A stretch of DNA of 64,000 bases from a virus (lineage: Duplodnaviria; Heunggongvirae; Uroviricota; Caudoviricetes): IMG/VR virus record IMGVR_UViG_2571042690_000019; one strand, 5' to 3'. Positions within the stretch are counted from its first letter, which is position 1. Every line of letters begins with the position of its first letter. Shown here in pieces: positions 1 through 64,000 of the stretch. The position numbers and the translations under genes are program-made. A model generated the notes under the pieces. That model saw only the letters and a list, made by a program, of their open reading frames with translations. It did not search any database and was not told the DNA's origin.

Positions 1-267
1 CTGCCGGTTGAAATCCGCCTGTACGATCGTCTGTTCAGCGTGCCGAACCCAGGTGCTGCGGATGATTTCCTGTCGGTGATTAACCCGGAATCGCTGGTGA
101 TCAAACAGGGTTTTGCTGAACCGTCGCTGAAAGAAGCGGTAGCGGGTAAAGCATTCCAGTTTGAGCGTGAAGGTTATTTCTGCCTCGACAGCCGCCATTC
201 TACGGCGGAAAAACCGGTATTTAACCGCACCGTTGGGCTGCGTGATACCTGGGCGAAGTTAGGTTAA
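1..267 (+). CDS. glnS: glutaminyl-tRNA synthetase, 3' end (partial; gene continues upstream of window)
   Basis: In-frame translation from base 1 reads [32 protein letters not shown]...[18 protein letters not shown]-stop, matching the enterobacterial GlnS C-terminus from memory. The listed ORF start at 40 is only an internal Met. Confidence 0.8.
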
Positions 268-292
268 TAGGTATTTCGCCACATAAAAAAGT

Positions 293-318
293 AAACGCCG
301 CTACTGCGGCGTTTTTTA
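293..318 (+). terminator. rho-independent terminator after glnS
   Basis: GC hairpin aacgccgc-tact-gcggcgtt followed by a T6 run; the convergent methyltransferase gene stops inside the T tract. Confidence 0.6.
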
Positions 319-2610
319 CTTCATTATTGCAATTATATCGTTAGCAACTACACGTTTTGACGCCTTGCAGGACACCGACCGTCTGGCTGCCATATGATGT
401 ACTTTAAACCCGTTTCCTTCATATAGTTCACGGATGTTTGGCGCACCACTATTTGTTATCACTACCTTAGCGCCGCGCTGGTGGGCTTCCACCAATAGAG
501 ATACCAGCCGTTTCTGTTCGTCGAAACGGAAGCTATTTCCTGAATAACTGGTAAACCCTTCTGTATCCGGCAGCGGTTCATACGGCGGATCGCAAAAAAT
601 CACATCGCCTTCACCAGCCGCCTCGATGACGCCAGCAAAGTCACCTGATACAAAGGACGTGTTTTTGAGTACGTCATCAGCCAAAAATGCCTCCATCTCT
701 GCATGTGGGAAGTAGGGCGCTTTGTATTTGCCATACCCCACGTTGAACTCGCCATTTTGGTTGTACCGCGTTACGCCATTAAAACAGTGCCGATTAAGGT
801 ACAAAAAGGCGGCAGCATGATGTAGCTGGTCATACTCTCCTCTGTTAAATGCCTCACGCACTTCGAGGTAAGCGTCAGCGTTGTTGTAATTTTGGAAAAA
901 ACTATATGACAGCGTGACGAGCGAATGTCCTTCTCGCTGCAATGTCTGATAGAAGTTAATCAGGTCACCGTTAATATCATTAAGCAGGTTGTGGCGAAAT
1001 CCTGCATTCGTAAATACAGAACCGCCACCAACGAACGGTTCTATTAACCGCTTGCCGTGTGGTAGATGCTCAAGCACTGTAGGCAACTCTGAGAATTTAC
1101 CGCCTACCCATTTGAAGATCGGACGCTCATATTCATCCGGAGTCCGGAGTTTTCTTGTGTAGGTAATGGTATTTATTTTTTTTGGCTGTTTAGCTTCCAC
1201 AGTCGCAAGAATGCGACACCCAATCCATTGCATAACAGGAACTGCCATGCTGTTGCCAATCGCTTTGTAACGCGGCCCGTCAGCAGCGAGCATCGCGGCC
1301 TCTTCTTCGCTTAAATCTGGATAGTGATTGCGAAGGTATGCCAGTTCATCTGAGGAAATTGTTTTACGCTTTTCCGTAGGGATCAACGTATGCCCATCAG
1401 GAAAACCTTGCAGCCTTTCACATTCGACAGGGGTAAGACGGCGGACAGCTACTTCTGCGTTTCTTACTTCATAGCAAACGGCTGTTGGATTTTGAGCCAT
1501 TAGAGATGGTGAAGTATTCTTAGTTGCAGCATGTTGTGTACCGCTCATACGCTCAGGAAAAGCTAATGTAACAAGATGCTCATGGCTTTCTTGCTCACGC
1601 GCCCGCAATGTACCATGCCCCTCTGACCAAAAACCTGCTCCTGTGCTGCTAAAAACGGCAAGGTCAGTGGCATCTTTAAAGTCTCTTGCCTTTACTGTCG
1701 ATGCGGTTTCATCGTCAATATATTCCCCAAATGCCGCCATCCTGAAAGCGTTTACGGCTTTCGTCGATTTCATACCGGGGGGCATGTCAGCGTGTAGGCA
1801 TGGATTTAGGCTTTCGCCACTGATTGCAGCGCCATTTGCAATAATGGCGGAAGCGATTTCCTTCTTTTTTCGGCTCGGCGCAATATTCCGGCGCACGCCT
1901 TCGAACTCAAAAAGTATCGTTGCGGGATCGAGGTCTGTTCGAGCACTTGCGACAACAAACACGCGTCGGCGTCGTTGCGCCACTCCGAAGTATTGGGCAT
2001 CAAGGATTCTCCAGGCCACTTTTCGCTGCGGTCCATAAATACAACCACACTGCGGCCACTTTGGAGCATGGCAACTGGTTTTGACATCCCACCGCCAGAA
2101 CGCGTTACTTTTTCGCGATTCAGGTCGAGCACCTGGTTCGAATGGCGCATCTTCTCCAGCCAATCCGGCAAGGAAACATCCGAAGGCGTTATCTGCCGAT
2201 GACAAGACTCCTGGGACATTTTCCCAGACGATAACGGCTGGTTTGAGAAATGACTCAGCCCGTTTGTCGTCAATTGCATTTGCAAGCTCCACATACTTTA
2301 AAGTTAGCGCGCCACGCTCATCATCAAGCCCACCACGTAATCCAGCGATACTGAATGCCTGACAAGGTGTTCCCCCGACGAGCACATCAGGGGATTCGAT
2401 TTCCCCAGCCAGGACTTTTTTGGCAAGTTTTGTCATATCGCCAAGGTTGGCGACATGGGGCCAGCGGTGCGCAAGAACGGCAGATGGAAAAGGCTCGATT
2501 TCAGCAAACCACGCCGGACGCATACCCAACGGTTCCCAGGCAATGCTCGCTGCTTCAATTCCACTGCAAACTGAACCATATCTAAGGTTAACGTTCTGCT
2601 TCACCACCAA
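316..2610 (-). CDS. dmt: fused DNA methyltransferase: N-terminal C5-cytosine MTase domain and C-terminal Dam-like N6-adenine MTase domain
   Basis: N-terminal half has m5C motifs ([26 protein letters not shown]); C-terminal half has Dam motifs ([18 protein letters not shown]). P1 encodes a fused Dam/Dcm-type methylase (dmt), from memory. Confidence 0.7.
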
Positions 2611-3493
2611 CGGCCTCCACTAGCGAAGTGAACATCGCGGATAATTCAGCAGTAAACAGGATAAAGTCAGCGTCAAATCGTTGCGCAACATCCTCTCGAT
2701 CAATATCGTCGTTCTGGTCGTACAATTCGTCGCTGAACGACAAAGCCTTGATACTCATATCGTCATTCAGTCTGAAAAATGCACGGTCTTGCCAGTTAAC
2801 CGCAACTGTGGTTGCAACCTTACCAGCTTCTATATGACTCATGATCTCGTCGGATAGCAGGTCCACTTTTTTGCAGCGGACCGCGCCGCCATCATCAAGC
2901 AATGCTTTTAAGGTCGCTTCCTCACCGGCACGGAAACCGTTCGGGAAGCCATTTTTAATCCAGCCAGTGATGGTCAGTTCTAATGGGTCTTTCGGAGAGA
3001 AGGGGACAACGGGCAAGCTGCCAAGCGATTTCCGTAACAAAGCCAGCTGATCCTCTGCTTTTTTAGCACTGCTGGCCTCGACAAAAACCAGATGATTGCT
3101 TCGGTCTATCAGGATTTTAGCTACTGATTTTCTCGTGAAAGCGCGAGGAAGAAGAGAGTGAAGCACTTCATCCTTCAGCGAATCTTTTTCGGTCTTCTTC
3201 AGCTTTCTGTCTTGCTCTTCTTCAAGTTTCAGGATTTTTTTCTGTAACTCTTCTTTGAGTACTTGAGAAGGTAGGATTTTTTCCTCTCGTTTATGCTGCA
3301 TCAGAAGAAAACCCTGGTATTCATGGGTGAGGTTGTCGCCAAGAACGGGGGTCCAACCAGCTTTAGCCATATCCTGAGAACCGCATGGGGTAAACACAAA
3401 CTTGCTAAGGGCTGCATTTACTTCTGCAGTATCCCAGCTAACTTCGCGTGAAAGACGATAGATGAAGATATTTTTGAAAGCGACTGATCTCAT
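2588..3493 (-). CDS. rdgC: recombination-associated protein RdgC homolog
   Basis: 301 aa, alignable by eye along its length to E. coli RdgC ([73 protein letters not shown]...GGEAER). Confidence 0.8.
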
Positions 3494-3503
3494 GTCTCAC
3501 CAT

Positions 3504-3540
3504 TTGTGTTAGAAAATACATATTAATTATCTAACACAAA
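3504..3540. promoter_or_regulatory. inverted pair of C1-operator-like half sites upstream of rdgC-dmt
   Basis: tttgtgttagaaaata...ttatctaacacaaa: perfect inverted repeat containing the TTCTAACA core recurring across the window. Confidence 0.45.
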
Positions 3541-3552
3541 TGGGTGCATTTT

Positions 3553-4206
3553 CTATCCTTTCTTGAAATCGAAGTTGCCAGCAGTGGCCTGAAAGGTTCC
3601 CCCAGCCTTGAAAGCTATGTCCCCGTTAGCGGTGACAGCTATATTTTCCCCATTAACATTGATGTTGTTGGCTGATTTGACGTTAACACTCCCTCCTGCA
3701 TTCACGATTACATCAGCCGGACCAATGATATATATCTGCCCGGACTCATTCATGCCAATCCTTGAGCCTGCTGCCGTATTGGCAATTTCATAGCCGCCAC
3801 CAGCAGTTCGTACTTCAAGAATATTGTTGCGGTGAATAACGAAGTCTTTCGTTGCTGAGATTTGGGGGCGGGGAGGTGCTCCATCTACTTCCGGCGGCGT
3901 CCAGCCGTTGCCTTTGCCAGATGCTTCTGGTGCAACGTTTGGAATTCCTCCCGGTGCATCCTGAGCGGCACCAACTATCATTGGGCGTCTGGTGTCTATT
4001 CGACCGTTAACATCTAAATAAGGAAACTCTACCCAGACCAGGTCACCTTTGACTGTAGGTACAAAAGCGTTCCCGATGGGTAACTGGTATTCCGCCCAGG
4101 GTAGATCGTCATCAGGAACGCCATTCCAGTCAGGTAAAACACGGACTTGAGCACGCATAAGCCCTGCCGGGTGCACAGTTCCAACAATTTGCGCTCTACG
4201 CTTCAT
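3553..4206 (-). CDS. putative baseplate central spike / gpV-gp45-like protein
   Basis: 217 aa; N-terminal OB-like region (GDLVWVEFPYLDVNGR) then Gly/Asn-rich repetitive C-terminus typical of spike beta-helices. Family assignment is a by-eye guess. Confidence 0.35.
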   Translation of the reverse strand: MKRRAQIVGTVHPAGLMRAQVRVLPDWNGVPDDDLPWAEYQLPIGNAFVPTVKGDLVWVEFPYLDVNGRIDTRRPMIVGAAQDAPGGIPNVAPEASGKGNGWTPPEVDGAPPRPQISATKDFVIHRNNILEVRTAGGGYEIANTAAGSRIGMNESGQIYIIGPADVIVNAGGSVNVKSANNINVNGENIAVTANGDIAFKAGGTFQATAGNFDFKKG

Positions 4207-5183
4207 TTGTTAGGCACTCCCAATATCATTCGTGTTGTGTAGCCTACGCGGTCCTCAAAGTGCGCAACATTTTTTACTATCAGCTTACGGGGCATTGATT
4301 CATCAATGCGGTTTTCCTGGTCATAGCGGTATACGATAATCTCTATTACCATCCCCGGTTTTATATCAGGATTGCCTGCGACTTCTATATCCATTTTGGG
4401 GACGAGAGACAGCTGCATATTGCGAAGAGTTTCCATATCAGAGTCGGATATATAACGTACTGGGAGTGAGCTATCGCCATATTCGACGTAGCCATCGGTC
4501 ATGGAATACCCAACAAAACGATATTGATTCTTTGCTGTTGTCGCATGTTCCTGTTGGAGTAGGCGCATTTTGGACAAAGTGTATTCTGCTTTAGGGTTAT
4601 TCCCCTCGTAGGTAAATGATGGCGTTTGCTTCATCAGATCAGCCAGGGTGTAAAAGTTAAATTCCCCCCGGCATACCCAACATAATGCACCTTTGTCTCG
4701 CGCTATCTCCGAAAGCATTTTTGACGGTTTGTCACCGGCATTCAGATGATATGTAACTGCGCGTTTTAGCACGCTGCTGGTAATTTTAAGCTTGCCGGAA
4801 TATGCCTTGAATATAGCGTCTGGTGTTTTGTTGGTATGTAAATTTGTGCGCGGGGAGGGGATCTTAAACCTGCGCACGTCTTCACTGACAGCAATAACGG
4901 TAACAACATCACCAGCCAGCATTGCAGACGTAACAAAGAAATCTGTTTTAAAAGTGCCTGCATTACCGTTTGGATCGCCCATTTCAGCCACCAGCGATGC
5001 ACCGTATTTGGCTTTCCAGTCATCAATTACGGTGCCGGTAGCGTCATGAATTTCCAGTTTTAGCAAAGGGGCTTTGAGGCTGGTTTTTTCTACATATACT
5101 GCGGTAAAAATCCAGTCTCGTGGCACTTTGTTATCGTTAATGAGCACTGACTGTAGAAAATATTGTTGTAACTCCTGGGCCAC
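4203..5183 (-). CDS. hypothetical protein (same operon as spike-like gene)
   Basis: 326-aa ORF; stop overlaps downstream start (ATGA-type coupling). Confidence 0.5.
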   Translation of the reverse strand: MAQELQQYFLQSVLINDNKVPRDWIFTAVYVEKTSLKAPLLKLEIHDATGTVIDDWKAKYGASLVAEMGDPNGNAGTFKTDFFVTSAMLAGDVVTVIAVSEDVRRFKIPSPRTNLHTNKTPDAIFKAYSGKLKITSSVLKRAVTYHLNAGDKPSKMLSEIARDKGALCWVCRGEFNFYTLADLMKQTPSFTYEGNNPKAEYTLSKMRLLQQEHATTAKNQYRFVGYSMTDGYVEYGDSSLPVRYISDSDMETLRNMQLSLVPKMDIEVAGNPDIKPGMVIEIIVYRYDQENRIDESMPRKLIVKNVAHFEDRVGYTTRMILGVPNK

Positions 5184-5186
5184 TTA

Positions 5187-5954
5187 TCACCCCATAGATA
5201 TCGAGGTTTCGGTAATAATACGTTTTGCGTCCAACTCCCATGCTGTGATCACGTCTGCAATCACACTTATCGGCGCTTGTGTGGCATAAATACGCTCTTC
5301 TCCAATTGGTGCTGAAACATCCGTAAAGCCGACTTCTTTGGCATCCTGTATCGAGCAAATCAGCGGGACCGGAACACGAACAAGGTGAGTGGTTGCTTCA
5401 AATTGTGTACCTGTCATCAGGCGAAGCCGTGCGCCCAGCGAATTACACATCAGACTCATGGTCGCTTTATCAGTTGCCATTAACGTAACGTCATACGTCA
5501 GAATGGCCTGGGTGTATTCCAGTTCTGCTAAAGGCATTCCGGTATCCGGTTCGCAAAAACTGGCTACTTTTTTGCGGTCAATCTGCTGATCATCGTTGAT
5601 ATAATTGATATCCATAGTGCGTGAGATATTGACCAGGGGGAGAGCATCCCGGTTAATGTTCTGGTTTTCAGGTTTTCTCCCTTGCCCGGCATTTGCGCGA
5701 CGAACTGCTTTAAGAAACTCGATCGCATTGTCGAAACGGGCCACATAGACACGCTCTGCTGGTGGACGATTCAAGAATGACGCAAAGCGTTTTTCTTCCG
5801 GCGCGGGGGCCACCAGTAAGATATCAGAAAAAATGTTGCTGATTAGCGTCGCAAACGCGTTATCCACGTTTTCAAAGCCCGTGGTCTGGAATTTTCCTGT
5901 GCGTGAGGTTTGCCATTCACCTGTTCGCGCCAGGAGGGTTTTATTTGAAGTCAT
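5187..5954 (-). CDS. hypothetical protein
   Basis: 255-aa ORF tightly packed in the same minus-strand operon. Confidence 0.5.
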   Translation of the reverse strand: MTSNKTLLARTGEWQTSRTGKFQTTGFENVDNAFATLISNIFSDILLVAPAPEEKRFASFLNRPPAERVYVARFDNAIEFLKAVRRANAGQGRKPENQNINRDALPLVNISRTMDINYINDDQQIDRKKVASFCEPDTGMPLAELEYTQAILTYDVTLMATDKATMSLMCNSLGARLRLMTGTQFEATTHLVRVPVPLICSIQDAKEVGFTDVSAPIGEERIYATQAPISVIADVITAWELDAKRIITETSISMG

Positions 5955-6754
5955 TCGATCACTCCGTTTTGAGTCGTATCAAAATTCCTGGCTGGTATGC
6001 AGTAGTAAAGCGAACCAACATGCTGTGTGCCGTAGCTAAAAATACGGTGCACGTACCACCAGCGGCGGGCTACGCCGTTTACCATCTCTTCATTCCATTC
6101 AAGAATTGAGCCGACGGGGACGTTATTTGCTGCAATACGCAGAATCAGAACATCATCGGTTAAGCCATCCTGCTCACCGTCTGCGTCAATCGCATGGAAA
6201 GAGTCACGCCCGTCCGGGTTATCCAGCACATAAACGATTTCAGGTTCCTGGTAAGTCAGTTCGCGTTGGTTGTTATCCAGTTCAGTGAATGACTCTTCTC
6301 CTGTTTCGTCGCTGACTACCCCATATGTGCCAACATCTGGTCGATATAAGAGAGCCTGAAACGCGTCTGGGCTGGATTCAATAATCAGCATCCAGTCTGC
6401 GCGGATTTGGTCGTTAAAGGCTTTATGCCCGTTATAGCGTGCTTTTAACTGTGGAGTCGGTTCTCTGCCAGCCAGGGAAGATGGAAGTATGGCTATATCT
6501 GATTCGCCAGCATCCGGAGTAAGGCCACCGTTGCTATCAGCAAAATTATCATGGCTATCAGCTTTGGCGGCGGGTTGCTCTTCCAGAATGCTGAATGAAT
6601 CCGAACCGGTATTGCCATGTTCCGGCGCGCCTCCTGCATTCGCTTCAATCGGCGCTGGCGTTTCTCTCTGCGTGCTGTCATGTTCTGACTCCTTACTTGC
6701 CAGGTTTGCATCGTCAGCAAACCATTCGTCAAAACGGCCCATAAGCATCCTCAA
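5951..6754 (-). CDS. hypothetical protein with acidic low-complexity N-terminus
   Basis: 267-aa ORF, first gene of the 6754-to-3553 operon; stop overlaps next start. Confidence 0.5.
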   Translation of the reverse strand: MRMLMGRFDEWFADDANLASKESEHDSTQRETPAPIEANAGGAPEHGNTGSDSFSILEEQPAAKADSHDNFADSNGGLTPDAGESDIAILPSSLAGREPTPQLKARYNGHKAFNDQIRADWMLIIESSPDAFQALLYRPDVGTYGVVSDETGEESFTELDNNQRELTYQEPEIVYVLDNPDGRDSFHAIDADGEQDGLTDDVLILRIAANNVPVGSILEWNEEMVNGVARRWWYVHRIFSYGTQHVGSLYYCIPARNFDTTQNGVIE

Positions 6755-6904
6755 AGGTCGATCTGTCAGGTATCGAAAGGAAGATTTTCGGGAGATTGTG
6801 ATTTTGGATGAAGGAGGGGGAATTCATAAAATGCACTTGCGCACAGTGCAACGGTGCGCTATAGTTATGGCATTCGGTAATCATCACGGAGGATCAAATG
6901 ACTA

Positions 6905-7207
6905 ATGACCAAAAAAATTAACATAAAGGATTTCAGGGATGCGTGGCTTGATGATTTTTTTGAATTTTCAACACCACATAGAAAGATACCTCCTGATATT
7001 CATATGACATTGTCACGGAAGTTGGACATTATCAATGCCGCAACTACCTGTAAGGATTTAAGATCACCACCAGGTAATCGGTATGAGGAACTGTCAGGGA
7101 AGCTAAATGGCTATTCATCAGTAAGGGTGAATAAGCAATATAGGTTAATTTTTAAGTGGGTTAACGGAAAGGCCGAGGACTTGTATCTCGACCCTCACAA
7201 ATACTAA
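6905..7207 (+). CDS. higB: type II toxin HigB (RelE/ParE superfamily)
   Basis: 100 aa; toxin-first arrangement; C-terminal RLIFKWVNGKAEDLYLD resembles the HigB killer-protein family. Confidence 0.7.
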   Translation: MTKKINIKDFRDAWLDDFFEFSTPHRKIPPDIHMTLSRKLDIINAATTCKDLRSPPGNRYEELSGKLNGYSSVRVNKQYRLIFKWVNGKAEDLYLDPHKY

Positions 7208-7277
7208 AACAGATACCCGGTTACGGACCGGGTTCTGACCAGAGTCCACTTAATACGCACGCTAGTAAGGGCAAAAA

Positions 7278-7616
7278 ATGAAACAGGCAACCAGAAAACC
7301 GACGACCGTAGGTGATATCCTGCTGTACGAATACCTGGAGCCGTTAGAGCTGAAGATCAACGAGTTAGCAGAAATACTTCATGTTCATCGTAACACCGTA
7401 AGCGCTCTTGTTAATAACAATCGTAAGCTAACGATGGATATGGCATATCGCCTGGCAAAAGCATTCGATACTTCTGTAGATTTTTGGATTAATCTTCAGA
7501 CCGCAGTAGATCTGTGGGAAGTCGAAAATGATATGCGCGTCCAGGAAGAGTTAAGTCGTATCAATACTGCTGAAAAATTTATTTCTCAGCGGAACCTGAA
7601 TAAAAAAGCAGCCTGA
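7278..7616 (+). CDS. higA: HigA antitoxin (XRE-family HTH)
   Basis: 112 aa with HTH (INELAEILHVHRNTVSALVNNNRKLTMDMAYRLAKAF), immediately downstream of higB. Confidence 0.7.
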   Translation: MKQATRKPTTVGDILLYEYLEPLELKINELAEILHVHRNTVSALVNNNRKLTMDMAYRLAKAFDTSVDFWINLQTAVDLWEVENDMRVQEELSRINTAEKFISQRNLNKKAA

Positions 7617-7672
7617 TATAGTAAAACACATACAAAAAGCCCACTTAGCAAGTGGGCTTTCCTTTGTAATTA

Positions 7673-7873
7673 ATGAACATTAAACCTATCCGTACAGAAC
7701 AAGATTATGAGGCCGCACTGCGTGCGGTCGAACCGATGTTCGATAACGAACCGGAAATGAATACTCCGGAAGGTGATTTCTTTGAGGTTATGAGTCTTCT
7801 CATTGAGGAGTACGAGAAGAAACATTACCCAATTCAACCACCATCACCTGTTGAATCTTTTAACTATCCATAA
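7673..7873 (+). CDS. orphan antitoxin-like N-terminal domain (YgjM/HigA-type), no HTH
   Basis: 66 aa IRTEQDYEAALRAVEPMFDNEPE...LIEEYEKKHYPI resembles the N-terminal domain of YgjM-type HigA but ends before any HTH. Confidence 0.4.
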   Translation: MNIKPIRTEQDYEAALRAVEPMFDNEPEMNTPEGDFFEVMSLLIEEYEKKHYPIQPPSPVESFNYP

Positions 7874-7894
7874 TAAAAGTAATCAGGATAAGCT

Positions 7895-8623
7895 ATGATG
7901 TCAGAAAAAGTTAAAGATAATCCGTCTATAAATGAAACAGAACTAAAATCATTTTCTGAAATAATAAAAGATAAAATATTTAACAAGGTTTTTGCATATG
8001 TTGTCATTTCTTTTCTAATTTTTAACTGGAAGGATATTTTAATTATATTAAAGTCAAAGGACGACATCCTATATACATTATCTATTGTTTCTGTTGGTGG
8101 TAATGTCCCGTTCATTGATAATTGGATTGTATCCCCGTGGGTTTATCACGTTGTAATCCCATTTATTTATGGAGTATTTGCATCTGTGTTAGCTCCTGTT
8201 CTCACACTGAAGATATCTAAGCTAACAAGTAAATTATACACTGAAATAAGATATTTAGATGAAGTTGCTGATTATGATAAAAGAATAGAATTGCAAAGAA
8301 AGAAAACAAAGTTAAATCAAGCAACCAATGACGCTAAATATTCAAAACAAATCTTAGATGAAAATGAAAATAAACTTAATGACTTGGTTACGAAACAGCG
8401 AGAAATTTGTGGCGCGATAAAACTATTGCATACTGATGTTGGCAGTATTATTGAACTATATAAAAATAAGGGGGTTAGCATTGAATCTCCGCAAGATTTA
8501 TGTGATTTTATAGTCGCTATAAAAAGCACATCATTCTATAATGATGACAAGCATTTTAATAAATTGGTGTCTGATATTTCCAGTTTGTTTGATAATACTG
8601 GAATTGATCTTTCAAAAAAATGA
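7895..8623 (+). CDS. AT-rich membrane protein with C-terminal coiled coil (unknown function)
   Basis: 242 aa; three hydrophobic segments then a Lys/Asn-rich coiled-coil tail; local GC far below the rest of the window. Confidence 0.55.
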   Translation: MMSEKVKDNPSINETELKSFSEIIKDKIFNKVFAYVVISFLIFNWKDILIILKSKDDILYTLSIVSVGGNVPFIDNWIVSPWVYHVVIPFIYGVFASVLAPVLTLKISKLTSKLYTEIRYLDEVADYDKRIELQRKKTKLNQATNDAKYSKQILDENENKLNDLVTKQREICGAIKLLHTDVGSIIELYKNKGVSIESPQDLCDFIVAIKSTSFYNDDKHFNKLVSDISSLFDNTGIDLSKK

Positions 8624-8656
8624 AAGCCCAGCATAAACTACTAGGCTATGTGTGGT

Positions 8657-9850
8657 TTATGCTTTTTTTACATACTCCATGAACATTTTTTCAGCTTGTG
8701 CTGGTGGTGTTCCAGCCATGACAAGCGCATCAATGAACGCCTGCTTCTTCAGTGCGAACTGATCGGCAAGGCGTTGCTGAAGCTCCTTGTTTTTCTGTTT
8801 CTCACGTTGCAAGGCCGCTTCTTTTGCTGCCGCCCGTTTTTTCTGTGCATCTGACAACTTTCTGGCCTTGGTCAATTGGTCACGTAGTTTGTCGATCTTG
8901 CCGTTGTCCTTTGCCAGTTTTGTACTTAAAGCTGCCTGGCGCTTCTGATAGAGCCTCCATTCGCGTTTGGCGGCTTCAACGTTCGTTTTACTGCTACGAT
9001 TGCGATTAAACTCCTTCTCGTCTTCTTTTGAGAAGTGTTTGGTTGTACGGCGGCGATCGTCACCAAATGCAATTTGCGTTGCAGCCTTTTGTAGCGCACG
9101 AGCAATACTCATTTGCCAACTGGCGGACTGTAACCGCGTCATTGAGTGGATCACGTGTTTACAGGCGACGCCTTGCAGCTTCGGGTTGCGAACTTTTGGA
9201 TAGGCGTATTCTTTTGGCGGTGCCAGGGCAAAGTTACCCGCAGTGGCGATGTAACGATACCAGTATTGATGACGACCACAGTCACAATCGAAAGACACTC
9301 GCCCGGCGCACAGTGATTTAGTGATTTTGAGAGCTGATTTATCGTCTTCTGCGATGTCATCAACCATCTGATCCCATTCTTCAAAGCGTATCCGGACGAT
9401 ATGGTGCTGGTGGACGGATATATCCGATGCTTCTACGCGGATATTAATCACATTGTGGCGAAGAGATACGGGTGTAGCTCTTTTGATACCAGATCCGTCA
9501 TCCACGGCGTTATTTGCACGCTTAATATCGATTGCCTGGCTGGATGCCACCAGCTGGGCGTATGTGATGCCAGCCGTCTTGCTGTCATATTTTTCGCGCG
9601 TTTTACTCCGTAGCTTTTCGAAACCTTTCAGGTCGTCTCGCGTGAAGAACGTGCCGCCTTTTTTCTTCCCTAACTTGAGAATATCTTCGGCGGATTTGTT
9701 CCTCAGTCTACCTGGCGTCAGCGTCCGGTGAGCTTGTCGGCGCTTACGGGTTTGTTCTTTCCTGATAAGGTCGAATAAACGCGTGAAGTCCTTAGAGGAC
9801 AGGCCGTCAGTGATATAGCGCCCGTCCTGGTTTTTCAGGAAATCAGGCAT
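8657..9850 (-). CDS. hypothetical protein with SWIM-like zinc finger and basic coiled-coil C-terminus
   Basis: 397 aa; CDCGRHQYWYRY...GVACKHVIH fits CxC-Xn-CxH; C-terminal third is K/R/Q/A-rich. Confidence 0.5.
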   Translation of the reverse strand: MPDFLKNQDGRYITDGLSSKDFTRLFDLIRKEQTRKRRQAHRTLTPGRLRNKSAEDILKLGKKKGGTFFTRDDLKGFEKLRSKTREKYDSKTAGITYAQLVASSQAIDIKRANNAVDDGSGIKRATPVSLRHNVINIRVEASDISVHQHHIVRIRFEEWDQMVDDIAEDDKSALKITKSLCAGRVSFDCDCGRHQYWYRYIATAGNFALAPPKEYAYPKVRNPKLQGVACKHVIHSMTRLQSASWQMSIARALQKAATQIAFGDDRRRTTKHFSKEDEKEFNRNRSSKTNVEAAKREWRLYQKRQAALSTKLAKDNGKIDKLRDQLTKARKLSDAQKKRAAAKEAALQREKQKNKELQQRLADQFALKKQAFIDALVMAGTPPAQAEKMFMEYVKKA

Positions 9851-10172
9851 TTTCTATCTCCGGTTCCGCGCTTGCGTAATCACGGATCTTGTTCCTCAGC
9901 CATGCCACATCAGGAAGAGTTAACGTGGTCCCTGCGGGCATTTCTTCAATTTCTGACTCATGGCCCACCAGCACCCGGAATACCCAGCGCAAATCTGCAT
10001 TGCCATACGCCCTGTAGGCTGCAAGGTCTGAACGATATACTTCATCAATCTTTATCGTGTACTGGAAATTATCAGAGTGATACTCCGATACCCGCTTAAT
10101 CATTTCCTGGTGAAACAGCGCACGAAAAATATCGTCTTCAATGTACCTATCGTCGAGTCTGCTATAGCCCAT
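9843..10172 (-). CDS. hypothetical protein
   Basis: 109-aa ORF overlapping the start of the upstream gene by 8 bp. Confidence 0.4.
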   Translation of the reverse strand: MGYSRLDDRYIEDDIFRALFHQEMIKRVSEYHSDNFQYTIKIDEVYRSDLAAYRAYGNADLRWVFRVLVGHESEIEEMPAGTTLTLPDVAWLRNKIRDYASAEPEIENA

Positions 10173-10365
10173 AACAAAGCCTCTCAGTCATAACCTGGGG
10201 GAAACTGTATGCAGGGTGTGAAATGCGAGAAACAGACAGGCCACCAGTTCAGGGGGATGTGGTTCATAAATCCCCTCACTGGTGACAAGTGACTTTCATT
10301 AATCTTTATGCGGGGGCCAGCTTCATTTGCTGGCATTAGATTAAAAATCAAACGGAGTAAATGAC

Positions 10366-10500
10366 ATGGATGTTATCTTCGAATTATTAATGCTAATTGA
10401 TCTGTTTATGAACGCTTCATTGACCACTCAAATACTCGCGTCAATATTTTTGTTACTCTTCTACCTGGTATTGAGGGAGTTAACAAAGCTACTAATGTGA
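10366..10500 (+). CDS. small hydrophobic peptide (44 aa), possible membrane toxin-like
   Basis: ATG preceded by GGAG at about -10; MDVIFELLMLIDLFMNASLTTQILASIFLLLFYLVLRELTKLLM; below the ORF-track cutoff. Confidence 0.3.
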   Translation: MDVIFELLMLIDLFMNASLTTQILASIFLLLFYLVLRELTKLLM

Positions 10501-11196
10501 TCAAAGTATCACGGTATCTTCATCAACTTCTTTCCCAGTCAGCGACTTTGGCTGGGAGGTGCCTGCTTTAACTTTTTCATGCCCAATAATGGACAGGAAC
10601 GAAGCGAGTATGCCTGTTTTTTGCTCTTTCTCGACTGTACCGGTCATCTGCTCTACGTAATCCGCACTGGCAACATTGTGGTATACGGTCGCGTAGCAAC
10701 ACAGGATCATCAAAATATGTTCCGGCCTGATATCCTGCCAGTTCACCCGGTAAACTTCTTCTCCGTTACCGTTGTATTCGGTGTCAACGATGGAGTCGGG
10801 AATTTCGAAAGCACCTTTATTGTTTTGCGGCAGGGATAATAGCTTCTGGAGTTTTAGCTCTCTGTATCTTTCCATCCCTACGATGATCGCAGCTCTGCCG
10901 TCGGCATGACGTGTCTTGAGTGTTACCTGGCTTGCTCCGGTGCCAGCGGAGATCGTTGGCGTAATTTCGTCTACCAGCACCTTAAATTTGCTTTTCCGCA
11001 GGGCTGCTATAGCTGGAGGAATCTTTTGCTTTTGTTCCAATGCTGACGCGGGAAGGGGTTTTACTTCGTTAATCACGAGAGCACCGTCTTTCAGTATTGC
11101 AGTGAGCATTTGCGGTTTGCTGGTGGTCAGGCTGAATATTGCTATCTTCTCCATTGTCCTTCCTCCACGGATGACGGATACAAAAAAAGGCCGCAC
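10501..11196 (-). CDS. hypothetical protein
   Basis: 231-aa ORF, no recognisable motif. Confidence 0.5.
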   Translation of the reverse strand: MRPFFVSVIRGGRTMEKIAIFSLTTSKPQMLTAILKDGALVINEVKPLPASALEQKQKIPPAIAALRKSKFKVLVDEITPTISAGTGASQVTLKTRHADGRAAIIVGMERYRELKLQKLLSLPQNNKGAFEIPDSIVDTEYNGNGEEVYRVNWQDIRPEHILMILCCYATVYHNVASADYVEQMTGTVEKEQKTGILASFLSIIGHEKVKAGTSQPKSLTGKEVDEDTVIL

Positions 11197-11389
11197 ATGG
11201 CGGCCTGCTTTGGCGTTATGACTCCCTACCGCGCTTCGGCTGAAAGTTAATCGTCAAAAGAACCTTCAACGGGAGCCGTTAGCGCGATGGATTATGTGCA
11301 GTTTGTGATTTCCAGAATAGTGTCAACCACTTTTTGAGGATTTTATTATTTGACCGAAACTTGGCCTAAATCATGTTGATGTAGTTGAT

Positions 11390-11407
11390 TGTTTTTATAA
11401 CATAAAA
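11390..11407. promoter_or_regulatory. weak C1-operator-like variant
   Basis: gtttttataacataaaac, one mismatch from the TTTTCTAACATAAAA form; upstream of the secreted-protein gene pair. Confidence 0.25.
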
Positions 11408-11422
11408 CTTCATTTTGTTTAC

Positions 11423-12046
11423 ATGAAGGATGGTGTAGTGAAGTTAAGGGTTTTAGGGGCCGCGCTCGCGGCTATGTTGGGATGCGTATCTGCTAATACT
11501 GCCAATGCAACTGCGTTACCTGCACAATTCAGGGCAGGGCAGCAGGTTATGAATAACGCTGTTGGGGATCATTCACAAGCGGCCATTATGGACTTTTGCA
11601 AGAGGGAGGGCATTCCATTACGGCCTGTTGGAACTCAGTTTATTGGTAAAACTGACTTTTGCGTTTTTGCATATACAGCATATCTGACGGACAAAGCTAT
11701 AACAAAAACAGGTTATTCAACCAAAGATACTCTTTCCAGATTAAGTCAGGGATGGCAGCAATTCGAAGTGTATCGCCAGCAAGGATTAGGTGAGTTATTG
11801 CAACCACTTTTTATGCTTGCGTTGGTGCCAGAGGGGCAGCAATTTTTGGTTAAAAAGGGAATGCTTCGCCAAAGTGATATTGCCGGGTTCGATAGCATGA
11901 TGGCTTATGAGCGCAAACTAACCGAGCAGCGAAATAAAAAACCATCTGCTTCATGTGTGCAAAGTAAAACAGCAGAATACAGTGCAGTAGCCGGGCCTTT
12001 AGCCAAACAAATGGCAGAGCAATGGTGTAAAAAATACGGGCAATAA
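11423..12046 (+). CDS. secreted/periplasmic hypothetical protein
   Basis: 207 aa with N-terminal signal-peptide-like segment (LGAALAAMLGCVSANTANA). Confidence 0.5.
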   Translation: MKDGVVKLRVLGAALAAMLGCVSANTANATALPAQFRAGQQVMNNAVGDHSQAAIMDFCKREGIPLRPVGTQFIGKTDFCVFAYTAYLTDKAITKTGYSTKDTLSRLSQGWQQFEVYRQQGLGELLQPLFMLALVPEGQQFLVKKGMLRQSDIAGFDSMMAYERKLTEQRNKKPSASCVQSKTAEYSAVAGPLAKQMAEQWCKKYGQ

Positions 12047-12066
12047 GTTACGCAGCGGAGGCAGAA

Positions 12067-12459
12067 TTGAACAGATTGGCTATTGCTTTACTGGCGTCTT
12101 TCCCTTTGATCGCGAGCGCCGGAAATTTACAAGTTAAGTGCGGTCGGTTTGATATAAAAATCTATCCAGATGCCATATTTCTGAATGGGAATAAGGTTGA
12201 TAACGCACACCGAAAAACTGAATCTGACGTAATGAGCTATGTGTTCCAGGAGTATGCGGAGATGGGGGGAACTTACACGCTGTACTCGCTGGATGTTCCT
12301 TCTCGCGGTGATATGACATTATCCCATCAATGGCAGAACGCCGATGGCGAAGCTCTGCGCGAGGTTAAAACAGAAAAATGTGGCACTTTCCATTCTTTTA
12401 AAGGGAAAGCGCCAAATGTTAAATCTGTGCTTGAAAAACAGCGCGCAGGTGAGCTTTAA
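12067..12459 (+). CDS. secreted/periplasmic hypothetical protein
   Basis: 130 aa with signal peptide (MNRLAIALLASFPLIASAG). Confidence 0.5.
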   Translation: MNRLAIALLASFPLIASAGNLQVKCGRFDIKIYPDAIFLNGNKVDNAHRKTESDVMSYVFQEYAEMGGTYTLYSLDVPSRGDMTLSHQWQNADGEALREVKTEKCGTFHSFKGKAPNVKSVLEKQRAGEL

Positions 12460-12767
12460 ACACCTTTAACCACGGAGATGCCGTTCCCTGCACGATAGCT
12501 GCGGGGAACGGAATTCTCCATCAGGTCACGAATTACTCCCGCCTCATGTAGTTCCTCTGTTTCCCAGTATCTGTTTGTCACCAGATCCAGGCTGGCTATG
12601 ACCTTGTGCCGGTCATTCGGCATAGCCAATTTTTCTGCTATAACCATCAGTGAAAACTCTTCATCCAGTAGGATTTGATACCAGACTTTTGCCAGTTCCA
12701 ACTCTCTAATGAGGGTGAAGCGCCGCTCAAGTGTGGCGGCAGAATAAGTGAAATCTATTTTTTTCAT
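12456..12767 (-). CDS. hypothetical protein
   Basis: 103-aa ORF convergent with the secreted-protein pair. Confidence 0.4.
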   Translation of the reverse strand: MKKIDFTYSAATLERRFTLIRELELAKVWYQILLDEEFSLMVIAEKLAMPNDRHKVIASLDLVTNRYWETEELHEAGVIRDLMENSVPRSYRAGNGISVVKGV

Positions 12768-12826
12768 CGTGCGGATAATCCGATTATTTGGCAGTTAAAT
12801 CCCCGGCGTCGCCGGGGATGCAGCAT

Positions 12827-14005
12827 TTAACTAACAATCCAGTCCATAGCAATAACATCCTCTGGAGCTAAATCAATAGCATGGATTTTCCCGTCACGGA
12901 TGGTGCGCCAGTGCTTTCGTGATCCACCTTCGGGCCACACCCATATACCTTCAGGCCAGGAAGAACGACGACACACTGTTGCGTATCCAGTCCTGATCTT
13001 CTCTCTGACGGTATGTAGTGACAGATTATCCTTTGGGCTTTCAGGCACAGGATGGTGGATTGCCTGAAACATCCCCATCTTTGGATGATACCAGCGTTTA
13101 TTGCGTGGTTCTGCCTCCGACATCACCTGCTTAAAGGCTTTCCGGAAGGGGGCACGTGATCCACCTTCGGGCCACACCCATATACCTTCAGGCCAGGAAG
13201 AACGACGACACACTGTTGCGTATCCAGTCCTGATCTTCTCTCTGACGGTATGTAGTGACAGATTATCCTTTGGGCTTTCAGGCACAGGATGGTGGATTGC
13301 CTGAAACATCCCCATCTTTGGATGATACCAGCGTTTATTGCGTGGTTCTGCCTCCGACATCACCTGCTTAAAGGCTTTCCGGAAGGGGGCCAGGGCCACA
13401 ATGGAACGTCGCGCAAGCAAACCGTCGGGAGTTAAAAACTCATGCGTATCTGTGGGGATCCGGTAAGCGTTGACCAGGTTGCGGCATTTGGCTTCAGTCA
13501 GGCCGCATTTCGCCGCTAACTGGCGATAGCCAATGTAGCCTTCCGGAATATTGCCTTTCTTTATTTGCTCGACGGTTTCAGCGACTTTGGTCACTTGTGC
13601 CGATACTTCGGCTACCTGGGCATTAACGGCGTTGATCCGGCGTTCATGCTCAAGATGCATTTGCGCCATTTCAGCCAGAATTTCGGCTTTTGATTTTAAC
13701 TGTACCCGGGCATTCTCCAGTTCGCGCCAGCGGTCCACCAGCCGGGCGGTGAATTCGGGAGAGAGCTGCGCGACGACGACAATACTATCGCGCTTGCCTT
13801 GCTCGCCTTCGAAGAAATAGGCTTTTGTGTATTTATTAGGGCTAAGTGATTGATTATTCTCAACTGTAGCCAATGGCGTATGTTGGATAACTCCTTTAGC
13901 AACAAGTCTTTCGATGCTGCGTTTAACATCAGAGTGACGACTTCCCACCAGTTCCGCGATCTCAATGCTGGTCATTGTCGCTTTTTGAGAGATGGACAGA
14001 TTCAT
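12827..14005 (-). CDS. Rha/Ant-family antirepressor (immI-like module 1) with internal duplication and C-terminal fusion
   Basis: N-terminal Rha-type HTH (MTSIEIAELVGSRHSDVKRSIERL); paralog of 53204..53956; a 79-aa segment occurs twice in tandem; C-terminus matches the separate small ORF 53007..53207 of module 2. Confidence 0.65.
   Translation of the reverse strand: MNLSISQKATMTSIEIAELVGSRHSDVKRSIERLVAKGVIQHTPLATVENNQSLSPNKYTKAYFFEGEQGKRDSIVVVAQLSPEFTARLVDRWRELENARVQLKSKAEILAEMAQMHLEHERRINAVNAQVAEVSAQVTKVAETVEQIKKGNIPEGYIGYRQLAAKCGLTEAKCRNLVNAYRIPTDTHEFLTPDGLLARRSIVALAPFRKAFKQVMSEAEPRNKRWYHPKMGMFQAIHHPVPESPKDNLSLHTVREKIRTGYATVCRRSSWPEGIWVWPEGGSRAPFRKAFKQVMSEAEPRNKRWYHPKMGMFQAIHHPVPESPKDNLSLHTVREKIRTGYATVCRRSSWPEGIWVWPEGGSRKHWRTIRDGKIHAIDLAPEDVIAMDWIVS
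12918..13391. repeat. perfect tandem direct duplication, 2 x 237 bp, inside the antirepressor gene
   Basis: Sequence from about 12918 to 13154 repeats at 13155 to 13391 (gtgatccaccttcgggccacaccc...cttaaaggctttccggaaggggg); 237 is a multiple of 3, so in frame. Confidence 0.9.
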
Positions 14006-14220
14006 CAGTGCACCTCCACGCAGTTCATTGGCAGATTCCAGTAATTGAGGATCTCCATCGCATCAAGAGTGAAGCGAGCAGCAAAAATGCAGGGTTCTTC
14101 GGGAAGGTATGAGCGCGCCTCTGCTTCGGTAGCAGCCATTACGCAGATATAAAGGTGTTTTTGGCAGGAATAGAAACGCCAGATAAATTCAGAATGAGTT
14201 GGGGTAGGGATAGTAGCCAT
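14005..14220 (-). CDS. Icd-like small protein (immI module 1)
   Basis: 71 aa directly upstream of the antirepressor; paralog of 53911..54135 (shared EFIWRF..LQKH...AATE.EARS); size and position match P1 icd from memory. Confidence 0.45.
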   Translation of the reverse strand: MATIPTPTHSEFIWRFYSCQKHLYICVMAATEAEARSYLPEEPCIFAARFTLDAMEILNYWNLPMNCVEVH

Positions 14221-14224
14221 ATTG

Positions 14225-14400
14225 GCAGCCTCCTTTGACTAAGTTAAGGAGCTACCGCGTGAGGTTCCAATCTCAATGGCGGTAGCACTGACTGGGTTGG
14301 AACTACCGGCGTCAAAGGGAACCGGCCTGCCTTTCGGCAGCCCAGCCAGCACTACCATTGATCTCTGAGCTAAACGCTAAGTATGGCTGTGCGATGGCAT
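14225..14400 (-). ncRNA. candidate c4-like antisense RNA / structured leader (immI module 1)
   Basis: Non-coding stretch with nested hairpins (gctaccgc...gcggtagc; ggcctgcc-tttc-ggcagcc) and GGTTCCAA / TTGGAAC complementary heptamers. Coordinates approximate. Confidence 0.25.
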
Positions 14401-14404
14401 GACA

Positions 14405-14427
14405 CAAAAAAAGACGCGTTCGGCGTC
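14405..14427 (-). terminator. rho-independent terminator (minus strand)
   Basis: Minus-strand RNA gacgccgaacgcgtc followed by U7. Confidence 0.5.
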
Positions 14428-14469
14428 TGTGTCGCCTTTGACATTATCCGGGGTTCCAATCCCGGCACC

Positions 14470-14486
14470 CGTTTTTCTAAGGTGCC
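14470..14486. promoter_or_regulatory. C1-operator-like variant upstream of immI module 1
   Basis: ccgtttttctaaggtgc, TTTTCTAAGG variant of the recurring core. Confidence 0.3.
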
Positions 14487-15020
14487 GTAGAAATATACCC
14501 CACGATAATGCCATGGCGCAACAGTCAGTATTTTATGCTTTGGCGGATTTCTTCCGGGCTTGCTTGCAGGCGTAGGCCATTGCTTTAGCTTTCACTTCAT
14601 CCAGCTTCCCGGTGATCACTTCTTTTCCGAGAGTGACAAACCAGTCATAGCAACCGCCAGTAATGTTCTTGATTTGAAAGTTGAGGTAGCGAACAGTCAT
14701 TTTGACACCCCCAGCGCGAGTAAAGAATGCAGATTATCGCGTGAGTGGTGGACGACGAGTGATGGGAAAAGACTGTAGTTGTTCATAGTGTAGTGACTCC
14801 TTGCTTTCGGAGCCGCCATTGACTGTTCCACGGTCTGGTGGCGGCGCAATAAAGGCTGGAACACCGTGAGTCAACGGGGGCTTTTCAGCCACCTATATTG
14901 CACCGCCATAGGTATAGCGGCGGCAATAATACGAAAAACTAAACAGTTTGTCTCAAAAAGTTGACCGGTGTGCCAATCGGTAGTGAATGTACATCGGGGA
15001 AATTTACAATTCAACTTAAA

Positions 15021-15033
15021 ATGTTAGAAAACT
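15021..15033. promoter_or_regulatory. C1-operator-like site
   Basis: atgttagaaaact (reverse complement AGTTTTCTAACAT) at the 3' end of the ref-like gene. Confidence 0.4.
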
Positions 15034-15610
15034 AATTTATCAATTCAATCGCCATCTGATACAACGCCATTTCATCGGCATTGTGCCGTATGAAATCTGC
15101 TTTTCCGCCTATTTTTCCATCAGCATGAACAGGGACCAGCCAGGGATATTGTTCTCGGACCTCGGCTGGCGCTGCGTACTGGTGGTGCCATTTACACAAA
15201 GGGAGGACATATTTATGCGCGTTCTCTGCCGTTCTCCCGAAGATATGGTGCAGGGATACTACTGGGCTATGTTGCCCGTGAATATGGCAGGCAATGCAGG
15301 GGAGAGTACCGATAGCGGTCTGTATCCGGCGTTCATCGGCTGTGAGTGATCTGCCCTTCAGGCCGCGTGACGTGCGTGTTTTTTTGGGCGGAGCGGATAC
15401 AGCTTTATCTTTTCTCCGCTGTTCATATTGCTTTGCTTTTTCAATTTTCTTTTGCCGATATTCAGGCGATGCGGCTTTTTCTCTCGCTCGCTGCTGCTGG
15501 CGTTGAGCTTGTTGAAGGCGCTTTGCCCTTTGTTCCTCTCGCCAGGCCGGGTCAGCCAATTTTTGCATGGCTTTTTGTCTCTGTTTCTCCCAATAACTCT
15601 GTTTCTGCAT
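15032..15610 (-). CDS. ref: Ref-like HNH endonuclease (RecA-dependent nuclease)
   Basis: 192 aa; highly basic Q/R/K-rich disordered N-terminus then Cys/His core (LPCIACHIHG...SLHHIFGRT...LPLCKWHH), as recalled for P1 Ref. Confidence 0.55.
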   Translation of the reverse strand: MQKQSYWEKQRQKAMQKLADPAWREEQRAKRLQQAQRQQQRAREKAASPEYRQKKIEKAKQYEQRRKDKAVSAPPKKTRTSRGLKGRSLTADERRIQTAIGTLPCIACHIHGQHSPVVSLHHIFGRTAENAHKYVLPLCKWHHQYAAPAEVREQYPWLVPVHADGKIGGKADFIRHNADEMALYQMAIELIN

Positions 15611-15677
15611 GATGGCAGTCTCTTACTTTTCAACGATTTTTCTATGATTGATCAAAATGGTTAGATATTCAAAATTG

Positions 15678-15695
15678 ATTTTCTAACATAAAACA
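15678..15695. promoter_or_regulatory. C1-operator-like site in divergent promoter region (ref / 15856 operon)
   Basis: gattttctaacataaaac. Confidence 0.45.
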
Positions 15696-15855
15696 TTAAT
15701 ATCATTCCTGATAACTGTTTGGAGGACATGATGCTTATAGCTTTAAGTGCGATCCACCAGCCATCTGTGAATGAGATTGGCCTGTTCTATGTGTTGGTTT
15801 TCGGGGCGTTGGCGCTACTTGAGCTTGGTATTGAGCTTTTCGCAGTGCTTATGTT

Positions 15856-16506
15856 TTGCGTCACGATTCTGGGGAAATTTTGATGGTGAAACGTGTTTTG
15901 AAAATTTACATCGCGGGGCCGATGACTGGTTATCCAGATTACAACCGTGCGGCGTTTAATGCGAAAGCGAGCGAGCTGATGTCTGAAGGGCATATCGTTC
16001 TGAATCCAGCTGTGTTACCTGGTGGCCTTTGCCAGAGTGAATACATGGATATTTGCCTGGCAATGGTGCGTTCTGCTGATGCGATCTATCTGCTCAATCA
16101 ATGGGAAGAATCGGTTGGTGCTCGCGCAGAGCACGCGCTGGCTGAAAAGCTGGGGCTGACTGTAATTTATGAGTCACAAACCAACATTGAATGCCAGGTT
16201 GCTCCGCATATTTACCGTGAACTGGTAAATGCGTTACGTGATGTTGCTATTGAATGTCACGGCACGGATCAGCTTCGCGCCCGCTTAAGCAAAACCCTTT
16301 CCAGTTACCTGTCTTTGGCTGAAGGATACAACCTCCGGCAGCGGAGAATGGTCAAATTAATCACGCGTTTATCTCAATCCCTGGCAAATGCCGAACCAAC
16401 TAATCCGCTACCTAATGACGCAATGAATTACCTGAAGTCATGCGGCGTTGTTTCTGAAGATGCAGTTCGTTTTGTGGAGTTTATGTCTCAGAGGATGTCA
16501 GCGTGA
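15856..16506 (+). CDS. nucleoside 2-deoxyribosyltransferase-like (DUF4406-type) protein with extra C-terminal module
   Basis: N-terminal IYIAGPMTGYPDYNRAAFNAKASEL...ADAIYLLNQWEESVGARAEHALAEKLGL; C-terminal HIYRELVNALRDVAIECHGTDQLRARLSK is shared with the 538-aa protein at 24449..26065. Confidence 0.45.
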   Translation: MRHDSGEILMVKRVLKIYIAGPMTGYPDYNRAAFNAKASELMSEGHIVLNPAVLPGGLCQSEYMDICLAMVRSADAIYLLNQWEESVGARAEHALAEKLGLTVIYESQTNIECQVAPHIYRELVNALRDVAIECHGTDQLRARLSKTLSSYLSLAEGYNLRQRRMVKLITRLSQSLANAEPTNPLPNDAMNYLKSCGVVSEDAVRFVEFMSQRMSA

Positions 16507-16820
16507 GCTGGCGGGGATGGGGAAGGGCGGAAATCATGATACTCCGCCAGTGCGCCGGGACTATGACAGTCGTGAGTATTGGGAGGCTGATCGGGCGTAC
16601 CGGTAGTGCTGTCAGAACCAAAGCGCGGCAACTGCGGATCTGCATGATTCTGAAAGGAGACTTTCACCCGTCAGCCAAATACCGGCAGGGCGATATAGAA
16701 CTGGCACGGCAGCTTCATCGGTGTGGTGTTCCCCGCCGTGAGATCGCAGAAAAACTCGAAATGCCCTTGAGCATGATTAATCAGTACGTTTATTTCGAAA
16801 GGAGAGTACATGAAGTCTGA
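16503..16820 (+). CDS. small HTH DNA-binding protein
   Basis: 105 aa; C-terminal HTH-like GVPRREIAEKLEMPLSMINQYV; start overlaps upstream stop. Confidence 0.45.
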   Translation: MSWRGWGRAEIMILRQCAGTMTVVSIGRLIGRTGSAVRTKARQLRICMILKGDFHPSAKYRQGDIELARQLHRCGVPRREIAEKLEMPLSMINQYVYFERRVHEV

Positions 16821-17313
16821 AGGTTTAACGCCAGCACAACTGGCAGAGCGTAACGCTGAGTATGTAACGGAAATTTCCCGACTTGAGAAAGAACGCTCGG
16901 CGCTGGCGGCGGAGAATGAACTGGCTCGTAAGGCAGTTCAGGCATTCTGCGATGTTGTTGGCGACAACACCGAGGTTATCGCTGAGGAGGTTGGGCGAGA
17001 TGGCGTTCTGGTTATTTTGGAGGCCATGAAGGCAACAGGAAATATGCCAGCCACCGATGCTTTCCTGGCTGAAATTCGTGCGGAGGCTCGCAACGAGGGG
17101 ATTAACTATACCGCAAGCCGTCTTGCTGCTGCTTTCAACCACGGATTTATCAATAAGTCTTTACGTGAAGTTTTCGACGTTACACGCATGATTCTGTCAG
17201 CGAAAGAAGAGTTGGCTAATGAACCGCACCCGATTGATGGCCTGTCCGGTGAATATGCGGAGAAATCCCTTGAAGAATGGGCGGAACAGATTCGCAAAGG
17301 AGCTGACAAGTGA
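16810..17313 (+). CDS. coiled-coil paralog family member 1
   Basis: 167 aa; family motifs SALAAENELARKA, PATDAFLAEIRAEA, AEQIRKGADK. Confidence 0.5.
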   Translation: MKSEGLTPAQLAERNAEYVTEISRLEKERSALAAENELARKAVQAFCDVVGDNTEVIAEEVGRDGVLVILEAMKATGNMPATDAFLAEIRAEARNEGINYTASRLAAAFNHGFINKSLREVFDVTRMILSAKEELANEPHPIDGLSGEYAEKSLEEWAEQIRKGADK

Positions 17314-17720
17314 AGAAGATGATTTTTGTCGCGGCATTGTTGGTGAATATCCAACAAGTGCATGCTTCAGCAGCTATTGTAGCCTCTACCGCCGCGACTA
17401 CGGCTGCTGTAGCTGCTGCGAACTCTGCGAATATCGCAAACCAACAGGCACAGCGTGCTGCTAATGCATCAGCCAGCGTTCACTCAATCACCATTAAGAG
17501 CAGTAAGCAAAATCTGGGATTCATAACGTGCGGCACGCGTTCTAATGAAGCTGTAGGTTCACTTGGATGTACGGTATATGGGGGTAGTGAGAATAGAGAA
17601 ATTCCATGGAAAACGTGGCCCGGATACGTTCTTGGCTCGAAGCTCCCGGCCAGTTATGAAGTAAACGCCGTATCGTTTGATCACTATAACGGCGTGGCAA
17701 CGGTCTATTTTGCATATTGA
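17310..17720 (+). CDS. small secreted protein
   Basis: 136 aa with signal peptide and Ala/Thr-rich repeat. Confidence 0.45.
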   Translation: MKKMIFVAALLVNIQQVHASAAIVASTAATTAAVAAANSANIANQQAQRAANASASVHSITIKSSKQNLGFITCGTRSNEAVGSLGCTVYGGSENREIPWKTWPGYVLGSKLPASYEVNAVSFDHYNGVATVYFAY

Positions 17721-18514
17721 GGCTCCGCATGAAATTCTCCAAATTTTCTGAGTTGGTGAATCGTATTTTGTCCAACAACCACAGCCATCGTCGCGATATG
17801 GATGTAACGATCGTTGTTCATTCGCCTGGCAGCATTGGTTCAACACCCTCAGTTGAGGTTCAGTCAATTCACGCTGGTTTTGATTGGGATTCCGGGAAAG
17901 TGCTGATTTTCCCAGCACAGCCACTGACCACGCTAACACCAGAACAGATTACTGATATTACTGATAGTGTGCGCAAAGGTCAGTCCTGGCACGCATATCA
18001 GGAATACAAGAAGCATAAAGAGCAGTTGGAAAAATTATCGATTGAACTTGATACCGCAAAACAGCGCATTGCAGAGCTGGAGGGTAATCGCGCGGCGCTG
18101 GCTGCGGAGAATGCGAGACTGAAGGCGATATGTGAGGATCGCCGCACGTTCATTATGAATGGCGTGCAGCTTGGTTTTATCAAGGTGCCAACAGTGGAAA
18201 TAGATCCAGCTCTTGAAACAATTCGTATCGCCCTATCACCACAAAAAACCACTCCTGCGACCGACACTTTCCTAGATGAAGTGAAGACTGAAGCACGCAA
18301 GGAGGGCGCTTACTTTGTGGCGAATAGAATGCTGGCTGCCTGGGAAGCTGGTTTTATTGATGATACTGCGAAGAACGCCGCGGATATTGCCCGGATGATT
18401 CTTACCTCTACTGAGTTTATGGCTAATGCGCGGGAAGGCGATTTTGACCGCTCATTCTCTGATGGTGTTCTCGAAGATATCGCTGAACAGCTTCGCAAAG
18501 GAGGCAGCCAGTGA
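17717..18514 (+). CDS. coiled-coil paralog family member 2
   Basis: 265 aa; AKQRIAELEGNRAALAAENARLKA, PATDTFLDEVKTEARKEG, C-terminal AEQLRKGGSQ overlapping the next GTG start. Confidence 0.5.
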   Translation: MRLRMKFSKFSELVNRILSNNHSHRRDMDVTIVVHSPGSIGSTPSVEVQSIHAGFDWDSGKVLIFPAQPLTTLTPEQITDITDSVRKGQSWHAYQEYKKHKEQLEKLSIELDTAKQRIAELEGNRAALAAENARLKAICEDRRTFIMNGVQLGFIKVPTVEIDPALETIRIALSPQKTTPATDTFLDEVKTEARKEGAYFVANRMLAAWEAGFIDDTAKNAADIARMILTSTEFMANAREGDFDRSFSDGVLEDIAEQLRKGGSQ

Positions 18515-19152
18515 GCGAGCTTTACTATCAGACGTTACGTGAACGTTTTTCACCGAAACCAGCGCCTAAATGCTCTGTTTGTGGCGAGGAAATGTCAATG
18601 CAGCGCATATCTGGATCACATGTTGTTTATGCCTGTTCCGGCATGGAGGACGACGGATGCTTCAAAACTGGACGAACTTATGCTGACGAGCATTACAAAA
18701 AATCGCGCATAACAGTAGTTGATGATAGCGATCCTGATGTGATTGAACTGCTGGAAGAGAACATGGAGATGGCTCTAACGCTTGAGAAGCTGCGTGTTGA
18801 GCTGGAGGCTGCTAAACAGCGTATTGCCGAATATGAAAGCAATTGCGGGGCGATGGTGGCGGAATGCCAAAGCAAAAAAGCAGCTCTTGAGGCAATTCTT
18901 AGCCATTGCCCAATTAATCATCCAGATATAGACATCGCATGTATAGCGAACATCGCTCATAACGAATTAGGCGGGGCGAAAAGCACTACATCTAAGGCAT
19001 ACCTTGTAGAAATACAGGCACAAGGGGTGGAGGCATTCGCTTTGACGATGCGCGATACCGGAGATGATCCATTTTTTGATTCCGTTGCTTCTGCTTGCGC
19101 GGATGCAGCTGATAGGTTCGCTGCCCAGCTTCGAAAAGGAGGCAAACAGTGA
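18511..19152 (+). CDS. coiled-coil paralog family member 3
   Basis: 213 aa from GTG; N-terminal VSELYYQTLRERF module, CxxC...C, LEAAKQRIAEYE, C-terminal AAQLRKGGKQ. Confidence 0.5.
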   Translation: MSELYYQTLRERFSPKPAPKCSVCGEEMSMQRISGSHVVYACSGMEDDGCFKTGRTYADEHYKKSRITVVDDSDPDVIELLEENMEMALTLEKLRVELEAAKQRIAEYESNCGAMVAECQSKKAALEAILSHCPINHPDIDIACIANIAHNELGGAKSTTSKAYLVEIQAQGVEAFALTMRDTGDDPFFDSVASACADAADRFAAQLRKGGKQ

Positions 19153-19397
19153 GTAATACCGCACGACTACAGCTTGGTTTTTTACCGCTATCAAAAACCA
19201 TCGTGTTGGCAAAAATGCGTGACTTAGGGGATGGAACAAAACGTCGTGTCGGCAATGATCGCGGTCGTGATGTAACCAACGAGGCCGCACAACTCGTTTG
19301 GCATCTAGTCATGGCTGAAGGCGGTGAAATTAATTGGGAGCTGGATGATGGTTCTCGCATGGTATTAAAGGCAGAAAAGCAGGAGCCACCACAGTGA
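19149..19397 (+). CDS. hypothetical small protein
   Basis: 82-aa ORF from GTG overlapping the upstream stop. Confidence 0.35.
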   Translation: MSNTARLQLGFLPLSKTIVLAKMRDLGDGTKRRVGNDRGRDVTNEAAQLVWHLVMAEGGEINWELDDGSRMVLKAEKQEPPQ

Positions 19398-19687
19398 ATA
19401 TCGACACCACGATAACGATTGATACGGCCCTAAATACCGGTCTGGCACTTCTCGGTTGGCTTTACATCATGTCCAGTACATGGCGATGGCTGGGTTCCAT
19501 TTTCCTGAAACAGTGGAAAAAACGGCGCAAACAGGAATTACGCCAGAAGGCATTAGAAGCGTTCTATGACGCATTTGAACTTAGCCGCATTGAACCAGGC
19601 ACAACAGCCAGGATAGCGACAAAAGGCGACCTGATGATAGTGATGTTCCGACAGGAGAAAGCAAATGGCAGCAAAGCGAATGACTAA
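19394..19687 (+). CDS. hypothetical small membrane protein
   Basis: 97-aa ORF with one hydrophobic segment; translationally coupled. Confidence 0.35.
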   Translation: MNIDTTITIDTALNTGLALLGWLYIMSSTWRWLGSIFLKQWKKRRKQELRQKALEAFYDAFELSRIEPGTTARIATKGDLMIVMFRQEKANGSKAND

Positions 19688-19889
19688 TCGCGAACTTGTT
19701 GATGCCGCGATTGAACTTGCTGGCGATTTTTATTCCATGATGGGGTACACGCATCGCCCCGGCTTCAAATATTGGGAGTCTCCGCACCCGCAAGAGCAAC
19801 GGGTATTTCAAATGGCCTGTCGCGCTTTTGAAGTTATTCGCGGTTCTGATGTGATGGACGCGGTTGCTGATTTGGAGGATGAAGAGTGA
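19665..19889 (+). CDS. hypothetical small protein
   Basis: 74-aa ORF in the operon. Confidence 0.35.
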   Translation: MAAKRMTNRELVDAAIELAGDFYSMMGYTHRPGFKYWESPHPQEQRVFQMACRAFEVIRGSDVMDAVADLEDEE

Positions 19890-20197
19890 ACACAATTAAA
19901 GAAATGCCGGTAGAACGTGATGAATATGGCTGCTGGACACATCCGGAGTATGAAAAGTTTTGCGCAGGTCGTGAATATATATCCACTGAGGAATTTGACG
20001 CCTGGATGAAGGAAAATAATCTTCAGTGGACTATTCGCAGTATGGATGAAGATGATTTTGGTCTGGACGCAGCTGGTCCCGATATTGCCGCCTGGGAACC
20101 GGAGCGACCAGAGGGTGAAGGCTGGTTTGTTGGCTCTATTCATGACACTGAAGATGGTCCGGTTTGTATCTGGCTGCGGGAGAAGGTTGCCGCATGA
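19886..20197 (+). CDS. hypothetical small protein
   Basis: 103-aa ORF; stop overlaps the phosphatase start. Confidence 0.35.
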
Positions 20198-20886
20198 TCC
20201 AGGCTATGCATGAAATGAATTTATATAGCCGTATTGATGGTTCTGGCTACAGAAACATATGGGTTGTTGGTGATCTGCATGGTTGCTACACCAGACTGAT
20301 GTCCGAACTCCATCGTGTGGATTTTGACCCGACGCAGGATTTACTGATATCGGTTGGCGACCTTATCGATCGCGGTACTGAAAATGTCGAATGTCTGGAA
20401 CTATTGCAGATGCCCTGGTTCAGGGCAGTAATGGGGAACCATGAGCGGTTGATGCTTGATGCGTTAAGTCCTGATGGCAACGTGAATAACTGGCTAATGA
20501 ATGGCGGACAATGGTTCTTCATGCTGGACACTGATCAGGAAATATTAGCCAAGGCGCTGGTGGAGCTGGTAAAGCGTCTGCCATATATCATTGAGTTGAA
20601 CACCGGGCATGAAACTATCGTTATAGCCCATGCCGACTATCCAGGTGGAGAGTACCAGTTCGGTAAGGATGTGTCGTTTTTTGATGTTGTCTGGTCGCGC
20701 AGTCGCGTCGGTGATTCGATAGATGGCATTGGTGGAGAAATCACAGGCGCAGATCGCTTTATCTTTGGGCACACACCGGTACGAAGACCAAAAGCATACT
20801 GGAATCAGCACTACATAGACACGGGCGCGGTTTTTTGCGGAAATCTGACGCTAATGCAGGTGAAGGGAGGGCAGCTTAAAGTCTGA
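20194..20886 (+). CDS. ppp: Ser/Thr protein phosphatase (lambda PPase-type metallophosphatase)
   Basis: Motifs GDLHG, GDLIDRG, GNHE; start placed at the ATGA-overlapping ATG (20194) rather than the upstream in-frame Met. Confidence 0.75.
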
Positions 20887-20907
20887 TCAAATCATTTACG
20901 CACTCAA

Positions 20908-20948
20908 AATGCGTTAGAACATTGATTTTAGTTTTCTAACATATTATT
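20908..20948. promoter_or_regulatory. inverted pair of C1-operator-like sites upstream of 20984 gene
   Basis: gcgTTAGAAcattgattttagtTTTCTAACatattatt. Confidence 0.45.
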
Positions 20949-20983
20949 TTACCGCTCGGAACAAAACAGAGTCGGTATACATT

Positions 20984-21979
20984 ATGAGTGCAATAATCAC
21001 ACCTCATTTCGTGAACGGAGCTGGTGTGGCTGTCTTTCCGGTAGACAAGCCCACCAGTAACTACATTGGCGCAGGCCGCCGTTTCATTATCTCCCCACTT
21101 CCGCGTGAACAGGCTGAAAACACGCCAGATGGCGTAGTGGATCTGAACTATTCGCTGGTTGCCAACCAGTCTCTGAAACCGTTTTTTCAAAGCGAGCGCG
21201 TATTTAACGCGTTGGGCGGTGAAGATTCGCTTGTTCATTGGGTAAGTTCCAATATCCACGATTGCCAGGCGCACGATAAGCGCGATTGCAGCCACCAGCT
21301 AACCACTCATTTCTATAACGGCTCTGCCGTTCGCCTGTGCTGGAAGCATGATGCGGAATACATGATGAAGGGGTACAGCAAGCTGGACGACCAGTTATCC
21401 CTGAATCGTGCCAACTGGGTTATGAACTGGGCTGCGAGCGAGTTAAAACTACCGCCAGAACGCGATCTGAGCATGGTTGAACTCACTTTTTGGGCCATTC
21501 GCCGGAATCTGAAAGATGAGCTGCCAGATGAAGCCGGTCGCATTGCATTTTGTCAGCCAAAAACTGAAATCCCTACCGGTACGCTGAAAGAATCAGATAT
21601 CACCTGGGAGCACAGTACCCGCGAGCTGGTGGACATAACCGCAGAGCAGATCGTCAACCTGTCTGTAGATGAGGATTCCGGCCTGCTTTATATGCGCCGA
21701 CCAAAAGCGGTCCTCGGTAAAAGCCCGGCTTATCTCCGGTTTGTGGTTTCTCGTCCGTGCATCGGATGCGGTGGCAAAGTTAACCACCCGTTCATGTACC
21801 GCGCCCGCTCGTTAAACGAACACGACCGCTGGGCTGTTCCTCTTTGCGATGACTGCGCCAGAAGCGCAGAAAACGATGTCCGGGCATGGGAAAAAGCACA
21901 TGGCATACGCCTTTACGTAGCCGCTAACCAGCTTTTTGACTTCGCCATCGAGCGCGGAGTGATCACTTTCAATAACTGA
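20984..21979 (+). CDS. hypothetical protein with C-terminal Cys-rich (Zn-binding-like) region
   Basis: 331 aa; CIGCGG...HDRWAVPLCDDCAR cysteine cluster. Confidence 0.5.
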   Translation: MSAIITPHFVNGAGVAVFPVDKPTSNYIGAGRRFIISPLPREQAENTPDGVVDLNYSLVANQSLKPFFQSERVFNALGGEDSLVHWVSSNIHDCQAHDKRDCSHQLTTHFYNGSAVRLCWKHDAEYMMKGYSKLDDQLSLNRANWVMNWAASELKLPPERDLSMVELTFWAIRRNLKDELPDEAGRIAFCQPKTEIPTGTLKESDITWEHSTRELVDITAEQIVNLSVDEDSGLLYMRRPKAVLGKSPAYLRFVVSRPCIGCGGKVNHPFMYRARSLNEHDRWAVPLCDDCARSAENDVRAWEKAHGIRLYVAANQLFDFAIERGVITFNN

Positions 21980-21983
21980 TGAG

Positions 21984-22685
21984 GTGGATCAAAAAATGAA
22001 AGAACGCGGGATGATTTTTAACGATGAGATGGTCAGGGCCATCCTCGAAGGAAGGAAGACGCAGACTCGCCGACCTGTAAAAAATGTCAGGGCCGATAAC
22101 TGCCTGGTTATCCGTAAACCGACAAAGAAACGCAATGGTATCTATACCCACGTTATGGATGCACCTGAACATGGTTTATGCCCGTTCGGTAACGTTGGTG
22201 ATCGCATATGGGTCCGTGAGGCGTGGGCGATATTAGGCAATGAGGATGGTTGCAGTGTGGACTGGAACGACAACCTTTGTCGTGGCGATGAGAAGAACGC
22301 AGCAAGGATTTATCGGGCCAGTTGTGAGCAAAAGCCGGGTGATTACGGCTTGTGGTCGATACCCGATGATGCCGACTGGAAACCTCACACTGTGAATGAA
22401 AAATTTGATGGCGGGTGGTGTCCATCAATTCACATGCCGCGCTGGGCATCGCGCATTCTTCTGGAAATTACCAACGTGCGCGTTGAGCGGTTGAACGATA
22501 TCAGCGAATGCGATGCAAGGGCTGAGGGCGCACCAACAGAATCGACCCTCATTGGCGATAAGCATTACCCAAGTTTCCGTAGCCTATGGAAATCAATTTA
22601 TGGCGAAGATAGTTGGAACGCTAATCCTTGGGTGTGGGTAATCGAGTTTAAGCGTATTCAGGGGGCAACCAGTGAGCAAAATTAA
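21984..22685 (+). CDS. putative ASCH-like domain protein
   Basis: 233 aa; N-terminal MIFNDEMVRAILEGRKTQTRRP resembles the ASCH signature from memory; tentative. Confidence 0.35.
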   Translation: MDQKMKERGMIFNDEMVRAILEGRKTQTRRPVKNVRADNCLVIRKPTKKRNGIYTHVMDAPEHGLCPFGNVGDRIWVREAWAILGNEDGCSVDWNDNLCRGDEKNAARIYRASCEQKPGDYGLWSIPDDADWKPHTVNEKFDGGWCPSIHMPRWASRILLEITNVRVERLNDISECDARAEGAPTESTLIGDKHYPSFRSLWKSIYGEDSWNANPWVWVIEFKRIQGATSEQN

Positions 22686-22854
22686 CTATCAAGAACTGCG
22701 CGAGGCGGCGGAACAGGCAACGCAAGATGAATGGGTAGCATATATTTTGCCGGTCATAACGGCATTTATCCTGCGCGCACGTCTGAGGGTAGGCATTGCG
22801 GATACTTTATTGACTGGCCTGGCGTCTGTCAGGGGCGGGAGAGCATCAGCATGA
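22672..22854 (+). CDS. paralog-family N-module small protein
   Basis: 60 aa from GTG; VSKINYQELREAAEQ matches the N-terminus of 23261..23707. Confidence 0.35.
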   Translation: MSKINYQELREAAEQATQDEWVAYILPVITAFILRARLRVGIADTLLTGLASVRGGRASA

Positions 22855-23264
22855 GCATCAGAACCTACGCAGTGAATTGCAATGACGCATGGCTAAACAC
22901 CGAAGGTGATGACATCTCCGGCTCATACGTTAAGTACAAAGACCATCAGGAAGTGGTTGCCGCTCTTGAGGCCAGGTGCGCGGCGCTGGCAGCGGAGAAT
23001 GCGGCGCTTAAACAGTCGGAGAAGGAATTTAATAACTTCTGTCGTCAGGAGTACTACGGTTGGGAGGACAACTTCACGGAAACCCCAGCTACCGACGCTC
23101 TCCTGGCTGAAGTACGTGCGCAGGGGGTGGATATGGCTCGTAACGCGATGATTGATTTTGTTGATGGTGAAGTTGGGCCAAACAAGAACGTTCCGGGGCT
23201 GATTAGAGGCGCAGAGATATGCGTAAGTATTGCTGAACAGCTTCGCGAAGGAGGCAACCAGTGA
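22851..23264 (+). CDS. coiled-coil paralog family member 4 (C-module)
   Basis: Start moved to the ATGA-overlapping ATG; AALAAENAALK, PATDALLAEVRAQG, C-terminal AEQLREGGNQ. Confidence 0.45.
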   Translation: MSIRTYAVNCNDAWLNTEGDDISGSYVKYKDHQEVVAALEARCAALAAENAALKQSEKEFNNFCRQEYYGWEDNFTETPATDALLAEVRAQGVDMARNAMIDFVDGEVGPNKNVPGLIRGAEICVSIAEQLREGGNQ

Positions 23265-23707
23265 GCAAGATTGATTATCAAAAGCTTCGTGAAATCGCTG
23301 AAAAAACAAAAATTGCTGGTGAAGCACCTGTAATGCCTTTCGATCAGCGAATTAATGCGCTTAACGATTTTATGAAGCACTTTTCGCCAGATATCGCGCT
23401 GGCATTGTTGGATGAACGGGAAAGAAACCAGCAATACATCAAACGCCGCGACCAGGAGAACGAGGATATTGCGCTAACGGTAGGGAAGTTGCGCGTTGAG
23501 CTTGAGGCAGAAAAACAGCGGGCAAAGGATCTGTTTATGGAAAATGCTCGGCTTAAGTCAGGTATAGCCGGTCTGATACACCTCGGTATTCGATATGCAG
23601 ATGTTGATGTCATGAAAATTGCTGGAGATGCCCAGCTTTCTACCCCATGCACTGACAGCATCATAAACAGCATTGCAACAGGCATTCGCATCAACGGAGG
23701 TGAGTAG
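23261..23707 (+). CDS. coiled-coil paralog family member 5 (N-module type)
   Basis: 148 aa from GTG; VSKIDYQKLREIAEK...LRVELEAEKQRAKDL. Confidence 0.45.
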   Translation: MSKIDYQKLREIAEKTKIAGEAPVMPFDQRINALNDFMKHFSPDIALALLDERERNQQYIKRRDQENEDIALTVGKLRVELEAEKQRAKDLFMENARLKSGIAGLIHLGIRYADVDVMKIAGDAQLSTPCTDSIINSIATGIRINGGE

Positions 23708-23879
23708 TGCGTGTGGCATGTATTGGCTTGTTACCGTACCCGACTCGTTTTTGGGCTTCTGCGCTAATTGCAAAGCCGTATGTCCTGATGGCTGACAACA
23801 TCATCCCGGCACCAAAGCGCCGCCATACCGGTATTGCAGCGGCACGACGAGCAGCAAAGAGACGCAGGAGAGCAAAGCG

Positions 23880-24056
23880 ATGAAAAACCGTAAGGCAAAA
23901 CGACTTTTTTTACAGCGACCTGTGCGTGTGGTGGAGCTGGTTATTAGCAACCATAAGATAGCGGTACTCCATCCATTTGGTCAGGTGGCTTTTGCCGCAA
24001 AGCGTAAGCCTACTGCGTCACAGAACAGGCGGAAGAAAGGGTACGCTGTAAGATGA
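23880..24056 (+). CDS. small basic protein (tandem paralog 1)
   Basis: 58-aa ORF MKNRKAKRLFLQRP...; the same MKNRKAK N-terminus restarts at 24053. Confidence 0.3.
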   Translation: MKNRKAKRLFLQRPVRVVELVISNHKIAVLHPFGQVAFAAKRKPTASQNRRKKGYAVR

Positions 24057-24241
24057 AAAACCGTAAAGCAAAGATTCTGTTAGTTCGTAGAAACGCTCCT
24101 GGCGTCTGGCAGTGGGTGAGACTCAGCAACCGACGGATGGGGTTGATGAAATATTACGGGATGATGGATTGTGGTTTTTGCAAAAAGCCCAGCGCGGCGC
24201 AAAACCGCTGGAAAAACCACTTGCGCACTAAAGGAGAGTGA
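24053..24241 (+). CDS. small basic Cys-containing protein (tandem paralog 2)
   Basis: 62 aa MKNRKAKILLVRRN...; ATGA overlap with the previous ORF. Confidence 0.3.
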   Translation: MKNRKAKILLVRRNAPGVWQWVRLSNRRMGLMKYYGMMDCGFCKKPSAAQNRWKNHLRTKGE

Positions 24242-24242
24242 T

Positions 24243-24452
24243 ATGGCTATTGCCGCAAGTTACACAATGCATCTCTATTGTGACTGCCGCCAGTGTACGG
24301 AAGGTGTATATCCAGTGCCAGACTTCGGTGAGTATATAGGTACGTCATGGGCTGGCTGTGCAAAAGAGGCGCGCAAGGATGGCTGGCGAATAAGCAAAGA
24401 CAAAACGCGTGCTTTTGCGCCCGGGCATAAAGTTTTGAGGATTAACAAATGA
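24243..24452 (+). CDS. small Cys-rich protein
   Basis: Start at the ATG with a strong AAGGAG RBS; MAIAASYTMHLYCDCRQCTEG.... Confidence 0.35.
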   Translation: MAIAASYTMHLYCDCRQCTEGVYPVPDFGEYIGTSWAGCAKEARKDGWRISKDKTRAFAPGHKVLRINK

Positions 24453-26065
24453 CCACTATTACCAGAGAACAAGCTCTGAAAATTATTGAGGCAGCCGATG
24501 AGGTTATTAGTGCGCTTGCCGGAACTAACGAGGATGTTCACCCTGGTAGCGATAACATGCTACGCCTGTGGGATGACCTGAATGACCGTTACGCGCCGCC
24601 GGAAGTTGTGCGTGAGCTGGCACGAATTGCACTGGCATCGCTGGAAGCAGAACCAGTTAAACGAGTTAACTCAGATCAGATGCGCCGAGTCTGCTTAGAA
24701 GCTAATCGCCATTTAGATAAATATGACGCGATGGCGAAAGAGGTAAATAAGTTGCTTGGACGCATCGCCCCGCCAGCACCGGTAGTGCCTGAAGAAGCAA
24801 CTCCGGAAAACGTAGAAATGCTCTCTGGCTATGTTTCAACGTACAAATTAACCGATAGCGAGCGCGATATTGCTGCCGAAATATGGAACGCCTGCCGCGC
24901 CGCCATGCTTCAGTCCGGAAACTTTCGGGAAAACAAGAATTCGTCAACCAATAATTTTCGGGAAATCGCGGAAACGTCAACCAGCTATCCGGCAATTCCT
25001 AGTGAGGTGTTGTCCGCAATCCTGAAGGTTGCCAGGATTCGTGCCGATTTCGATGATTTTGACGGTGACAGGCGAGGTATCGGTGATTGTCTGGATGAGG
25101 CCGAGCAAGAGCTTATCGTTACCATTAACAAATATGCCAGTCAGTTGGCAGCAGAACCGATAGCGGCTAATGACGTTCGAGAGCAGCAGACAGCCGTTCC
25201 GCCAGTTCCAGAAATACAGGCTGATGTCGCGCAAGCAATTGAAAATCTCAAGCAGAAGTTAGTGGAATGCAATCGCTATAACTACTGCGCAGATGCAGTT
25301 AAAGGCGTAGAGGATGCCAGCCGCGTCTTGGCACTCCAAAATCAAAATATGTCAGCACCGGTAACGCCGGAGGCCATTGAAAACGCAATTGAATATATCC
25401 GCAGTATCGCTTTTCACATCGATGAAGACGATTACCACGGCAAGCATATTGCGTATTTCATGCGACAAGCATTGGCCTGGCTGGAAGGGCATTCATGCAG
25501 CGACGACAGGCTGGGTAAGGCCGACAATCAACCCGCATCTGGTAACCAGGCTGCCGAATCCAATCGCGGTAATGAGTGGACCGGCAATCCTGATATTGAT
25601 AACGCCATCATCATGCTCGACCGCATAGATACGGCGGAAAGTTGCGATGATGACCGTATTGAGGCCGTTAAGGCTGTGTTGCGTAGACTGGCAGGCAACT
25701 ATCCGGATATTCCGGATAGTTCGGTGCCAGCGCCAGGAAAGGGCGTCACCGGTGAACGTATCCGCATTAAGCCGCATGTTTATCGCGAACTGGTTAACCG
25801 TCTCCACGATACAGCGATCAAGTGTGCTGGCACCCAGCAATTACGAGAAAGAATTAGCCGTGTTTTGGGCGACGTTATTACACCAGATCATCATAAACAA
25901 GCCGAGAAAAGTGGCCTGGAAAGGTGTCGCCTTGAGGCGGCATTAAACATTAAGCCGGGGCATACGCTTGGCATTATTGATGCACTATTGGTTCATAAGA
26001 TGGCCAGGGCTTTATTGCCGCTGGTGGCTGAAAAGCATGAGGTGGACCATGCCAACGAAAGCTGA
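24449..26065 (+). CDS. large hypothetical protein (538 aa)
   Basis: Long ORF; C-terminal KPHVYRELVNRLHDTAIKCAGTQQLRERISR is shared with 15856..16506. Confidence 0.5.
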   Translation: MTTITREQALKIIEAADEVISALAGTNEDVHPGSDNMLRLWDDLNDRYAPPEVVRELARIALASLEAEPVKRVNSDQMRRVCLEANRHLDKYDAMAKEVNKLLGRIAPPAPVVPEEATPENVEMLSGYVSTYKLTDSERDIAAEIWNACRAAMLQSGNFRENKNSSTNNFREIAETSTSYPAIPSEVLSAILKVARIRADFDDFDGDRRGIGDCLDEAEQELIVTINKYASQLAAEPIAANDVREQQTAVPPVPEIQADVAQAIENLKQKLVECNRYNYCADAVKGVEDASRVLALQNQNMSAPVTPEAIENAIEYIRSIAFHIDEDDYHGKHIAYFMRQALAWLEGHSCSDDRLGKADNQPASGNQAAESNRGNEWTGNPDIDNAIIMLDRIDTAESCDDDRIEAVKAVLRRLAGNYPDIPDSSVPAPGKGVTGERIRIKPHVYRELVNRLHDTAIKCAGTQQLRERISRVLGDVITPDHHKQAEKSGLERCRLEAALNIKPGHTLGIIDALLVHKMARALLPLVAEKHEVDHANES

Positions 26066-26333
26066 ATTACAGGTGCGCGTAGATGAGCTTGAAAAAGAGA
26101 ACGCGAGCCTCAAAAAAATGCTGTCGCGGGCGGAAAGGGAATTATCAGGCAAATTATTGCCAGAAGAACTGCCACCAGCAGATATACCTGATCGAGTGTC
26201 CTGGTGGATGAAGTATTTCCGTGCACCGTGGGAGGCGTTTTGGTGCTACGACCATCGCAGATGGTGTGATGAACTTGATAGCAATTTTCCCTACTTTGCG
26301 GAAGGGAACACCTGCCCTCAATGCAGGGGATAG
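26049..26333 (+). CDS. small coiled-coil protein with C-terminal zinc ribbon
   Basis: Start at internal ATG (MPTKAELQVRVDELEKENASLKK...); ends ...CPQCRG. Confidence 0.4.
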   Translation: MPTKAELQVRVDELEKENASLKKMLSRAERELSGKLLPEELPPADIPDRVSWWMKYFRAPWEAFWCYDHRRWCDELDSNFPYFAEGNTCPQCRG

Positions 26334-26700
26334 CATTTGACGAAATCGATCACCCTATCCTGAACTTCAGAAAGAAGGTCTTTTTCACGCGCCAGGACGT
26401 CAGGATATTGACGTTCTGGCCTTACCAGATGCCGGAGCTTCCCATTAAGCAGAATGGCCTCAGAAAACACTTTTACGCTGTGCTTTATCCCCTCTGTTTC
26501 ACTTTTCAGCGTCAAAATAAAGCGCAATTGCTTATTAGCCTGATTCGGATTCAATACACGAATTTGCAGTTCGTCTATGCTGTTTCGCAATGGGATTGAT
26601 GCCACCACACTGGTGCAGTCTCTGATTGTCTGAATTGAACGGCTAACATTGAGAACGTTATTGTGCATGTGCCTGATCCACTAACTCCTGGAGGTTTCTT

Positions 26701-26952
26701 GTGTCAGATCGAAATATAGCAGCTAAAAGCCAGGAAGAGCGAGACAAGGTGAACGTAGACCTTGCCGCCAGCGGCGTTGCTTACAAAGAACGGCTGAATA
26801 TACCTGTGATTGCAGAGCAGGTGGCCCGTGAGCAACCGGAAAACCTGCGCGCCTATTTCATGGAACGGCTACGGCACTACCGGCAGTTAAGCCTCCAGTT
26901 GCCAAAAGGGAGCGATCCGGTGTATCAGAACGAGGATGCACCAAAAAAATAA
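26701..26952 (+). CDS. hypothetical small protein
   Basis: 83-aa ORF from GTG with GGAGG 7 nt upstream. Confidence 0.4.
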
Positions 26953-27037
26953 CGGCAAGATGGGGGAGAAATGTGATTAGCCCCCAGCGTGGCGCGCCTA
27001 CAAACCCCGCTTTCACAAACTATGCCTTTTCAATGTA

Positions 27038-27057
27038 TACTGTATGAATAAACAGTA
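27038..27057. promoter_or_regulatory. LexA (SOS) box upstream of humD
   Basis: TACTGTATGAATAAACAGTA fits CTGT-N8-ACAG. Confidence 0.6.
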
Positions 27058-27075
27058 TCATTGAGGTAAAACGCT

Positions 27076-27465
27076 ATGGGCTTCCCTTCTCCTGCGGCGG
27101 ATTATGTTGAAAGCCGAATTTCTCTTGATCAGCAGATAATTAGACATCCTTCAGCGACCTACTTCATGCGGGCAGCTGATAGCCATCACCGTGAGGGAAT
27201 ATTGCAGGGTGCTTTGCTGGTGGTTGATTCCTCGCTTACTCCGGTTGATGGTTCTCTGCTTGTGTGCGCTATGGAGGGTGAATATCGCATAAAGAGATAC
27301 AGGAAGTATCCGCGCCAGCACCTGGAGGACTTAAGCACCGGGAAGAAAGAGGCGTTACCAGTAGATGACGATGGATACACGGGCAGTAATGCTGTTTTTG
27401 GTGTGATCACTCATGTCATCAATGATGCCCGAAGTGGGGAATTTGATGATTGTCCGGTTATTTAA
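27076..27465 (+). CDS. humD: UmuD'-like protein
   Basis: 129 aa; GFPSPAADYVESRISLDQQIIRHPSATYFMRA...FGVITHVI aligns with the UmuD C-terminal domain and lacks the N-terminal cleavage segment, as recalled for P1 HumD. Confidence 0.75.
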   Translation: MGFPSPAADYVESRISLDQQIIRHPSATYFMRAADSHHREGILQGALLVVDSSLTPVDGSLLVCAMEGEYRIKRYRKYPRQHLEDLSTGKKEALPVDDDGYTGSNAVFGVITHVINDARSGEFDDCPVI

Positions 27466-27500
27466 GCTGCAAAGTGCTGGTGCTTTATGCCTGTGAAGTT

Positions 27501-27531
27501 TATAATTGTGTACACATAACGAGTACACGAG
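27501..27531. promoter_or_regulatory. phd-doc promoter/operator
   Basis: TATAAT -10 element followed by palindrome tgtgtacaca and a second gtacac half-site just upstream of phd. Confidence 0.45.
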
Positions 27532-27537
27532 GTGTTT

Positions 27538-27759
27538 ATGCAATCCATTAACTTCCGTACCGCGCGTGGCAACCTTTCTGAAGTGCTCAACAATGTTGAA
27601 GCCGGGGAAGAGGTTGAAATCACCCGCAGAGGCCGTGAGCCAGCAGTAATTGTCAGCAAGGCTACTTTTGAAGCCTACAAAAAAGCGGCGCTGGATGCCG
27701 AATTTGCATCCCTGTTTGACACCCTGGACTCCACCAACAAGGAACTGGTTAACCGATAA
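27538..27759 (+). CDS. phd: Phd antitoxin
   Basis: 73 aa [49 protein letters not shown]..., as recalled for P1 Phd; the ORF-track start 27532 is 2 codons too far upstream. Confidence 0.9.
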
Positions 27760-28139
27760 TGAGGCATATATCACCGGAAGAACTTATTGCGCTTCATGAT
27801 GCGAATATAAGCCGCTACGGCGGCCTGCCGGGAATGTCAGATCCGGGTAGGGCAGAGGCCATTATCGGGAGAGTTCAGGCCAGAGTTGCCTACGAAGAGA
27901 TCACCGACCTTTTCGAAGTCTCCGCCACCTACCTGGTGGCTACGGCGAGAGGGCATATATTCAATGATGCCAATAAGCGTACCGCGCTAAACAGTGCGCT
28001 GCTATTTCTACGCCGTAACGGTATACAGGTATATGATTCTCCCGTGCTGGTGGAACTTGCGGTGGGGGCCGCAACTGGTGAAATCCCCGTATCTTCAGTA
28101 GCGGAAAAACTACGTGAATTATTTGGTTCCAATATTTGA
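27759..28139 (+). CDS. doc: Doc toxin (Fic-fold kinase)
   Basis: 126 aa [39 protein letters not shown]...[19 protein letters not shown]; overlaps phd stop. Confidence 0.9.
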
Positions 28140-28174
28140 AAAGAAGCCCGCTCAACCAGGCGGGCTTCCTACTA

Positions 28175-29269
28175 TCACTCAATGATTTTTTCTGCTGTCA
28201 GCCAGCTAATTTCTTGCCTGTCTTTCGGCGGTTTTAGCATGTGGGCGTATTCAGCGACATTCTCCCACGAAATTGTTTTTGCCCACTCAACGATAGCATT
28301 GTGATCTGCAGTGAAGAGTGGAATGGTGTGCGATTTCAACCATTCTAATGTCGTGACGCCATGTTTTTTGGCGTGGTGCTGCGCATGATGCCGGGCTATC
28401 ACTCGTAATGGTATTGTCCATTCACTACCATCAGGCATCGAAAAGCGCATTGTCTTCGGCATATCTGATTCAAGAACAGCCTCCCTAATACCAGGGAACT
28501 CACCAAGAATCATACGACGATAGTCATCACTATTTCGCCCGCCATACCTTTCGGCAAAATGATCAAGATATTCTTGGGTAATAAATGGTGAATCCTCCGC
28601 ACTCAGCTTAATGGCTTTATATACACCACTCGGATTATCTTCAGCTAAAGCACGTCCATGATGTGAATCATAAAAAAAGCCTATTTCCTCTGGTGACGGA
28701 ATTGAAGTGAGCAATATGCGTGAATCACCACTAGTCATGCTTGCCCACACAATGCTGTATGCCTGATCGCTGATATGTGCGGAATCCACAATAATGAATA
28801 AAAGATGGTCGGCGTAGTGACCTGCAATGCTATCTTCATAGTTAAGGCGGAAGTTACAAAAGCACATTCCCCAAAATTCATTGAACATCAGACCGCTATC
28901 ACCGACCTTAAAATACTCAATGATAAAAGGTTGTTTTTTCAGCAATGCCTCCCAACATTGCCACACATATGCAACAATTCCTCTTTTGCAAACATTTGAT
29001 TTTGGATAAACAATTACTGTCCGGGAATCAGGATACATAATCGTATAAAGGGTACTAATAACAGCAAGCACTTGCGGTCGTCCGATCCCATACGGAGTGG
29101 TGACAGTAGCTTTTGCATTATTGGGCTGTATAGCTTCAACAATTTGTTGTTGCTGGTGGCTTAAATCAATATCAAACAATTCTTTTGCTGCCAGTACCCA
29201 ATTGTCTTTATATTTCTCCACCAGCGACAGCCAGCGCGGATCTTTATAAATATTGCTCTTAGTCGCCAT
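28175..29269 (-). CDS. terminase large-subunit (PacB) paralog with degenerate ATPase motifs
   Basis: Start moved to internal ATG (MATKSNIYKDPRW). Aligns with pacB at 34358..35866 but Walker A is PYGIGRP (vs GHGTGKS) and Walker B FIIVDSA (vs LILDEAS). Confidence 0.5.
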   Translation of the reverse strand: MATKSNIYKDPRWLSLVEKYKDNWVLAAKELFDIDLSHQQQQIVEAIQPNNAKATVTTPYGIGRPQVLAVISTLYTIMYPDSRTVIVYPKSNVCKRGIVAYVWQCWEALLKKQPFIIEYFKVGDSGLMFNEFWGMCFCNFRLNYEDSIAGHYADHLLFIIVDSAHISDQAYSIVWASMTSGDSRILLTSIPSPEEIGFFYDSHHGRALAEDNPSGVYKAIKLSAEDSPFITQEYLDHFAERYGGRNSDDYRRMILGEFPGIREAVLESDMPKTMRFSMPDGSEWTIPLRVIARHHAQHHAKKHGVTTLEWLKSHTIPLFTADHNAIVEWAKTISWENVAEYAHMLKPPKDRQEISWLTAEKIIE

Positions 29270-30026
29270 CTGCCACTTCCTTAACTTCTTCTTTGGCCTG
29301 TTCTGCAATCGCCGCACGGCATTTCGCCCTGGCTGTAGCGATTGCTTCAGCTCGCACATCGTCTGGAATCGTTGACGTGATATACATATCCAGTTCTTCG
29401 GCACGGAATACTGTTTGGTCCAGATATTCGCGTAGCATCCAGGTAAATTCGAAATCACACGCGATAATCTCTGCGCTACCTTCTGCACCATTTGGGAAAT
29501 GAATAAATGCCTGTTTAGCCAAACCGATAACACGACATGCGGTTGCCAAAACAGCGACAACCAGGTTTACATTTTCACACGCTACGGGCTGGTTAACGCC
29601 GGAGATTACTCCATTTAACTGTCGGTTATATGGAAGGTAGTTTGAGATGCGTTCTACGCGCCATGTGCCAGTCAGGCTGCCATTTTTAAATATAATTGGT
29701 GTAACGGATAGCCCAAGCTCGCGTATAAGTCGTTGCGCTATAGCAGGATCATTAAACAGGTCTAATGCTACACATTCGAAAGACTGCGCAAGGGCAAACA
29801 GTTCTTCCAGAGAGTAGTCTTTGCCCCTGGCGGTGATGTAACGACGAACGCCGCTGTCTGCATCACTCCATATAGCTACGCCATGCTCTTCATTCAGCTC
29901 TTCATTAAAGCCGAGATACGTCATGATAGTGCGTTCAATCGTGTCAAACGGCAGTGACATGTCGGCGTTAACAGCCACCAGCAGGCCATTACGCAAGCGG
30001 TATTGAATTGTTTTAGTGCTTTCCAT
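29259..30026 (-). CDS. hypothetical protein
   Basis: 255-aa ORF in the same minus-strand operon. Confidence 0.45.
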   Translation of the reverse strand: MESTKTIQYRLRNGLLVAVNADMSLPFDTIERTIMTYLGFNEELNEEHGVAIWSDADSGVRRYITARGKDYSLEELFALAQSFECVALDLFNDPAIAQRLIRELGLSVTPIIFKNGSLTGTWRVERISNYLPYNRQLNGVISGVNQPVACENVNLVVAVLATACRVIGLAKQAFIHFPNGAEGSAEIIACDFEFTWMLREYLDQTVFRAEELDMYITSTIPDDVRAEAIATARAKCRAAIAEQAKEEVKEVADGD

Positions 30027-30032
30027 GTCAAA

Positions 30033-30473
30033 TCACTCCACAACAAACCAGTCACAGGCCAGCAGGTCGCCAACTGAAGGCACCCACGGAACAACTACAC
30101 CTTGTGCATTTTTTAAGGCGAAATAAGCACCATACGGAACGAGGTCGCCGGGGAAATATCCCTTAATGGCTTCCATTCGTGCCGGGTACTGTCCTTCAGG
30201 AACCAGCCAGCAGAATTGGTTTTCGCCGTTCCACCCGCGTCGAGCAACTTTCTTGCCTTCCTTCAGCCACATCAGCGCGTCTGAAAAGTCGGCTGCTTCA
30301 AGGTCGATTTCTTCTTGCTGGGTGGTGATGCCACCAGCAGAAATAGTTACGCTCCCGGTAAGATTAATCATCACGCCGTTGTCATCCGTAATGATGACCG
30401 TGGTTCCATTTTTTTTGTGAGCTTTGTATTTGGGACGGAACTTAAAAAGCTCTTTCGTTGCCATGTTATTCAT
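30033..30473 (-). CDS. DUF2829-like (Tad2-like) protein with N-terminal extension
   Basis: 146 aa; DALMWLKEGKKVARRGWNGENQFCWLVPEG resembles the DUF2829 signature from memory; DUF2829 is the fold of the Thoeris anti-defense protein Tad2. Confidence 0.4.
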   Translation of the reverse strand: MNNMATKELFKFRPKYKAHKKNGTTVIITDDNGVMINLTGSVTISAGGITTQQEEIDLEAADFSDALMWLKEGKKVARRGWNGENQFCWLVPEGQYPARMEAIKGYFPGDLVPYGAYFALKNAQGVVVPWVPSVGDLLACDWFVVE

Positions 30474-30487
30474 AGTCTTTTCTCTGC

Positions 30488-30982
30488 TTATAACTTTTCG
30501 TACTGAAGCGGTGAACGCTTAATTTCAAAGTGGCCTTCCGATGTGCTACCAAAGCCACCAGCACCACGCTCCGTTTCGTTGAGTTCCTCAACCTCGACTA
30601 GTGAGACTTGTTCAACACGCTCAAAAATTCCTTGCATGACAGCCATTCCAGGCTTGAGACAAACGCCTTCCCCGCCTGGATCAGTAATCAGTTTTGCCAT
30701 GATTTCGCCGCGATAATCGGAGTCGATAATTCCTACGCAGTTAGCCAGGCGAGTATGTTTTTTGCAGCCCAATCCTGATCGCGGATAGAGTTTCAGACAC
30801 CAGCCGGGCGGGATCTCCATAGCCAGTCCGGTATACACCCACCAGCTTGAGGAAATTGCACCATTGCTATCGACGCATGGTTTTATTTCAACAGCCTCAA
30901 AATCCATCGCCGCCGATCCGGAGGTGGCATAAGCTGGAAGTTTTGCTGCCGGATGTAGGCGTTTCACTTTTACGTAAATCAT
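30488..30982 (-). CDS. dut: dUTP diphosphatase
   Basis: Trimeric dUTPase motifs: RSGLG, GIIDSDYRGE, RGAGGFGSTS. Confidence 0.8.
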   Translation of the reverse strand: MIYVKVKRLHPAAKLPAYATSGSAAMDFEAVEIKPCVDSNGAISSSWWVYTGLAMEIPPGWCLKLYPRSGLGCKKHTRLANCVGIIDSDYRGEIMAKLITDPGGEGVCLKPGMAVMQGIFERVEQVSLVEVEELNETERGAGGFGSTSEGHFEIKRSPLQYEKL

Positions 30983-31455
30983 TGTTTTTTAGCTCTCTGC
31001 GTGAAGGTGTAAACCCGACGTTTGATATGTGGAACGGTAGGAACAGGAAGACAGGAACTTTCAATAACTCCTTGCTCCTCCAGCGATCGCACCGCCCGCA
31101 AGAACTGCGACGTGTCGCCGCCAAACTGGCGGGCATAGGTGCTGCCGTTATGAAGTATTTGAGCTATTACCCGAGCTTTTGTCTGGCTGTCACGATATGC
31201 GAATAGCCGCACGGCCTCTTCTGGCGCAATCGCTAACTGATAGCCTTTCCCGGCACGGTGTCGAATGAATCCATGCGCCAGTAGGTTTTTGAGTTCGTTA
31301 CGAGTGCGAACAGATCCGTAACCCAGGAAGTGTGGATTGATAACGACTGGCTTAAACCATTCCGTAGGTGCTTTAGCTAATAGAGCTAACAGCTTCCCGG
31401 ATAATTCTGGATAGGAAGACGGGTAACAATTCAGAGATGGGTAATAAGTTTTCAC
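30979..31455 (-). CDS. hypothetical protein
   Basis: 158-aa ORF; start overlaps upstream stop. Confidence 0.4.
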   Translation of the reverse strand: MKTYYPSLNCYPSSYPELSGKLLALLAKAPTEWFKPVVINPHFLGYGSVRTRNELKNLLAHGFIRHRAGKGYQLAIAPEEAVRLFAYRDSQTKARVIAQILHNGSTYARQFGGDTSQFLRAVRSLEEQGVIESSCLPVPTVPHIKRRVYTFTQRAKKQ

Positions 31456-31796
31456 CGACGCCCCCTTGCAGGATATCGACCGGCATTAGTATCCGGTGCA
31501 ATAAAGCCGGTAGTGGGGCGAGTGAAAGCGAGATTAATCTTCTCGACCATAGTGCGATAATTTTCCTGATAGTGGGCCAGGAGTTTTTCGGCGGCAATGA
31601 TGGTTACTTTCCGGACGTAGCTTTCTGCTTCCTCCAGATTTCGCCAGTTTTTTTCGAGGGTAAACACAGGGACGGCCTCAAGCCCGGTCATGATGCCGAA
31701 CACAACGACAGCATGACTGTTCTTAACACCAGCGGCGAAGGTTACGGTGTAACCATCCACCTTGAAGCGTCTTGATTCCGTGATTTGACTCTGCAA
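31452..31796 (-). CDS. hypothetical protein (first gene after operator, downstream of cre)
   Basis: 114-aa ORF. Confidence 0.4.
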   Translation of the reverse strand: MQSQITESRRFKVDGYTVTFAAGVKNSHAVVVFGIMTGLEAVPVFTLEKNWRNLEEAESYVRKVTIIAAEKLLAHYQENYRTMVEKINLAFTRPTTGFIAPDTNAGRYPARGRR

Positions 31797-31850
31797 AGCA
31801 CCCTCCTAAATAGGCGAGGGTACTTTACAGCAAAGGCGTTAATCTAAAAA

Positions 31851-31870
31851 GATGTGTTAGAATTTTAATT
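31851..31870. promoter_or_regulatory. C1-operator-like site between cre and downstream operon
   Basis: gatgtgttagaattttaatt. Confidence 0.4.
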
Positions 31871-32898
31871 TACGAATCCATCAGGCGGCTATTAGCCCCC
31901 ACAGACACGCCGCCACGGCGAAGATACCGCATAAGTGTTTCCGGTTTCTTCCAGGTTCCTTCCTGCATGATCTCCACCATAGACACCTGCTTTTCAGCCA
32001 TATCAATAGCGGCCCCGACGCGTGCACTATGCCCAGTCCACGTCCGGTATCTTCCTTTGTTTGGCGTAGCATCTCTTTTATTCAGCAACACCCAGGCGTC
32101 GCTGAATATTTTCTCCATTGCAGGTGCAGTAAGGGGCGTTGTCGTAATCCTGGCCTTATTGCTACGGTGTATCGGCGGGAACAGCACCGCGTCAGGATGT
32201 TCACGAAGCCCGGAAACATCCAGCCAGTCATTCAGCACAGCAGTAGTGCGACGGGAAAGCACCTTATCAAGCCCGGCGGCGGTCGTTATTGTCTTCGTGT
32301 GTGAAATATGTAGCGTGACAGTGTCACCTGTTTGGTCCAGATCTCCTACACGAATACGCGAGATTTCCGACATACGCATCAGCGTATTGTATGCAACAAA
32401 GAGAAAAGCCCGGTTGCGCTGGTCCACCAGCCGTTCTGACCTGGACAGCAGGACGTCGAGCAGTTTCAGGTCGTCCCACCGCAACGGTATAGCCTGGCCT
32501 GTTCGCTCGCCTTTTTCCGTTGCCGCTTCACGCCGGATGCGCCGCATGGCCAGAGACACACTTTTATCGTCCGACAGCGGCGGGAGGCCACATTGCGAAA
32601 GCAGCATGTTAAGCATGGCATAGTGCTTATCAATGGTGGTCGAAGCCAGATCAGCATCATGCAGCTGAAGAAAATACTCGCGGGCCATCTCTGGTGAGAT
32701 CGGGAACCAGGCGAGCTGGCGAGCGTGACACCATCTCGCCCAGGAGTGAAACACTAACCGGAGATCGCGCAAAGTATTCGGCGCGTAAGCCCCCTGGTCA
32801 TTCATGAACCGCATAAAGTTTTCTGCGGCCTCCTGGTACTCTTTGCCAATGTTGCGCAGAAAACCACCGGAGCTGCCAGAGATAATTAATTTACTCAT
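31870..32898 (-). CDS. cre: Cre-like tyrosine recombinase
   Basis: 342 aa (P1 Cre is 343 from memory); aligns by eye along its length (WFPISPEMAREYF, AVSLAMRRIRRE, AYNTLMRMSEISRIRVGDL, GHSARVGAAIDMA, catalytic-Tyr region TLMRYLR). Confidence 0.8.
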   Translation of the reverse strand: MSKLIISGSSGGFLRNIGKEYQEAAENFMRFMNDQGAYAPNTLRDLRLVFHSWARWCHARQLAWFPISPEMAREYFLQLHDADLASTTIDKHYAMLNMLLSQCGLPPLSDDKSVSLAMRRIRREAATEKGERTGQAIPLRWDDLKLLDVLLSRSERLVDQRNRAFLFVAYNTLMRMSEISRIRVGDLDQTGDTVTLHISHTKTITTAAGLDKVLSRRTTAVLNDWLDVSGLREHPDAVLFPPIHRSNKARITTTPLTAPAMEKIFSDAWVLLNKRDATPNKGRYRTWTGHSARVGAAIDMAEKQVSMVEIMQEGTWKKPETLMRYLRRGGVSVGANSRLMDS

Positions 32899-33049
32899 GA
32901 AACTATTTAACCTCTATATACAGATGACGCTACGCGAAAAATATAAAAATGACAGGGTAGCTATAAGTTAATTTTCAAGATTCAAGCCTTTGATCCGAGG
33001 CACGTATTTTCAGTGATGTCAACACTGATCATCTACCCATGATTATAGC

Positions 33050-33083
33050 CTAACTTTAAATAATGCCAATTATTTAAAGTTAT
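33050..33083. other. lox-like recombination site (13-bp inverted arms, 8-bp asymmetric spacer)
   Basis: cTAACTTTAAATA-ATGCCAAT-TATTTAAAGTTAT; arms match at 12 of 13 positions; compare loxP ATAACTTCGTATA-GCATACAT-TATACGAAGTTAT; about 150 bp upstream of cre. Confidence 0.6.
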
Positions 33084-33180
33084 AAAATGCCGATTTTTTT
33101 TAATCCATCATAGATTGATGATGACCAGTAACACGTTGCCTTCATGGTCTTTAATTTGCGAAGTGTGGTTTCTACGGTTG

Positions 33181-33197
33181 GTTTTCTAAAATTGATG
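33181..33197. promoter_or_regulatory. C1-operator-like variant
   Basis: gttttctaaaattgatg, TTCTAAAA variant. Confidence 0.25.
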
Positions 33198-33259
33198 ACA
33201 AAAAATCACAGTTCGATCCTTTACTCACTCTGTTATTCGACATAAATTTGTCATAGTAA

Positions 33260-33280
33260 TTTTATGTTAGAAAACTAAAT
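33260..33280. promoter_or_regulatory. C1-operator-like site overlapping promoter of 33293 gene
   Basis: ttttatgttagaaaactaaat. Confidence 0.45.
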
Positions 33281-33292
33281 CGAGTAGGAATA

Positions 33293-34330
33293 ATGAGTAA
33301 GAAGTCGATCGAGAAAGAGTACAAACGGTTCCTGCAAACCGCTGAACGGTGGAAAGAGCTGGTGGTCGCAAACTCTGTTTTCCATGATACCAGTTATGCT
33401 GGCGAGGAATTCCGCCATGTTGCATTAACGCATGACCAAAACATATTAGAAGAAGCTGAAAAATGTCTTGCTGAATGGAAAGCCTTCGTTGACATGTGCC
33501 GCGATGCCGACGGCAAAGCGTCGAACATTGTTGAGTCTGTATATTCTCCGATCCCATTCATCATTGAGGACACCAATCAAAGCACGCATGTCGTTGTGCA
33601 AAGCGCTACAACAACACGTACATTTACACGTGAACAATTGCTAAAAAAATACGACAAAATCATAAAGAAAAGCCTTAAAAATAGGGTTTTTTCTCAAATC
33701 GTAGGTGATCTTGAAGAAGAACAGCGCTTCTTTGAAGCTGAGCCTGAAGGCGAGATCTACCGGGCGCGTAAAGAGGCATATACAGATGTTGTGCTGACAA
33801 CAAACATCGAAGGCAGCAATGCCCTTTCTCGCTTTAGAGTTGGCGCACATGGTGCATTGGTTTTCGCAAGACTACCGAAGACAACGATCCCCGTTGTCAA
33901 TAATGTTGGTGAACGCCGGAGCATTACAATTTATTCTGGCGTCGAATCGGTACCTTGCAGCCTTCTCGGCGATTTTAACTTATATCGTGTTCGTGACCTG
34001 GAAAAACACCAGCCAAGCTATGTTGCGAAGTCGTACATCTTAAGGAACATCGATATTCGCAATGAAAGCCTTAAGCAGAAATCCGCTAAGATGCTGGAGG
34101 ATGCCGATCCGGCTATTCGCCATATCATTGAGCGTAAGATACGTACATCACGTGAAGCAATGGCAAGGCTGGATAAAATGGATCTGGAATTGTTAGACGT
34201 AATGATGGCCTCTGGAGACGACCTGACCGGCATTAAACTGAATGAAGCTCGTAAAAAATACGGCAAAGCAATCGAAGAACGTTACGGATACACATTCCCC
34301 CAAACGCAGTACGCCGCGAAGCTCTGGTAA
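33293..34330 (+). CDS. hypothetical protein; candidate primary repressor (C1-like) by position only
   Basis: 345-aa ORF with an operator in its own promoter, divergent from cre/lox and convergent with pacB, as c1 is in P1. No sequence-level recognition. Confidence 0.3.
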   Translation: MSKKSIEKEYKRFLQTAERWKELVVANSVFHDTSYAGEEFRHVALTHDQNILEEAEKCLAEWKAFVDMCRDADGKASNIVESVYSPIPFIIEDTNQSTHVVVQSATTTRTFTREQLLKKYDKIIKKSLKNRVFSQIVGDLEEEQRFFEAEPEGEIYRARKEAYTDVVLTTNIEGSNALSRFRVGAHGALVFARLPKTTIPVVNNVGERRSITIYSGVESVPCSLLGDFNLYRVRDLEKHQPSYVAKSYILRNIDIRNESLKQKSAKMLEDADPAIRHIIERKIRTSREAMARLDKMDLELLDVMMASGDDLTGIKLNEARKKYGKAIEERYGYTFPQTQYAAKLW

Positions 34331-34357
34331 TCACAACCGGCCCCGCATCGCGGGGCT

Positions 34358-35866
34358 TTATATATCCAGATCCGGCATTTCGATATCCGCCAGAACCTGA
34401 TCTCGGAAAGTTGCCATTTCGGCACCAATATCTTCATTAGCAGGCACATAGTCCACCAGCATAGTGAAGCAGTAGGTATCCCATCGGTCAGGCGATTTGA
34501 TGTTTAGCTTTTGCCGCATGTGCTCTTTGCGCATCATCGCCATTTTCCCTTCTTCATTCAGTAAAAAGGGGATTTTTGACGCTTGCTCTGCCGTTTTAGG
34601 GTCACTGTCTATCCGCATACGCCCTGACTTTATGGCATCACGCGCCATAATGTTTGCGTAGGCACGCTGATTAACAAATCGCTCCCTGTCTTTGTTCGCA
34701 AACATGGGTTTTCCCCACCGAATACGTACCGGGTTCGCACCACGACGCACCAACTGCGCACACGTATCAGAACCAAAACCATCAGCATCAACCGCGATTG
34801 TTATATTCGGGTATTTTTCCGGCGTACATTCGTTATATATGAAGTCAGCAAAGGCCAATGGGTCCATAGTGCCAGGCATCTCCATTACCTTAAAGTTAAC
34901 AACGCGCCGCTTATCCCTGTGACCTGATACCTTGCAGATGTTGAGGACCGACTTATCTCGCCCATTACCAACGTCAGCCGTTGCCACCCATCCCCAGTTT
35001 TTCTCCAACAACACCTTGCGGCGAGCAGAGCGATCGCATTCATCACGACCAAGCAAATAGCCGTTAATTTCTCGTGGGAACTGACCAAGCACCTTGACCA
35101 TGTACTCAATAGAATCGCGCCCACCATATTCCAGAAGCTTCTCCTTGATGAATTGTGGTGTGACGAACGGTGATTCTTCCGAGTTAAGAACAATTGCTGT
35201 CCAGATCCCTTTCGGGTTGTCTGGGGTTTTTGCTCGAGAATGGTGCGAATCGTAGAAATAACCACTTGGCCTTGTTGGCTGGGATAGCATCAACATCCGG
35301 TTATCTTCTTCAGTAAGAGCACCGGTCATTACGCCGATCGCCTTATCAGATATACCAGATGCTTCATCCAGAATTAGAAGCAAATGTGCCGCGTGTTCCC
35401 CCGCCAGCGCTTCTTCGTTGCCGAGTCGATAACCTTTGCAGAGAACTTCCCAAATCCCCTTACGGGAGCGCTCATAAAACATGGTGTCAGAGAGGACAAA
35501 ATAGGTCTGCAACCACCCATGACGCTTAACTGCATTCGCCCAATACTGTTTAACGTATTTGAATACGCCTGTTTTTACCTGGCCTATCTTGTTAGCAACA
35601 ATGATGACACGGGCATCGGGGAACAGGATCATAAAAATCAACAGCAACATCGCGGTAAGGGACGACTTCCCCGTTCCGTGTCCGGACGTGACGGTCGTCC
35701 TACTCCCCGTTTCCTGCACTGACTGAATGATCTGCTGCTGCTGGTGGGAGGGGAACATCCCAAAAATATCGACTACAGCCTGGGTAAAGTTGTAGCGGTA
35801 TTTGATTACCATATCGCGCCAGCGTGGATCGCTGGTGACGCATTTAATCTTGCGCCCGCCAGCCAT
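34358..35866 (-). CDS. pacB: terminase large subunit
   Basis: 502 aa; Walker A GHGTGKSSL, Walker B LILDEASG; directly downstream of pacA. Confidence 0.7.
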   Translation of the reverse strand: MAGGRKIKCVTSDPRWRDMVIKYRYNFTQAVVDIFGMFPSHQQQQIIQSVQETGSRTTVTSGHGTGKSSLTAMLLLIFMILFPDARVIIVANKIGQVKTGVFKYVKQYWANAVKRHGWLQTYFVLSDTMFYERSRKGIWEVLCKGYRLGNEEALAGEHAAHLLLILDEASGISDKAIGVMTGALTEEDNRMLMLSQPTRPSGYFYDSHHSRAKTPDNPKGIWTAIVLNSEESPFVTPQFIKEKLLEYGGRDSIEYMVKVLGQFPREINGYLLGRDECDRSARRKVLLEKNWGWVATADVGNGRDKSVLNICKVSGHRDKRRVVNFKVMEMPGTMDPLAFADFIYNECTPEKYPNITIAVDADGFGSDTCAQLVRRGANPVRIRWGKPMFANKDRERFVNQRAYANIMARDAIKSGRMRIDSDPKTAEQASKIPFLLNEEGKMAMMRKEHMRQKLNIKSPDRWDTYCFTMLVDYVPANEDIGAEMATFRDQVLADIEMPDLDI

Positions 35867-37230
35867 TAATCATCCTCCGGCGGTTCTATCGCGATATCAT
35901 CATCTCCGGCGTCATACCCTGCATCAGATGCATCATAATCACCGTAAATTTCAGCCGTTGCCGAAGGGTCAATATCCAGCTCTTCGTCGTTGGCCTCGAA
36001 TTCTCCAGCTTTACGCTCGCCATTGCGGTCGTAATCTCCGCACCCCAATTCTTCAACAATGGTTGCCACATCCGCCCGGCGCTCTGCCAGCCATTGCGGA
36101 TGGTTAGCCTGAAGCGTTGCAAACTCCCTTGCCTCTTTGTCCAGCTGTTCATCATCAACATCATTGACGTCAGAAACAGGTGGTTCGAGAAGAGTGATAG
36201 CTTTCGCCGCGCGCGCCGCGAGGATAGCCGGGACGCTGACACCCTGGCGCTCGATGTATTCAGCAACACCGATATCATCCAGTTCCTCGCGCTCACGCAT
36301 ACGTATAGCGGCGGCGATAACTCTGGCTGCGCGTGCGTCAGCGCCAATGCGATATTCAATCTCTTTGCCACGCTGTTCGGCCTGTAGGCGTGCTAATTCG
36401 AGTTTTTCTCTGGCCTCAGCCTCTTTGAATGCTTGCTGGCGAGCGCTCTGACGAAGCTTTTCATCCCCCTGTCGCAGCTTTTGTTCGGACTGATATATAG
36501 CTGCCAACCTACTGATAAAATCATTCATGTAGTAGGCCGCGTCACTGATTAGACCGAGAAGGCGCTGCCCAGGGTGCATTCCTTCTGGCTCTTTATCGCC
36601 CAAGGCGTCTATTTCCGCCTGTAGACGTTCGGCCTCCTGATCAACAATGCTTTGATACTGAAGTGCGCGCTCTTGCGCCATTTGAATTGCTAACCGCAGG
36701 TGTTCTTCTGCGCCGTTCTTCATCATATCGCGAGCCACATTCGTAGTTGGCAATGTGGCACGCTGCACAGCACCGTCAGGGATCATTGCAGAAGATCCCT
36801 CAATTTTTGGGGCGTTTTTATCTTCTTCGGGGATCATTTTCGCCATTTTTTCGCGCAATGATCTCCTGACAGATTCTTTTATCTCATTGTTATTATTTGA
36901 ATTATTTTCATGATCCGAAGTTTTCTTTCTCGGCATACTTCGGAAAGAACCTGCGCCCTGCGAATTGTCAATTTCTGTAAATTTTGTTTTTTCTGCACCC
37001 TCTTCCAGCTTTTTTGTTGCTCTTCCCGCCCGTTTTTTTTCAGGTGATTTGGTGCTTTTTTTTGTTGTCTTTACCTGCGACCGCACCTCATTTTTTTTCA
37101 TATTGAGATGCTTTCTGGCTGTATTGAAGCTAAGGCCATGCTCCTCACAGTATTCCTTTACAGTGATCCCTTTTTCTTCACGCAACGCTATAAAGCGGGC
37201 GCGGTGCTCCTCCCAATTAACCAGACTCAT
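35866..37230 (-). CDS. pacA: terminase small subunit / pac-recognition protein
   Basis: 454 aa; N-terminal HTH-like region, long charged middle, acidic tail; position upstream of pacB; contains a GATC cluster. Confidence 0.55.
   Translation of the reverse strand: MSLVNWEEHRARFIALREEKGITVKEYCEEHGLSFNTARKHLNMKKNEVRSQVKTTKKSTKSPEKKRAGRATKKLEEGAEKTKFTEIDNSQGAGSFRSMPRKKTSDHENNSNNNNEIKESVRRSLREKMAKMIPEEDKNAPKIEGSSAMIPDGAVQRATLPTTNVARDMMKNGAEEHLRLAIQMAQERALQYQSIVDQEAERLQAEIDALGDKEPEGMHPGQRLLGLISDAAYYMNDFISRLAAIYQSEQKLRQGDEKLRQSARQQAFKEAEAREKLELARLQAEQRGKEIEYRIGADARAARVIAAAIRMREREELDDIGVAEYIERQGVSVPAILAARAAKAITLLEPPVSDVNDVDDEQLDKEAREFATLQANHPQWLAERRADVATIVEELGCGDYDRNGERKAGEFEANDEELDIDPSATAEIYGDYDASDAGYDAGDDDIAIEPPEDD
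36781..36915. other. candidate pac site (GATC-hexamer cluster inside pacA)
   Basis: Five GATC within 135 bp, each in a TGATC(C/T) hexamer on one strand or the other; P1 pac is a TGATC(A/G) hexamer cluster inside pacA, from memory. Confidence 0.25.
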
Positions 37231-37619
37231 AAAGCAACACCACGCTTTTTAACGGCGGCATTCCACAGCTTATTCGCCATGTCCACCAGCTCTCGTTGCT
37301 CTTTTCGCGCCTGTTCGACTGATTTCCTGCTACAGTTTTTAACCAGTAAACTGCCATATTCAGGGGTTCGCCCACGCACCTTGAACTGATATCCGTTCAG
37401 GCCATGCAACCAGTATTTTCGTGGGTAAACACGATCATCAAGCTCACAGATTGCCCTGCTTGAACGAACAAAATGACGAATGATGTTAGTTACACTTACT
37501 CGTGAAACATGGAGATGAGGGTATTTTTCTTTGGCGAGAGTGGTAATTTCAGTGACTGTCAGATAGCAGTCAGCCCTGATCATGATATCCGCAATTTCTG
37601 CGCTGCTGATTTGTTCCAT
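37227..37619 (-). CDS. putative late-promoter activator (Lpa-like), by position
   Basis: 130-aa ORF immediately upstream of pacA, coupled stop/start, operator-like site upstream. Confidence 0.3.
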   Translation of the reverse strand: MEQISSAEIADIMIRADCYLTVTEITTLAKEKYPHLHVSRVSVTNIIRHFVRSSRAICELDDRVYPRKYWLHGLNGYQFKVRGRTPEYGSLLVKNCSRKSVEQARKEQRELVDMANKLWNAAVKKRGVAL

Positions 37620-37696
37620 TAATCCCCCGGGCAGGAAATGACCGAGGGGATGATAATGAGAATGTTAAAACTGTATAGACTGGTAAAAAGATGATT

Positions 37697-37728
37697 GTAT
37701 TAGAAAATTAATACTAAATATCTAATGC
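37697..37728. promoter_or_regulatory. weak C1-operator-like pair
   Basis: tgtattagaaaattaatactaaatatctaatgc, with ATTAGAAAA / ATCTAAT half-sites. Confidence 0.3.
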
Positions 37729-38120
37729 TACCAGCGAGACAAACGAACAACATGTTTCACTTTTGCGATCCACTGTCCGCGATAACTATTGATTACGGCC
37801 TGTGCCAGCTTCAAATTGGCTTCAAAATCAGCCTTACTACCATCAGACTCCACCAGCATTCCTCCATCTATTTCTGGTAAACATAGATAATCCTGCTCAA
37901 CCTGCAGCGGCATTGATGGCTCTCTGAATGGGGTTACTTGCTCTGCTTTCCAGCGAAATCTAACCCTTATCCCCCTGGTGGTCATTACTAGATAGCCTGT
38001 TATAGTGCTTTTATGGCCCACATCAGTACGCGTGGCATTGCATGACACGATCTTACAGTTAGCGATAGACCACTCCATATTGGTGGCCTGTTGAGTGCTT
38101 AATTTGGTAGTCCCGTACAT
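37728..38120 (-). CDS. hypothetical protein
   Basis: 130-aa ORF; start abuts upstream stop. Confidence 0.4.
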   Translation of the reverse strand: MYGTTKLSTQQATNMEWSIANCKIVSCNATRTDVGHKSTITGYLVMTTRGIRVRFRWKAEQVTPFREPSMPLQVEQDYLCLPEIDGGMLVESDGSKADFEANLKLAQAVINSYRGQWIAKVKHVVRLSRW

Positions 38121-38695
38121 CAGAAAGCCTCCCAGTCAGTCGCGATAATATCCACACCAGTTGCAAACCAGTCTGTCTGCGCCTGTAAATCCCCATTCAT
38201 CATTACCAGGCGAGGCATCACCATCACATCGCACCCTTCCACAATATCGAATGCCTCTTCCGGCAAGAATTCGAAGAGCTTTTCTTTGCTGCCAATACTG
38301 CCACGGAACATCGATATATAGCTCCCTTTGGGCCATGATGTCCGCCGGGCATCAAGCCCTTTCATCATCCAGTAAAAAGCCGAGGAAAAAGGGATATTCT
38401 TTTTGCCAATGATTACATTATTCGCTTCTGTGTACTTCAGGAACTTAACTAACCTTACCATTGACTCGGATAACGCAACGTATGGCTCATGATTGATTGC
38501 TGACACGCTTACACCGTGCAATCCAACGCTTACCACTGTCATATCGCCGCTCTGTGCGGTTTCGATATTGACGCCTTTGCGAACTAATGAGGCGTAAAGT
38601 TCCTCTCGCTTTTGGGTCCAGCGTTCCCGCTTCCCTATGAAGTCACTCAAAATGAGATCTTCTTCTGCATATGCGTTATCGTTCGCCATTAACAT
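38120..38695 (-). CDS. hypothetical protein, possibly with DUF2829-like segment
   Basis: 191 aa; AFYWMMKGLDARRTSWPKGSYISM loosely resembles the motif in 30033..30473. Confidence 0.4.
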   Translation of the reverse strand: MLMANDNAYAEEDLILSDFIGKRERWTQKREELYASLVRKGVNIETAQSGDMTVVSVGLHGVSVSAINHEPYVALSESMVRLVKFLKYTEANNVIIGKKNIPFSSAFYWMMKGLDARRTSWPKGSYISMFRGSIGSKEKLFEFLPEEAFDIVEGCDVMVMPRLVMMNGDLQAQTDWFATGVDIIATDWEAF

Positions 38696-38916
38696 AACGT
38701 CTCCTTTTTACACGCGCGACCATCTCTCGGTTAAACCGATAGAGATGTCGAAACTTCGTATTAATTAAGGGTTACAGCCTGAGCGGCTATATGATGAATT
38801 GAAAGGAGTTGTGGCGGTGGTGCCTCCACCTGCCAGGTCAGCCACGCCCGGCGACGACACTTATCAGAACCTCAATGAATGAAAATGGCTTCGTCACGAG
38901 CGCATAGCCGCAATTA

Positions 38917-38965
38917 CCACAACGGAAACGGCGCTCGCGTTAATTAAACGCCTTTTCCTGTTGTG
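38917..38965. repeat. long-stem hairpin element (family copy 1)
   Basis: ccacaacggaaa...tttcctgttgtg arms enclosing a smaller hairpin; flank gcgcatagccgca also recurs at 40081. Confidence 0.4.
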
Positions 38966-39149
38966 CGCCGTACTCTTCCGGCTGTCACACCGAATCGCCA
39001 GGATGGTGAGTCCTCGGTCCGACGATATGAACGGGGCTTGCACATTCCGGCTACCTGGTTTGTTGCCTGAGCTAGGGGAAAAGGTAACCCCTTTAACGTC
39101 ACCAGACCGCTAACGACGCATGTGCCAGACGCCGTGTTACAACCAAATA

Positions 39150-39225
39150 TGGTGGCCCCTACCGGACTTGAACCGGTGACCGTGCGATTATGAGTCGCCA
39201 GCTCTAACCACTGAGCTAAGGGGCC
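39150..39225 (-). tRNA. tRNA with CAU anticodon (Ile2-lysidine type, or Met)
   Basis: Minus-strand GGCCCCTTAGCTCAGTGGTTAGAGCTGGCGACTCATAATCGC...GGTTCAAGTCCGGTAGGGGCCACCA; close to E. coli ileX from memory. Confidence 0.85.
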
Positions 39226-39236
39226 AATTAGTTTTT

Positions 39237-39350
39237 ATTTTCGACGCCTGAGATTCTTCGCTACTTGTTCTACTCCGTATACGATCACAAGCAGAAATAG
39301 CAAAGACCATCCAGGGTTCTTATCAATATACGTCCAAAAATCCATCATGA
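39237..39350 (-). CDS. tiny membrane peptide (about 37 aa)
   Basis: MMDFWTYIDKNPGWSLLFLLVIVYGVEQVAKNLRRRK; below ORF-track cutoff. Confidence 0.25.
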
Positions 39351-39509
39351 GTTCCTGAACGCAGCTTTAATAATCGGCAATAGCAATACCACAGCTACTG
39401 AAACCAGTGCCCCATCAGCCAACACCGACATCACTTTGCTGGTGAAATCCACCAGCACGGACAAAACGAGAAAACCAATGGCGCACGCAATACGCGCCTT
39501 GCCAATCAT
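39346..39509 (-). CDS. small membrane peptide (54 aa)
   Basis: MIGKARIACAIGFLVLSVLVDFTSKVMSVLADGALVSVAVVLLLPIIKAAFRNS; ATG overlaps the TerB-like stop. Confidence 0.3.
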
Positions 39510-39943
39510 TACAGATAATCTTCCACACGAAGGCCCAAACGACGGCCTACTTCTTCCAGTACTTTGTGTTCTGCTGGCTCGATTTCACCGTCCGCTTCTG
39601 CAATCGTCAGCATGTTAACGAATACTTCTTCCGCTTCTTTTGGATCATTTTTGATATCTTCAATTTCGCGAAGGATATTCATGCGACCAACACGGAAACC
39701 AGCTTCCAGTTGCTCAGTAAAACGGGTGATTGTTGCGGTAATTTCGTTGCCAAAATGACTTAAGCGAGGATTAGAGCGGACAAGCTGATCAAGTTTCGCT
39801 GTTTCTTCCTTTTCGATTTCACCATCTGCGGCAGACACCAACAAACAGCCACCGATAATGGCCTCCATCAGATCGCGATTCTCAACCCTTTTCAGCTCTA
39901 CTTTTGCTGAAGCGACTTTCTTACCGAAAAATTTACCGAACAT
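39509..39943 (-). CDS. TerB-like tellurite-resistance-family protein (TciA-like)
   Basis: 144 aa with the paired-helix acidic pattern of TerB (LLVSAADGEIEKEE...LTIAEADGEIEPAE). Confidence 0.55.
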   Translation of the reverse strand: MFGKFFGKKVASAKVELKRVENRDLMEAIIGGCLLVSAADGEIEKEETAKLDQLVRSNPRLSHFGNEITATITRFTEQLEAGFRVGRMNILREIEDIKNDPKEAEEVFVNMLTIAEADGEIEPAEHKVLEEVGRRLGLRVEDYL

Positions 39944-40098
39944 TGGTTATCCCTCAATAAACATGACGTATTTATTAGGTTGCGGTGCCTGGTGCCTCCA
40001 GGTGACGTTAACCAGTTAACAATTAACGCCGGGATGTTTGACTTAACCACTAAGGAGGATTGTTTTAACTGTTCCGCGTGCGCATAGCCGCATTCACC

Positions 40099-40208
40099 GC
40101 AATGGTAAGAGCACTTGGCTGGCTGGGCGGCGATGACGCCTGTACGCATTTGGTGATCCGGTTCTGCTTCCGGCATTCGCTTAATTAGCCAAATACTCTT
40201 AACGTTGC
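40099..40208. repeat. long-stem hairpin element (family copy 2)
   Basis: Arms gcaatggtaagagcacttgg / ccaaatactcttaacgttgc, about 20 bp with a few mismatches, about 70-nt interior. Confidence 0.4.
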
Positions 40209-40210
40209 AC

Positions 40211-40297
40211 TGGCGGAGAGTAATGGAATCGAACCATCATCGCTTGCGCAATGGGACGGTTTTCAAGACCGTTTGAGCACCATGCTCCCTACTCTCC
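40211..40297 (-). tRNA. non-canonical class-II tRNA-like gene, anticodon UGA (Ser-like)
   Basis: 7-bp acceptor GGAGAGT/ACTCTCC, discriminator G, CCA; anticodon arm ACGGT-CTTGAAA-ACCGT; long variable arm with GCAA tetraloop; T arm TTCGATT; D arm unusually short. Confidence 0.35.
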
Positions 40298-40399
40298 AGT
40301 GATTGTGATGGTCGGTGCTGAACTCCGACACAGGGTTGTAGCAAGCCCCGCAAAGCGCGCACTACTGTAGTTGCGGCACATCAGCCTGTGCATTCACCA

Positions 40400-40488
40400 C
40401 AATGTTGAGAACACTGGTTGTCACGCTGCAACGCAACATTTATTCGTAGATTGGGATATGACCCCGTTACGCCAGTGTTCTCAACGTT
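40400..40488. repeat. long-stem hairpin element (family copy 3)
   Basis: Arms caatgttgagaacactgg / ccagtgttctcaacgtt, 17 bp; interior about 54 nt. Confidence 0.4.
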
Positions 40489-40630
40489 ATAGTGCCGGTT
40501 ACGGTTCCGGCCAGGCCTCTTCCTCAACGGGGTGTTCTCCATACGGACTACCGTTTATTGGTCGTTCCTGCGGTTTATGTTGTGAAGCCAGATGCTTATC
40601 TTCTGGTTGCTTCAAAGAGCTGCACTTCAT

Positions 40631-40698
40631 CACAACGGTAAGAGCACTCGATGCATTTAAGCCAAGCCCCATAAGGGAGAATGCCCTTACCTGTTGTG
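40631..40698. repeat. long-stem hairpin element (family copy 4)
   Basis: Arms cacaacggtaagagca / tgcccttacctgttgtg with a one-base bulge. Confidence 0.4.
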
Positions 40699-40826
40699 TT
40701 GTGATGACCGGTGCTGATCTCCGGCTTGCGGTTATTTCAGACTCTCACGGGCGTTTAATTGCCCCGCCGAACAGCTCTTTTCCGCAATAGCTGCAATGTC
40801 TTTCGCGCATCAGCCTGCGCATTCAT

Positions 40827-40913
40827 CACAACGGTAAGGGTACTTCGTAGGGATTCGAACCCTCTGCCAAGCTCGGCGATCTCCGACGTCGCAAAATACC
40901 CTTACCTGTTGTG
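40827..40913. repeat. long-stem hairpin / tRNA-like remnant (family copy 5)
   Basis: Arms cacaacggtaagggta / tacccttacctgttgtg; interior has a T-arm-like gggattcgaaccc and a D-arm-like hairpin but no anticodon arm; abuts tRNA-Thr. Confidence 0.4.
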
Positions 40914-40914
40914 C

Positions 40915-40990
40915 TGGTGCCGATTAACGGACTCGAACCGCTGACATCCTGCTTACAAGGCAGGCGCTCTACCAACTGAGCTAAACCGGC
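40915..40990 (-). tRNA. tRNA-Thr (anticodon UGU)
   Basis: Minus-strand GCCGGTTTAGCTCAGTTGGTAGAGCGCCTGCCTTGTAAGCAGG...GGTTCGAGTCCGTTAATCGGCACCA. Confidence 0.9.
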
Positions 40991-40992
40991 AT

Positions 40993-41068
40993 TGGCGATG
41001 GTGGATGGATTTGAACCATCGACCCGTTGATTAACAGTCAACCGCTCTAACCGCTGAGCTACACCATC
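40993..41068 (-). tRNA. tRNA-Asn (anticodon GUU)
   Basis: Minus-strand GATGGTGTAGCTCAGCGGTTAGAGCGGTTGACTGTTAATCAAC...GGTTCAAATCCATCCACCATCGCCA. Confidence 0.9.
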
Positions 41069-41267
41069 ACTTGCCGGGTACGTCTCCGGCGAGGGCTTCC
41101 ACCTCCGTATGCTTTTCGGCGCACCGCGCCCTGGGTGCAATTCGGTAACAGGGGATGCACAACCCTGGCTTCCAGCGTGATTAGCGCCTTCAGCATGACG
41201 GGATATACCCGTAGTAGGATGTTATCCCAGAAAGCCATTAACCAATGGCTGTTACGCGGGAGGGACG

Positions 41268-41344
41268 TAACAGGTAAGGGCGCTGACCAGAAAGACCTGA
41301 CCCTTCTCATTCATCTGGTTAATCACACCAGCGCCCTTGCCTGT
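41268..41344. repeat. long-stem hairpin element (family copy 6)
   Basis: Arms aacaggtaagggcgctg / cagcgcccttgcctgtt, 17 bp with one mismatch. Confidence 0.4.
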
Positions 41345-41524
41345 TATGCCTCCCCGTTCCCTAATACACAGACGGGGACACTCTGCGGTCGATTTTTTGA
41401 CGGGGGACGACTCATACCCCGTGGCGTCAGGCTTCTTAGGCCGCTACCATCATCAGATCATCGTTTGCATTTACTTTAATGGTCGGGTTCTAAACCGCCG
41501 CAAAGTCGCTAACCATGACGAAAA

Positions 41525-41552
41525 CCCTAAAAAAGCCCACCCGAAGATGGGC
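41525..41552 (-). terminator. rho-independent terminator (minus strand)
   Basis: Minus-strand RNA gcccatcttcgggtgggc followed by U6. Confidence 0.4.
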
Positions 41553-41571
41553 AAATACGCTACATCTCACA

Positions 41572-41650
41572 CAAGAAAGAAGCCGACTGCCTGAGCTGGA
41601 TTCACTTTCAAATGCCCGCTGAAAGGGATCACAAGTCGGCTTCTTTCTTG
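41572..41650. other. perfect 17-bp-stem hairpin in non-coding region
   Basis: caagaaagaagccgact ... agtcggcttctttcttg with a 45-nt loop. Confidence 0.5.
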
Positions 41651-42132
41651 ATGCGGCACTCTCTCCGCCCGTCACCGCTCTGTCTCGGTTGTCGCGTTTG
41701 CCACGCCAGCCGTAACGAGGTTTAAAGTCTTTGCACGTTTCCATCACTCGACTGCCGTCTGTGGCTGTTCGTTGCAGCGGGGGTGCCTCCCCCTGGGGAT
41801 ATCCCCGGCCTTACCCCATTCTTTCAAGACACAATGCAAGGCCACATCCGCATAGGTGCATTACCGCAACATTAAGGAGACTCAGGGCAAAAGGTAACCG
41901 CCACAAAAATCCCTATGCCTCCTTAATGTTGAAGATGTGCATTGATGATTAGATGCAGCATGTACCGTTACTCTCTGCCGGACCATCATCAATGAACACC
42001 TTAAAAAGACCTTCCGTGGCTCAACATGTATTGTCGTTTACTCCGCAAAGTGCTCTCTCTGAAACCACTTTCCGCACTAAACCTGTTGAACTTTGGTCTG
42101 CTCGGTGCCAAAGCGTGCTCTTGGTTTACTAT

Positions 42133-42153
42133 ACTTTTCTAACACTTTAATTT
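42133..42153. promoter_or_regulatory. C1-operator-like site
   Basis: acttttctaacactttaattt. Confidence 0.4.
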
Positions 42154-42288
42154 GTTAATTGCTGGTGGGCATACAATAACCAATAAGTGACTATCAAGCC
42201 CAGCAAGCGAAACGTGGGTACCGCCCACCAGCAAGGAAAATTCTATGTTAAGTCATCTTCACAATCAATACATTCAAATTGTGATTTT

Positions 42289-42308
42289 AGATTTCTAACA
42301 CATTATTT
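42289..42308. promoter_or_regulatory. C1-operator-like site
   Basis: agatttctaacacattattt. Confidence 0.4.
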
Positions 42309-43511
42309 CCCGTAAAGATCTTCTACACCCCCATTCTTCTTATCCCATTCGTTCGCCCATACCCGGCAAGCGTCAATGATTTCCTGACGACGATCTCCTT
42401 GCATGAACGGAATGCTTTCATGGAAACAGCTTGGAATGCAGGCCACACTGAATACAGTATCAAACTCCGTCTGCTTGATTGCCTCCAGCGTCTCCGGACG
42501 CATTTTTAATTCATCGATTGGCGCATCCTTAGAGTCCATAATCCGGCGATATAAGCGCGGAAAATCCGTCTCCAGGTACGCCATAATTTTATCTGCGAGA
42601 CATTCGTCTATGTCGGTATTCCAGTCCTTTTCGAAGCCCGGCAGGCGATAGTAAAGCGGCGTTCCCCATACCGATGGGATCACATCCATCGTTAACAGGC
42701 GATTAGTTCTGATTTGTTGATGGTAATTAGCCGTCAGCAGTGCTTCGCCACGCTGCCCAGTTTCCGCAACCAGGCTGTGCGGATACTCATGGATGTAGGC
42801 AATGGCATCCCTTCCATCATACATAAGTGGAAATGTCTCTGGTCTTTGTCCCATGCCACAAGCACGGTTCAGATCGTGACCAAGCTGTGAACACTCTCGC
42901 TTTAATGTTTCGATAATGCTCTGCGCTGTAGCCAACTTTTTACGCAGTGTGACGCCTTCGCCTTGATAATCAATGCATTGCTGATTGAGCTTGGTTAAAC
43001 GCTCTTTTAGTTCCCGGCGCTCTCTTTTCAGCGTGCGGTTATCCTTCTCCGCAACATCCAGCCGCTTTGTCAGGCTTGGCGGATAGTCTTTTTTGTAACG
43101 GTTCAAATCGGCTTCGGCAGATTTACGCAGTGTATTTGCCTGTTCAAGACGCGCTTCCAGATTGCCGATCTCATTACGCATATTCGCGGCAAATTGATTA
43201 ACTGCATCGCCCAGGCTTTCAACTGTCGCTGATACGCCTGTGACTTGTGAAAAACGGATCAAGCCATCATTAACGGCTTGTTGGTATTCCTCAAACTGAT
43301 CCACCAGCTTATTGTAATCAACTGCCCCATCATCAAGCAGCTTGTTGATTTCCGCCACTAGGTTATCTGTAGTGGCAATGACACTCTCGTGCAGTCGCTT
43401 TGACAGGTCATCACCCGGATTCCGTTTCTGTATAAGAGCGATTTGTGTGCGCAGCGTTTCAATTGCTGTCGAGATAATTTCCAGATTAGAAGTATCAGTG
43501 TGTTGACTCAT
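42303..43511 (-). CDS. hypothetical operator-controlled protein with N-terminal coiled coil
   Basis: 402-aa ORF flanked by operator-like sites; N-terminal 200 aa predicted coiled coil. Confidence 0.5.
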   Translation of the reverse strand: MSQHTDTSNLEIISTAIETLRTQIALIQKRNPGDDLSKRLHESVIATTDNLVAEINKLLDDGAVDYNKLVDQFEEYQQAVNDGLIRFSQVTGVSATVESLGDAVNQFAANMRNEIGNLEARLEQANTLRKSAEADLNRYKKDYPPSLTKRLDVAEKDNRTLKRERRELKERLTKLNQQCIDYQGEGVTLRKKLATAQSIIETLKRECSQLGHDLNRACGMGQRPETFPLMYDGRDAIAYIHEYPHSLVAETGQRGEALLTANYHQQIRTNRLLTMDVIPSVWGTPLYYRLPGFEKDWNTDIDECLADKIMAYLETDFPRLYRRIMDSKDAPIDELKMRPETLEAIKQTEFDTVFSVACIPSCFHESIPFMQGDRRQEIIDACRVWANEWDKKNGGVEDLYGK

Positions 43512-43525
43512 TGCTATTCCCGTTA

Positions 43526-43549
43526 CTTTGTTAAATTATTTTTCTAACA
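43526..43549. promoter_or_regulatory. C1-operator-like site in promoter of 42303..43511
   Basis: attatttttctaacatatattatt, 15-35 bp upstream of the start codon. Confidence 0.45.
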
Positions 43550-43624
43550 TATATTATTAGTTTGATGACAGTATCGAAAGATGCAATAAACAAAAAACCC
43601 GCTAATTGGCGGGTTTTTATGCAA

Positions 43625-43939
43625 TTACTGTGTTGCAGCCTGATAAATAAGATACGCGATAAATACAGGTACGATGGCCAATTGCAGCAATGAAAGTAGC
43701 CTCATTACTGTTATTGGGGTAACTCCATCCACGTATTGTTTCTCTGACATTTTCCCGAACCAACTAACCGACAACAGTGCCGAGTTTTCCCCCAATTCCA
43801 GCTCTCTGAGAGCTTCACGGATTAACGGCGCTGTCACAGCCTTAACCGGTGTGCTCAACGTGATACTCCGCGTCCTCCCCGCATCGTCAGCGAACGCCAG
43901 ACTCACATAATATTTTTTGCTCAATGTACAAACTCCCAA
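43625..43939 (-). CDS. small membrane protein
   Basis: 104 aa with C-terminal hydrophobic helix. Confidence 0.35.
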   Translation of the reverse strand: MGVCTLSKKYYVSLAFADDAGRTRSITLSTPVKAVTAPLIREALRELELGENSALLSVSWFGKMSEKQYVDGVTPITVMRLLSLLQLAIVPVFIAYLIYQAATQ

Positions 43940-44121
43940 TCATCAGCGCTTGCACTTTCCGGGGTTATGTGAACCTTATCGCCAGTAACAATATTGCGAG
44001 CTTCAAAACTTCCATTGATACGTTTCGAGATCTCAATACATAGAGCCTGCTGCCATGAGCGACGACGAGCGATAGCATTAGTTCCTGCAGGGATAAGTTC
44101 TGCCACGTTAAGTAACCGCAA
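43921..44121 (-). CDS. hypothetical small protein
   Basis: 66-aa ORF coupled to the downstream gene. Confidence 0.3.
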   Translation of the reverse strand: MRLLNVAELIPAGTNAIARRRSWQQALCIEISKRINGSFEARNIVTGDKVHITPESASADDWEFVH

Positions 44122-44135
44122 AACGATTTCTCCGT

Positions 44136-44630
44136 TTAATCAAGACAAACATACTCCGTGATAGCTTTTATGGCTTCAGCGGCACTGCGCGCCTCAAAGC
44201 AGTAGTAACCGGCTTCTGTGAGGCGAGTCATCCAGACGAGTTGTTCGGGAGTCAGGCGATTTCTCCCATGTTTCATCTCAATGCGCATTCCGTGGTATCC
44301 CCCACAAGCAAGGTCTATAGAAAGATCGGGATATCCCTTCTTTTGGCCCTCTGCCACCATTTTTATTGCCGTCCTTATGCCTCGCAGGCCACCGTTTGGA
44401 GTGGCGTGAGTATGCTCATACACATAACGCATATTGCGATACATCCAGTCCAGGACGCGAACCTGCTCGTAATGCTCATGGTTCCTTTTGATTAGATCTG
44501 GGTTTTTCTCCAGTTCTCTAAGAGCTGCGGCATGTGGGGATGTTTCAGAATATTCACTGCGACGCCTTCTCTTTCGCGCTATTTTTCTAACACACCCATT
44601 GATAGTAAATATGCGAAATAATAACAACAA
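44136..44630 (-). CDS. VRR-NUC-like nuclease domain protein
   Basis: C-terminal GYPDLSIDLACGGYHGMRIEMKHGRNRLTPEQLVWMTRLTEAGYY resembles VRR-NUC; an operator-like site lies inside the annotated N-terminus, so the true start may be a downstream Met. Confidence 0.45.
   Translation of the reverse strand: MLLLFRIFTINGCVRKIARKRRRRSEYSETSPHAAALRELEKNPDLIKRNHEHYEQVRVLDWMYRNMRYVYEHTHATPNGGLRGIRTAIKMVAEGQKKGYPDLSIDLACGGYHGMRIEMKHGRNRLTPEQLVWMTRLTEAGYYCFEARSAAEAIKAITEYVCLD
44581..44598. promoter_or_regulatory. C1-operator-like site
   Basis: atttttctaacacaccca. Confidence 0.4.
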
Positions 44631-44766
44631 CGTTAGATTTGTAAAACAAGAGAGATACTACTCAAGGATGGTCTATATGCAACAGGTCGGATTTGCTTTT
44701 AGAGTAAAGAGTGACCTTAATCAACAAGGAGGGTAAATCGCATGGCATTTACCCAACCTGTTATTT

Positions 44767-45027
44767 TTAAAGGGTTATTTTATCCTGTTCGGATAATTCT
44801 TTGATTGTCTTGTCGATTGCGATCAACCAACCTTCATAGGTTAAATCATCAACAAGTTCTACCAACTTATCATCGGTGTGAGGAAAGTATATCCAGCTCC
44901 AGTTCGCAGGGTTTTCTGCTTTTCGCAGCGTAAAAACCTTCTTGTATCGGTGGAACTCAAGGATATACCCCTTCGATATGGAATATTCCTTTAGGTCTTC
45001 GACCGTAAACCTACGATTCTTTCGCAT
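44767..45027 (-). CDS. hypothetical small protein
   Basis: 86-aa ORF. Confidence 0.4.
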   Translation of the reverse strand: MRKNRRFTVEDLKEYSISKGYILEFHRYKKVFTLRKAENPANWSWIYFPHTDDKLVELVDDLTYEGWLIAIDKTIKELSEQDKITL

Positions 45028-45029
45028 GG

Positions 45030-45464
45030 CTACCCCATAATTCGATATTTCTCTATAGACTCGTCGTAACTTGTGTACACGTATGGCTCTGTATCATCGG
45101 CATAAGGTGCGACTTCCAGAGCATGAACAGGATTGTTTACCGCGTCATTTTCCAGGCGATCGCTCGAATACAGATGCCCAGCCAAAACCGTAAGCGCCGG
45201 GCGACTCATTTTGTAGATCTCTGCCACATCACTATCTACAACTTGTCCAAATGATATGTCGCCGCGCTCCAGCAATAACGTTTTAAGCGCAGGCCACCAC
45301 GGCCCATAAAGGTGATAAAGCTGTGGATCTCGTTTCAGCCTTTCCACCATGCCATTCAGATATGCATCCAGAAACGCCTCTTCACTCCTGCCATTGAGCG
45401 CCTGCGGCAAAATGTCCTCAAGGTAGGATTCCGTCGGTTTTACAGTGTCAATTAATGTCGTCAT
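45030..45464 (-). CDS. hypothetical protein
   Basis: 144-aa ORF directly downstream of the giant gene. Confidence 0.4.
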   Translation of the reverse strand: MTTLIDTVKPTESYLEDILPQALNGRSEEAFLDAYLNGMVERLKRDPQLYHLYGPWWPALKTLLLERGDISFGQVVDSDVAEIYKMSRPALTVLAGHLYSSDRLENDAVNNPVHALEVAPYADDTEPYVYTSYDESIEKYRIMG

Positions 45465-45500
45465 TCAAATTCGGCCCCAGTTGGGGCCGCTCCTTATCTG

Positions 45501-48500
45501 TTAGGCCGCATCGGCGATTATTTTACGCAGTTCATCTACCGAGTAACGCGTAGATACCATCCATGCAGGACGGTCAAAGTTCACATCAGCAACCGGGTTT
45601 GCTTCAAAATTCCAGAAACGTCCGCCAATCTTCTTAATCGCGTCTTTGGCGTTCCGTATTGTCGAGGAACCTGGTTGGTCGGCAATGAGATAAACCGCGC
45701 CAACGTCCTCGCTGACGCTCCACCAGCGCCCGCGAACACGCGCCTTAGCGCGAATCGGCTTATCATTAACCACAATGATATAGTCATCATTCGCCGCTTC
45801 ATCAGCTCTGGCTTCAGCCACTGCCGCCTGCTCTTCTCTTTTGCTTTCAGCCTGCTCAAGCCTTTCCGCGATCTCTGATTCAGTGGCCCCGCCGTTTTTC
45901 AGCGATACATAGTCCTGCCACGTTGCCGATTTGAGCGTATCCGGCAACTCATTCACATAGTCGCCGTCTTTCAACTCACGGGCGCGGCGGGTAGCCATTT
46001 CTACCAGGCGATTAACAGAAACAGCATCAGCAAAATCGTCCTTACTAATGTGTTTTTCATCAAATGCATTGATGACAGCCCCCACCTTAATCCACTGTGC
46101 TGCCGGTGATTCCAGGGGGTTATCAGCCTGAACAATGGCGAGTTTCGCTCCATCTACCCCATTATTCGCCAGCTGTTCCAATGCCGCCCATCCATCTGCA
46201 TCACTGAGTGATTTATATTGCTCAAACAATGCATCGCGCCAGGCCACCAGCGCAGAACGTGTTTTTTCGATCTTCGCCTTAATTTTCGCGATCTTGACCT
46301 GATTAAACATCCGTTCAATATCATCGATATTGCTAAAGGCTTTCATCCTGCCCTGGAATAAACGGTATGCCAGCACGGTCCTCCAGAATGATTCCAGACC
46401 TTCTCCGGACGGTTTGCGGAACAAGCTAAGAATATCTTCAGAAGTGACTTTATTAAGCGAACGACCTGACAGACCACGCCCAGCCATCCAGTTTTCGAAC
46501 TCATGGGCAACATCATCCATCGTTGCCTGTGCGCCCCATGCCTGCATTCCCTGGGTGTAATCATACCCATACAATGCCTGGAGGAATCCCTCGCCGTCCA
46601 CGATATTCAGCGGGTTATCACTGGCTTGTATTTTTGCCACTTCACGCTTCAGCGCCTCGTCGTTGCCATCAGGATATATCCATCGCTCAGGTGCTATATC
46701 CGATGCTCGCCCGATTTTTTGGCCTATCACGCCATCATAGGCCGATGACAGCGCGATCTGACCATCATCTGTGCGATATGCCCAGTATTTAATAGCTGAC
46801 CCACCGCCCCATGCATTACCAGGTTTACCAGCAATAACATTCATTACCCCATTGCGAATAGCATCATAGAACTGATCGCGAGTAAGTATTGTTGATAGCT
46901 GGTGGCACTGAACACCACGCGCAGCCGTTGCGCGCGATTCAGCTACCCCCTCTTCAAAAGTTACCGCTTCAATCACAGAGTCAAACGGCAATGTAACGAT
47001 TGACCCCGGTGCTCGAGCGTAACGACTTGCTCTATCCAGCCAGGCGATACGGCAGAGGTATTGTGCTTTTTCACCGTCAATTTTTTCCACCCGGACAATC
47101 GCTGTTGTTTCGCGATCATCAATGACTGCACGGTAATAACTACCTTTATGCAACAGGATATTCTTGTCAGTGCGCATATATTCCTGTGGGTTCTGAATAA
47201 CATCGATACTGATATCCAGCACACCAGACTTAATAGCGCGCTCCACATCACCACGAGAGCGTTTCATTATGGTATCCGCGTCTTTTGCCCTGGTGATCGC
47301 AAACCGCAGCACCCGCGCACGTTTTCTGTAGCTACTCAACTGCTCAAGCGCGTATTTTTGCCCATTCCTGTTCGTACCCGCTTTTATCAGGTCGTCAAGA
47401 TTGCGCTGGTAATACTCTATCTGTTCCATCGCGCTTTTCAGTTCTGTCTCCATCATGCCGATATCTTTTCCGGCGGCGTTTGCCGCTTTCAGGTAGATAT
47501 CGAGAGCATTGTTGGCCTCGCGCTGTGCTTTCAGTTTCAGACGTTCTTCACGCTCTTGCGCCTGGCGAGCCATGATTGCGCGGCGTTCTTCCGGGTTTGC
47601 CGCCAGCATAATGGCGCGTTCATCAGCATCATCCGCATCACCATTGGCGATCTCTGACATGTCGGATGTCATCACCATCTTGATCCAGTCTTTCTTACGT
47701 TTCAGCGTATCCAGACGGAAGTCGTCGAATGTGCCTTTGCCACAATAGTAGTGAACATTGACCTTTTCTTGCGGTGAACCTACGCGCGCACCGCGCCCAT
47801 TTCGTTGGTCGATACTGGCTGGTGTCCAGGGTAGTGTCAGGTGGTGGATATCGGTTGTCCCGATGTGCAGGTTAATACCTACTTCAGCCTTCTTGTTACA
47901 GATTATGATGCGCGTGCGACCTTCGTTATAGTCGGCGGCAATACCTTCCATGCCCTCAAGGCCAGCATCATTTTTAGCGGAGAGATAATCCTCATATTGG
48001 GCAAGTTTGCTGTAGTAGGTTTCCCATGTCCCTTCTTTGTATTCACCGTTTTTGTTTGGAGTAGGTTCGGTCGGCTTATTCACCTTCTTCAGCTTGATGC
48101 CACCAGCCTGGCTAACTGTCGTCGCATTGATAATGCCAATCTCCTGCTCCGGCATTTGCAGTGCACTGGCGATAATACGGCGCAGCTTCTGGTGCTGGGC
48201 TTTTTCATCAATAAAGACGATCTGCTTACCGTTCTTCAGACCTTCACGAAGATTTTCGATCAGCGCGGCATACTTCGGCGGGATGGGGTGCGACACCTGC
48301 TGCATATCAATGCCGGCAGCCGCAATGGCCTTCAGTATTTCAGCTTCCAGTTCAATGCTGGCACGTATTTCAACATGCGTCGGATGTTCACTAAAAGCGG
48401 TCTTCACTACCTTGCTGGTACGCGTACTGACCAGCCCGCCAGCGCCGTCTTCCTCGGCCTCATCAACATCATCTGCCACTTTACCGCCAGCTACTTTTGG

Positions 48501-51500
48501 CAAGGCATCAGCAATAGCTTTTACCTGGTCTGCAAGCTCAACGGGGAACTGGAATGTAATCGCACTGGCATACAGATCCGGGTCTATAGCAACCTTATCC
48601 ATGTCACGGATGATGGAGAAGATGAAATCATCCGGTTTGTCGTTAGTGATATGCCCGTTTTCATCGACTGTCAGCTCATCATTGCGACTTAACTCCTGAG
48701 CACGCTTACGAAGCTCTTCATAAGCAGTCTCCTGCTCCCCTGTCATCGGGATCTGCAAGGTGTTCTCGATGATGTCGGGAATTTTAACCGTCGCTCCGAC
48801 ATCTGCAGCAGTCTTCAGAGTGGTCCAACGATGGAAAATACCACGCAGGCCGTCAAGGTTCTGGAAGCCCACCAGCCCCTGCTTCTCTTCCACTTCCCCG
48901 GAAATTTTCTGGACCTGAACTGTGGCTGTTTTGCCAAACACACGAACGAAATCATCAGGCGTAATGATGCCCATACGCATCCACTCTTCCTGCGGAATGA
49001 CAGTAGACAGCATGTTGAAGGCATCAATCGGACTGTTCACCAGCGGTGTTGCCGTCAGCATGACTACACCACGCCCGTTGTTGCGTTTCATCATGTACGC
49101 AGCTTTTACAGCCATGTCGCGGGCCATCTTGGATACTGCCGGGTTAGGCAAATATGCCAGTTGTCCCGCTTCACGCCCGGCATTAAAGGAGTTGCGGTAA
49201 TTATGCCCCTCGTCGGCAATCACGCTATCGAAGTTCATATCCTCAAAGTACGGGATATTCTGCTTCTTCGTTGTACCGGTATTCGCGGCCTGATCCTTAA
49301 TCTTGTTCTTCTTCTGCGCATCACGGTGTTTACCGGACGCCAGGTCAAGACGCCCCATTTCCACAGCATTAAAGACAGCTTGCTGTGAGTTCTCCTCGAT
49401 GGTTTTTTCTCGTAGCGGGATAGACGCGAATTGTTCTTTTGTCATGATGACCGTTCGCCAATTTGACGACGGGATCATGTTCATACGCTGAACGATAACG
49501 GCGCTGGCGGACTCTTTCACAACATTTCTGGTAAGAGGCTGCCCGTTACTGTCGAGGCGTGGTTCGCCATTTTCATCAAGCACCGGCGCGGTCAGAATAT
49601 TTCCGCTGTCATCACGAACTTCATCCAAACCGATAAACATCATATTGGCGAAGGCATCAGCACTGTAGAAACTCTGTGCCTCGTGATACCAGTTCTGATA
49701 AACCGCCTTCGGAACAACAATACACGTGCGTTTAGTGCGACCTGTTTCGAAGTTATACGCCTCAAGCGCAAGCGCGGTCGTGGTTTTACCCAGCCCGGTA
49801 CCAAATCCCATGATGCCGCGCCCATCTTCTGACAAGCGCCGAACTTCTTCATTCTGATAAGTAAGAGGAATGCGCTTTCCACTAAGCCCTTCCAGGCCAA
49901 GCGGTGCGTCAGAATGCGTGAACGGAATGAAACCATTGAATGCGTCGTTATACTCGCGGGCTATCTGATCAGCCTGCGGGTGAGTGCGTAACCAGTCGTT
50001 AAAACTAACTTCCAGTTGAGCAATTTTATCCAGGTACTCGTTAGCGTTCTGCCCACGCGGTTTAACACCGTTCAGGTAGTTTTCTAACTGGTTCAGGAAG
50101 CCGTCTTTATTGTTGGCCTTCTTGAACTCATTCCCGTTTTTGCCGTTTACGGTTCGTAGCTGATAGCCGGTAAATACACCGTCCTTACCTTCGTAATCGT
50201 CCGGAGATACCAGAATGCCATCGACGACCTTCAGATCAGGTTCAGTGTACTTAAACTCGTCATAGCCCTGCTCTGCCAGGAACTCTTTTATCAAGCGGCG
50301 ATCCAGCCAGCGGGCATTCAGATTAACGGTGACTTTATTTAGTGGCGTGAAAATACGTTTCTCTTCGATTTTCGCCAACTGACGCTCAAAGTTCGCTTTC
50401 TGCTCACCTGTTGACGCATCACGCCAGCCCATCAGCAATGCTGTTTTGGTTGCAATATCGCCGCTGGTGGCGCGGTCCATCGGCAGCAGGCAGCCATACC
50501 CATCAATAGCGATATCATCAAATTTCGCCAGGTATTCAAGGGCCGCGTCGTCGTCCTCTGGCAGTTCACCAGCAAACGCCTCACGAAAGTCTCCCAGCGT
50601 TATAGGATTAAGGGCTACATCACTGAAAAGATGTGCTATCACTTGTTCAGGACGTGTAAAGTCAATACCGGCAGCACCATCCGTTACATCAAGTCGCCCT
50701 GCCAGAAGGTCAGAAGTGGAACCATCCTGTTTCACATTGCCAGTGAACGTCATCCAGTTTTTAGCGCCAGCTTCAGCAAGCCCATTCAGCTTAATGGCGT
50801 GCGGTGGTCCATACTTCGCAACTTCTGCTGCCGCCAGGCGGGATGCATCTGCCAGTTTGTCATCAACGTTCACACCCAGGTTACGCAAATCAAGTGCCTT
50901 GTTGATCAACTGACCTATCAGCGCACCGCGCATAACGCGCTCCCTGTCTTTTTCTCGCTGCTTGCCAGCAAAGCGAATCATTGCTGCCACTTCATCACTG
51001 ACAACCGATGGATAGTCGGACGCGATCGCCGATATCTGGTCCCATGACAAAGCCAGAATCCCGTTTGTTGACTGGAACGCGATCTGCAGATCGCCAAACG
51101 TCGAAACACCATATCGACTTACATCAAGCGCGGAGGATTTGGTTGTCGTGTCCTTAACCCATTTCAGACCATCAAACTCATGCCAGATACCGCCTACAAG
51201 GCGTTTATCGCCCACTTTCGCGCCCTGCCATGCCTGAGTAGTTACGCCGAGCAAATCCCAATTGATGCGACTATCAAAGCGACGAGATAGCGCGGTTTTC
51301 ATCGACTCATTGGATACACGACCGTCTTTTTTCACCACCAAGGTATTGCGGAAGCTGGTACGTTCCATGTCGCCGTAAACAAATCGCTTCCCTTCGGTTG
51401 TAAACCATTTTCCTTTGAGGAAGGTATCCCAAAGGACGTTTGCCGATTTGAGTGTTGAATCATCCGTGTCGGGGATCATCTCCAGGAAGGTTTCCGGGTG

Positions 51501-52337
51501 TTTACGCAATACCCATACGTCCACCACGGTATCTGTACCGGATTCGCTGAACGTACCAGAAGGCATACGATGTGCGCCCAAAAATTCCGCTTTACGGCTG
51601 ACTTTATCGCGCAATTTTTTATATTTCGCACCATCGGTCATGCCATTCGGCACCACCAATACGATAAGCCCACCAGGTTTAACCTTGTCGATCGTGCGCA
51701 GCACAAAGTAATTGCCAACGTTCTTCTCGTTTGCATATGCCGGATCAAGCCCGGCGACACCGGAACGCCCTTCACCAAACGGTACGTTACCAACAGCGTG
51801 ATCATACATTGCGTCTTTCGCCGCCAGCGCCTCAAACGCCCCGATATTCACATCGTCTTCCGGGTGCAAAAGCTGGTTTATTCGACCGGAAATCTGAGAC
51901 AGTTCGGCGCTGGTCATTATCATGCCCTGCCGTTTTGTCTCCTGGAAAATACCTGTGCCCGCTGATGGTTCCAGTACGTGCCCGCCATCAATACCGTAGT
52001 CAGCAAACAGATCCCATATACCTTCAGCCATAAACTGTGGCGTGTAGTATTCGTATTGGCTGCCCTCACCATCTGTCAGGCCGCCTTCACCGGTATACCC
52101 GGCAAGAATCTGACGTTGTTCGTCAGTTAATTTCGCCCCATCGAAGCCGGGCGGAAGGGAATTAAGAAGATTTACTGCGGCATTATTTGCTGCCCGGCGT
52201 GTTTTCTGAATACTGACGCCATCGGCTTTCCTGACGCCAAAGGTCGCAACAGCACGTAATTTATGCAACCGACTAACAATTTCAATCAGTTCGCCTAAGC
52301 TGGAGGCTTCACTGATTGAATGAAGTAGTTTGTCCAA
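45501..52337 (-). CDS. darB: giant DarB-like protein: N-terminal adenine-MTase-like domain plus SF2 helicase
   Basis: 2278 aa (P1 DarB about 2255 from memory); N-terminal MTase-like motif (HAVGNVPFG); helicase Walker A GFGTGLGKTTTALALEAY and DEGH box IADEGHNYRN. Confidence 0.6.
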   Translation of the reverse strand: MDKLLHSISEASSLGELIEIVSRLHKLRAVATFGVRKADGVSIQKTRRAANNAAVNLLNSLPPGFDGAKLTDEQRQILAGYTGEGGLTDGEGSQYEYYTPQFMAEGIWDLFADYGIDGGHVLEPSAGTGIFQETKRQGMIMTSAELSQISGRINQLLHPEDDVNIGAFEALAAKDAMYDHAVGNVPFGEGRSGVAGLDPAYANEKNVGNYFVLRTIDKVKPGGLIVLVVPNGMTDGAKYKKLRDKVSRKAEFLGAHRMPSGTFSESGTDTVVDVWVLRKHPETFLEMIPDTDDSTLKSANVLWDTFLKGKWFTTEGKRFVYGDMERTSFRNTLVVKKDGRVSNESMKTALSRRFDSRINWDLLGVTTQAWQGAKVGDKRLVGGIWHEFDGLKWVKDTTTKSSALDVSRYGVSTFGDLQIAFQSTNGILALSWDQISAIASDYPSVVSDEVAAMIRFAGKQREKDRERVMRGALIGQLINKALDLRNLGVNVDDKLADASRLAAAEVAKYGPPHAIKLNGLAEAGAKNWMTFTGNVKQDGSTSDLLAGRLDVTDGAAGIDFTRPEQVIAHLFSDVALNPITLGDFREAFAGELPEDDDAALEYLAKFDDIAIDGYGCLLPMDRATSGDIATKTALLMGWRDASTGEQKANFERQLAKIEEKRIFTPLNKVTVNLNARWLDRRLIKEFLAEQGYDEFKYTEPDLKVVDGILVSPDDYEGKDGVFTGYQLRTVNGKNGNEFKKANNKDGFLNQLENYLNGVKPRGQNANEYLDKIAQLEVSFNDWLRTHPQADQIAREYNDAFNGFIPFTHSDAPLGLEGLSGKRIPLTYQNEEVRRLSEDGRGIMGFGTGLGKTTTALALEAYNFETGRTKRTCIVVPKAVYQNWYHEAQSFYSADAFANMMFIGLDEVRDDSGNILTAPVLDENGEPRLDSNGQPLTRNVVKESASAVIVQRMNMIPSSNWRTVIMTKEQFASIPLREKTIEENSQQAVFNAVEMGRLDLASGKHRDAQKKNKIKDQAANTGTTKKQNIPYFEDMNFDSVIADEGHNYRNSFNAGREAGQLAYLPNPAVSKMARDMAVKAAYMMKRNNGRGVVMLTATPLVNSPIDAFNMLSTVIPQEEWMRMGIITPDDFVRVFGKTATVQVQKISGEVEEKQGLVGFQNLDGLRGIFHRWTTLKTAADVGATVKIPDIIENTLQIPMTGEQETAYEELRKRAQELSRNDELTVDENGHITNDKPDDFIFSIIRDMDKVAIDPDLYASAITFQFPVELADQVKAIADALPKVAGGKVADDVDEAEEDGAGGLVSTRTSKVVKTAFSEHPTHVEIRASIELEAEILKAIAAAGIDMQQVSHPIPPKYAALIENLREGLKNGKQIVFIDEKAQHQKLRRIIASALQMPEQEIGIINATTVSQAGGIKLKKVNKPTEPTPNKNGEYKEGTWETYYSKLAQYEDYLSAKNDAGLEGMEGIAADYNEGRTRIIICNKKAEVGINLHIGTTDIHHLTLPWTPASIDQRNGRGARVGSPQEKVNVHYYCGKGTFDDFRLDTLKRKKDWIKMVMTSDMSEIANGDADDADERAIMLAANPEERRAIMARQAQEREERLKLKAQREANNALDIYLKAANAAGKDIGMMETELKSAMEQIEYYQRNLDDLIKAGTNRNGQKYALEQLSSYRKRARVLRFAITRAKDADTIMKRSRGDVERAIKSGVLDISIDVIQNPQEYMRTDKNILLHKGSYYRAVIDDRETTAIVRVEKIDGEKAQYLCRIAWLDRASRYARAPGSIVTLPFDSVIEAVTFEEGVAESRATAARGVQCHQLSTILTRDQFYDAIRNGVMNVIAGKPGNAWGGGSAIKYWAYRTDDGQIALSSAYDGVIGQKIGRASDIAPERWIYPDGNDEALKREVAKIQASDNPLNIVDGEGFLQALYGYDYTQGMQAWGAQATMDDVAHEFENWMAGRGLSGRSLNKVTSEDILSLFRKPSGEGLESFWRTVLAYRLFQGRMKAFSNIDDIERMFNQVKIAKIKAKIEKTRSALVAWRDALFEQYKSLSDADGWAALEQLANNGVDGAKLAIVQADNPLESPAAQWIKVGAVINAFDEKHISKDDFADAVSVNRLVEMATRRARELKDGDYVNELPDTLKSATWQDYVSLKNGGATESEIAERLEQAESKREEQAAVAEARADEAANDDYIIVVNDKPIRAKARVRGRWWSVSEDVGAVYLIADQPGSSTIRNAKDAIKKIGGRFWNFEANPVADVNFDRPAWMVSTRYSVDELRKIIADAA

Positions 52338-52488
52338 AGGATTTCCCCCTCTAAACCGTAAAAAATTCCGCTATGCGGTACGGTTGAGAGGGTATGGAGA
52401 ATGTTATTTTCAGGGGGACGATACTACCGTCAAAATCACATACTCCCCATAGTTTGCCTACTTATTAACCCATGACCGGGGGAAAAAT

Positions 52489-52974
52489 ATGGCAAACATT
52501 GAACCTCGCTGGCTAATTGAAGCCCGTAAGCACATTGGCCTGACTGAAATAAAAGGCGCTAAACACAACCCTGAAATCGTTCAGTTCTGGCGCGACATCA
52601 AGCGCGGCGGAATTAAAGACGATGAAACGCCGTGGTGCGCAGCATTTGTCGGTGCAATGCTGGAACGTGTAGGCATCCGCTCAACAAGATTTGAGTCGGC
52701 AAAATCCTATCTGGATTGGGGCGAGAAATTAGATACACCGGCATACGGATGTATCGTTGTATTTACCCGCGTAGGCGGTGGGCACGTAGGCTTCGTTGTC
52801 GGACGCCGCGCCAATGGCGATCTGCTTGTCTTGGGTGGGAACCAGGGGGATGCGGTAAATATTCGCGCATTCCCAACATCAAGAGTGTCTGGCTATCGCT
52901 GGCCTGCTGGCGAACCACGCAATACCGCTCTGTTACCAGTCGGAGACGCAGCAACCTCAACTAATGAGGCATGA
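52489..52974 (+). CDS. CHAP/NlpC-P60-like cell-wall hydrolase family protein
   Basis: 161 aa; candidate catalytic Cys (TPWCAAFVG) and His (GGGHVGFVVG); resembles phage peptidase family from memory. Confidence 0.45.
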   Translation: MANIEPRWLIEARKHIGLTEIKGAKHNPEIVQFWRDIKRGGIKDDETPWCAAFVGAMLERVGIRSTRFESAKSYLDWGEKLDTPAYGCIVVFTRVGGGHVGFVVGRRANGDLLVLGGNQGDAVNIRAFPTSRVSGYRWPAGEPRNTALLPVGDAATSTNEA

Positions 52975-53006
52975 AAAAAGCCCCGGCCTGGCCGGGGCAT
53001 CACGCT

Positions 53007-53207
53007 TCAAGTCACGATCCAATCATTACCGACTATATCAGCCGTCGATAAATCAACTTCCCGGATCTGGAGTCCATTAATACAAAACCATCCGGTAGTA
53101 GAGTAATTATCAGGCCAGGCCCATACACCAACACTCCATGCTTTACGGCGGCACACTTCAGCCTGTCCTTCCCTGATTTTTTTTACCGCCTGCATGATGT
53201 CCATCAC
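53007..53207 (-). CDS. small protein downstream of antirepressor 2
   Basis: 66 aa; homologous to the C-terminal segment fused onto the module-1 antirepressor. Confidence 0.4.
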   Translation of the reverse strand: MMDIMQAVKKIREGQAEVCRRKAWSVGVWAWPDNYSTTGWFCINGLQIREVDLSTADIVGNDWIVT

Positions 53208-53956
53208 TCACCTCCCCAACCGATCACCTGGAATTGCCCCATTTTGGGGTGATACCAGCGTTTTCCTCGGTGTTCAGCCTCCGACATCATCCGGTTAAAA
53301 GAATTCATGAAGGGAGATAAGGCCACGATGGAACGACGCGACAATACCCCCTCTGGAGTTAAAAACTCATGTGTATCGGTGGGAATCCGGAAAGCGTTAA
53401 CCAGGTTGCGGCATTTGGCTTCGGTCAGGCCACATTTCGCCGCCAGCTGGCGGTAGCCAATGTAACCTTCCGGCATATTGCCCTTCTTGATTTGCTCGAC
53501 GGTTTCAGCGACCTGGCTAACCTTTGACTCAACAGCATGAAGCCGCTTTTGCTGCTGAACTGCATTTGCAGCCATTGCGGCGATCATCTCTATTTCGGTC
53601 AACGGCTGGCGTACTTGTTCTTCCAGTTCGCGCCAGCGGTCCACCAGCCGGGCAGTAAACTCAGGACAAAGCTGTGCGACTACAATGATACTGTCTCGTT
53701 TGCCTTGCTCGTCGCTAAATCGGAACACCTGAATTAATCGAGAACGCCCCATTACATCTATTTTTGGTTCATCCTCAATTTGAGGACGAACAATAACGCC
53801 GGATTCGGCTAATGTTTCAATGGTACGCTTCACATTGTCATGACGTTTTCCCACCAGCTCCGCGATCTCAATGCTGGTCATTGATGGCTTTTCAAGAATG
53901 CAGATATCCATCAGTGTGCCTCCGCAATGCCGGGATTGGTAATATTGCGATACCAA
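53204..53956 (-). CDS. Rha/Ant-family antirepressor (immI-like module 2)
   Basis: 250 aa; paralog of 12827..14005 (MTSIEIAELVGKRHDNVKRTIE, QLCPEFTARLVDRWRELE, YIGYRQLAAKCGLTEAKCRNLVNAFRIPTDTHEFLTP). Confidence 0.65.
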   Translation of the reverse strand: MVSQYYQSRHCGGTLMDICILEKPSMTSIEIAELVGKRHDNVKRTIETLAESGVIVRPQIEDEPKIDVMGRSRLIQVFRFSDEQGKRDSIIVVAQLCPEFTARLVDRWRELEEQVRQPLTEIEMIAAMAANAVQQQKRLHAVESKVSQVAETVEQIKKGNMPEGYIGYRQLAAKCGLTEAKCRNLVNAFRIPTDTHEFLTPEGVLSRRSIVALSPFMNSFNRMMSEAEHRGKRWYHPKMGQFQVIGWGGE

Positions 53957-54135
53957 GGATTAGTGTTTGGTTGTGGGGAAGTAGAGAAACGACCAGTAAG
54001 AACACCATGCTGATCAGGGATCAGAGAACGGGCTTCTTTTTCGGTTGCGGCAATTGCGAAGTGATCGCAGTGTTTTTGCAGGGAGTGGAAACGCCAGATG
54101 AATTCTGGACGTGAGCAAGGATTGGCATTAACCAT
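53911..54135 (-). CDS. Icd-like small protein (immI module 2)
   Basis: 74 aa, overlaps antirepressor start by 46 bp; paralog of 14005..14220. Confidence 0.45.
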   Translation of the reverse strand: MVNANPCSRPEFIWRFHSLQKHCDHFAIAATEKEARSLIPDQHGVLTGRFSTSPQPNTNPWYRNITNPGIAEAH

Positions 54136-54139
54136 AGTT

Positions 54140-54420
54140 ACGGCCTCACTAACAGGTTTAACAACCTGCTACCCGCTGTCAAACAGGTGGCAGGACGTGA
54201 CAGGGTTGACAGACTGGCGTTAGTGAAACCAGCAGGCCGAAGCCTCCCCATCACGCCCCACCATAATTCGGGCGTAACGTGGTTTACGGACACAAAAATA
54301 CCGCAATATCGGAAATCTGCGGTTGTCCGCACTAACATTCAGGCTGTCAAACCTGGTCGCAGAATTTGCTACGACGGCATGAATATAAGCCTGAAAACAT
54401 GGAAGATCAACTAAAAATTT
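54140..54420 (-). ncRNA. candidate c4-like antisense RNA / structured leader (immI module 2)
   Basis: Non-coding stretch with TTGACAG and complementary CTGTCAA heptamers at 54177, 54206 and 54344. Coordinates approximate. Confidence 0.25.
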
Positions 54421-54482
54421 CAGCAATGGATGACTTCAGTCGATGATGCAGATCATACATTCCGATTTAGAAACAGCAAATT

Positions 54483-54500
54483 AATTTTCTAACATAAATC
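54483..54500. promoter_or_regulatory. C1-operator-like site upstream of immI module 2
   Basis: aattttctaacataaatc. Confidence 0.45.
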
Positions 54501-54548
54501 ATCGAGCGGGCATTTTCCGATCATTGGGATGCTTTGTAGACACACAGG

Positions 54549-55511
54549 TCATCCCCTAAAGCCCGCCGGGATTGACCAATCCTCACGGTCAAATTCAGAC
54601 CGATAGCCACGCTGTTTCATCAGGTCAAAGGCTTCACCAATGGTTGCACACCCCTGGGAGCCAGAATAATCCATTGAGAAATCCAGGGCACTGGATTGTT
54701 TAGGCTTATTCACTGCGGTAGCGGCACTACGTATCCATGCAAATTTTTTTGCCAGCTTTTCAGCGGTACGATACAGAGCCTGCCGTTTTGCGTGCCCCTC
54801 GTCTGAACGACGCTTTGCAGCTCTCGCTTTTGCCGCCGCCAGGCAGTGGTTGGTATGTTCTTCCCTGATTACTGGTTTTTTATCCAGCACCCCATTATCC
54901 GCTTGAGAACTATCTGCTGGTGAAGCCTTTGGCTGAACCGCGCATGATCTTTCTCTTCTTTTTGCTATAGAGTGACTCTTATTTTCTATTGGCTGTTCAT
55001 TTTGAACATGGGGGGGCTTGTTCAATTTGAACAGGGGGTTCCCAGTTTCAAAAAAATAACGAACCTTTGAAATCAACTGCTTAACCAGTTTTGTGGCGTT
55101 GGCAAATTTGATGCCCTGCTTACCCCCTATCTCCATTGCTACATGAATGAAGTGGAGAAATTGTGTCGTAAACCGATATACGTTACACACCTGGGCATTG
55201 TTATTCGCTACCTGATGTTGCTTAACAAGCATTCCGCACTTCGTCGCTTCAGCAAATGCCCTGCGCACAGTAGAAATACTGCGTCCTGTAATCTCGGACA
55301 TATCAGCATATGAGCGACGGATCATGTATTCATCGGTAGCCCCTGCCAGGTTGGCGAACTCGGCAATAATGGCGCTATGTGAAGGGGAAAGAAGACCGCT
55401 ATGACGGGCAAAAAAACTCAACTGATGACCTTTGATTTTTTTGTGGTATTCAGTGTTGTTTTTATACTCAGAAGTGTTGAAAGTTACTGAAACTGAATTT
55501 AAAATACTCAC
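54549..55511 (-). CDS. HTH DNA-binding protein, possibly replication initiator (RepL-like)
   Basis: 320 aa; HTH-like ITGRSISTVRRAFAEATKCGMLVK; operator-controlled promoter upstream; RepL assignment is a guess. Confidence 0.3.
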   Translation of the reverse strand: MSILNSVSVTFNTSEYKNNTEYHKKIKGHQLSFFARHSGLLSPSHSAIIAEFANLAGATDEYMIRRSYADMSEITGRSISTVRRAFAEATKCGMLVKQHQVANNNAQVCNVYRFTTQFLHFIHVAMEIGGKQGIKFANATKLVKQLISKVRYFFETGNPLFKLNKPPHVQNEQPIENKSHSIAKRRERSCAVQPKASPADSSQADNGVLDKKPVIREEHTNHCLAAAKARAAKRRSDEGHAKRQALYRTAEKLAKKFAWIRSAATAVNKPKQSSALDFSMDYSGSQGCATIGEAFDLMKQRGYRSEFDREDWSIPAGFRG

Positions 55512-55681
55512 CAGATAGTTCCGTGAAAAAATCTATCTACCGTATAAATCTATGCCAGTGGATTTATACACCAAAAAGCCGCTTCTCAGCGGCTTTTGCT
55601 TTTTTTGGCAGTCGCTACCGGAGCAGTGACCGCGATCCTACTCGATCCCATCCACCAGGATCAACAGTGTATATAAATACA

Positions 55682-55700
55682 CTATGTTAGAAATTTAACT
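55682..55700. promoter_or_regulatory. C1-operator-like site
   Basis: ctatgttagaaatttaact. Confidence 0.4.
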
Positions 55701-55711
55701 TAACAAGGCGA

Positions 55712-56710
55712 TCACCCCCTTCTGGAAACGAAGAGTAACGGGGTGGTGTTTTTGTTCTCCTTCGGTGATAACTCTGGTTCTTTCTTGCCTGATACCGGTA
55801 AGCCATAAGTAGCATTTGCCCCAAGAGATTCAAGCATCGCAGCCACTATGCGGGCATCATCTTCAGACTGCATACGGCAGAGCGCCCGGCGCTGTTCTGC
55901 GCTGATAAAAACAGGCATTTCCTGGATAGCGTCACGCAAAATCCGGCGGCATTGCTTTGCATTTTCCCCCTGGCTTTCCATCATCGCTGTTTGAGCGCGC
56001 AGCTTATCTCGAAGCTGTATGTTTTCCACTTCAAGGAGCATCAATTCTGATTCCAGGGCTTCACGATGTGCAGATTCGAGCATGGCTTGCTGATTTTTCA
56101 TTGCCGAAAAGTGGTGAACCAGATCCGTAGCAGCGTTATCGGTAAAACCTTGTTCGATAAGTGCTGCATGAATAGCCGCATCGCGCTCTTCTGCTGATTC
56201 AAGCATCAGGCTTTTCTTGTCGAGGCTGATATAGTTAGGCACAGTTACGTAATCAAAGCCGTGGAAAGACTTTACCAGGGATACCGATGAATCTGGACCA
56301 GATGTAGCCCACGACCAACCACCAGCACCAGAATTAATCATGCCCTGAACAATACGCCCGGTGTCTGTATCCAGTATTTCCTGCGTATGAGTAACAATGC
56401 CGTTGTCGTCAATCGAAATGTCGATAGTCCTGTTTGACGGCACGTTCTCCAATACAACAGGCTTCCCATCTACCATCACAACAGAGACTTCCGGCAAGTT
56501 CAGGCTTTTCGTTTTGTTATAGTGCATCGCCCGGCGACCATGACCGTAATAACCATACATCTCACCCAGCGCGATACGCTCTTTTGTTTCTGGCGAGTTG
56601 AATGTGTCTCGTACCGACTGAATGACGTAATTTCGGTTGTTCTGCGGTGTGTGTTTGCGGATTTTCTCTACCAGGGAGAAGCGATCCGTAACAGTATTCA
56701 GTGATTGCAT
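55712..56710 (-). CDS. hypothetical protein (last gene of long minus-strand late-type operon)
   Basis: 332-aa ORF. Confidence 0.5.
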   Translation of the reverse strand: MQSLNTVTDRFSLVEKIRKHTPQNNRNYVIQSVRDTFNSPETKERIALGEMYGYYGHGRRAMHYNKTKSLNLPEVSVVMVDGKPVVLENVPSNRTIDISIDDNGIVTHTQEILDTDTGRIVQGMINSGAGGWSWATSGPDSSVSLVKSFHGFDYVTVPNYISLDKKSLMLESAEERDAAIHAALIEQGFTDNAATDLVHHFSAMKNQQAMLESAHREALESELMLLEVENIQLRDKLRAQTAMMESQGENAKQCRRILRDAIQEMPVFISAEQRRALCRMQSEDDARIVAAMLESLGANATYGLPVSGKKEPELSPKENKNTTPLLFVSRRG

Positions 56711-56723
56711 TATTTCCCTCCGG

Positions 56724-58406
56724 TTAATTGCTCATCACAAATTTTGCAAAGTTTATTAACTGTTCTGGCGTCCAGTTTTCCGGATCGTCACCGGACGACA
56801 ACGGCGCGGATTCGTACATACCATGCTCGTTGTTTTGCTCTGATTCATTCGCCTTAAACTCTTTGATCATGGTGTTGAGAGTGTCATCGTCGATGTGCAA
56901 CTGCTCAGTGAACAGATAACGCATAAACGCGTCGCTACCAGCCAGTTTCGGGTTGTTCTGGATCTGGTCCATAATTTGGGAGATGACAGCAACAAAGTTG
57001 GCGCGTGCATCCAGTTCTCGGTTTTCCTCTTCCTGGATAGCAGTGTTCATTGAGTTGAATTGCACGTCATAAGGGCGGTTTGTTTCGGTGTAAACCTTGC
57101 CGTATTTATAAGCGAGGTGAATGTCCAGAAGCCGATAAATAGTTCGCTGGGCGGCCTGTCTGATCCAGTTCGCACGCAATGCAGCCTGGATAGCAGTTTG
57201 CTGCCAGCCGCCTTCTCCAAGCCCTCCGCTCATCTGATCAGCCCAGCCAAGCATTGTTGCGTCAATGCCGAGGCTTGCAGCAAGCTGCCGGAGGTGAAAC
57301 ATAACGTCTTCGATACCACTGATATCTGCGGGTATGGATTGCGTATCAATGGTGATGCCGTTCTTCCCGTCTCCCATAACAGGTATCAGATGGTTAAGCA
57401 CAGTCGGAATAGCGTTGGCATTAATCGACCTTTGCGCCACCAGGTCACTATGACGCTTCAATGCCTGGCTGACGCCACGCGTATAGTTCGCCGCATTAAC
57501 CGGGTCCAGTGTGTTCGTCGTAAGAGCAATCAGGCGGTCAATTTTGGCTGCATTATTTCGCGTTGATTTCAGCGCGGCGAGCGAAGCACATAAATTAAGG
57601 TAAGGTTCATAGCTGTATTCCAGGAATGAAGTTCCGTAATTCTGCGTCTCCATTAACGGCTTATCAGCCTGATCACTTAACAGTGAGTACCCTTTTGTGC
57701 CGTAGCTAACCGGAATAACTTTATGCTGTGGCGTCCAATAGGGATTTTTCATGGAAACCAGATTCCACGGTTCGGTTATTACTCTGCGCAAACTATGCGT
57801 ATCCAGAATGTAATCACCACTGAAACCTACCAGCTGGCTACCACGATAAAACTCCTGGACGAAGTGTGGCAGAGTGTAATAACTGGACTCAATGCCTGTT
57901 ATCCCCCTGCCCTGTTCAGCATAAGGTCGGACATAAGACACCCCAAAGATAGCCATAATCATGGCCCATGAAGGAAGTCCGTCATTAATCATCGCCCCCA
58001 AATCAGCGGTTAACTCTTCACATCTACTTACTGCCTCGGCATCGGAACCATCCTTTGGCGAAAGGATGAATGCTTGTCCGGTTTTTTTTGAAGGCGCAAG
58101 CGCATGTGCAATGTGAATGTTTAAAGCCGTCGAGATAGTCGGGCTTTTAGCCATCGTTTCCAGGATGTTGTACTTTTGCAGGCGCTCGCCGGGCAGTTCA
58201 GCGGATAAAGAAATTGAATCTGCTGCACTCGTCATGCCATCGCTGTTGCTCCCCAGTATACCTGGACGTAAAGCAGACAGGCCGGAACGAGCAACGACAC
58301 TATGCCCGCTCGTAAAAACGACCGGATCGGCGGGCGTAACATCACCACCGTTGAAGGCTTTCTTCAATGCTGACAGAAAGCCTTTGTTTTTGTCTTTCGT
58401 TGCCAT
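56724..58406 (-). CDS. hypothetical virion-associated protein
   Basis: 560-aa ORF; function not recognisable. Confidence 0.5.
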   Translation of the reverse strand: MATKDKNKGFLSALKKAFNGGDVTPADPVVFTSGHSVVARSGLSALRPGILGSNSDGMTSAADSISLSAELPGERLQKYNILETMAKSPTISTALNIHIAHALAPSKKTGQAFILSPKDGSDAEAVSRCEELTADLGAMINDGLPSWAMIMAIFGVSYVRPYAEQGRGITGIESSYYTLPHFVQEFYRGSQLVGFSGDYILDTHSLRRVITEPWNLVSMKNPYWTPQHKVIPVSYGTKGYSLLSDQADKPLMETQNYGTSFLEYSYEPYLNLCASLAALKSTRNNAAKIDRLIALTTNTLDPVNAANYTRGVSQALKRHSDLVAQRSINANAIPTVLNHLIPVMGDGKNGITIDTQSIPADISGIEDVMFHLRQLAASLGIDATMLGWADQMSGGLGEGGWQQTAIQAALRANWIRQAAQRTIYRLLDIHLAYKYGKVYTETNRPYDVQFNSMNTAIQEEENRELDARANFVAVISQIMDQIQNNPKLAGSDAFMRYLFTEQLHIDDDTLNTMIKEFKANESEQNNEHGMYESAPLSSGDDPENWTPEQLINFAKFVMSN

Positions 58407-58470
58407 GAATCACCGCAAATTGTTTCCAGTTTTGCGGCAGCATAATCAGTATGTGATTTCAGCGGTTGGT

Positions 58471-59868
58471 TTAGTTTTCCATACTGCAATTATTTAGAAC
58501 TGTAGAATTTTCAAACATAGCAAAGTTCAGACCTTTCCCTTCGCCAAATTCACCCTCAATTTCATCAGATACAGCAGACAAAATACGACGCAGATCAACA
58601 TCGCCACCGCCGAACATATCGCCCAATGCCTGTTGTTTATGAGTCAGCTCGTCGTTGATTTTTTGCGCCATTTTTTTGAATGCGGCCCCCATACGCTTCG
58701 CACTGCGATTATTTGCTACGATGAATAGCGCCAATGCCTCAGCTTCCGGTGTACTGTCGCCGAATAACCCCCTTTGGGCGATCACTTCTTCAACGGCCTG
58801 ACCGTTGTCTTTGGCTTCACGTACAAGATTAATTGCTTCCTGGAGTGCTGCTATCGCCTGTGTATCCAGGCCATTAACCTGCTCTATACCGTCCACTAAG
58901 CCTGTTACTGCGTCATGGTGAGCGTCGCCAGACAGCGACTGCATTTGCGCAAAATCGCTGGCTGCCGTATTTAATGCGGTCAGGATATTACGCATTTCCG
59001 GATCTGGCTCTTCCGACACCAGCCGAACAAGCCTTTCATCCTTGTACGCTTTGGCAAAAATTGCATTCTGGATGCGATCGATAAGCTGTTTCGTGGGACG
59101 CCCATCGGCAGTAAGCAAGCCTGCCGTCGCTGTATCGCCAATTTCGCGCAAAAAAGCACGAATAAACGCATCATTGGACCGCGCCAGCAGATTTCCATCA
59201 TCTGAAGGATTAAATAGCGCCATGACGCTCTCAGTGAGAAATTGCGCATCCGCATACGCTTTTTCACTTGCTGCCATCTCTTGCAGATCGCTAATGTTTG
59301 AATCGCGGGCAAATTGAGCGCGGTCTACATCTGTGAGTCTTTCTCGCACCAGTACGGGCATAGACATTTGCGAAATTTCGTCAGGATTCAGACCAAACTC
59401 TTTCGCATGGTCGATCAGGTACTGACGATACTCATCCGCCTGTCCTTGCTCATAGGCACGCCAGATACCCATACTCCTTCCGTTGCCGGATTCAACAACG
59501 TTGTCCGGACCAACTATCGGCGCTCCGTGGCTGCTCATACCGGAATCCGTTAATTGTGCCGGGCGTAAATTAGAGGCAATACGGTTAACCTGGAGTTTGC
59601 TGGATAACCGGGTACGATCTCGTGGTTGGAGTTCTTCCGGGAAGGCCGGGTTAATCGTACCGTCAAGGTTGTTCGAAATGATCAGACTGCTGGCATCAAC
59701 GACCTTAAAAGCCGTCTTTACCTCTGCACCTTTGCTGGTGACTACGTAGCTACTTCGCCCCAGGCGTGTTTCTTTCCTCTCTAATGAAGAAACCAGAGCA
59801 ATGACGCTGTTAATATCTGTGGCCCCGGAAAGCGCAGAAGTAACTGATTTGTTCAAAATACACTCCAA
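58471..59868 (-). CDS. hypothetical virion-associated protein
   Basis: 465-aa ORF. Confidence 0.5.
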   Translation of the reverse strand: MECILNKSVTSALSGATDINSVIALVSSLERKETRLGRSSYVVTSKGAEVKTAFKVVDASSLIISNNLDGTINPAFPEELQPRDRTRLSSKLQVNRIASNLRPAQLTDSGMSSHGAPIVGPDNVVESGNGRSMGIWRAYEQGQADEYRQYLIDHAKEFGLNPDEISQMSMPVLVRERLTDVDRAQFARDSNISDLQEMAASEKAYADAQFLTESVMALFNPSDDGNLLARSNDAFIRAFLREIGDTATAGLLTADGRPTKQLIDRIQNAIFAKAYKDERLVRLVSEEPDPEMRNILTALNTAASDFAQMQSLSGDAHHDAVTGLVDGIEQVNGLDTQAIAALQEAINLVREAKDNGQAVEEVIAQRGLFGDSTPEAEALALFIVANNRSAKRMGAAFKKMAQKINDELTHKQQALGDMFGGGDVDLRRILSAVSDEIEGEFGEGKGLNFAMFENSTVLNNCSMEN

Positions 59869-59950
59869 CTATAGAGAAAGCTGTGAGTGTAAAAAGTGTG
59901 TGATTTATGTGAGAACAGATAAGTGAAAGGGGCATTTCAGCCCCTTTTGA

Positions 59951-60319
59951 TTACCCGGCATAACCGTTAGCTTTCACCCAGCTTATGGTCTGCTCTTTAG
60001 CCTGCTCCAACGTAAGGAACTCGCCAACATAGTTTGAGATCCCACGCAGCGCATCAATAAATTCCATTTGTGTGGACTTTGTGAAGACACCGCCCAGGAA
60101 GTCAGTCACTATCTTAGGGGCTTCATCTACAACAGGATCAGTCTGTTGTTGCGGTTCCGCTGCCGGTTGCGCGGCAGTCCCCAGGCCCAATTTCAGCATC
60201 ACATCAACAATCTGCTTACCAATGGTGACGCGTTGCAATACTGGCGCAGTTTTCTGCGCCTGCATTAGATCTGATAGCTCTTTACCTAATTTCAGGCGGT
60301 CTAAAACAGAGATGGTCAT
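59951..60319 (-). CDS. small protein (DdrA-like by size and position)
   Basis: 122-aa ORF directly downstream of the 652-aa gene. Confidence 0.35.
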   Translation of the reverse strand: MTISVLDRLKLGKELSDLMQAQKTAPVLQRVTIGKQIVDVMLKLGLGTAAQPAAEPQQQTDPVVDEAPKIVTDFLGGVFTKSTQMEFIDALRGISNYVGEFLTLEQAKEQTISWVKANGYAG

Positions 60320-62277
60320 TAAGCACCTCCCTGCTGAATTTCAGCCAGAATGTTGATCAGGTAGTCAACTGCTGCACCAACAGTGGCTTCGTTCTCGTCG
60401 TATCGACCTGCACTGATTAGAGCGTTTGCTGCTTCCTGCACATGATCAAGTTCAGCACTGATGACCGTCAGATCGCGGGATGTAAACTGCTCCGGCACGG
60501 ATTTCAGGTACTCCAGTGCTTTATCTGCCTCCTGATCAGCTTCACTTGCTGATTCACCCGTTTCTTCTGGCTCCTGTTCTGGTGCTGGTTGTGGTTGTGA
60601 TTCTGGCTCAACCATATGCTCTGTTTTTACTTCGCTTGAATGATTTTGAAGGGCGTTATACACGTCCATAATGAAAAGGTTCTCCCCATCACTAAGTGGA
60701 TACGCCACGTTTGGAAACGCTTTGCGGAAAAGAATTTTCACTTGCGCCTTGAATGTTTTCAGGTCACTGCCAAACAGGTCCACATAGCCATCAATATGTT
60801 TCGACATGCTGGACGCAACCAATTGGTCTGCAAAATCTTTCAGCTCATCTTCATCAGGAAGATAGAGCAACTCGTACTGGCTGACTTCTTCATCTGTCAG
60901 TTTACGGTCATACGTAATGATACCGTGACGAGCATATTCGTAATACTGATCAGCCTGGTCAGGACGATCAAGCACGGCTTTATTTCCATCCGGAACAGCA
61001 CCAACACCAGCCGGGCGAGATTGAAGTGCATAGTGGTATTTACCTACATCTTGGCTCTCTGGTTGTAATACTGGGTTCGTTTCGGGGTCTGTCTGTGGTA
61101 GTTCGGAGTCTTCCAGCTGGCCTGGTAACACATCAACTTTATATTTATCTGCGTTATGCTCTCGGTAGGCTTTAAGTAATTTGGTTGCAGCATCTGCCAA
61201 ACTGCCTCCTTTGACAGCACTGGCATCAATACTGAATTTACCTTCAGGTGCTACTATCGTAACGAAATTATCACTGCCGGACGTGACATAATTAACTTCA
61301 GCGCCATTATCCAGCACTGTTTTTCCGTCAATGGCAAGATTATGTTTTACATGTCGCAGCTGGTCACTAAACGCTCGTTCTTTCGTTTTTTCACCTTTAG
61401 CAGACAACAATTTATCGCGTTTTGCTTGTAATTCCTCGTTGATGGCTTTCTGGGAATCAAGTTTTTTTTGCATCTCCGTAAGAGCAGCACGCTTTTCAGT
61501 CAGCCCACGTTGCGCAACTTCCACCTGATCAATCATTATTGACCGTTCTTCTGCCAGTTTATCTGCTTCATTGAGATAACTCTCAATATCTGCCTTCATT
61601 TTGTCCTGGCGCTCTTTTGCTTTCTTAAATTTTTCGCTGTTACGCTCAATCAAATTAGATAGCGCCTGGCATACCTGGCTTAAAGAAACATCTCTCCCAC
61701 CAATCGGGGCGACAACGTGAGTTACGTTACGCTTATTAAGTAAAAACTGAAATGCAACAAGCTCGTCGTTACTCTTTATTTTTGCCCCGTCAGCTGTTGG
61801 AGAGTGGAAAATTATGCTTGTAGTCTGCCCGTCAGTAAGCGGTATCTGCGCGGTCAAAACAGGGATATTAGCTACCCGACGTACACGACCGATAATCGCA
61901 CCACCAATACAATTACGTCCATTTTCATCGGTCCCAGCTTCATCAGTCCCTGCCATAATATTCGTACCATTCAGGCCACGATTCAGCGCACGGACGAAAG
62001 CTCGCATTGTTTGAGCTAACCGAATTCTGGTTGTAGTTATGGACTCAAACATAGCTTCGTCAGACACAACCAGAATTTCATTGCCCATATAGGCAAGCTC
62101 AATATCTTCTAAGGTCGCCGCCTCAAAAATCAGGTCATCTTCGCTTAATTCTTCTGAAGACCAGCGACTTGGCATATAGCCGGGGATCGTATCAGCAAAA
62201 GTAGACTGAATATTAATTCGTAAAGGATTGTTAATCATGCTCATCCTCCAGGCGCGCGATTTCTTCTTTAAGAGCAC
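60319..62277 (-). CDS. large head-internal / antirestriction-type protein (DarA-like by size and synteny)
   Basis: 652 aa (P1 DarA about 639 from memory); coiled-coil centre, acidic C-terminus; follows holin-like and membrane-anchored genes. Confidence 0.35.
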   Translation of the reverse strand: MLLKKKSRAWRMSMINNPLRINIQSTFADTIPGYMPSRWSSEELSEDDLIFEAATLEDIELAYMGNEILVVSDEAMFESITTTRIRLAQTMRAFVRALNRGLNGTNIMAGTDEAGTDENGRNCIGGAIIGRVRRVANIPVLTAQIPLTDGQTTSIIFHSPTADGAKIKSNDELVAFQFLLNKRNVTHVVAPIGGRDVSLSQVCQALSNLIERNSEKFKKAKERQDKMKADIESYLNEADKLAEERSIMIDQVEVAQRGLTEKRAALTEMQKKLDSQKAINEELQAKRDKLLSAKGEKTKERAFSDQLRHVKHNLAIDGKTVLDNGAEVNYVTSGSDNFVTIVAPEGKFSIDASAVKGGSLADAATKLLKAYREHNADKYKVDVLPGQLEDSELPQTDPETNPVLQPESQDVGKYHYALQSRPAGVGAVPDGNKAVLDRPDQADQYYEYARHGIITYDRKLTDEEVSQYELLYLPDEDELKDFADQLVASSMSKHIDGYVDLFGSDLKTFKAQVKILFRKAFPNVAYPLSDGENLFIMDVYNALQNHSSEVKTEHMVEPESQPQPAPEQEPEETGESASEADQEADKALEYLKSVPEQFTSRDLTVISAELDHVQEAANALISAGRYDENEATVGAAVDYLINILAEIQQGGA

Positions 62278-62866
62278 GTGTCTTAGCTACTTCCTGAGAC
62301 AAGGCAGCTTTAACATTACCCGTATCTTGCATTACTTTGTCTGACTTGCTCTGGAGTTTAGACAGTTTGTCGTTAGCATTAGCGATATCTTCACGGAGTG
62401 CATCACGTGATTCTTTCGCTTCAGCTAATTTCTGAGCGTTAGATTTAACTCCCTGCCGCTTCTTATTTCCGTCATCAATATTTTTTGCTGCACGAGCAAG
62501 TTTTCGAGCTAATGACTTCTGGAAAGAAGTTGCTCCACGATTAAATAAAGCCGCAAGAGATTTCCCCAAAGCCGACATTGTTTTTACTGGCTTGAACGGT
62601 ACTGTTTTACCATTCAGTTTGATCCCAGATATATCACCGGTATCGTTAACCTGAACTTCCATTGTCTGTTCATCAATACCAATAAGGGTAAACGTGCGCG
62701 TCATGATCCCATCTTTCTTCCTGCCATTACTTGCAGGGATCACCCTCGCTATCTTGTAACCACCTTTGCTGATTTCTTTGACGAGTTTTGACAGCCCCTT
62801 TTCGTTTAACTCATCATAATTAAGAAGAACATAATTATTCTTATTTGACATCCCAGTCTCCTTCAC
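62231..62866 (-). CDS. hypothetical protein with basic coiled-coil C-terminus
   Basis: 211-aa ORF overlapping neighbours. Confidence 0.4.
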   Translation of the reverse strand: MKETGMSNKNNYVLLNYDELNEKGLSKLVKEISKGGYKIARVIPASNGRKKDGIMTRTFTLIGIDEQTMEVQVNDTGDISGIKLNGKTVPFKPVKTMSALGKSLAALFNRGATSFQKSLARKLARAAKNIDDGNKKRQGVKSNAQKLAEAKESRDALREDIANANDKLSKLQSKSDKVMQDTGNVKAALSQEVAKTRALKEEIARLEDEHD

Positions 62867-63287
62867 GCTTTTCGATCGTAAACTGGCGCTCTATGCAGTC
62901 ATTGATAGGGAAAATGCGATAAAGCGGATTCAGTCGACAGTTACCGTTAGTCAATGTGACTTTCAGATCCCACTTCGTTGGCTCAAGATATTTCGTATCG
63001 ATGAGCAAATACTCTTCTCTCTCACCGCGTTTTGAGGCGTCAACTGGTCGCGTTTTCCCTGAAATAACCACAGATGGATTTTTCAGGTCTTGCAACCAAT
63101 ATTCGATTTGAGCATTGCTGACCCAGCTTCGCTTAACACGTAGCGAAACAGGAAATGCTATAGCGGATTCTTTCACTACAGCGTCACCAATACTCAAAAT
63201 CTCAACACTCTTGCGACGAAAAATGAAACGGTCAATGATGGCAACAAATGCCATGATAAAAATGAAATAATTTCCAAAGTTACCCAT
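62841..63287 (-). CDS. membrane-anchored protein (LydB-like position)
   Basis: 148 aa with N-terminal TM helix. Confidence 0.35.
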   Translation of the reverse strand: MGNFGNYFIFIMAFVAIIDRFIFRRKSVEILSIGDAVVKESAIAFPVSLRVKRSWVSNAQIEYWLQDLKNPSVVISGKTRPVDASKRGEREEYLLIDTKYLEPTKWDLKVTLTNGNCRLNPLYRIFPINDCIERQFTIEKREGDWDVK

Positions 63288-63613
63288 TATTTCTCTCCAC
63301 CTTTTCCCCCATTCGCTATTACGCTTAAGAGATTCAAGACGTTACTAGCTCTGGACTTCAAGCCCTGTAAAATTTCACTACCGTTGTTACTGGCAATCAG
63401 AACAACGCAGAAAATGATACCTTCAGGCCATTCTTGGCTAACCGCCACCCCATACCCCGCAAGCCCGGCTGTTACCGCAGTAAACAATTCACTCGCAAGA
63501 TTGAGCAGGGACGCAGAAATGCGCCCGTCTCTAACTCCGAGAAGGAATACGCCGGTTCCACTTAGTAGGGATGTTATGACTACTACAGCCAGATTTTCAT
63601 AATCTGCAAACAT
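63287..63613 (-). CDS. holin-like small membrane protein (LydA-like)
   Basis: 108 aa with three hydrophobic segments and a charged C-terminus; first gene of the operon. Confidence 0.4.
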   Translation of the reverse strand: MFADYENLAVVVITSLLSGTGVFLLGVRDGRISASLLNLASELFTAVTAGLAGYGVAVSQEWPEGIIFCVVLIASNNGSEILQGLKSRASNVLNLLSVIANGGKGGEK

Positions 63614-63716
63614 ACCCCTCCAGAAATAACATCTAATGCGCCACTAACTTAGTCAGTTTGTTATTTCCTTACAGGACATCTTCTAGGATCGTATCCTTAG
63701 CATACAAGGGAGACAT

Positions 63717-63760
63717 ATGCTTATTGGATACATTCGCATATCAACAAATGATGATGCGCC
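63717..63760 (+). pseudogene. N-terminal fragment of a serine invertase gene (Cin/Gin/Hin type)
   Basis: ATG with AAGGGAG RBS encodes MLIGYIRISTNDD (compare Cin/Gin MLIGYVRVSTNDQ), then the frame runs into unrelated sequence antisense to the invertase C-terminus below. Confidence 0.4.
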
Positions 63761-63829
63761 GCGCGATAAATGCACTCTATCTTGTGCGATAAATGGCATC
63801 CACGCGGCGTTTCATTATTTGAAAAAGAA

Positions 63830-64000
63830 TTACATTTCAGGTTGCGTTATGACAGTCCCAACAGGGTGATAGCGGTAGATCGTTGACAGTCCAATATCAT
63901 AGATAATTGCCAGCCGCTTTCTGTCATACCCTTTCTGGAGCAATCTTGCGATCTGCTCATGCTGCTCCTTCGTCAGTTTCGGGCGACGTCCTCCAACTCT
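63830..64000 (-). CDS. serine DNA invertase, C-terminal HTH part (partial; gene continues beyond window end)
   Basis: Minus-strand translation ...RVGGRRPKLTKEQHEQIARLLQKGYDRKRLAIIYDIGLSTIYRYHPVGTVITQPEM-stop matches the Cin/Gin/Hin C-terminal HTH. Confidence 0.6.
   Translation of the reverse strand, partial: RVGGRRPKLTKEQHEQIARLLQKGYDRKRLAIIYDIGLSTIYRYHPVGTVITQPEM

Follow-up and report, generated by a model that had tools for sequence, protein, structure and literature searches.

The first bases of the window, by which the whole 64,000-nt stretch of DNA analysed here is meant, set the end of glnS, the gene for glutaminyl-tRNA synthetase (GlnRS), against a convergent dmt-like DNA methyltransferase gene, and the question raised by this locus is whether a host chromosome ends and a phage begins there. 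The preliminary description had offered two answers, namely a P1-like element integrated in the chromosome, starting about 50 bp past the stop codon of the host glnS with its junction at 268–316, or a phage-plasmid that has captured host DNA including glnS. The comparisons bear out the second: the element is very probably a D6-like phage-plasmid with a self-contained glnS 'moron' copied from an Escherichia lineage, and the active GlnRS specified by this unit would be carried as cargo. The features at the glnS end of the window are collected in Table 1.

Table 1. Features at the glnS end of the window, with the basis of each assignment.
Feature	Position	Strand	Basis or remark
Plasmid-borne glnS 3' end, codons 466–553 and stop, anticodon-binding domain	1..267	+	ORF, Pfam, alignment
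glnS 3' UTR without REP elements, stop to terminator	268..292	+	Comparison with chromosomes
Predicted glnS intrinsic terminator hairpin, AAACGCCGC-TACT-GCGGCGTTT	293..314	both strands	Folding, conservation
dmt-like DNA methyltransferase, 762 aa	316..2604	-	Start as annotated in relatives; mechanical ORF to 2610
Right copy of imperfect 12-nt direct repeat, TCATTATTG(A/C)AA	321..332	+	Left copy outside the window
rdgC (P1 hrdC homologue), first backbone gene beyond dmt	2588..3493	-	Upstream context retrieved with the exact protein

The glnS end reported for the start of the window is indeed present: 88 codons and a stop are read in frame from base 1 and end in ...RDTWAKLG*, a profile search matches this tail to the Pfam family tRNA-synt_1c_C2 (PF20974; E=5e-20), and K-12 glnS aligns with bases 1–263 at 95.4% identity (E=2e-120). 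Homology to the chromosomal E. coli gene stops at 263, and the encoded C-terminus is AKLG* in the window and in the glnS of phage D6, as opposed to AKVGE* in chromosomes. Moreover, the tail is identical at 267 of 267 positions to six D6-like plasmid contigs, whereas the sampled chromosomal alleles match it at 254 of 263 positions at most; judged by these identities, it is a plasmid allele of glnS rather than a chromosomal one. Because the window opens inside the gene, at codon 466, the 5' part of glnS and the plasmid genes upstream of it are visible in relatives only.

The junction of glnS with the methyltransferase recurs in 75 of 5,426 complete E. coli genomes, at 76 plasmid places; the best 60 of the junction records are all plasmids (59–216 kb), and the place counts agree for the remainder. 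Similarly, the ten contigs that encode exactly the RdgC of the window are all 75–94 kb in length and lead through a complete 553-aa glnS into plasmid partition genes, and no contig above 1 Mb with this RdgC was found. The D6-type partition module occupies 101 plasmid places and not one chromosomal place in the same 5,426 genomes. A closed plasmid with a complete glnS, the observation by which the preliminary description would have integration refuted, is p702_18_3, a circular E. coli replicon of 95,167 bp, with which all 64 kb of the window are collinear across the origin of that record, at 99.1–99.4% identity outside a mosaic block at 13–27 kb; its glnS layout is the same as in D6, where the gene is orf62, annotated as 'glutaminyl-tRNA synthetase, similar to E. 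coli GlnS' and located between orf61 and dmt. The far end of the window continues into a plasmid tail-fibre and invertase region, not into host DNA. As far as these comparisons reach, window 1–320 is the interior of a D6-like phage-plasmid and not the edge of an element, by which a false lead, a new P1-type integration site at glnS, is removed.

Integration of the element beside or within the host glnS, either site-specific or through homologous recombination over 1.7 kb, would make bases 1–267 host or hybrid sequence, and it is extremely unlikely. The upstream context of the window is unseen, as the window begins inside glnS, and plasmid and chromosomal glnS do recombine, which makes a Campbell-type co-integrate physically possible; against this, no integrated copy was seen among the 5,426 genomes and their chromosomal matches end at 263, the junction in the best 60 records and the partition module are confined to plasmids, and the tail is that of the plasmid contigs. 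An integrase is likewise missing from the junction, with no recombinase within 31 kb and the only tyrosine recombinase 31 kb off, and the plasmid sequence at the opposite end of the window, together with the lack of any RdgC contig above 1 Mb, further speaks against integration.

A chimeric mis-assembly, in which a chromosomal glnS fragment was joined to a phage-plasmid contig, would accord with the start of the window at codon 466 and with the breaking of short-read assemblies in this gene (about 9 of 20 D6-family contigs in IMG/VR end within glnS). Its probability is nevertheless practically nil, since the base-identical junction is found in 75 closed plasmids, phage D6 and many independent contigs, and since the fragment holds plasmid-specific substitutions and the plasmid-specific AKLG* terminus. 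What looks like a host–phage boundary is explained by the start of the window, which is probably a contig end, inside a gene of which the cell has two copies with 96–97% identity. The non-Escherichia glnS genes in two IMG/VR records (L114 and L118) were considered as further phage cargo and set aside; they are closest to the chromosomal glnS of Proteus and Pasteurellaceae and are probably host flanks.

Phage D6 (MF356679 / NC_050154; Gilcrease and Casjens 2018) has the same gene in the same position, with the same junctions, AKLG* terminus and terminator, and matches window 1–12000 with 95.5% identity over 83% of its length; the listed host of D6 is C600. A variable block at 13–28 kb finds its best match among complete E. 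coli genomes and PLSDB at 84% coverage and 96.6% identity. As no record in these collections is identical to the window, the replicon type of the source sequence has to be deduced from relatives, by which the element would be a circular D6-like phage-plasmid of about 90–95 kb and a relative of P1. The window leaves approximately 31 kb uncovered, and to this part belong rep, parM/stbB and orf60/61, which are present in every relative examined.

The label 'P1-like' holds for kinship: the plasmid-prophage lifestyle is shared with P1, as is much of the gene order, including dmt, hrdC/rdgC and the baseplate genes 5, 6, 24 and 7. It gives way to 'D6-like' at the DNA level, where P1 matches window 1–12000 only at nt 1220–2580 (95.7% identity to P1 dmt) and most of the window is without nucleotide similarity to P1; furthermore, P1 has no glnS, and it partitions by ParAB, whereas D6-like elements use an StbA/ParM and ParA-like module. 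Two toxin–antitoxin systems, higBA and phd-doc, and four tRNA genes (Asn, Thr, Ser and Met, none of them tRNA-Gln) are encoded by the element, and the nearest tRNA gene is 39.1 kb from the junction, in agreement with the earlier remark that none marks it. The methyltransferase is a fusion of an N-terminal C5-cytosine methylase (Dcm) with a C-terminal D12-class N6-adenine methylase (Dam), having a P1-type middle part, whereas D6 has two separate genes, orf63 (Dam) and orf64 (Dcm).

The short interval between the two genes contains a hairpin with a 9-bp G+C-rich stem and T-runs on both strands, for which folding energies of -19.8 and -21.3 kcal/mol (z = -3.5 and -3.8) are computed. Its stem, AAACGCCGC...GCGGCGTTTTTT, recurs 20–50 nt after the glnS stop in Salmonella, Citrobacter, Kluyvera, Enterobacter and Pseudescherichia; in E. 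coli and E. ruysiae, the terminator stem is placed 80–215 nt after the stop, beyond inserted REP elements, one or two of which separate stop and terminator in E. coli chromosomes. An assignment of the hairpin to plasmid DNA, suggested by the end of homology to K-12 at 263, was rejected in view of the conservation of the stem across Enterobacteriaceae and the insertion of REP in E. coli. On the strength of that conservation, the hairpin is read as the native enterobacterial glnS terminator. The T-runs on both strands suggest that termination is bidirectional, serving dmt, which converges on glnS, as well as glnS itself, and the dmt stop codon (TAA at 316–318) is itself placed within a T-run, so that, as far as sequence can tell, one hairpin would end both transcripts; the preliminary description was correct in letting the methyltransferase share the glnS terminator. 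A scan of bases 1–3000 against Rfam returned sub-threshold matches only, driven by the terminator.

In the relatives in which the gene is seen in full, a promoter, the 553-codon ORF of glnS and a terminator without REP make up a transcription unit that is complete within about 1.8 kb, with D6 orf60/61, the ParA-like partition module, on one side and dmt, in convergent orientation, on the other. Homology to the chromosome starts about 87–100 bp before the ATG and takes in the native sigma-70 promoter, TTGTCA-N17-GATCAT, in which a Dam GATC site is contained within the -10 hexamer, a promoter conserved with those of chromosomal glnS. Downstream, the captured DNA has its right junction at about 315–327, and the final three dmt codons differ from those in empty-site relatives. 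In two of the latter, pHX138.33gt_1 and pPSS-10_3, orf61 directly faces dmt with a different hairpin in between, and about 26 of the 101 D6-like plasmids of E. coli are without the glnS junction. Morons are a concept defined for lambdoid phages by Hendrix and colleagues. The glnS unit resembles them at the sequence level, being an autonomous promoter–gene–terminator unit between backbone genes that is missing from close, syntenic relatives; it differs in what it encodes, as lambdoid morons bring genes for lysogenic conversion or exclusion and the D6-like unit a near-unchanged housekeeping translation enzyme.

An imperfect direct repeat, with TCATTATTGCAA at 321–332 and its partner TCATTATTGAAA 1,828 bp upstream (seen in relatives), is kept in 13 of 13 plasmids and has an empirical chance of about 0.0015. 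The earlier view that no obvious direct repeat marks the junction is thereby only partly upheld: a 12-bp repeat does exist, and it encloses the glnS unit alone, not the phage. It is the only flanking repeat; att repeats of an integrated prophage would enclose the whole element. The repeat may stem from microhomology or from target duplication; a reconstructed uninterrupted site (left flank, one repeat copy and dmt) was not covered to 80% by any PLSDB record.

By parsimony, and given that P1 is without the gene, glnS was probably gained in the D6 lineage rather than lost from the glnS-less quarter. In the donor comparison, E. ruysiae was the Escherichia among the matches listed, with E. albertii, E. 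fergusonii and E. marmotae outside the comparison; the 3' flank of the plasmid gene has no REP, whereas REP was present in every Escherichia chromosome examined. All 13 full-length plasmid alleles are intact, with HIGH at 41–44 and VMSKR at 268–272, and full-length plasmid GlnRS contains the class I GlnRS domains PF00749, PF03950 and PF20974. Plasmid and E. coli coding sequences are 96–97% identical, and the protein departs from that of K-12 by 3–5 conservative substitutions (>99% identity). With a dN/dS of about 0.02–0.03, the plasmid gene is under strong purifying selection. One further candidate for a divergent allele, the glnS of pSa1423-90k (89% identical), was discarded, as its ORF is in fragments in a sparsely annotated record and sequencing error is the probable cause.

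Differences between D6 and K-12 glnS are distributed unevenly, with 5 in the 3' 600 nt versus 38 in the first 1,050 nt (Fisher p=3e-4); the 3' third of the D6 gene, in which it differs from the window, would have been converted to K-12-like sequence. Two other plasmid alleles have a middle third that is 99% identical to other E. coli chromosomes. By the pattern of these tracts, gene conversion between plasmid and host glnS is shown. Over the 1.7 kb of shared homology, a mobile element demonstrably exchanges sequence by gene conversion with an essential gene of the chromosome, and this homology would let the phage-plasmid recombine recurrently with the chromosomal nagE–glnS–chiP region.

In the preferred reading, the unit would have been copied once from a chromosome of the Escherichia lineage, as both junctions and the 12-bp repeat are common to all copies examined; purifying selection would then keep it intact, and the resident chromosomal glnS would repeatedly patch the plasmid copy by gene conversion. 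Expressed from its own promoter, plasmid glnS would yield an active GlnRS that is almost the same as that of the host, and this second supply, with a dose expected to track plasmid copy number and Dam methylation state, may benefit the element as fitness or maintenance cargo. Citing Plumbridge and Soll 1987, PMC11741368 describes glnS as derepressed in dam mutants. That glnS is a cargo gene of D6-like elements is already published and is in itself an ordinary finding: pYU39_89, a D6-like element of Salmonella Typhimurium ST213, has glnS as a cargo 'moron', tRNAs for Asn, Thr, Ser and Met, higBA and phd-doc (PMC6799933). It encodes the same four tRNAs as the window in a different host genus. 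The same paper describes glnS in all D6-like genomes, in contrast to the E. coli plasmids found here without the junction. What is added are the boundaries of the unit, the 12-bp repeat, purifying selection, gene conversion, the glnS-less quarter and the independent captures; that a phage-plasmid family retains, in near-exact copy, a translation enzyme essential to its host is of modest interest.

Plasmid glnS might alternatively be a retention device like cysS of pBT1, being the main source of the enzyme with the chromosomal copy down-regulated, such that loss of the plasmid is penalised; this is doubtful, if tenable. For pBT1 of Salmonella Typhimurium D23580, experiments established that the plasmid cysS is essential and the chromosomal copy down-regulated (PMC6333337), which is a precedent for a plasmid aminoacyl-tRNA synthetase in such a role, and the same role has been proposed for D6-like glnS (PMC6799933). 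Additionally, glnS adjoins the partition module, and one conjugative Citrobacter plasmid has cysS and glnS together. Both systems put an essential class I aminoacyl-tRNA synthetase gene on a plasmid beside an intact chromosomal copy; however, pBT1, unlike the D6-like elements, is no phage-plasmid, the CysS encoded by it is 89% identical to the host protein as against >99% for plasmid GlnRS, and its roles were shown by experiment, whereas D6 glnS is known here from its sequence and coexists with a retained chromosomal gene. Practically every genome has kept its chromosomal glnS (5,427 chromosomal places in 5,425 genomes), host and plasmid enzymes hardly differ, the element already has higBA and phd-doc, and about a quarter of D6-like plasmids lack glnS, all of which argues against retention; to our knowledge, no plasmid repressor of chromosomal glnS has been described, which counts against it as well.

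It is unlikely that the extra GlnRS serves mainly lytic growth, in which, together with the four tRNA genes, it would raise the charging of Gln-tRNA during amplification, the Dam-sensitive promoter being derepressed on under-methylated new DNA. Such a supply would fit the GATC of the -10 hexamer, kept in 13 of 13 plasmid copies, the derepression of glnS without Dam (PMC11741368), the tRNAs encoded by the element and the presence of the gene in virion-derived D6. On the other hand, the element encodes no tRNA-Gln, and across Enterobacteriaceae the promoter has GATC as its ancestral state, so that special selection is not needed for its presence.

It is very unlikely that glnS is a nearly neutral hitch-hiker whose conservation is only apparent, being maintained by continual conversion from the selected chromosomal copy. 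Conversion tracts are evident and a quarter of D6-like plasmids do without the gene, as such a hitch-hiker would predict; yet the low dN/dS is also seen among plasmid alleles, in plasmid-specific segments, none of the 13 alleles is frameshifted or truncated, and 75 of 101 D6-like plasmids have the junction. The distribution of glnS beyond the D6 family also argues for selection. Units of glnS are found on a 133-kb Enterobacter ludwigii plasmid and on an IncI-type Citrobacter cronae plasmid, and at least two other enterobacterial plasmids have captured the gene independently, each from its own host genus, which suggests that the gene is selected rather than accidental. As three unrelated plasmids have captured glnS units from promoter to terminator, and the D6 copy is under purifying selection, plasmid glnS could even be a response to a specific selective pressure at the level of GlnRS or of the charging of tRNA-Gln, such as a toxin, an inhibitor or a defence system directed at this step, or act as a Dam-gated addiction or dosage device coupled to copy number, a proposal that is quite unlikely.

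The first bases of the window encode the end of a glutaminyl-tRNA synthetase, whose residues match the anticodon-binding domain of class I Glu/Gln tRNA synthetases (PF20974, E=5e-20), and bases 1-263 are 95.4% identical to glnS of E. coli K-12. The hairpin behind this gene (fold z-scores of -3.5 and -3.8) ends in a T-run within which the stop codon of the methyltransferase gene dmt (316-318) falls; 2604 is used as the dmt start, the mechanical ORF reaching 2610. The preliminary description of window 1-320, in which dmt shares the glnS terminator and no tRNA gene marks the junction, is therefore correct as to gene ends, hairpin, and tRNA distance, the closest tRNA gene being 39 kb off. It had also seen no obvious direct repeat, but an imperfect 12-nt repeat flanks the glnS unit (i.e., the promoter-glnS-terminator DNA between orf61 and dmt).

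Features at the glnS-dmt junction
Feature	Position	Strand	Remarks
glnS 3' end, 88 residues	1-267	+	In frame from base 1
Hairpin	293-314		Between glnS and dmt; 9-bp G+C-rich stem, T-runs on both strands
Methyltransferase (dmt), 762 aa	316-2604	-	C5-cytosine methylase N-terminal, D12 N6-adenine methylase C-terminal
Imperfect 12-nt direct repeat, right copy	321-332		TCATTATTG(A/C)AA
Imperfect 12-nt direct repeat, left copy	L001 (comparison locus) 6493-6504		Outside the window

Phage D6, a P1-related phage-plasmid, matches window 1-12000 at 95.5% identity over 83% of the length, and p702_18_3, a closed, circular E. coli plasmid of 95,167 bp, is collinear with the entire 64-kb window at 99.1-99.4% identity, a mosaic block at ~13-27 kb excepted, with the alignment running on through the origin of the plasmid record. 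These two matches assign the element to the D6-like phage-plasmids; the earlier label "P1-like" thus holds for a relative of P1 but not for P1 itself, as P1, P7, RCS47, and SJ46 match window 1-12000 at nt 1220-2580 only, inside the methyltransferase gene. In D6, the methyltransferase region comprises two genes, orf63 (Dam) and orf64 (Dcm), whereas the window carries one 762-aa C5+N6 fusion; between nt 1220 and 2580, this fusion gene shares 95.7% identity with P1 dmt, which points to modular exchange with P1 within a single methyltransferase gene.

Outside this region, the accessory block at 13155-27025 is mosaic relative to p702_18_3, with segments that have been rearranged and replaced (94-97% identity); matches to its lambdoid-type genes (ead/Ea22-like, DUF968, Rha) are also found on thousands of E. 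coli chromosomes. The 191-aa product of window 38120-38695 (minus strand) matches a Tad2-like Thoeris anti-defence domain (PF11195, E=1e-9), and RefSeq labels its homologue in p702_18_3 a Tad2 family protein. A tRNA with anticodon CAT at 39150-39225 (minus strand) is tRNA-Met according to ARAGORN, and its p702_18_3 counterpart is tRNA-Ile in RefSeq, presumably the lysidine-modified Ile2 type. The product of 45501-52337 (minus strand), a protein of 2,278 aa that is conserved in D6-like plasmids, has SNF2/helicase domains and a weak match to an N6-methylase domain.

Two origins had been proposed for the junction, namely chromosomal integration of a P1-like element beside the host glnS, or capture of host DNA including glnS by a phage-plasmid. 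A 401-bp probe (window 100-500) was covered to at least 80% in 75 of 5,426 complete E. coli genomes, at 76 plasmid places; the best 60 records are all plasmid records (59-216 kb), and the 5,427 chromosomal places of the probe in these genomes all end at window 258-263, none crossing the junction. Similarly, 101 complete E. coli genomes have the D6-type ParA-like module, every copy being plasmid-borne and none chromosomal. When the exact RdgC protein of the window was used as a query against public assemblies for upstream context, no contig above 1 Mb was found to carry it, and the carriers among the matches listed (10/10) were contigs of 75-94 kb with the gene order RdgC, 762-aa methylase, 553-aa GlnRS, 95-aa ORF, ParA-like, StbB, and StbA/ParM; one of the ten, 93 kb long and from GCA_900042445, matches window 1-5368 at 100% identity. 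In p702_18_3, a small ORF, a ParA-like ATPase, and parM/stbB precede a complete 1,662-bp glnS, and D6 orf62, between orf61 and dmt, is annotated 'glutaminyl-tRNA synthetase, similar to E. coli GlnS'. Chromosomal integration is rejected because, in the complete E. coli genomes, the junction lies on plasmids and chromosomal matches stop before it, and capture is borne out by the complete glnS in p702_18_3, D6, and the ten listed contigs. The glnS tail of the window is identified as the plasmid allele by its bases (267/267 identical in six plasmid contigs, at most 254/263 against any sampled chromosome), and, although a search of complete E. coli genomes and PLSDB gave no record identical to the window, a plasmid state of the window's own sequence is strongly indicated. 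Its start within glnS (codon 466) is likely an assembly break, as expected of short reads from one cell holding two copies 96-97% identical; about 9 of 20 D6-like IMG/VR contigs terminate inside glnS (loci including L116 and L123-L130).

On the left, chromosomal glnS homology starts ~87-100 bp upstream of the ATG, and the captured DNA contains TTGTCA-N17-GATCAT, a promoter that 13/13 plasmid copies have and that is conserved across Enterobacteriaceae. On the right, E. coli similarity ceases at window 263 (final codons AKLG* versus AKVGE*). An end of the captured DNA at this base is ruled out, as hairpin 293-314 is the conserved glnS terminator, with the same stem as in Salmonella, Citrobacter, Kluyvera, Enterobacter, Atlantibacter, Cedecea, and Pseudescherichia; where one or two REP elements intervene, namely in E. 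coli and E. ruysiae, the terminator is shifted by 80-215 nt. Native promoter and conserved terminator together identify the captured piece, at the sequence level, as a complete ~1.8-kb promoter-to-terminator unit in a REP-less configuration. In the empty-site relatives pHX138.33gt_1 and pPSS-10_3, dmt lies directly opposite orf61 with a different hairpin between them (GCCCCGATCGGGGC; empty-site loci L006 4880-5000 and L007 4840-5000), and the final three dmt codons differ from those of glnS-bearing plasmids (TLK* versus IMK*), a comparison that places the right junction at ~315-327. The two repeat copies flank the glnS unit exactly 1,828 bp apart in 13/13 plasmids examined, and 11/12 matches arose in 0.15% of trials (~0.0015) with random 40-nt window pairs from the plasmid. 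The repeat may have been left behind by the capture, through microhomology or target duplication; a search for an uninterrupted version of the repeat-bearing site found none. Farther upstream of glnS, beyond the window, L001 6370-6450 has GGTGCACC / TTGGTACC-like motifs clustered in inverted and direct orientation downstream of the ParA-like orf60/61 module. They may form the centromere-like site of that module, and the empty-site relatives have similar motifs.

Beyond its observed structure and location, the unit is intact and under selective constraint: all 13 plasmid alleles have 553 codons, HIGH (41-44) and VMSKR (268-272) are present, and the product differs from K-12 GlnRS by 3-5 conservative substitutions (V97I, Q106K, I112V, S478N, D510E) and the C-terminal tail. 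With dN/dS at 0.02-0.03 among plasmid alleles, and in the same range between plasmid and chromosome, a neutral hitch-hiker is improbable. The unit's own promoter would drive its transcription, its hairpin would end both the glnS and the dmt transcripts, and the product would be an active GlnRS adding to the host supply. PMC6799933, with Gilcrease and Casjens (2018) as its source for D6, calls glnS of D6-like genomes a moron or cargo gene and, drawing a parallel with pBT1 cysS, speculates that it serves host fitness or helps to maintain the plasmid. For pBT1, experiments found the plasmid cysS to be needed for normal growth and the chromosomal copy to be down-regulated by the plasmid (PMC6333337). 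Plasmid retention through takeover of an essential gene is a tentative explanation for keeping glnS. The -10 hexamer contains GATC, in agreement with the Dam repression of glnS reported in PMC11741368 (citing Plumbridge and Soll, 1987), and a lytic-phase or Dam-gated supply of GlnRS is slightly less probable than takeover; the remaining probability falls to an unspecified fitness effect. A literature search found no functional study of D6 glnS.

Against six E. coli chromosomal alleles (97.3-98.6% identical among themselves), the plasmid alleles show 96.2-97.7% identity, and against E. ruysiae glnS 94.8-95.8%, the 5' third being most divergent (95-97%); these ranges place the donor in the Escherichia lineage, at or just outside E. 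coli diversity. Compared with K-12, D6 glnS (locus L003, 4604-6265) has 38 differing sites in nt 1-1050 and 5 in nt 1051-1650 (Fisher p=3e-4), whereas p702_18_3 has 35 and 26, without such a contrast; the 3' 600 nt are 99.3% identical to K-12 in D6 and 95.6% in p702_18_3. The listed host of D6 is C600, and its 3' part is consistent with gene conversion from C600. Two further plasmid alleles match other E. coli chromosomes at 99% across their middle third (p=0.005-0.008), and these segment contrasts together indicate recurrent gene conversion between plasmid and chromosomal glnS.

The capture of glnS by a phage-plasmid is already in the literature, to which the exact unit boundaries, REP-less terminator, flanking repeat, and gene conversion are small additions, along with incomplete presence in the family and independent captures elsewhere. 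The full glnS unit with flanks occurs in 113 PLSDB plasmids; the 117 records with any match come from Escherichia (90), Salmonella (16), Klebsiella (3), Shigella (2), and further genera. Almost without exception, the plasmids are 87-98 kb long and non-mobilizable. Among D6-like plasmids in complete E. coli genomes, the junction is found in 75/101 and about a quarter are without it, so the published statement that 'all D6-like genomes' carry glnS needs qualifying. Two unrelated plasmids each carry a glnS unit from the genus of their host, one that starts ~70 bp upstream of the ATG and takes in the terminator: a 133-kb Enterobacter ludwigii plasmid (L091, 7074-8741; 94% identical to Enterobacter chromosomal glnS) and the IncI-type Citrobacter cronae plasmid p.S175-1.4 (L090, 3331-7155; 89% identical to Citrobacter), which also has cysS aboard. 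Both plasmids captured aminoacyl-tRNA synthetase genes independently.

Follow-up and report, generated by a model that had tools for sequence, protein, structure and literature searches.

Dispersed operator-like sites of a D6-like plasmid prophage and their probable repressor, a diverged member of the P1 C1 family

Dispersed operators in P1 and mycobacteriophages and the probable operators of D6

The C1 repressor of phage P1 binds 22 dispersed, asymmetric operators of 17 bp (PMC8546580). The operators of P1 and P7 comprise Oref, Omat, Ossb, Oc4, OrepL, Orlf, Odmt, Oban, O26, Oppp, OpmgR, OpmgT, Olpa and Oc1a-e. In the mycobacteriophages L5 and L1 the repressor gp71 recognizes many asymmetric 13-bp 'stoperator' sites (cf. 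PMC1934351). The likeness to L5/L1 lies in a single repressor with dozens of asymmetric sites across the genome. However, gp71 belongs to an unrelated helix-turn-helix family, and stoperators are strictly oriented roadblocks inside transcription units, whereas the sites described here are intergenic and of mixed orientation.

The 64,000 nucleotides analysed here (the window) are those of a phage D6-like, P1-related plasmid prophage. The sequenced prototype D6 (MF356679, AY753669) shows 95-99% nucleotide identity over shared regions. It shares the sites and their positions, with a further one at D6 54208 that is beyond the window's range. In its GenBank entries there are annotations for c1, rox and dre, but none for operators. 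The regulon of the window is an ordinary relative of the P1 system with a different DNA word. Both have a homologous repressor and dispersed asymmetric operators, monovalent and bivalent ones mixed, in which TCTAA forms the core and the 3' flank is AT-rich.

Recurrence, placement and pairing of the sites

The word TTTTCTAACA has nine exact matches in the 64-kb window compared to 0.14 expected from dinucleotide-preserving shuffles, and none of 100 shuffles gave as many. Allowing at most one mismatch, the 12-mer proposed in an earlier sequence-only reading is matched 13 times in the window (0.72 expected), and an operator matrix of 19 columns (A-w-w-T-T-A-r-TTTTCTAACA-y-A), built on the sites themselves, found 17 matches above 12 bits (0.96 expected). 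Sites scoring at least 20 bits were called strong. There are 14 of them, with core starts at 3507-, 3527+, 15022-, 15679+, 20932+, 31855-, 33265-, 37698-, 42135+, 42291+, 43540+, 44583+, 54485+ and 55685-. Both the range (3504..55700) and the number ('about 15') given in the sequence-only reading agree with the strong sites. The conserved span of ∼19 bp has no internal symmetry.

A similar density inside coding regions, named in that reading as an argument against a regulon, was not found: 13 of the 14 strong sites are fully non-coding (outside ORFs of at least 80 aa), and since 14% of the window is non-coding, the binomial p is ∼1e-10. The only strong site in an annotated ORF, 44583, lies within the first 48 nt from a TTG start, a start codon that is doubtful. 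Its position in an ORF counts against the operator reading. Both the intergenic regions and the motif are AT-rich, as would be expected if the repeats were functionless, either left over from duplications of promoter regions or a mere effect of intergenic composition, but the excess over composition-matched shuffles speaks against this. The candidate sites, with their matrix scores, are:

3505..3538, both strands: bivalent operator; half-sites 3507-3516 (-, 23.4 bits) and 3527-3536 (+, 26.5 bits); putative target rdgC(hrdC)-dmt, - strand, 14-43 nt downstream; by position P1 Odmt; kept in D6
11393..11402, +: doubtful weak site (TTTTATAACA), 9.9 bits (12.5 bits in D6), by score alone indistinguishable from chance; between mat (-) and simB (+); P1 has Omat upstream of mat
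15022..15031, -: monovalent operator, 27.3 bits; upstream of immI module 2 (- strand: small ORFs, a1b1/isrK, C4 RNA, icd, ant); corresponds to P1 Oc4
15659..15688, both strands: bivalent operator; weak 15659 (-, 7.6 bits), strong 15679 (+, 27.0 bits); between divergent ref (-) and orf88-to-ppp operon (+); corresponds to P1 Oref and Oppp
20912..20941, both strands: bivalent operator; weak 20912 (-, 13.1 bits), strong 20932 (+, 28.6 bits); between ppp and pdcB-pmgT (+; PmgT homologue at 21984..22685); corresponds to P1 OpmgT
31855..31864, -: monovalent operator, 22.0 bits; between the stop codon of dre and the orf117-orf116-dut-orf114-isaA operon (- strand); kept in D6 and in relatives L005-L007, L012 and L013; in P1, Ossb lies in front of ssb-isaA
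33182..33191, +: weaker distal c1 site (TTTTCTAAAA), 7.1 bits
33265..33274, -: proximal c1 operator, 27.3 bits; 19 nt before the start codon (ATG) of c1; P1 has Oc1a-e at this position
37698..37727, both strands: bivalent operator; strong 37698 (-, 24.8 bits), weak 37718 (+, 9.7 bits); ∼80 nt upstream of lpa (late-promoter activator, - strand; product homologous to P1 Lpa); corresponds to P1 Olpa
42135..42144, +: operator-like site, 20.2 bits; in a 1.2-kb gene-free region from the pmgS stop to the tRNA cluster; kept in D6 and relatives
42291..42300, +: operator, 26.2 bits; just 3' of the pmgS stop; by position P1 Oban
43540..43549, +: operator, 28.6 bits; 29 nt upstream of pmgS (- strand); corresponds to P1 OpmgRa/b
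44583..44592, +: operator, 21.0 bits; 5' region of pmgM (VRR-NUC); corresponds to P1 O26, which lies upstream of pmgL-pmgM
54485..54494, +: operator, 30.1 bits; directly after the repL stop codon; putative target immI module 1 (a1b1, C4 RNA, icd, ant; - strand); corresponds to P1 Oc4
55685..55694, -: operator, 26.2 bits; upstream of repL (- strand; lytic replication initiator, homologous to P1 RepL); corresponds to P1 OrepL/Op53

Eleven types of operon with a site in front of them have annotated C1 operators in P1 as well, which supports the C1-type regulon proposed in the sequence-only reading. As in P1, repL, lpa, both immI modules and c1 are preceded by an operator, together with seven further common units; operator-preceded units of both elements include hrdC-dmt, ref, immI, repL, lpa, c1, pmgS, pmgM, pmgT and the tRNA-tci region. 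The neighbouring genes had been named correctly, except that 42135 and 42291 are downstream and not upstream of the 402-aa gene (pmgS), and their region corresponds by position to P1 Oban instead. Site 42291 is upstream, in the sense of the - strand, of tRNA-Asn/Thr/Ser, tciA, tciB and tRNA(CAT), with all tRNAs on the - strand; in P1, tRNA and tci genes follow Obanab in this same order, and the counterpart in relative L007 is a strong/strong bivalent site at 28100/28120. Neither 42135 nor 42291 has a clear target, and both are separated from the tRNA genes by a terminator-like hairpin, which counts against a function as C1 operators.

P1 and the window also share the autoregulatory position of a site upstream of c1 and an immI antirepressor and C4 antisense RNA placed under probable operator control, but the window has two immI modules and P1 one. 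A C4 RNA and its a1b1/isrK targets are encoded in each module (C4 scores 77 and 69 bits), and icd and a gene for an antirepressor come after them:

14275-14362, -: C4 RNA of module 2, 77 bits (Rfam)
14407-14485: isrK of module 2 (Rfam)
54183-54268: C4 RNA of module 1 (Rfam)
54336-54388: c4-a1b1 of module 1 (Rfam)

The orientation of the sites relative to the downstream gene is mixed (∼7 in the same, 5-6 in the opposite direction). This counts against the operator reading. It also counts against the idea that the motif is a promoter element for RNA polymerase and a phage factor, such as a D6-type equivalent of the Lpa-dependent late box or a conserved spacer or -10 element, since a promoter element must point with transcription. 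Several sites do lie between -35/-10-like hexamers, and TAACAT resembles a -10. Site 43540 is in the spacer of a sigma-70-like + strand promoter (TTGTTA-16-TATATT, 43528-43555), and 44583 is downstream of such a promoter on the - strand (TTTACA-16-TATTAT, 44645-44618). The promoter-like hexamers that overlap or adjoin several sites (43540, 44583, 15022 and 20932) are weak, and promoter-like matches are not enriched over shuffles, which counts against the operator reading. Against a promoter element, four of the sites are palindromic pairs, the sites precede lpa and early or regulatory genes rather than structural late operons, the P1 late promoter box (AAGTGACTT) is different and not enriched in the window, and the orthologous positions in P1 have been defined by experiment as C1 operators. 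We consider a promoter element very unlikely.

Inverted pairs, of which the sequence-only reading had recognized three, are indeed present but number four (3507/3527, 15659/15679, 20912/20932 and 37698/37718), each with an exact offset of 20 bp. The first is strong on both sides and the other three are strong/weak, while both halves of the 15659/15679 counterpart in relative L005 are strong. The two halves of a pair are divergent, and 10 bp separate their 10-nt cores. The distance of 22 bp between the TCTAA centres is about two helical turns and would place two C1 molecules on one face of the DNA. The P1 pairs (Obanab, Oc1ab) are instead convergent 17-mers that overlap by 6 bp, with centres 11 bp apart.

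The C1 homologue and the clade-specific word of its probable operators

The gene that had been put forward from its position as encoding the repressor, 33293..34330, is c1 of D6. Its product is 99.7% identical to that of D6 c1 and a member of the P1/P7 C1 family: BLASTP against P1 C1 gave 21% identity over 268 aa (E 1e-8, colinear), phrog_1678 is common to both (E 5e-170 and 3e-140), and the C1 cluster carries the precomputed Pfam assignment PF27008 'Phage_P7_repressor_C1'. Compared to P1 C1 the protein has ∼60 extra C-terminal residues. The gene order around c1 is:

31870..32898, -: dre, recombinase
∼33051-33082: rox
33293..34330, +: c1, prophage repressor of 345 aa (D6-type)
34358..35866, -: pacB
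35866..37230, -: pacA

P1 has the same order, with c1 between a cre/lox-type recombinase with its site and pacB, and convergent with pacA-pacB. The Coi, Lxc, ImcA and ImcB proteins of P1 had no tblastn match at E<0.01 in the window, and the lack of Coi and Lxc counts against the C1 reading; orf13, in the position of Lxc, has no similarity to Lxc and falls into a different PHROG.

The same motif occurs at syntenic positions in relatives with C1 proteins of 90, 80, 70, 51 and 44% identity. At c1 itself, the proximal site is invariant in five genomes with diverged flanks. The distal site, convergent with it at a distance of 83 bp, keeps its TTTTCTAA core in five genomes, again with diverged flanks, and L012 has the complete TTTTCTAACA there, at a distance of 84 bp from the proximal one. 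Four genomes show the pairs in the same exact 20-bp register. Functionless repeats were already effectively refuted by this conservation of core and register, and since the whole set switches its word at the same positions in a different clade, we regard that explanation as hardly credible.

P1 carries GCTCTAATA at the corresponding operators, and the P1 consensus ATTGCTCTAATAAATTT, which the sequence-only reading had given correctly, was confirmed on 20 annotated P1 operators. The window word TTTTCTAACAyA, with its conserved 5' extension AwwTTAr, has only TCTAA and the AT-rich 3' flank in common with them, and ATTGCTCTAATAAATTT finds no match within three mismatches anywhere in the window. 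The element therefore belongs to a different specificity (immunity) class and not to the P1/P7-immune one. In plasmids with a C1 of ∼29% identity, wTCTAAGG is found at at least eight of the same syntenic positions. As the three clades have different words, TCTAA is the shared core and the flanks are clade-specific. Both the relation to the P1 operator and the altered specificity suggested from the sequence are thus borne out, and specificity within the family appears to reside in the flanks of TCTAA, which are GC..TA for P1, TT..CA for the window and (a/t)T..GG for the third clade.

Most proteins, not only C1, diverge between these clades, so that the joint change of motif and clade does not by itself single out C1. 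This leaves some room for real regulatory sites bound by another protein of the element or the host, e.g. an Xre/HigA-like protein, a small DNA-binding protein of the early operon, or IHF/Fis. The motif is nevertheless unlike the IHF consensus WATCAANNNNTTR. Its invariant TCTAA core and AT-rich 3' flank are those of proven C1 operators, the sites are at orthologous positions, including the one directly upstream of c1, and every genome with a TCTAA-type regulon has a C1 family member. A different binding protein is in our view quite unlikely. That the sites are operators of the D6-type C1 encoded at 33293..34330 we consider highly likely on comparative evidence, and the TTTTCTAACA repeats are very probably the binding sites by which C1 keeps lytic genes off.

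We infer that C1 physically binds and represses at these sites, with one monomer per half-site. In the lysogen, C1 would occupy ∼14 dispersed, asymmetric sites of ∼19 bp at or beside the promoters of early and regulatory operons, holding off rdgC-dmt, ref, orf88-to-ppp, pdcB-pmgT, dut-isaA, lpa, pmgS, pmgM, repL, both immI modules and c1. This would block lytic replication (repL), late transcription (lpa) and the synthesis of antirepressor, while c1 may be autoregulated via its two sites. At the four bivalent operators, two C1 molecules would sit on the divergent half-sites.

A possible relation of C1 to the replication terminator protein Tus

The predicted fold of C1 is that of the replication terminator protein Tus, which was the sole non-trivial PDB match of its AF2 model (pLDDT 86). 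To our knowledge Tus has so far been an orphan fold, largely confined to Enterobacterales. Neither phmmer nor hmmsearch found a match of C1 to Tus by sequence, and a Pfam search with a set lacking PF27008 gave no match to the Tus family PF05472. When the C1 profile was compared with one Tus sequence, hhalign gave a probability of 12.7%; with a diverse Tus profile the probability was 68.5% (E 4.6e-5, 118 columns). Tus-Ter (PDB 1ECR, 4XR0-2) is the replication fork barrier of Enterobacterales, whereas C1 acts as a repressor of transcription and has many sites. Tus binds an asymmetric site as a monomer, and the likeness of the C1 model to it further supports C1 as the protein that binds the sites of the window, which are likewise asymmetric. 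As a lead only, the D6-type operator, read as its reverse complement (TATGTTAGAAAA), has TATGTT in common with the Ter core (TATGTTGTAAC).

It may be, and we propose it tentatively, that Tus and the C1-type repressors of phage-plasmids of the P1-like and D6-like kinds are diverged homologues. C1 would then read its long asymmetric operators as Tus reads Ter, one monomer clamping the DNA with its central beta-sheet. If this is true, Tus would gain a family of relatives carried by mobile elements in the hosts that it shares with them, which would suggest that one of the two proteins was derived from the other, and C1-operator complexes may be polar roadblocks.

Operator-like sites and the operons beside them

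Across most of its length the window shares 95–99% nucleotide identity with Escherichia phage D6, a distant P1 relative that is maintained as a plasmid prophage, and ∼90 plasmids of E. coli and Salmonella, ∼90 kb each, match it at 98–99%. Gene names were taken from the D6 annotation. The sequence-only reading had proposed ∼15 dispersed operator-like sites as a C1-type regulon. Its 12-mer motif does recur, with 13 matches at up to one mismatch (0.72 expected), and TTTTCTAACA has 9 exact matches in the window (0.14 expected). On alignment of the sites the motif extended to the asymmetric A-w-w-T-T-A-r-TTTTCTAACA-y-A. With a 19-column matrix 17 window matches exceeded 12 bits (0.96 expected), and 14 strong sites scored 20–30 bits. 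Thirteen of these 14 lie entirely outside ORFs of at least 80 aa, which we took as coding DNA; since non-coding DNA makes up only 14% of the window, this placement has p ∼1e-10. The matrix scan of coding DNA found just three weak matches of 10–12 bits. An equal density in coding regions, named by the same reading as evidence against a regulon, was not found. Promoters predicted near the sites were weak and gave no useful indication of how each operator would block RNA polymerase.

With the protein_bind annotation of P1 (AF234172) as reference, and tblastn for homology of window genes to P1 genes, we found that the window sites match P1 operators operon by operon.

Operator-like sites, adjoining genes and P1 counterparts. 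Labels give the window start of the 10-nt core; the 14 strong sites (20–30 bits) carry a strand sign.
3507−/3527+: rdgC(hrdC)-dmt; Odmt; inverted pair, 23 + 27 bits
15022− and 54485+: two immI modules; Oc4
15659/15679+: ref and divergent orf88-to-ppp operon; Oref, Oppp; inverted pair, 7.6 + 27 bits
20912/20932+: pdcB-pmgT; OpmgT; inverted pair, 13 + 29 bits
31855−: operon ending in isaA; Ossb (ssb-isaA)
33265− and 33182: c1; Oc1a-e
37698−/37718: lpa; Olpa; inverted pair, 25 + 9.7 bits
42135+ and 42291+: past the pmgS stop codon; gene order as behind bivalent Oban
43540+: pmgS; OpmgR
44583+: pmgM; O26
55685−: repL; OrepL

Both immI (antirepressor) modules are real: Rfam locates one C4 antisense RNA in each (14275-14362 and 54183-54268), together with its a1b1/isrK target region, and in both modules icd and an antirepressor gene come next. 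Sites 42291 and 42135 lie upstream, on the minus strand, of tRNA-Asn, Thr, Ser, tciA, tciB and tRNA(CAT), from which they are separated by ∼1 kb devoid of recognisable genes or RNA families and by a terminator-like hairpin. No Rfam family and no credible ORF was detected in 41069-42300. This stretch of ∼1.2 kb is bounded by the two sites and the strong terminator-like hairpin (41552-41535, minus strand) and may be transcribed into an unannotated non-coding RNA under C1 control. ARAGORN and Rfam put the four tRNA genes (Asn, Thr, Ser, Met/CAT; window 39150..41068, cf. L002 6084..7850) all on the minus strand, where they read in the direction of tciA-tciB, the arrangement of the P1 ban operon. 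In the D6 GenBank record three of these tRNAs are given as plus-strand genes and the CAT tRNA is absent.

Some further observations concern individual loci. At 43528..43618, a plus-strand sigma-70-like promoter (TTGTTA-16-TATATT) with the 43540 operator in its spacer faces a bidirectional terminator ∼60 nt away, antisense to the end of pmgR; a short antisense RNA under C1 control may arise from it. At 44557..44630, the annotation starts pmgM at a TTG codon (44630) that has no ribosome-binding site and is located within or upstream of the best promoter-like match (44645-44618). With this start the 44583 operator would fall within the first 16 codons, and the start codon is probably miscalled. 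One exact P1 late-promoter −22 box (ACAAGTGACTT) occurs at 10285..10295 (+), between gene 26 and mat. Since the P1 late-promoter box is otherwise not enriched in the window, D6-type Lpa probably reads another sequence. A further strong operator-like site, outside the range of the window, lies at D6 54208 (L003 8208), upstream of orf52 and adjoining the major capsid gene. As in P1, dmt (window 316..2610, −) is one ORF of 764 aa; the D6 record has separate adenine and cytosine methylase genes in its place. Chi (GCTGGTGG) occurs 44 times on both strands of the whole window (1.9 expected); a similar enrichment is known from P1.

For the inverted pairs, the opposite strand was scored at every offset behind each strong site. 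Against a background of −33 ± 10, a partner half-site appeared in the window solely at an offset of exactly 20 bp. The relatives repeat this register, and strong/strong pairs occur there at other positions (5938/5958 in plasmid L005, 28100/28120 in plasmid L007); thus, the bivalent operator form is TGTTAGAAAA-N10-TTTTCTAACA. In P1, bivalent operators consist of convergent 17-mers with a 6-bp overlap and 11 bp between their TCTAA centres; the window pairs are divergent, and their centres lie 22 bp apart.

The C1 repressor and its predicted fold

ORF 33293..34330 corresponds to D6 gene 1 (c1), annotated as 'prophage repressor, similar to P1 C1', and has dre/rox on one side and the convergent pacB-pacA-lpa genes on the other, as in P1. 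The 345-aa protein is 21% identical to P1 C1 over 268 residues (E 1e-8), shares phrog_1678 with it at overwhelming scores, and has ∼60 additional C-terminal residues typical of the D6-type C1. The precomputed Pfam family PF27008 'Phage_P7_repressor_C1' is found in all relatives; our own Pfam scan gave no match because this newer model was missing from the set. A tblastn search of the phage collection, too insensitive to reach P1, returned D6 alone.

To our knowledge, no member of the C1 repressor family has a solved structure, and a sequence search of the PDB with C1 found no relative. An AlphaFold2 model built with 22 family members (pLDDT 86) matched four Tus-Ter entries of the PDB in Foldseek (E 4e-8 to 2.5e-6, ∼272 columns), below which there was noise alone, from E 0.12. 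Tus, the replication-terminator protein, is a monomer that clamps the asymmetric Ter site of ∼21 bp, and P1 C1 is classically known to bind asymmetric 17-bp sites as a monomer. The C1 family profile reached a probability of 68.5% against a diverse Tus alignment (E 4.6e-5, 118 columns) and 12.7% against a single Tus sequence. In the profile alignment, a C1 strand with the invariant R157 and R159 stands opposite the K-I-K-R-P-V-K-V-Q strand of Tus. A BFVD fold search with C1 found nothing, and the single-sequence AF2 model of P1 C1 (P0011) was unusable (pLDDT 44.7). Since the TM-scores of the C1 model against Tus are low (0.32–0.38) and the evidence is computational, we regard homology of C1 to Tus as about evenly balanced. 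Our literature search found no paper linking the two proteins.

Operator word and repressor clade

The C1 family is present in 149 plasmid records, with identity classes in tblastn of at least 99%, ∼89%, 80%, ∼69%, and ∼30% or less. TTTCTAACA occupies the same syntenic positions in the plasmids L006, L007 and L005 (C1 90, 80 and 70% identical) and is also syntenic in the metagenomic contigs L012 and L013 (51 and 44%). At c1 the proximal site is invariant, and the distal one keeps its TTTTCTAA core in five genomes despite scrambled flanks. The two sites (window 33182..33274; L012 9884..9977) are convergent and stay 83–84 bp apart, ∼8 helical turns, even in diverged genomes; this conserved spacing suggests cooperative binding or looping in autoregulation.

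A third clade, with C1 ∼29–30% identical, consists of Citrobacter (NZ_CP099368) and Leclercia (NZ_CP042508) plasmids. Neither holds a single TTTCTAACA site; both carry wTCTAAGG at the same syntenic positions, namely upstream of rdgC, c1, lpa and pmgM, at ref, behind the recombinase gene, on either side of pmgS and adjoining pro. The P1 consensus ATTGCTCTAATAAATTT, confirmed on 20 annotated operators, has no match within 3 mismatches in the window.

Operator classes, aligned at the invariant TCTAA (for the D6 type, 40 sites in four genomes)
P1: ATTGC-TCTAA-TA
D6 type: AaTTT-TCTAA-CA
Third clade: aat-TCTAA-GG

With wTCTAAGG at syntenic spots in the third clade, TCTAA is common to the operators of the C1 family, and the flanking dinucleotides set them apart. 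An alignment of D6 and P1 operators in reverse orientation would keep a P1-like pair geometry, but was rejected, since it sets the invariant TCTAA of P1 on non-conserved D6 positions and since the third clade retains TCTAA as well. The earlier proposal of a related repressor with altered specificity agrees with these data, as the word changes together with the C1 clade at fixed site positions. On sequence comparison, this regulon-wide switch is strong evidence for a repressor-operator system.

Proposed regulation and its meaning for the C1 family

The kind of system is well known from P1 immC, and a classical repressor-operator reading is the best supported by the sequences. In the lysogen, C1 would occupy its operators and repress lytic replication and the late activator, as well as both antirepressor modules and several early operons, and would autoregulate. 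Induction or superinfection would proceed through the immI antirepressors, restrained by the C4 RNAs, by analogy to the antirepressor/C4 control of P1 (PMC8546580). A fork trap formed by the operators flanking repL/oriL was dropped as an idea, as P1 OrepL and Orlf do not have the same arrangement.

In contrast to P1, the window has two immI modules, and its sites point either way with respect to the regulated gene, while those of P1 are mostly co-directional. The window search detected no homologues of P1 Coi, ImcA/B or Lxc. In P1 the position directly after ulx holds the gene of the C1 corepressor Lxc (82 aa); in the window it holds an ORF of 86 aa (D6 orf13, phrog_6844; 44767..45027, −). It shows no sequence similarity to Lxc and may be its positional analogue.

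While c1 is already annotated in D6, the GenBank D6 records contain no operator features. The D6 genome was reportedly described by Gilcrease and Casjens in 2018, and D6 immC reportedly by Sauer and McDermott in 2004. Full-text literature searches for the motif or D6 operators returned nothing relevant; an earlier description may nevertheless exist. What might be new to specialists is the TCTAA specificity code across the family, the reversed geometry of the bivalent sites and the predicted Tus-like fold.

Phage-plasmids of the D6-like kind are frequent in E. coli, Salmonella and Shigella. The operator word, with at least three specificity classes around a TCTAA core, lets immunity groups be predicted and shows which part of the genome is under lysogeny control, among it genes of unknown function such as those of the dut-isaA operon and the tRNA-tci region. 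It also offers orthogonal repressor/operator pairs for engineering, beside Cre/Dre. Should the predicted Tus-like fold be confirmed, it would account for the binding of asymmetric sites by a C1 monomer and would connect a classic phage repressor with a replication-termination protein. The class comparison itself constitutes a natural 'specificity code' for the C1 repressor family.

What the first reader, a model, noticed from the sequence alone, without database searches (positions are those of the whole stretch)
7620..8650. AT-rich islet next to higBA: orphan antitoxin N-domain plus membrane/coiled-coil protein
Directly after the intact higB-higA pair there is a 66-aa ORF that looks like only the N-terminal domain of a YgjM-type HigA antitoxin, with no HTH. 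It is followed 20 bp later by a 242-aa protein with three hydrophobic segments and a Lys/Asn-rich coiled-coil tail, in a stretch far lower in GC than the rest of the window. A foreign insert beside a toxin-antitoxin pair in a prophage is the typical setting for abortive-infection or superinfection-exclusion genes. I cannot place the membrane protein in any family I know.
Basis: partly seen in the sequence, partly recalled or inferred. Interest (0 to 1): 0.72.

Follow-up and report, generated by a model that had tools for sequence, protein, structure and literature searches.

The report
Decayed antitoxin stub plus hypervariable membrane moron
In this D6-like phage-plasmid of E. coli, the 66-aa ORF is the dead front half of a second HigA antitoxin gene, and the AT-rich 242-aa gene next to it is an intact, highly polymorphic membrane protein of unknown function that may be a phage-exclusion or defence gene.

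Summary

The window is a D6-like phage-plasmid. In P1, tail genes 25 and 7 lie 3 bp apart, so the whole 1.9-kb island is a D6-lineage insertion.

The 66-aa ORF is a deletion relic. Relatives carry a full 119-aa K-12-type HigA here, natively paired with a PF09907 HigB. In the D6 branch another higBA cassette replaced that toxin and its promoter. The orphaned antitoxin then decayed at least three separate ways, and this window lost its HTH domain and the downstream terminator hairpin.

The 242-aa gene is not a recent insert. It sat in the same slot in all 27 D6-like loci compared, always at low GC. There are at least 11 allele classes (30-79% identity) between tail genes that are nearly identical in most loci. 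dN/dS is about 0.2-0.4.

It belongs to a small uncharacterised family (PHROG 8191 and relatives). The family has two predicted TM helices, a long helical stalk and a variable C-terminus. Three of the six distant members whose surroundings were examined sit beside prophage tail or baseplate genes, and none has a conserved partner.

An exclusion or abortive-infection role is plausible but untested. Interest is moderate.

The parts
5951..6754 (-). Left flank: homologue of P1 tail gene 7 (D6 orf69).
   Evidence: D6 annotation. In P1 this gene lies 3 bp downstream of gene 25. It is 96-100% identical in most D6-like loci and 68-79% in the four most divergent.
6804..6904 (+). Left edge of the swapped-in TA cassette, carrying the likely higBA promoter and operators. 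My reading is TTGCGC (6837-6842), a 17-nt spacer, then TATAGT (6860-6865). Overlapping inverted repeats are TGCACT/AGTGCA and GCGCAC/GTGCGC.
   Evidence: Homology with the PF09907-type loci ends near 6803. The promoter is read directly from the sequence, at 8 of 12 consensus positions, so it falls below the scan threshold.
6905..7207 (+). higB, an intact RelE-fold toxin of the PF05015 family.
   Evidence: Pfam HigB-like_toxin, E 4.4e-35. It is 100% identical to D6 orf70.
7278..7616 (+). higA, an intact 112-aa HTH_3 antitoxin and partner of the PF05015 higB.
   Evidence: Pfam HTH_3, E 7e-11. It corresponds to D6 orf71.
7636..7660 (.). Hairpin terminator after higA. The T-tract is imperfect on the + strand (TTTCCTTTG) and better on the - strand.
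   Evidence: Terminator scan. RNA fold of 7628-7672 gives -17.9 kcal/mol, z = -4.9.
7673..7873 (+). The 66-aa ORF. It is the 5' remnant of a 119-aa K-12/YgjM-type higA ('HigA2', D6 orf72). It keeps only the N-terminal domain, and the HTH is deleted.
   Evidence: The DNA is identical to D6 up to 7834, has three mismatches between 7835 and 7850, and shows no homology after about 7855. tblastn covers residues 1-65 of 119. It hits PADLOC PD-Lambda-2_B and PHROG 1373/10398. The full-length relative matches PDB 5IFG HigA at E 9e-8. There is no SD sequence upstream.
7856..7894 (.). Deletion junction. About 200 bp present in D6 and other relatives is missing here: the HigA2 HTH half, its stop codon and the GCGGTC...GACCGC hairpin.
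   Evidence: Alignment to D6, junction sequences and hairpin folds in the relatives. The right edge cannot be placed exactly because the alleles differ.
7895..8623 (+). The 242-aa membrane protein gene ('mem', PHROG 8191, window-type allele of D6 orf73). The predicted layout is an amphipathic helix (13-28), TM1 (about 31-53, kinked at the invariant N44 and near-invariant W45), TM2 (81-106) running straight into a helical stalk to residue 191, then a small variable C-terminal domain.
   Evidence: ORF. GC 0.291. PHROG 8191, E 5e-121. Family search. AF2 model at pLDDT 76.7. dN/dS 0.2-0.4.
8625..8647 (.). Hairpin between the convergent mem and gene 25. It looks like a terminator on the - strand, for gene 25.
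   Evidence: Terminator scan. The - strand fold gives -13.0 kcal/mol, z = -3.35; the + strand fold is weak.
8657..9850 (-). Right flank: homologue of P1 tail gene 25 (D6 orf74).
   Evidence: 99.5% identical to D6 and 57% to P1 gp25. Annotation.

Best explanation
The region is the right-hand part of a 1.9-kb accessory island (about 6804-8650). In the D6 lineage this island sits, in antisense orientation, between tail genes that are contiguous in P1. It contains two things with separate histories.

(1) The 66-aa ORF is a gene remnant.
- The ancestral module at this slot was higB (PF09907), then a 119-aa K-12-type higA, then a hairpin, then the membrane gene.
- In the D6 branch a different cassette replaced the old promoter, operators and toxin. 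That cassette carries its own promoter, a PF05015 higB, an HTH_3 higA and a terminator.
- The old antitoxin was left orphaned, with no SD sequence, no operator and no cognate toxin.
- In the window's sub-lineage a deletion of about 200 bp then removed its HTH domain and the hairpin behind it.
- The stub is most likely non-functional.

(2) The 242-aa gene is an intact, autonomous accessory gene.
- It encodes an inner-membrane protein that I predict to be N-in/C-in. It has a conserved two-helix membrane domain with polar residues N44 and W45 in TM1 and P89 and P101 in TM2. It also has a long cytoplasmic helical stalk and a variable C-terminal domain.
- Its most likely role is in conflict with other phages. 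It could act by superinfection exclusion at the inner membrane, or by abortive infection with the variable cytoplasmic part as sensor and the membrane hairpin as effector. The many old alleles would be kept in circulation by recombination in the conserved flanks, namely the second higA on the left and gene 25 on the right.
- In this window it has no recognisable promoter of its own. It is probably transcribed by read-through from the higBA promoter.

Shown: the anatomy, the homologies, the deletion, the repeated decay of the orphan antitoxin, the allele diversity, the purifying selection and the prophage context of relatives.
Inferred: the topology, expression in the lysogen and the exclusion or defence function.

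Confidence by part: the remnant reading about 0.9; mem as an autonomous accessory membrane protein about 0.8; a specifically anti-phage role about 0.4.
For: Context.
- The region is 100% identical to E. coli plasmid NZ_AP019805 and 88.8% identical to phage D6.
- In P1, genes 25 and 7 are 3 bp apart in one late operon.

The remnant.
- D6 has a full 119-aa orf72. The window is identical to it up to 7834, has three mismatches between 7835 and 7850, and then diverges.
- Full-length HigA2 matches K-12 HigA, PDB 5IFG, at E 9e-8.
- In 9 loci HigA2 lies 4 bp after a PF09907 HigB. In the two such junctions whose sequence I read (L002, L004) a GGAG SD sits upstream of the start codon. The operator TCCCAnnnTGGGA lies upstream in 8 of those 9 loci, in two copies in 7 of them.
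- The window has none of these features.
- Orphan copies were inactivated in three independent ways: the deletion here, a nonsense codon in L028 and a frameshift in L033. All 9 copies next to a PF09907 HigB are intact.

The membrane gene (mem).
- It lies directly downstream of HigA2 in 27 of 27 D6-like loci. This includes a divergent element whose TA pair is only 26% identical.
- All alleles have GC 0.28-0.35.
- There are 11 allele classes below 80% identity, some of them mosaic, and one allele class occurs with both TA cassettes.
- dS is saturated and dN/dS is 0.2-0.4.
- The family has 50 representatives among 1.84 billion proteins. N44, P89 and P101 are invariant.
- The AF2 model reached pLDDT 76.7.
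- Of the six distant homologues whose surroundings were looked up, three lie beside prophage tail or baseplate genes: a P2-like prophage between V and S, and two prophage ends. All six are lower in GC than their surrounding locus, and none has a conserved partner.
- mem stays intact where HigA2 is broken, in the window type, L028 and L033.
- No sigma-70 match of at least 8 of 12 lies in 7600-7900.
Against: - There is no direct evidence of any phenotype.
- mem does not match any PADLOC, Pfam or NCBIfam model. PDB sequence search and fold searches return only generic coiled coils.
- A published screen of P1/D6 phage-plasmids found a complete known defence system in only one D6-like element (10.1101/2025.09.12.675607). 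That screen can only find known systems.
- Expression in the lysogen is unproven. In this window the gene lies behind a terminator and has no visible promoter.
- mem is pseudogenised in 2 of 27 loci (L032, L035), so it is dispensable.
- The high allele diversity could reflect old neutral divergence plus recombination rather than selection.
- The three-versus-zero decay pattern of HigA2 rests on too few lineages to be statistically significant.
- The stub is intact in all 10 window-type copies examined, but they are nearly clonal.
Confidence: 0.5

Rival explanations
1. The membrane protein serves the phage's own life cycle, for example lysis timing, a holin or antiholin-like role, tail or baseplate assembly at the membrane, or help with DNA delivery. 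On this view it is not a defence against other phages.
For: It sits inside the tail and baseplate gene cluster in D6-like and in P2-like elements. The two-TM N-in/C-in layout resembles class II holins in topology only.
Against: P1, which has homologous tail genes, lacks it entirely. It is antisense to the late operon and bracketed by hairpins. It is disrupted in 2 of 27 loci whose flanking tail genes remain highly similar. Eleven allele classes sit between tail genes that are nearly identical in most loci, which is not how assembly factors evolve. At 242 aa with a stalk of more than 80 residues it is unlike known holins.
Confidence: 0.15
2. The membrane protein is a lysogenic-conversion factor acting on the host envelope, affecting fitness, stress tolerance, colonisation, or resistance to colicins or conjugation. 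Its role would then have nothing specific to do with phages.
For: It has the accessory position, the AT richness and the standalone occurrence in prophages and islands expected of such a gene. No defence model matches it.
Against: Extreme allelic polymorphism with mosaic alleles at one locus is more typical of conflict or specificity loci. Most of the protein is predicted to be cytoplasmic rather than surface-exposed. Nothing tested here discriminates firmly between this reading and the preferred one.
Confidence: 0.15
3. The 66-aa stub is still useful. As a free toxin-binding N-domain it could neutralise PF09907 HigB toxins brought in or left behind by competing D6-like elements, acting as an anti-addiction module. 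Alternatively it persists only because it is the homology anchor for allele exchange.
For: In K-12 HigA the N-terminal domain is the one that contacts HigB. This is my recollection of the published 5IFG structure and was not tested here. Sibling elements carrying PF09907 HigB with a 97-100% identical HigA2 N-domain circulate in the same hosts. The ORF is open in all 10 window-type copies. HigA2 DNA is the conserved segment between two variable modules.
Against: There is no SD sequence and the start codon lies 12 nt after a terminator hairpin. Other orphan copies carry nonsense or frameshift mutations. The window-type copies are nearly clonal, so an intact ORF says little. The last 5 residues are junction-derived.
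Confidence: 0.1
4. HigA2 (or its stub) and the membrane protein form one functional unit. That unit could be an antitoxin with a membrane toxin, or an HTH regulator controlling an abortive-infection effector.
For: The two genes are adjacent in 27 of 27 D6-like loci. This holds even in a divergent element with a different K-12-like HigBA pair.
Against: A hairpin separates the two genes in every full-length variant inspected. mem is intact where HigA2 is truncated, nonsense-mutated or frameshifted. HigA2's operators are found only upstream of PF09907 higB, never near mem. None of the six distant mem homologues examined has an HTH or HigA neighbour. HigA2 occurs with its HigB but without mem in a P1-like plasmid.
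Confidence: 0.05

Closest known systems
Phage D6 orf72 and orf73 (MF356679; annotated 'HigA family addiction module anti-toxin' and 'hypothetical protein')
   Same: Same slot between the gene 7 and gene 25 homologues, with the same upstream PF05015 higB and HTH_3 higA at 100% protein identity. The window's stub is identical to the first 54 codons of orf72 and similar through about codon 61. orf73 is the same length as mem (242 aa) and 60% identical.
   Different: D6 keeps the full 119-aa orf72 with its HTH and the hairpin behind it. The window lacks about 200 bp here. The mem allele is a different class, and the first 18 residues are unrelated.
E. coli K-12 HigA (YgjM; PDB 5IFG, 5YCL) with HigB (YgjN, PF09907)
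   Same: Full-length HigA2 of the relatives aligns over both domains with K-12 HigA (E 9e-8). In 9 of the 27 D6-like loci it is preceded by a PF09907 HigB, with palindromic operators upstream in 8 of them. Autoregulation through palindromes is described for K-12 higBA (PMC11980606).
   Different: The window ORF has only the N-domain. It has no HTH, no PF09907 toxin and no operators.
Prophage superinfection-exclusion proteins encoded inside or beside tail genes (HK97 gp15, P22 SieA, T4 Imm; cited from my own knowledge)
   Same: Small to medium inner-membrane proteins encoded by temperate phages as non-essential accessory genes, in HK97 within the tail gene cluster. The position and predicted membrane localisation match.
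   Different: No sequence or fold similarity was detected. Most of mem is a predicted cytoplasmic stalk rather than a periplasmic domain. No exclusion phenotype is known.
Membrane-acting abortive-infection effectors (lambda RexB; two-TM effectors of CBASS or retron-type systems)
   Same: A two-helix membrane domain with conserved polar residues joined to a variable cytoplasmic part, and carriage on a prophage.
   Different: Only 1 of 31 family members touched a PADLOC '2TM effector' model, at E 4e-4. There is no partner sensor gene, and neither toxicity nor depolarisation has been shown.
PD-Lambda-2 component B (PADLOC PDLC03982)
   Same: Its first 119 positions are homologous to HigA2 (E 4e-43 for D6 orf72, E 2.5e-16 for the stub).
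   Different: Component B is a 402-position protein with further domains and works with components A and C. None of that is present here.

Membership tests
HigA antitoxin, K-12/YgjM type (applied to the 66-aa ORF) | N-terminal domain homologous to the HigA N-domain | tested here: met
   PADLOC PD-Lambda-2_B positions 1-65, E 2.5e-16. PHROG 1373, E 8e-19. 91% identical to D6 orf72 residues 1-65.
HigA antitoxin, K-12/YgjM type (applied to the 66-aa ORF) | C-terminal XRE-type HTH DNA-binding and dimerisation domain | tested here: not met
   No Pfam HTH hit. Homology to the 119-aa protein stops at residue 61-65.
HigA antitoxin, K-12/YgjM type (applied to the 66-aa ORF) | Cognate PF09907 HigB encoded immediately upstream, with translational coupling | tested here: not met
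   The upstream toxin is of the PF05015 type and has its own antitoxin. The stub follows a terminator and has no SD sequence.
HigA antitoxin, K-12/YgjM type (applied to the 66-aa ORF) | Palindromic operators in its own promoter | tested here: not met
   TCCCAnnnTGGGA lies upstream of PF09907 higB in relatives (two copies in 7 loci, one in L029). The window has no exact match, and one 1-mismatch hit at chance level.
Type II HigBA module (applied to 6905-7616) | RelE-fold HigB toxin followed by an HTH antitoxin, both intact | tested here: met
   PF05015, E 4e-35, and HTH_3, E 7e-11. Both are 100% identical to D6 orf70 and orf71. Toxicity and neutralisation were not tested.
PHROG 8191 and related PHROGs 13369, 4780, 35327, 22645 (all of unknown function) | Full-length profile match | tested here: met
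   E 5e-121 over residues 1-242. All 42 aligned relatives hit PHROG 8191, and 36 and 32 of them hit PHROGs 13369 and 4780.
Superinfection-exclusion proteins (HK97 gp15, P22 SieA, T4 Imm type) | Prophage-encoded non-essential accessory gene | tested here: met
   Absent from P1, antisense within the tail operon, AT-rich, and disrupted in 2 of 27 loci.
Superinfection-exclusion proteins (HK97 gp15, P22 SieA, T4 Imm type) | Inner-membrane localisation | tested here: inconclusive
   Two strong hydrophobic helices and a lysine distribution that suggests N-in/C-in. This is prediction only, and no dedicated topology predictor was available.
Superinfection-exclusion proteins (HK97 gp15, P22 SieA, T4 Imm type) | Sequence or fold homology to a characterised exclusion protein | tested here: not met
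   No annotated PHROG, PADLOC, Pfam, PDB or BFVD match beyond coiled-coil noise.
Superinfection-exclusion proteins (HK97 gp15, P22 SieA, T4 Imm type) | Blocks DNA entry or infection by specific phages when expressed in the lysogen | not testable with these tools
   Needs plating, adsorption and DNA-injection assays.
Known anti-phage defence systems (PADLOC-DB v2) | Match to any defence protein model | tested here: not met
   The window protein has no hit. Hits of relatives to LmuB and JetC models lie in coiled-coil regions.
PD-Lambda-2 | Full-length component B together with components A and C | tested here: not met
   Only positions 1-65 (stub) or 1-119 (D6 orf72) of the 402-position B model are matched, and no other PD-Lambda-2 model is hit.

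The most novel reading that the evidence does not exclude
The 242-aa protein may define a new single-gene family of membrane-acting anti-phage or exclusion proteins carried in tail-cluster accessory slots of phage-plasmids and of P2-like and lambdoid prophages. In D6-like elements its expression would be gated by a toxin-antitoxin promoter through a leaky terminator. Infection-induced loss of antitoxin would then both free HigB and raise the level of the membrane effector. The many ancient, recombining alleles would be specificity variants kept by frequency-dependent selection.
Probability: 0.12. Interest if true: 0.65.

Novelty: new member of a known kind. Interest (0 to 1): 0.4.

Why it matters
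D6-like phage-plasmids occur in about 2% of complete E. coli genomes (95 of 5,426 matched this region) and also in Salmonella and Shigella. Current defence finders report almost nothing in them.

The mem locus is a single gene with at least 11 deeply diverged alleles held between tail genes that are nearly identical in most loci. It has relatives in the S-V slot of a P2-like prophage. That makes it a concrete and cheap candidate for a new exclusion or defence family. The natural allele series could be tested for specificity directly.

The TA part is an example of cassette replacement followed by repeated decay of the orphaned antitoxin. It also matters for annotation, because RefSeq labels an HTH-less stub as 'helix-turn-helix domain-containing protein'.

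If mem has no phage-related phenotype, the region is simply an ordinary accessory island.

Tried and rejected
- **Family libraries.** Pfam, NCBIfam and PADLOC scans of the 242-aa protein and of 31-42 relatives gave only coiled-coil matches such as ZapB, LmuB, JetC and SMC. I rejected these as compositional.
- **PDB by sequence.** A profile search of PDB sequences returned coiled coils only, the best being an Smc6 segment at E 6e-5.
- **Structure prediction.** The first AF2 run, with 4 sequences, was too poor to use (pLDDT 54). The second, with 42 sequences, was usable (pLDDT 76.7).
- **Related loci.** The profile alignment was too divergent to seed the search. A closer alignment found 22 viral loci but none in genome contigs.
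- **tblastn of distant homologues against phage records.** This returned only 'hypothetical protein'.
- **Neighbours of distant homologues.** PADLOC gave nothing convincing for them.
- **Rfam scan of 6500-9000.** Only sub-threshold hits on the terminator hairpin.
- **P1 late-promoter match.** A 9-mer at the higB start matches the -22 box of P1 late promoter LP26. I dismissed it because about 0.5 such matches are expected by chance in 64 kb.
- **D6 genome paper.** PMC5800970 is not held in the library.
- **The HigA2-plus-mem pair idea.** Considered and rejected; see the rival explanations.
Full report
**Observation.** They are higB at 6905-7207 (Pfam HigB-like_toxin, E 4e-35), higA at 7278-7616 (HTH_3, E 7e-11), a 66-aa ORF at 7673-7873 and, 21 nt later, a 242-aa ORF at 7895-8623 (Pfam results). 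GC falls to 0.25-0.33 over 7800-8650, against about 0.49 on either side. At GC 0.291 the 242-aa gene is the lowest of all 729-bp windows in the 64 kb (mean 0.480, sd 0.035). The hydropathy scan gives two strong hydrophobic segments, at about 32-52 and 81-106. The stretch around 58-70 did not reach the scan threshold. The tail is rich in K, L and D, with modest heptad periodicity (29 of 500 shuffles reach the observed score).

**Context.** The region is 100% identical to E. coli plasmid NZ_AP019805. It is 88.8% identical, in two aligned pieces, to phage D6, where the genes are orf70-orf73 lying between homologues of P1 tail genes 7 and 25. In P1 itself, genes 26-25-7-24-6-5 form one late operon, and genes 25 and 7 are only 3 bp apart. 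P1-group phage records have no tblastn match to the 242-aa protein. The whole island, about 6804-8650, is therefore a D6-lineage insertion. It lies antisense to the tail operon and is bracketed by hairpins. Among 5,426 complete E. coli genomes, 95 have a match to 7620-8650 and 51 carry the full window-type version. All matches are on plasmids.

**The 66-aa ORF.**
- D6 encodes a full 119-aa protein at this position. The window DNA is identical to D6 from higA up to 7834, has three mismatches between 7835 and 7850, and loses homology after about 7855.
- The 119-aa protein is a two-domain HigA of the E. coli K-12 (YgjM) type. It matches PDB 5IFG and 5YCL at E about 9e-8 over both domains. It also matches PADLOC PD-Lambda-2_B positions 1-119 (E 4e-43), while the stub matches only positions 1-65 (E 2.5e-16).
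- I compared 27 D6-like loci: the window, D6, one metagenome contig, two plasmids and 22 IMG/VR contigs.
  - In 9 of them, HigA2 lies 4 bp after a PF09907 HigB. The two such junctions I read (L002, L004) have a GGAG SD. Copies of the palindrome TCCCAnnnTGGGA lie upstream in 8 of the 9, two copies in 7 of them.
  - In 17, including D6 and the window, that promoter and toxin are replaced by a cassette. It carries its own promoter, a PF05015 higB, an HTH_3 higA and a hairpin terminator. Homology with the other type resumes at the HigA2 start codon.
  - The remaining locus, the divergent L034, has its own K-12-like HigBA pair.
- In the replaced arrangement HigA2 has no SD sequence and no cognate toxin. 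The window has no operator copy at all.
- Orphan HigA2 has been inactivated at least three separate ways. These are the roughly 200-bp deletion in the window type, a stop at codon 69 in L028 and a frameshift near codon 53 in L033. All nine copies next to a PF09907 HigB are intact.
- I therefore read the 66-aa ORF as a decaying remnant. It is open in all ten window-type copies examined, but those copies are nearly clonal.
- The deletion also removed a hairpin (GCGGTC-TGGAT-GACCGC followed by a T-run; -11.6 to -15.9 kcal/mol). In the full-length variants inspected, this hairpin or an analogous one separates HigA2 from the next gene.

**The 242-aa gene (mem).**
- *Family.* It hits PHROG 8191 (unknown function) at E 5e-121 and nothing in Pfam, NCBIfam or PADLOC. 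A word-indexed search of 5.8 billion proteins found only 7 clusters. An exhaustive HMMER search of 1.84 billion representatives found 50 at E below 1e-3. The relatives share the N-terminal membrane domain. N44, P89 and P101 are invariant, and S39, W45 and S54 are nearly so.
- *Structure.* With 42 sequences, AlphaFold2 gave pLDDT 76.7. The model has an amphipathic helix (13-28), a TM helix (31-53) kinked at N44-W45, and a short helix (58-65). A single helix then runs from 81 to 191 (TM2 plus stalk, pLDDT above 90 for 110-170), followed by two small C-terminal helices. Lysines flank the cytoplasmic ends in the pattern expected for N-in/C-in; this is an inference. Searches of PDB sequences, BFVD and PDB folds returned only generic long helices.
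- *Evolution.* In all 27 D6-like loci a mem allele lies directly downstream of HigA2. This includes L034, whose tail genes are only 68-82% identical and whose HigB is only 26% identical. Every allele has GC 0.28-0.35. The 18 intact sequences fall into 11 classes below 80% identity, with between-class identity of 30-79%. In most loci the flanking tail genes are 96-100% identical. Synonymous sites between classes are saturated (dS above 1) and dN/dS is 0.2-0.4, so these are old, functional alleles. Against the window allele, the membrane domain is 48-64% identical and the stalk 17-54%. Alleles are mosaic: L004 resembles L002 at its N-terminus and L003 thereafter. The L003-class allele occurs with both TA cassettes. 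The modules therefore reassort, and the highly conserved HigA2 sequence and gene 25 could supply the homology for that recombination, though no crossover point was mapped. mem is disrupted in two loci, L032 and L035.
- *Relatives elsewhere.* I looked up the surroundings of six distant members.
  - One lies in a P2-like prophage between baseplate gene V and tail gene S, antisense to them.
  - Two lie at prophage ends beside tail genes or a resolvase.
  - One lies among IS elements and resolvases.
  - One lies in a soil island with a methylase and H-NS.
  - One is chromosomal.
  - All six are lower in GC than their surrounding locus, and none has a conserved neighbour or an HTH partner.

**Mechanism.** What is shown is that mem is an intact, selectively maintained, autonomous accessory gene. 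It encodes a predicted two-TM protein with a long stalk, it is extremely polymorphic, and it is typically carried in accessory slots of temperate elements.

What I infer is that it is expressed from the prophage and acts at the inner membrane in conflicts with other phages or related elements. One possibility is that it blocks entry (exclusion). The other is that it acts as a sensor-effector, with the variable cytoplasmic stalk and C-terminus as the specificity part and the conserved polar TM hairpin as the effector.

In this window no sigma-70-like site of at least 8 of 12 lies in 7600-7900. The only plausible + strand promoter is the higBA one near 6837-6865, which is my own reading of the sequence. 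mem is therefore probably transcribed by read-through of the 7636-7660 hairpin, whose U-tract is interrupted. That would couple mem to an autoregulated TA promoter, but this coupling is speculative.

**Rivals.**
- A HigA2-mem functional pair is largely excluded. A hairpin lies between the two genes, mem is intact where HigA2 is broken, the operators occur only upstream of higB, and the distant homologues stand alone. HigB-HigA2 also occurs without mem in a P1-like plasmid.
- A role in the phage's own life cycle is unlikely. The gene is absent from P1, antisense to the late operon, occasionally pseudogenised and highly diverse in allele class.
- A host-directed conversion role cannot be excluded.
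- The stub might still bind PF09907 HigB from sibling elements and so act as an anti-addiction module. That rests on my recollection that the K-12 HigA N-domain contacts HigB, and the missing translation signals argue against it.

**Comparison and novelty.** The sequences themselves are already in databases as D6 orf72 and orf73 and as PHROGs 10398 and 8191. A recent survey found essentially no known defence systems in D6-like elements (10.1101/2025.09.12.675607). The TA replacement and decay story is ordinary, if unusually clear. The membrane protein belongs to no characterised family. If it proves to be an exclusion or abortive-infection protein, it would be a new family of a known kind. I score interest at 0.4. 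It is a good, cheap experimental candidate with a ready-made allele series, but nothing yet shows a function, and unknown genes in such accessory slots are common.

Noticed in passing
window 5951-9850; L045 (P1 NC_005856) 3620-5569: The island splits what is a single late operon in P1 (26-25-7-24-6-5, promoter LP26). Terminator-like hairpins on the - strand lie at 8647-8625, 7662-7634 and 7233-7215. It is unclear how gene 7 and the genes downstream of it are transcribed late in D6-like phages. Either they have a new promoter in 6755-6900 or transcription reads through the island antisense, which would also silence higBA and mem during lytic growth.
   Followed up: partly
window 7673-7873; RefSeq plasmids such as NZ_CP047663: Current RefSeq annotation labels the 66-aa stub 'helix-turn-helix domain-containing protein' although it lacks the HTH. 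Many other records do not annotate it at all.
   Followed up: yes
window 10366-10500: A 44-aa, very hydrophobic ORF (MDVIFELLMLIDLFMNASLTTQILASIFLLLFYLVLRELTKLLM) sits in a second local GC dip (0.36) between the gene 26 homologue and mat. It matches the position and size of D6 orf77, annotated 'hypothetical'. It may be another small membrane peptide.
   Followed up: no
L037 5833-6576 (- strand), a P2-like prophage: Next to the distant mem homologue, in the slot between V and S, lies a 247-aa Cys-rich ORF with motifs resembling an HNH nuclease (CGSDNEITKEHVLPQW, CKTCNSDL). It has only a marginal PADLOC hit, to PDC-M01B at E 0.008.
   Followed up: partly
L005 (NZ_CP128972, a P1-like plasmid) 3627-4367: The PF09907 HigB-HigA2 pair, with both operators, occurs without mem at a different locus, next to c1 and a site-specific integrase. 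It is flanked by two icd/antirepressor pairs in opposite orientation.
   Followed up: no
plasmid NZ_CP134379.1 34344-37579 (hit H35): One window-type copy is interrupted by an IS3-family transposase within the 1.9-kb island. The exact insertion point was not determined.
   Followed up: no
L032 3889-4634; L035 4001-4402: The membrane gene is disrupted in two D6-like IMG/VR contigs. One has a frameshift or indel near residue 165, and the other has lost the 3' half. The flanking tail genes remain highly similar (96-100% identity) in both.
   Followed up: partly
L004 4428-5159 compared with L002 and L003: The mem allele in L004 is mosaic. Its first 60 or so alignment columns are 87-89% identical to the L002 class, and the remainder is closer to the L003 class. 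This shows recombination within the gene itself.
   Followed up: yes
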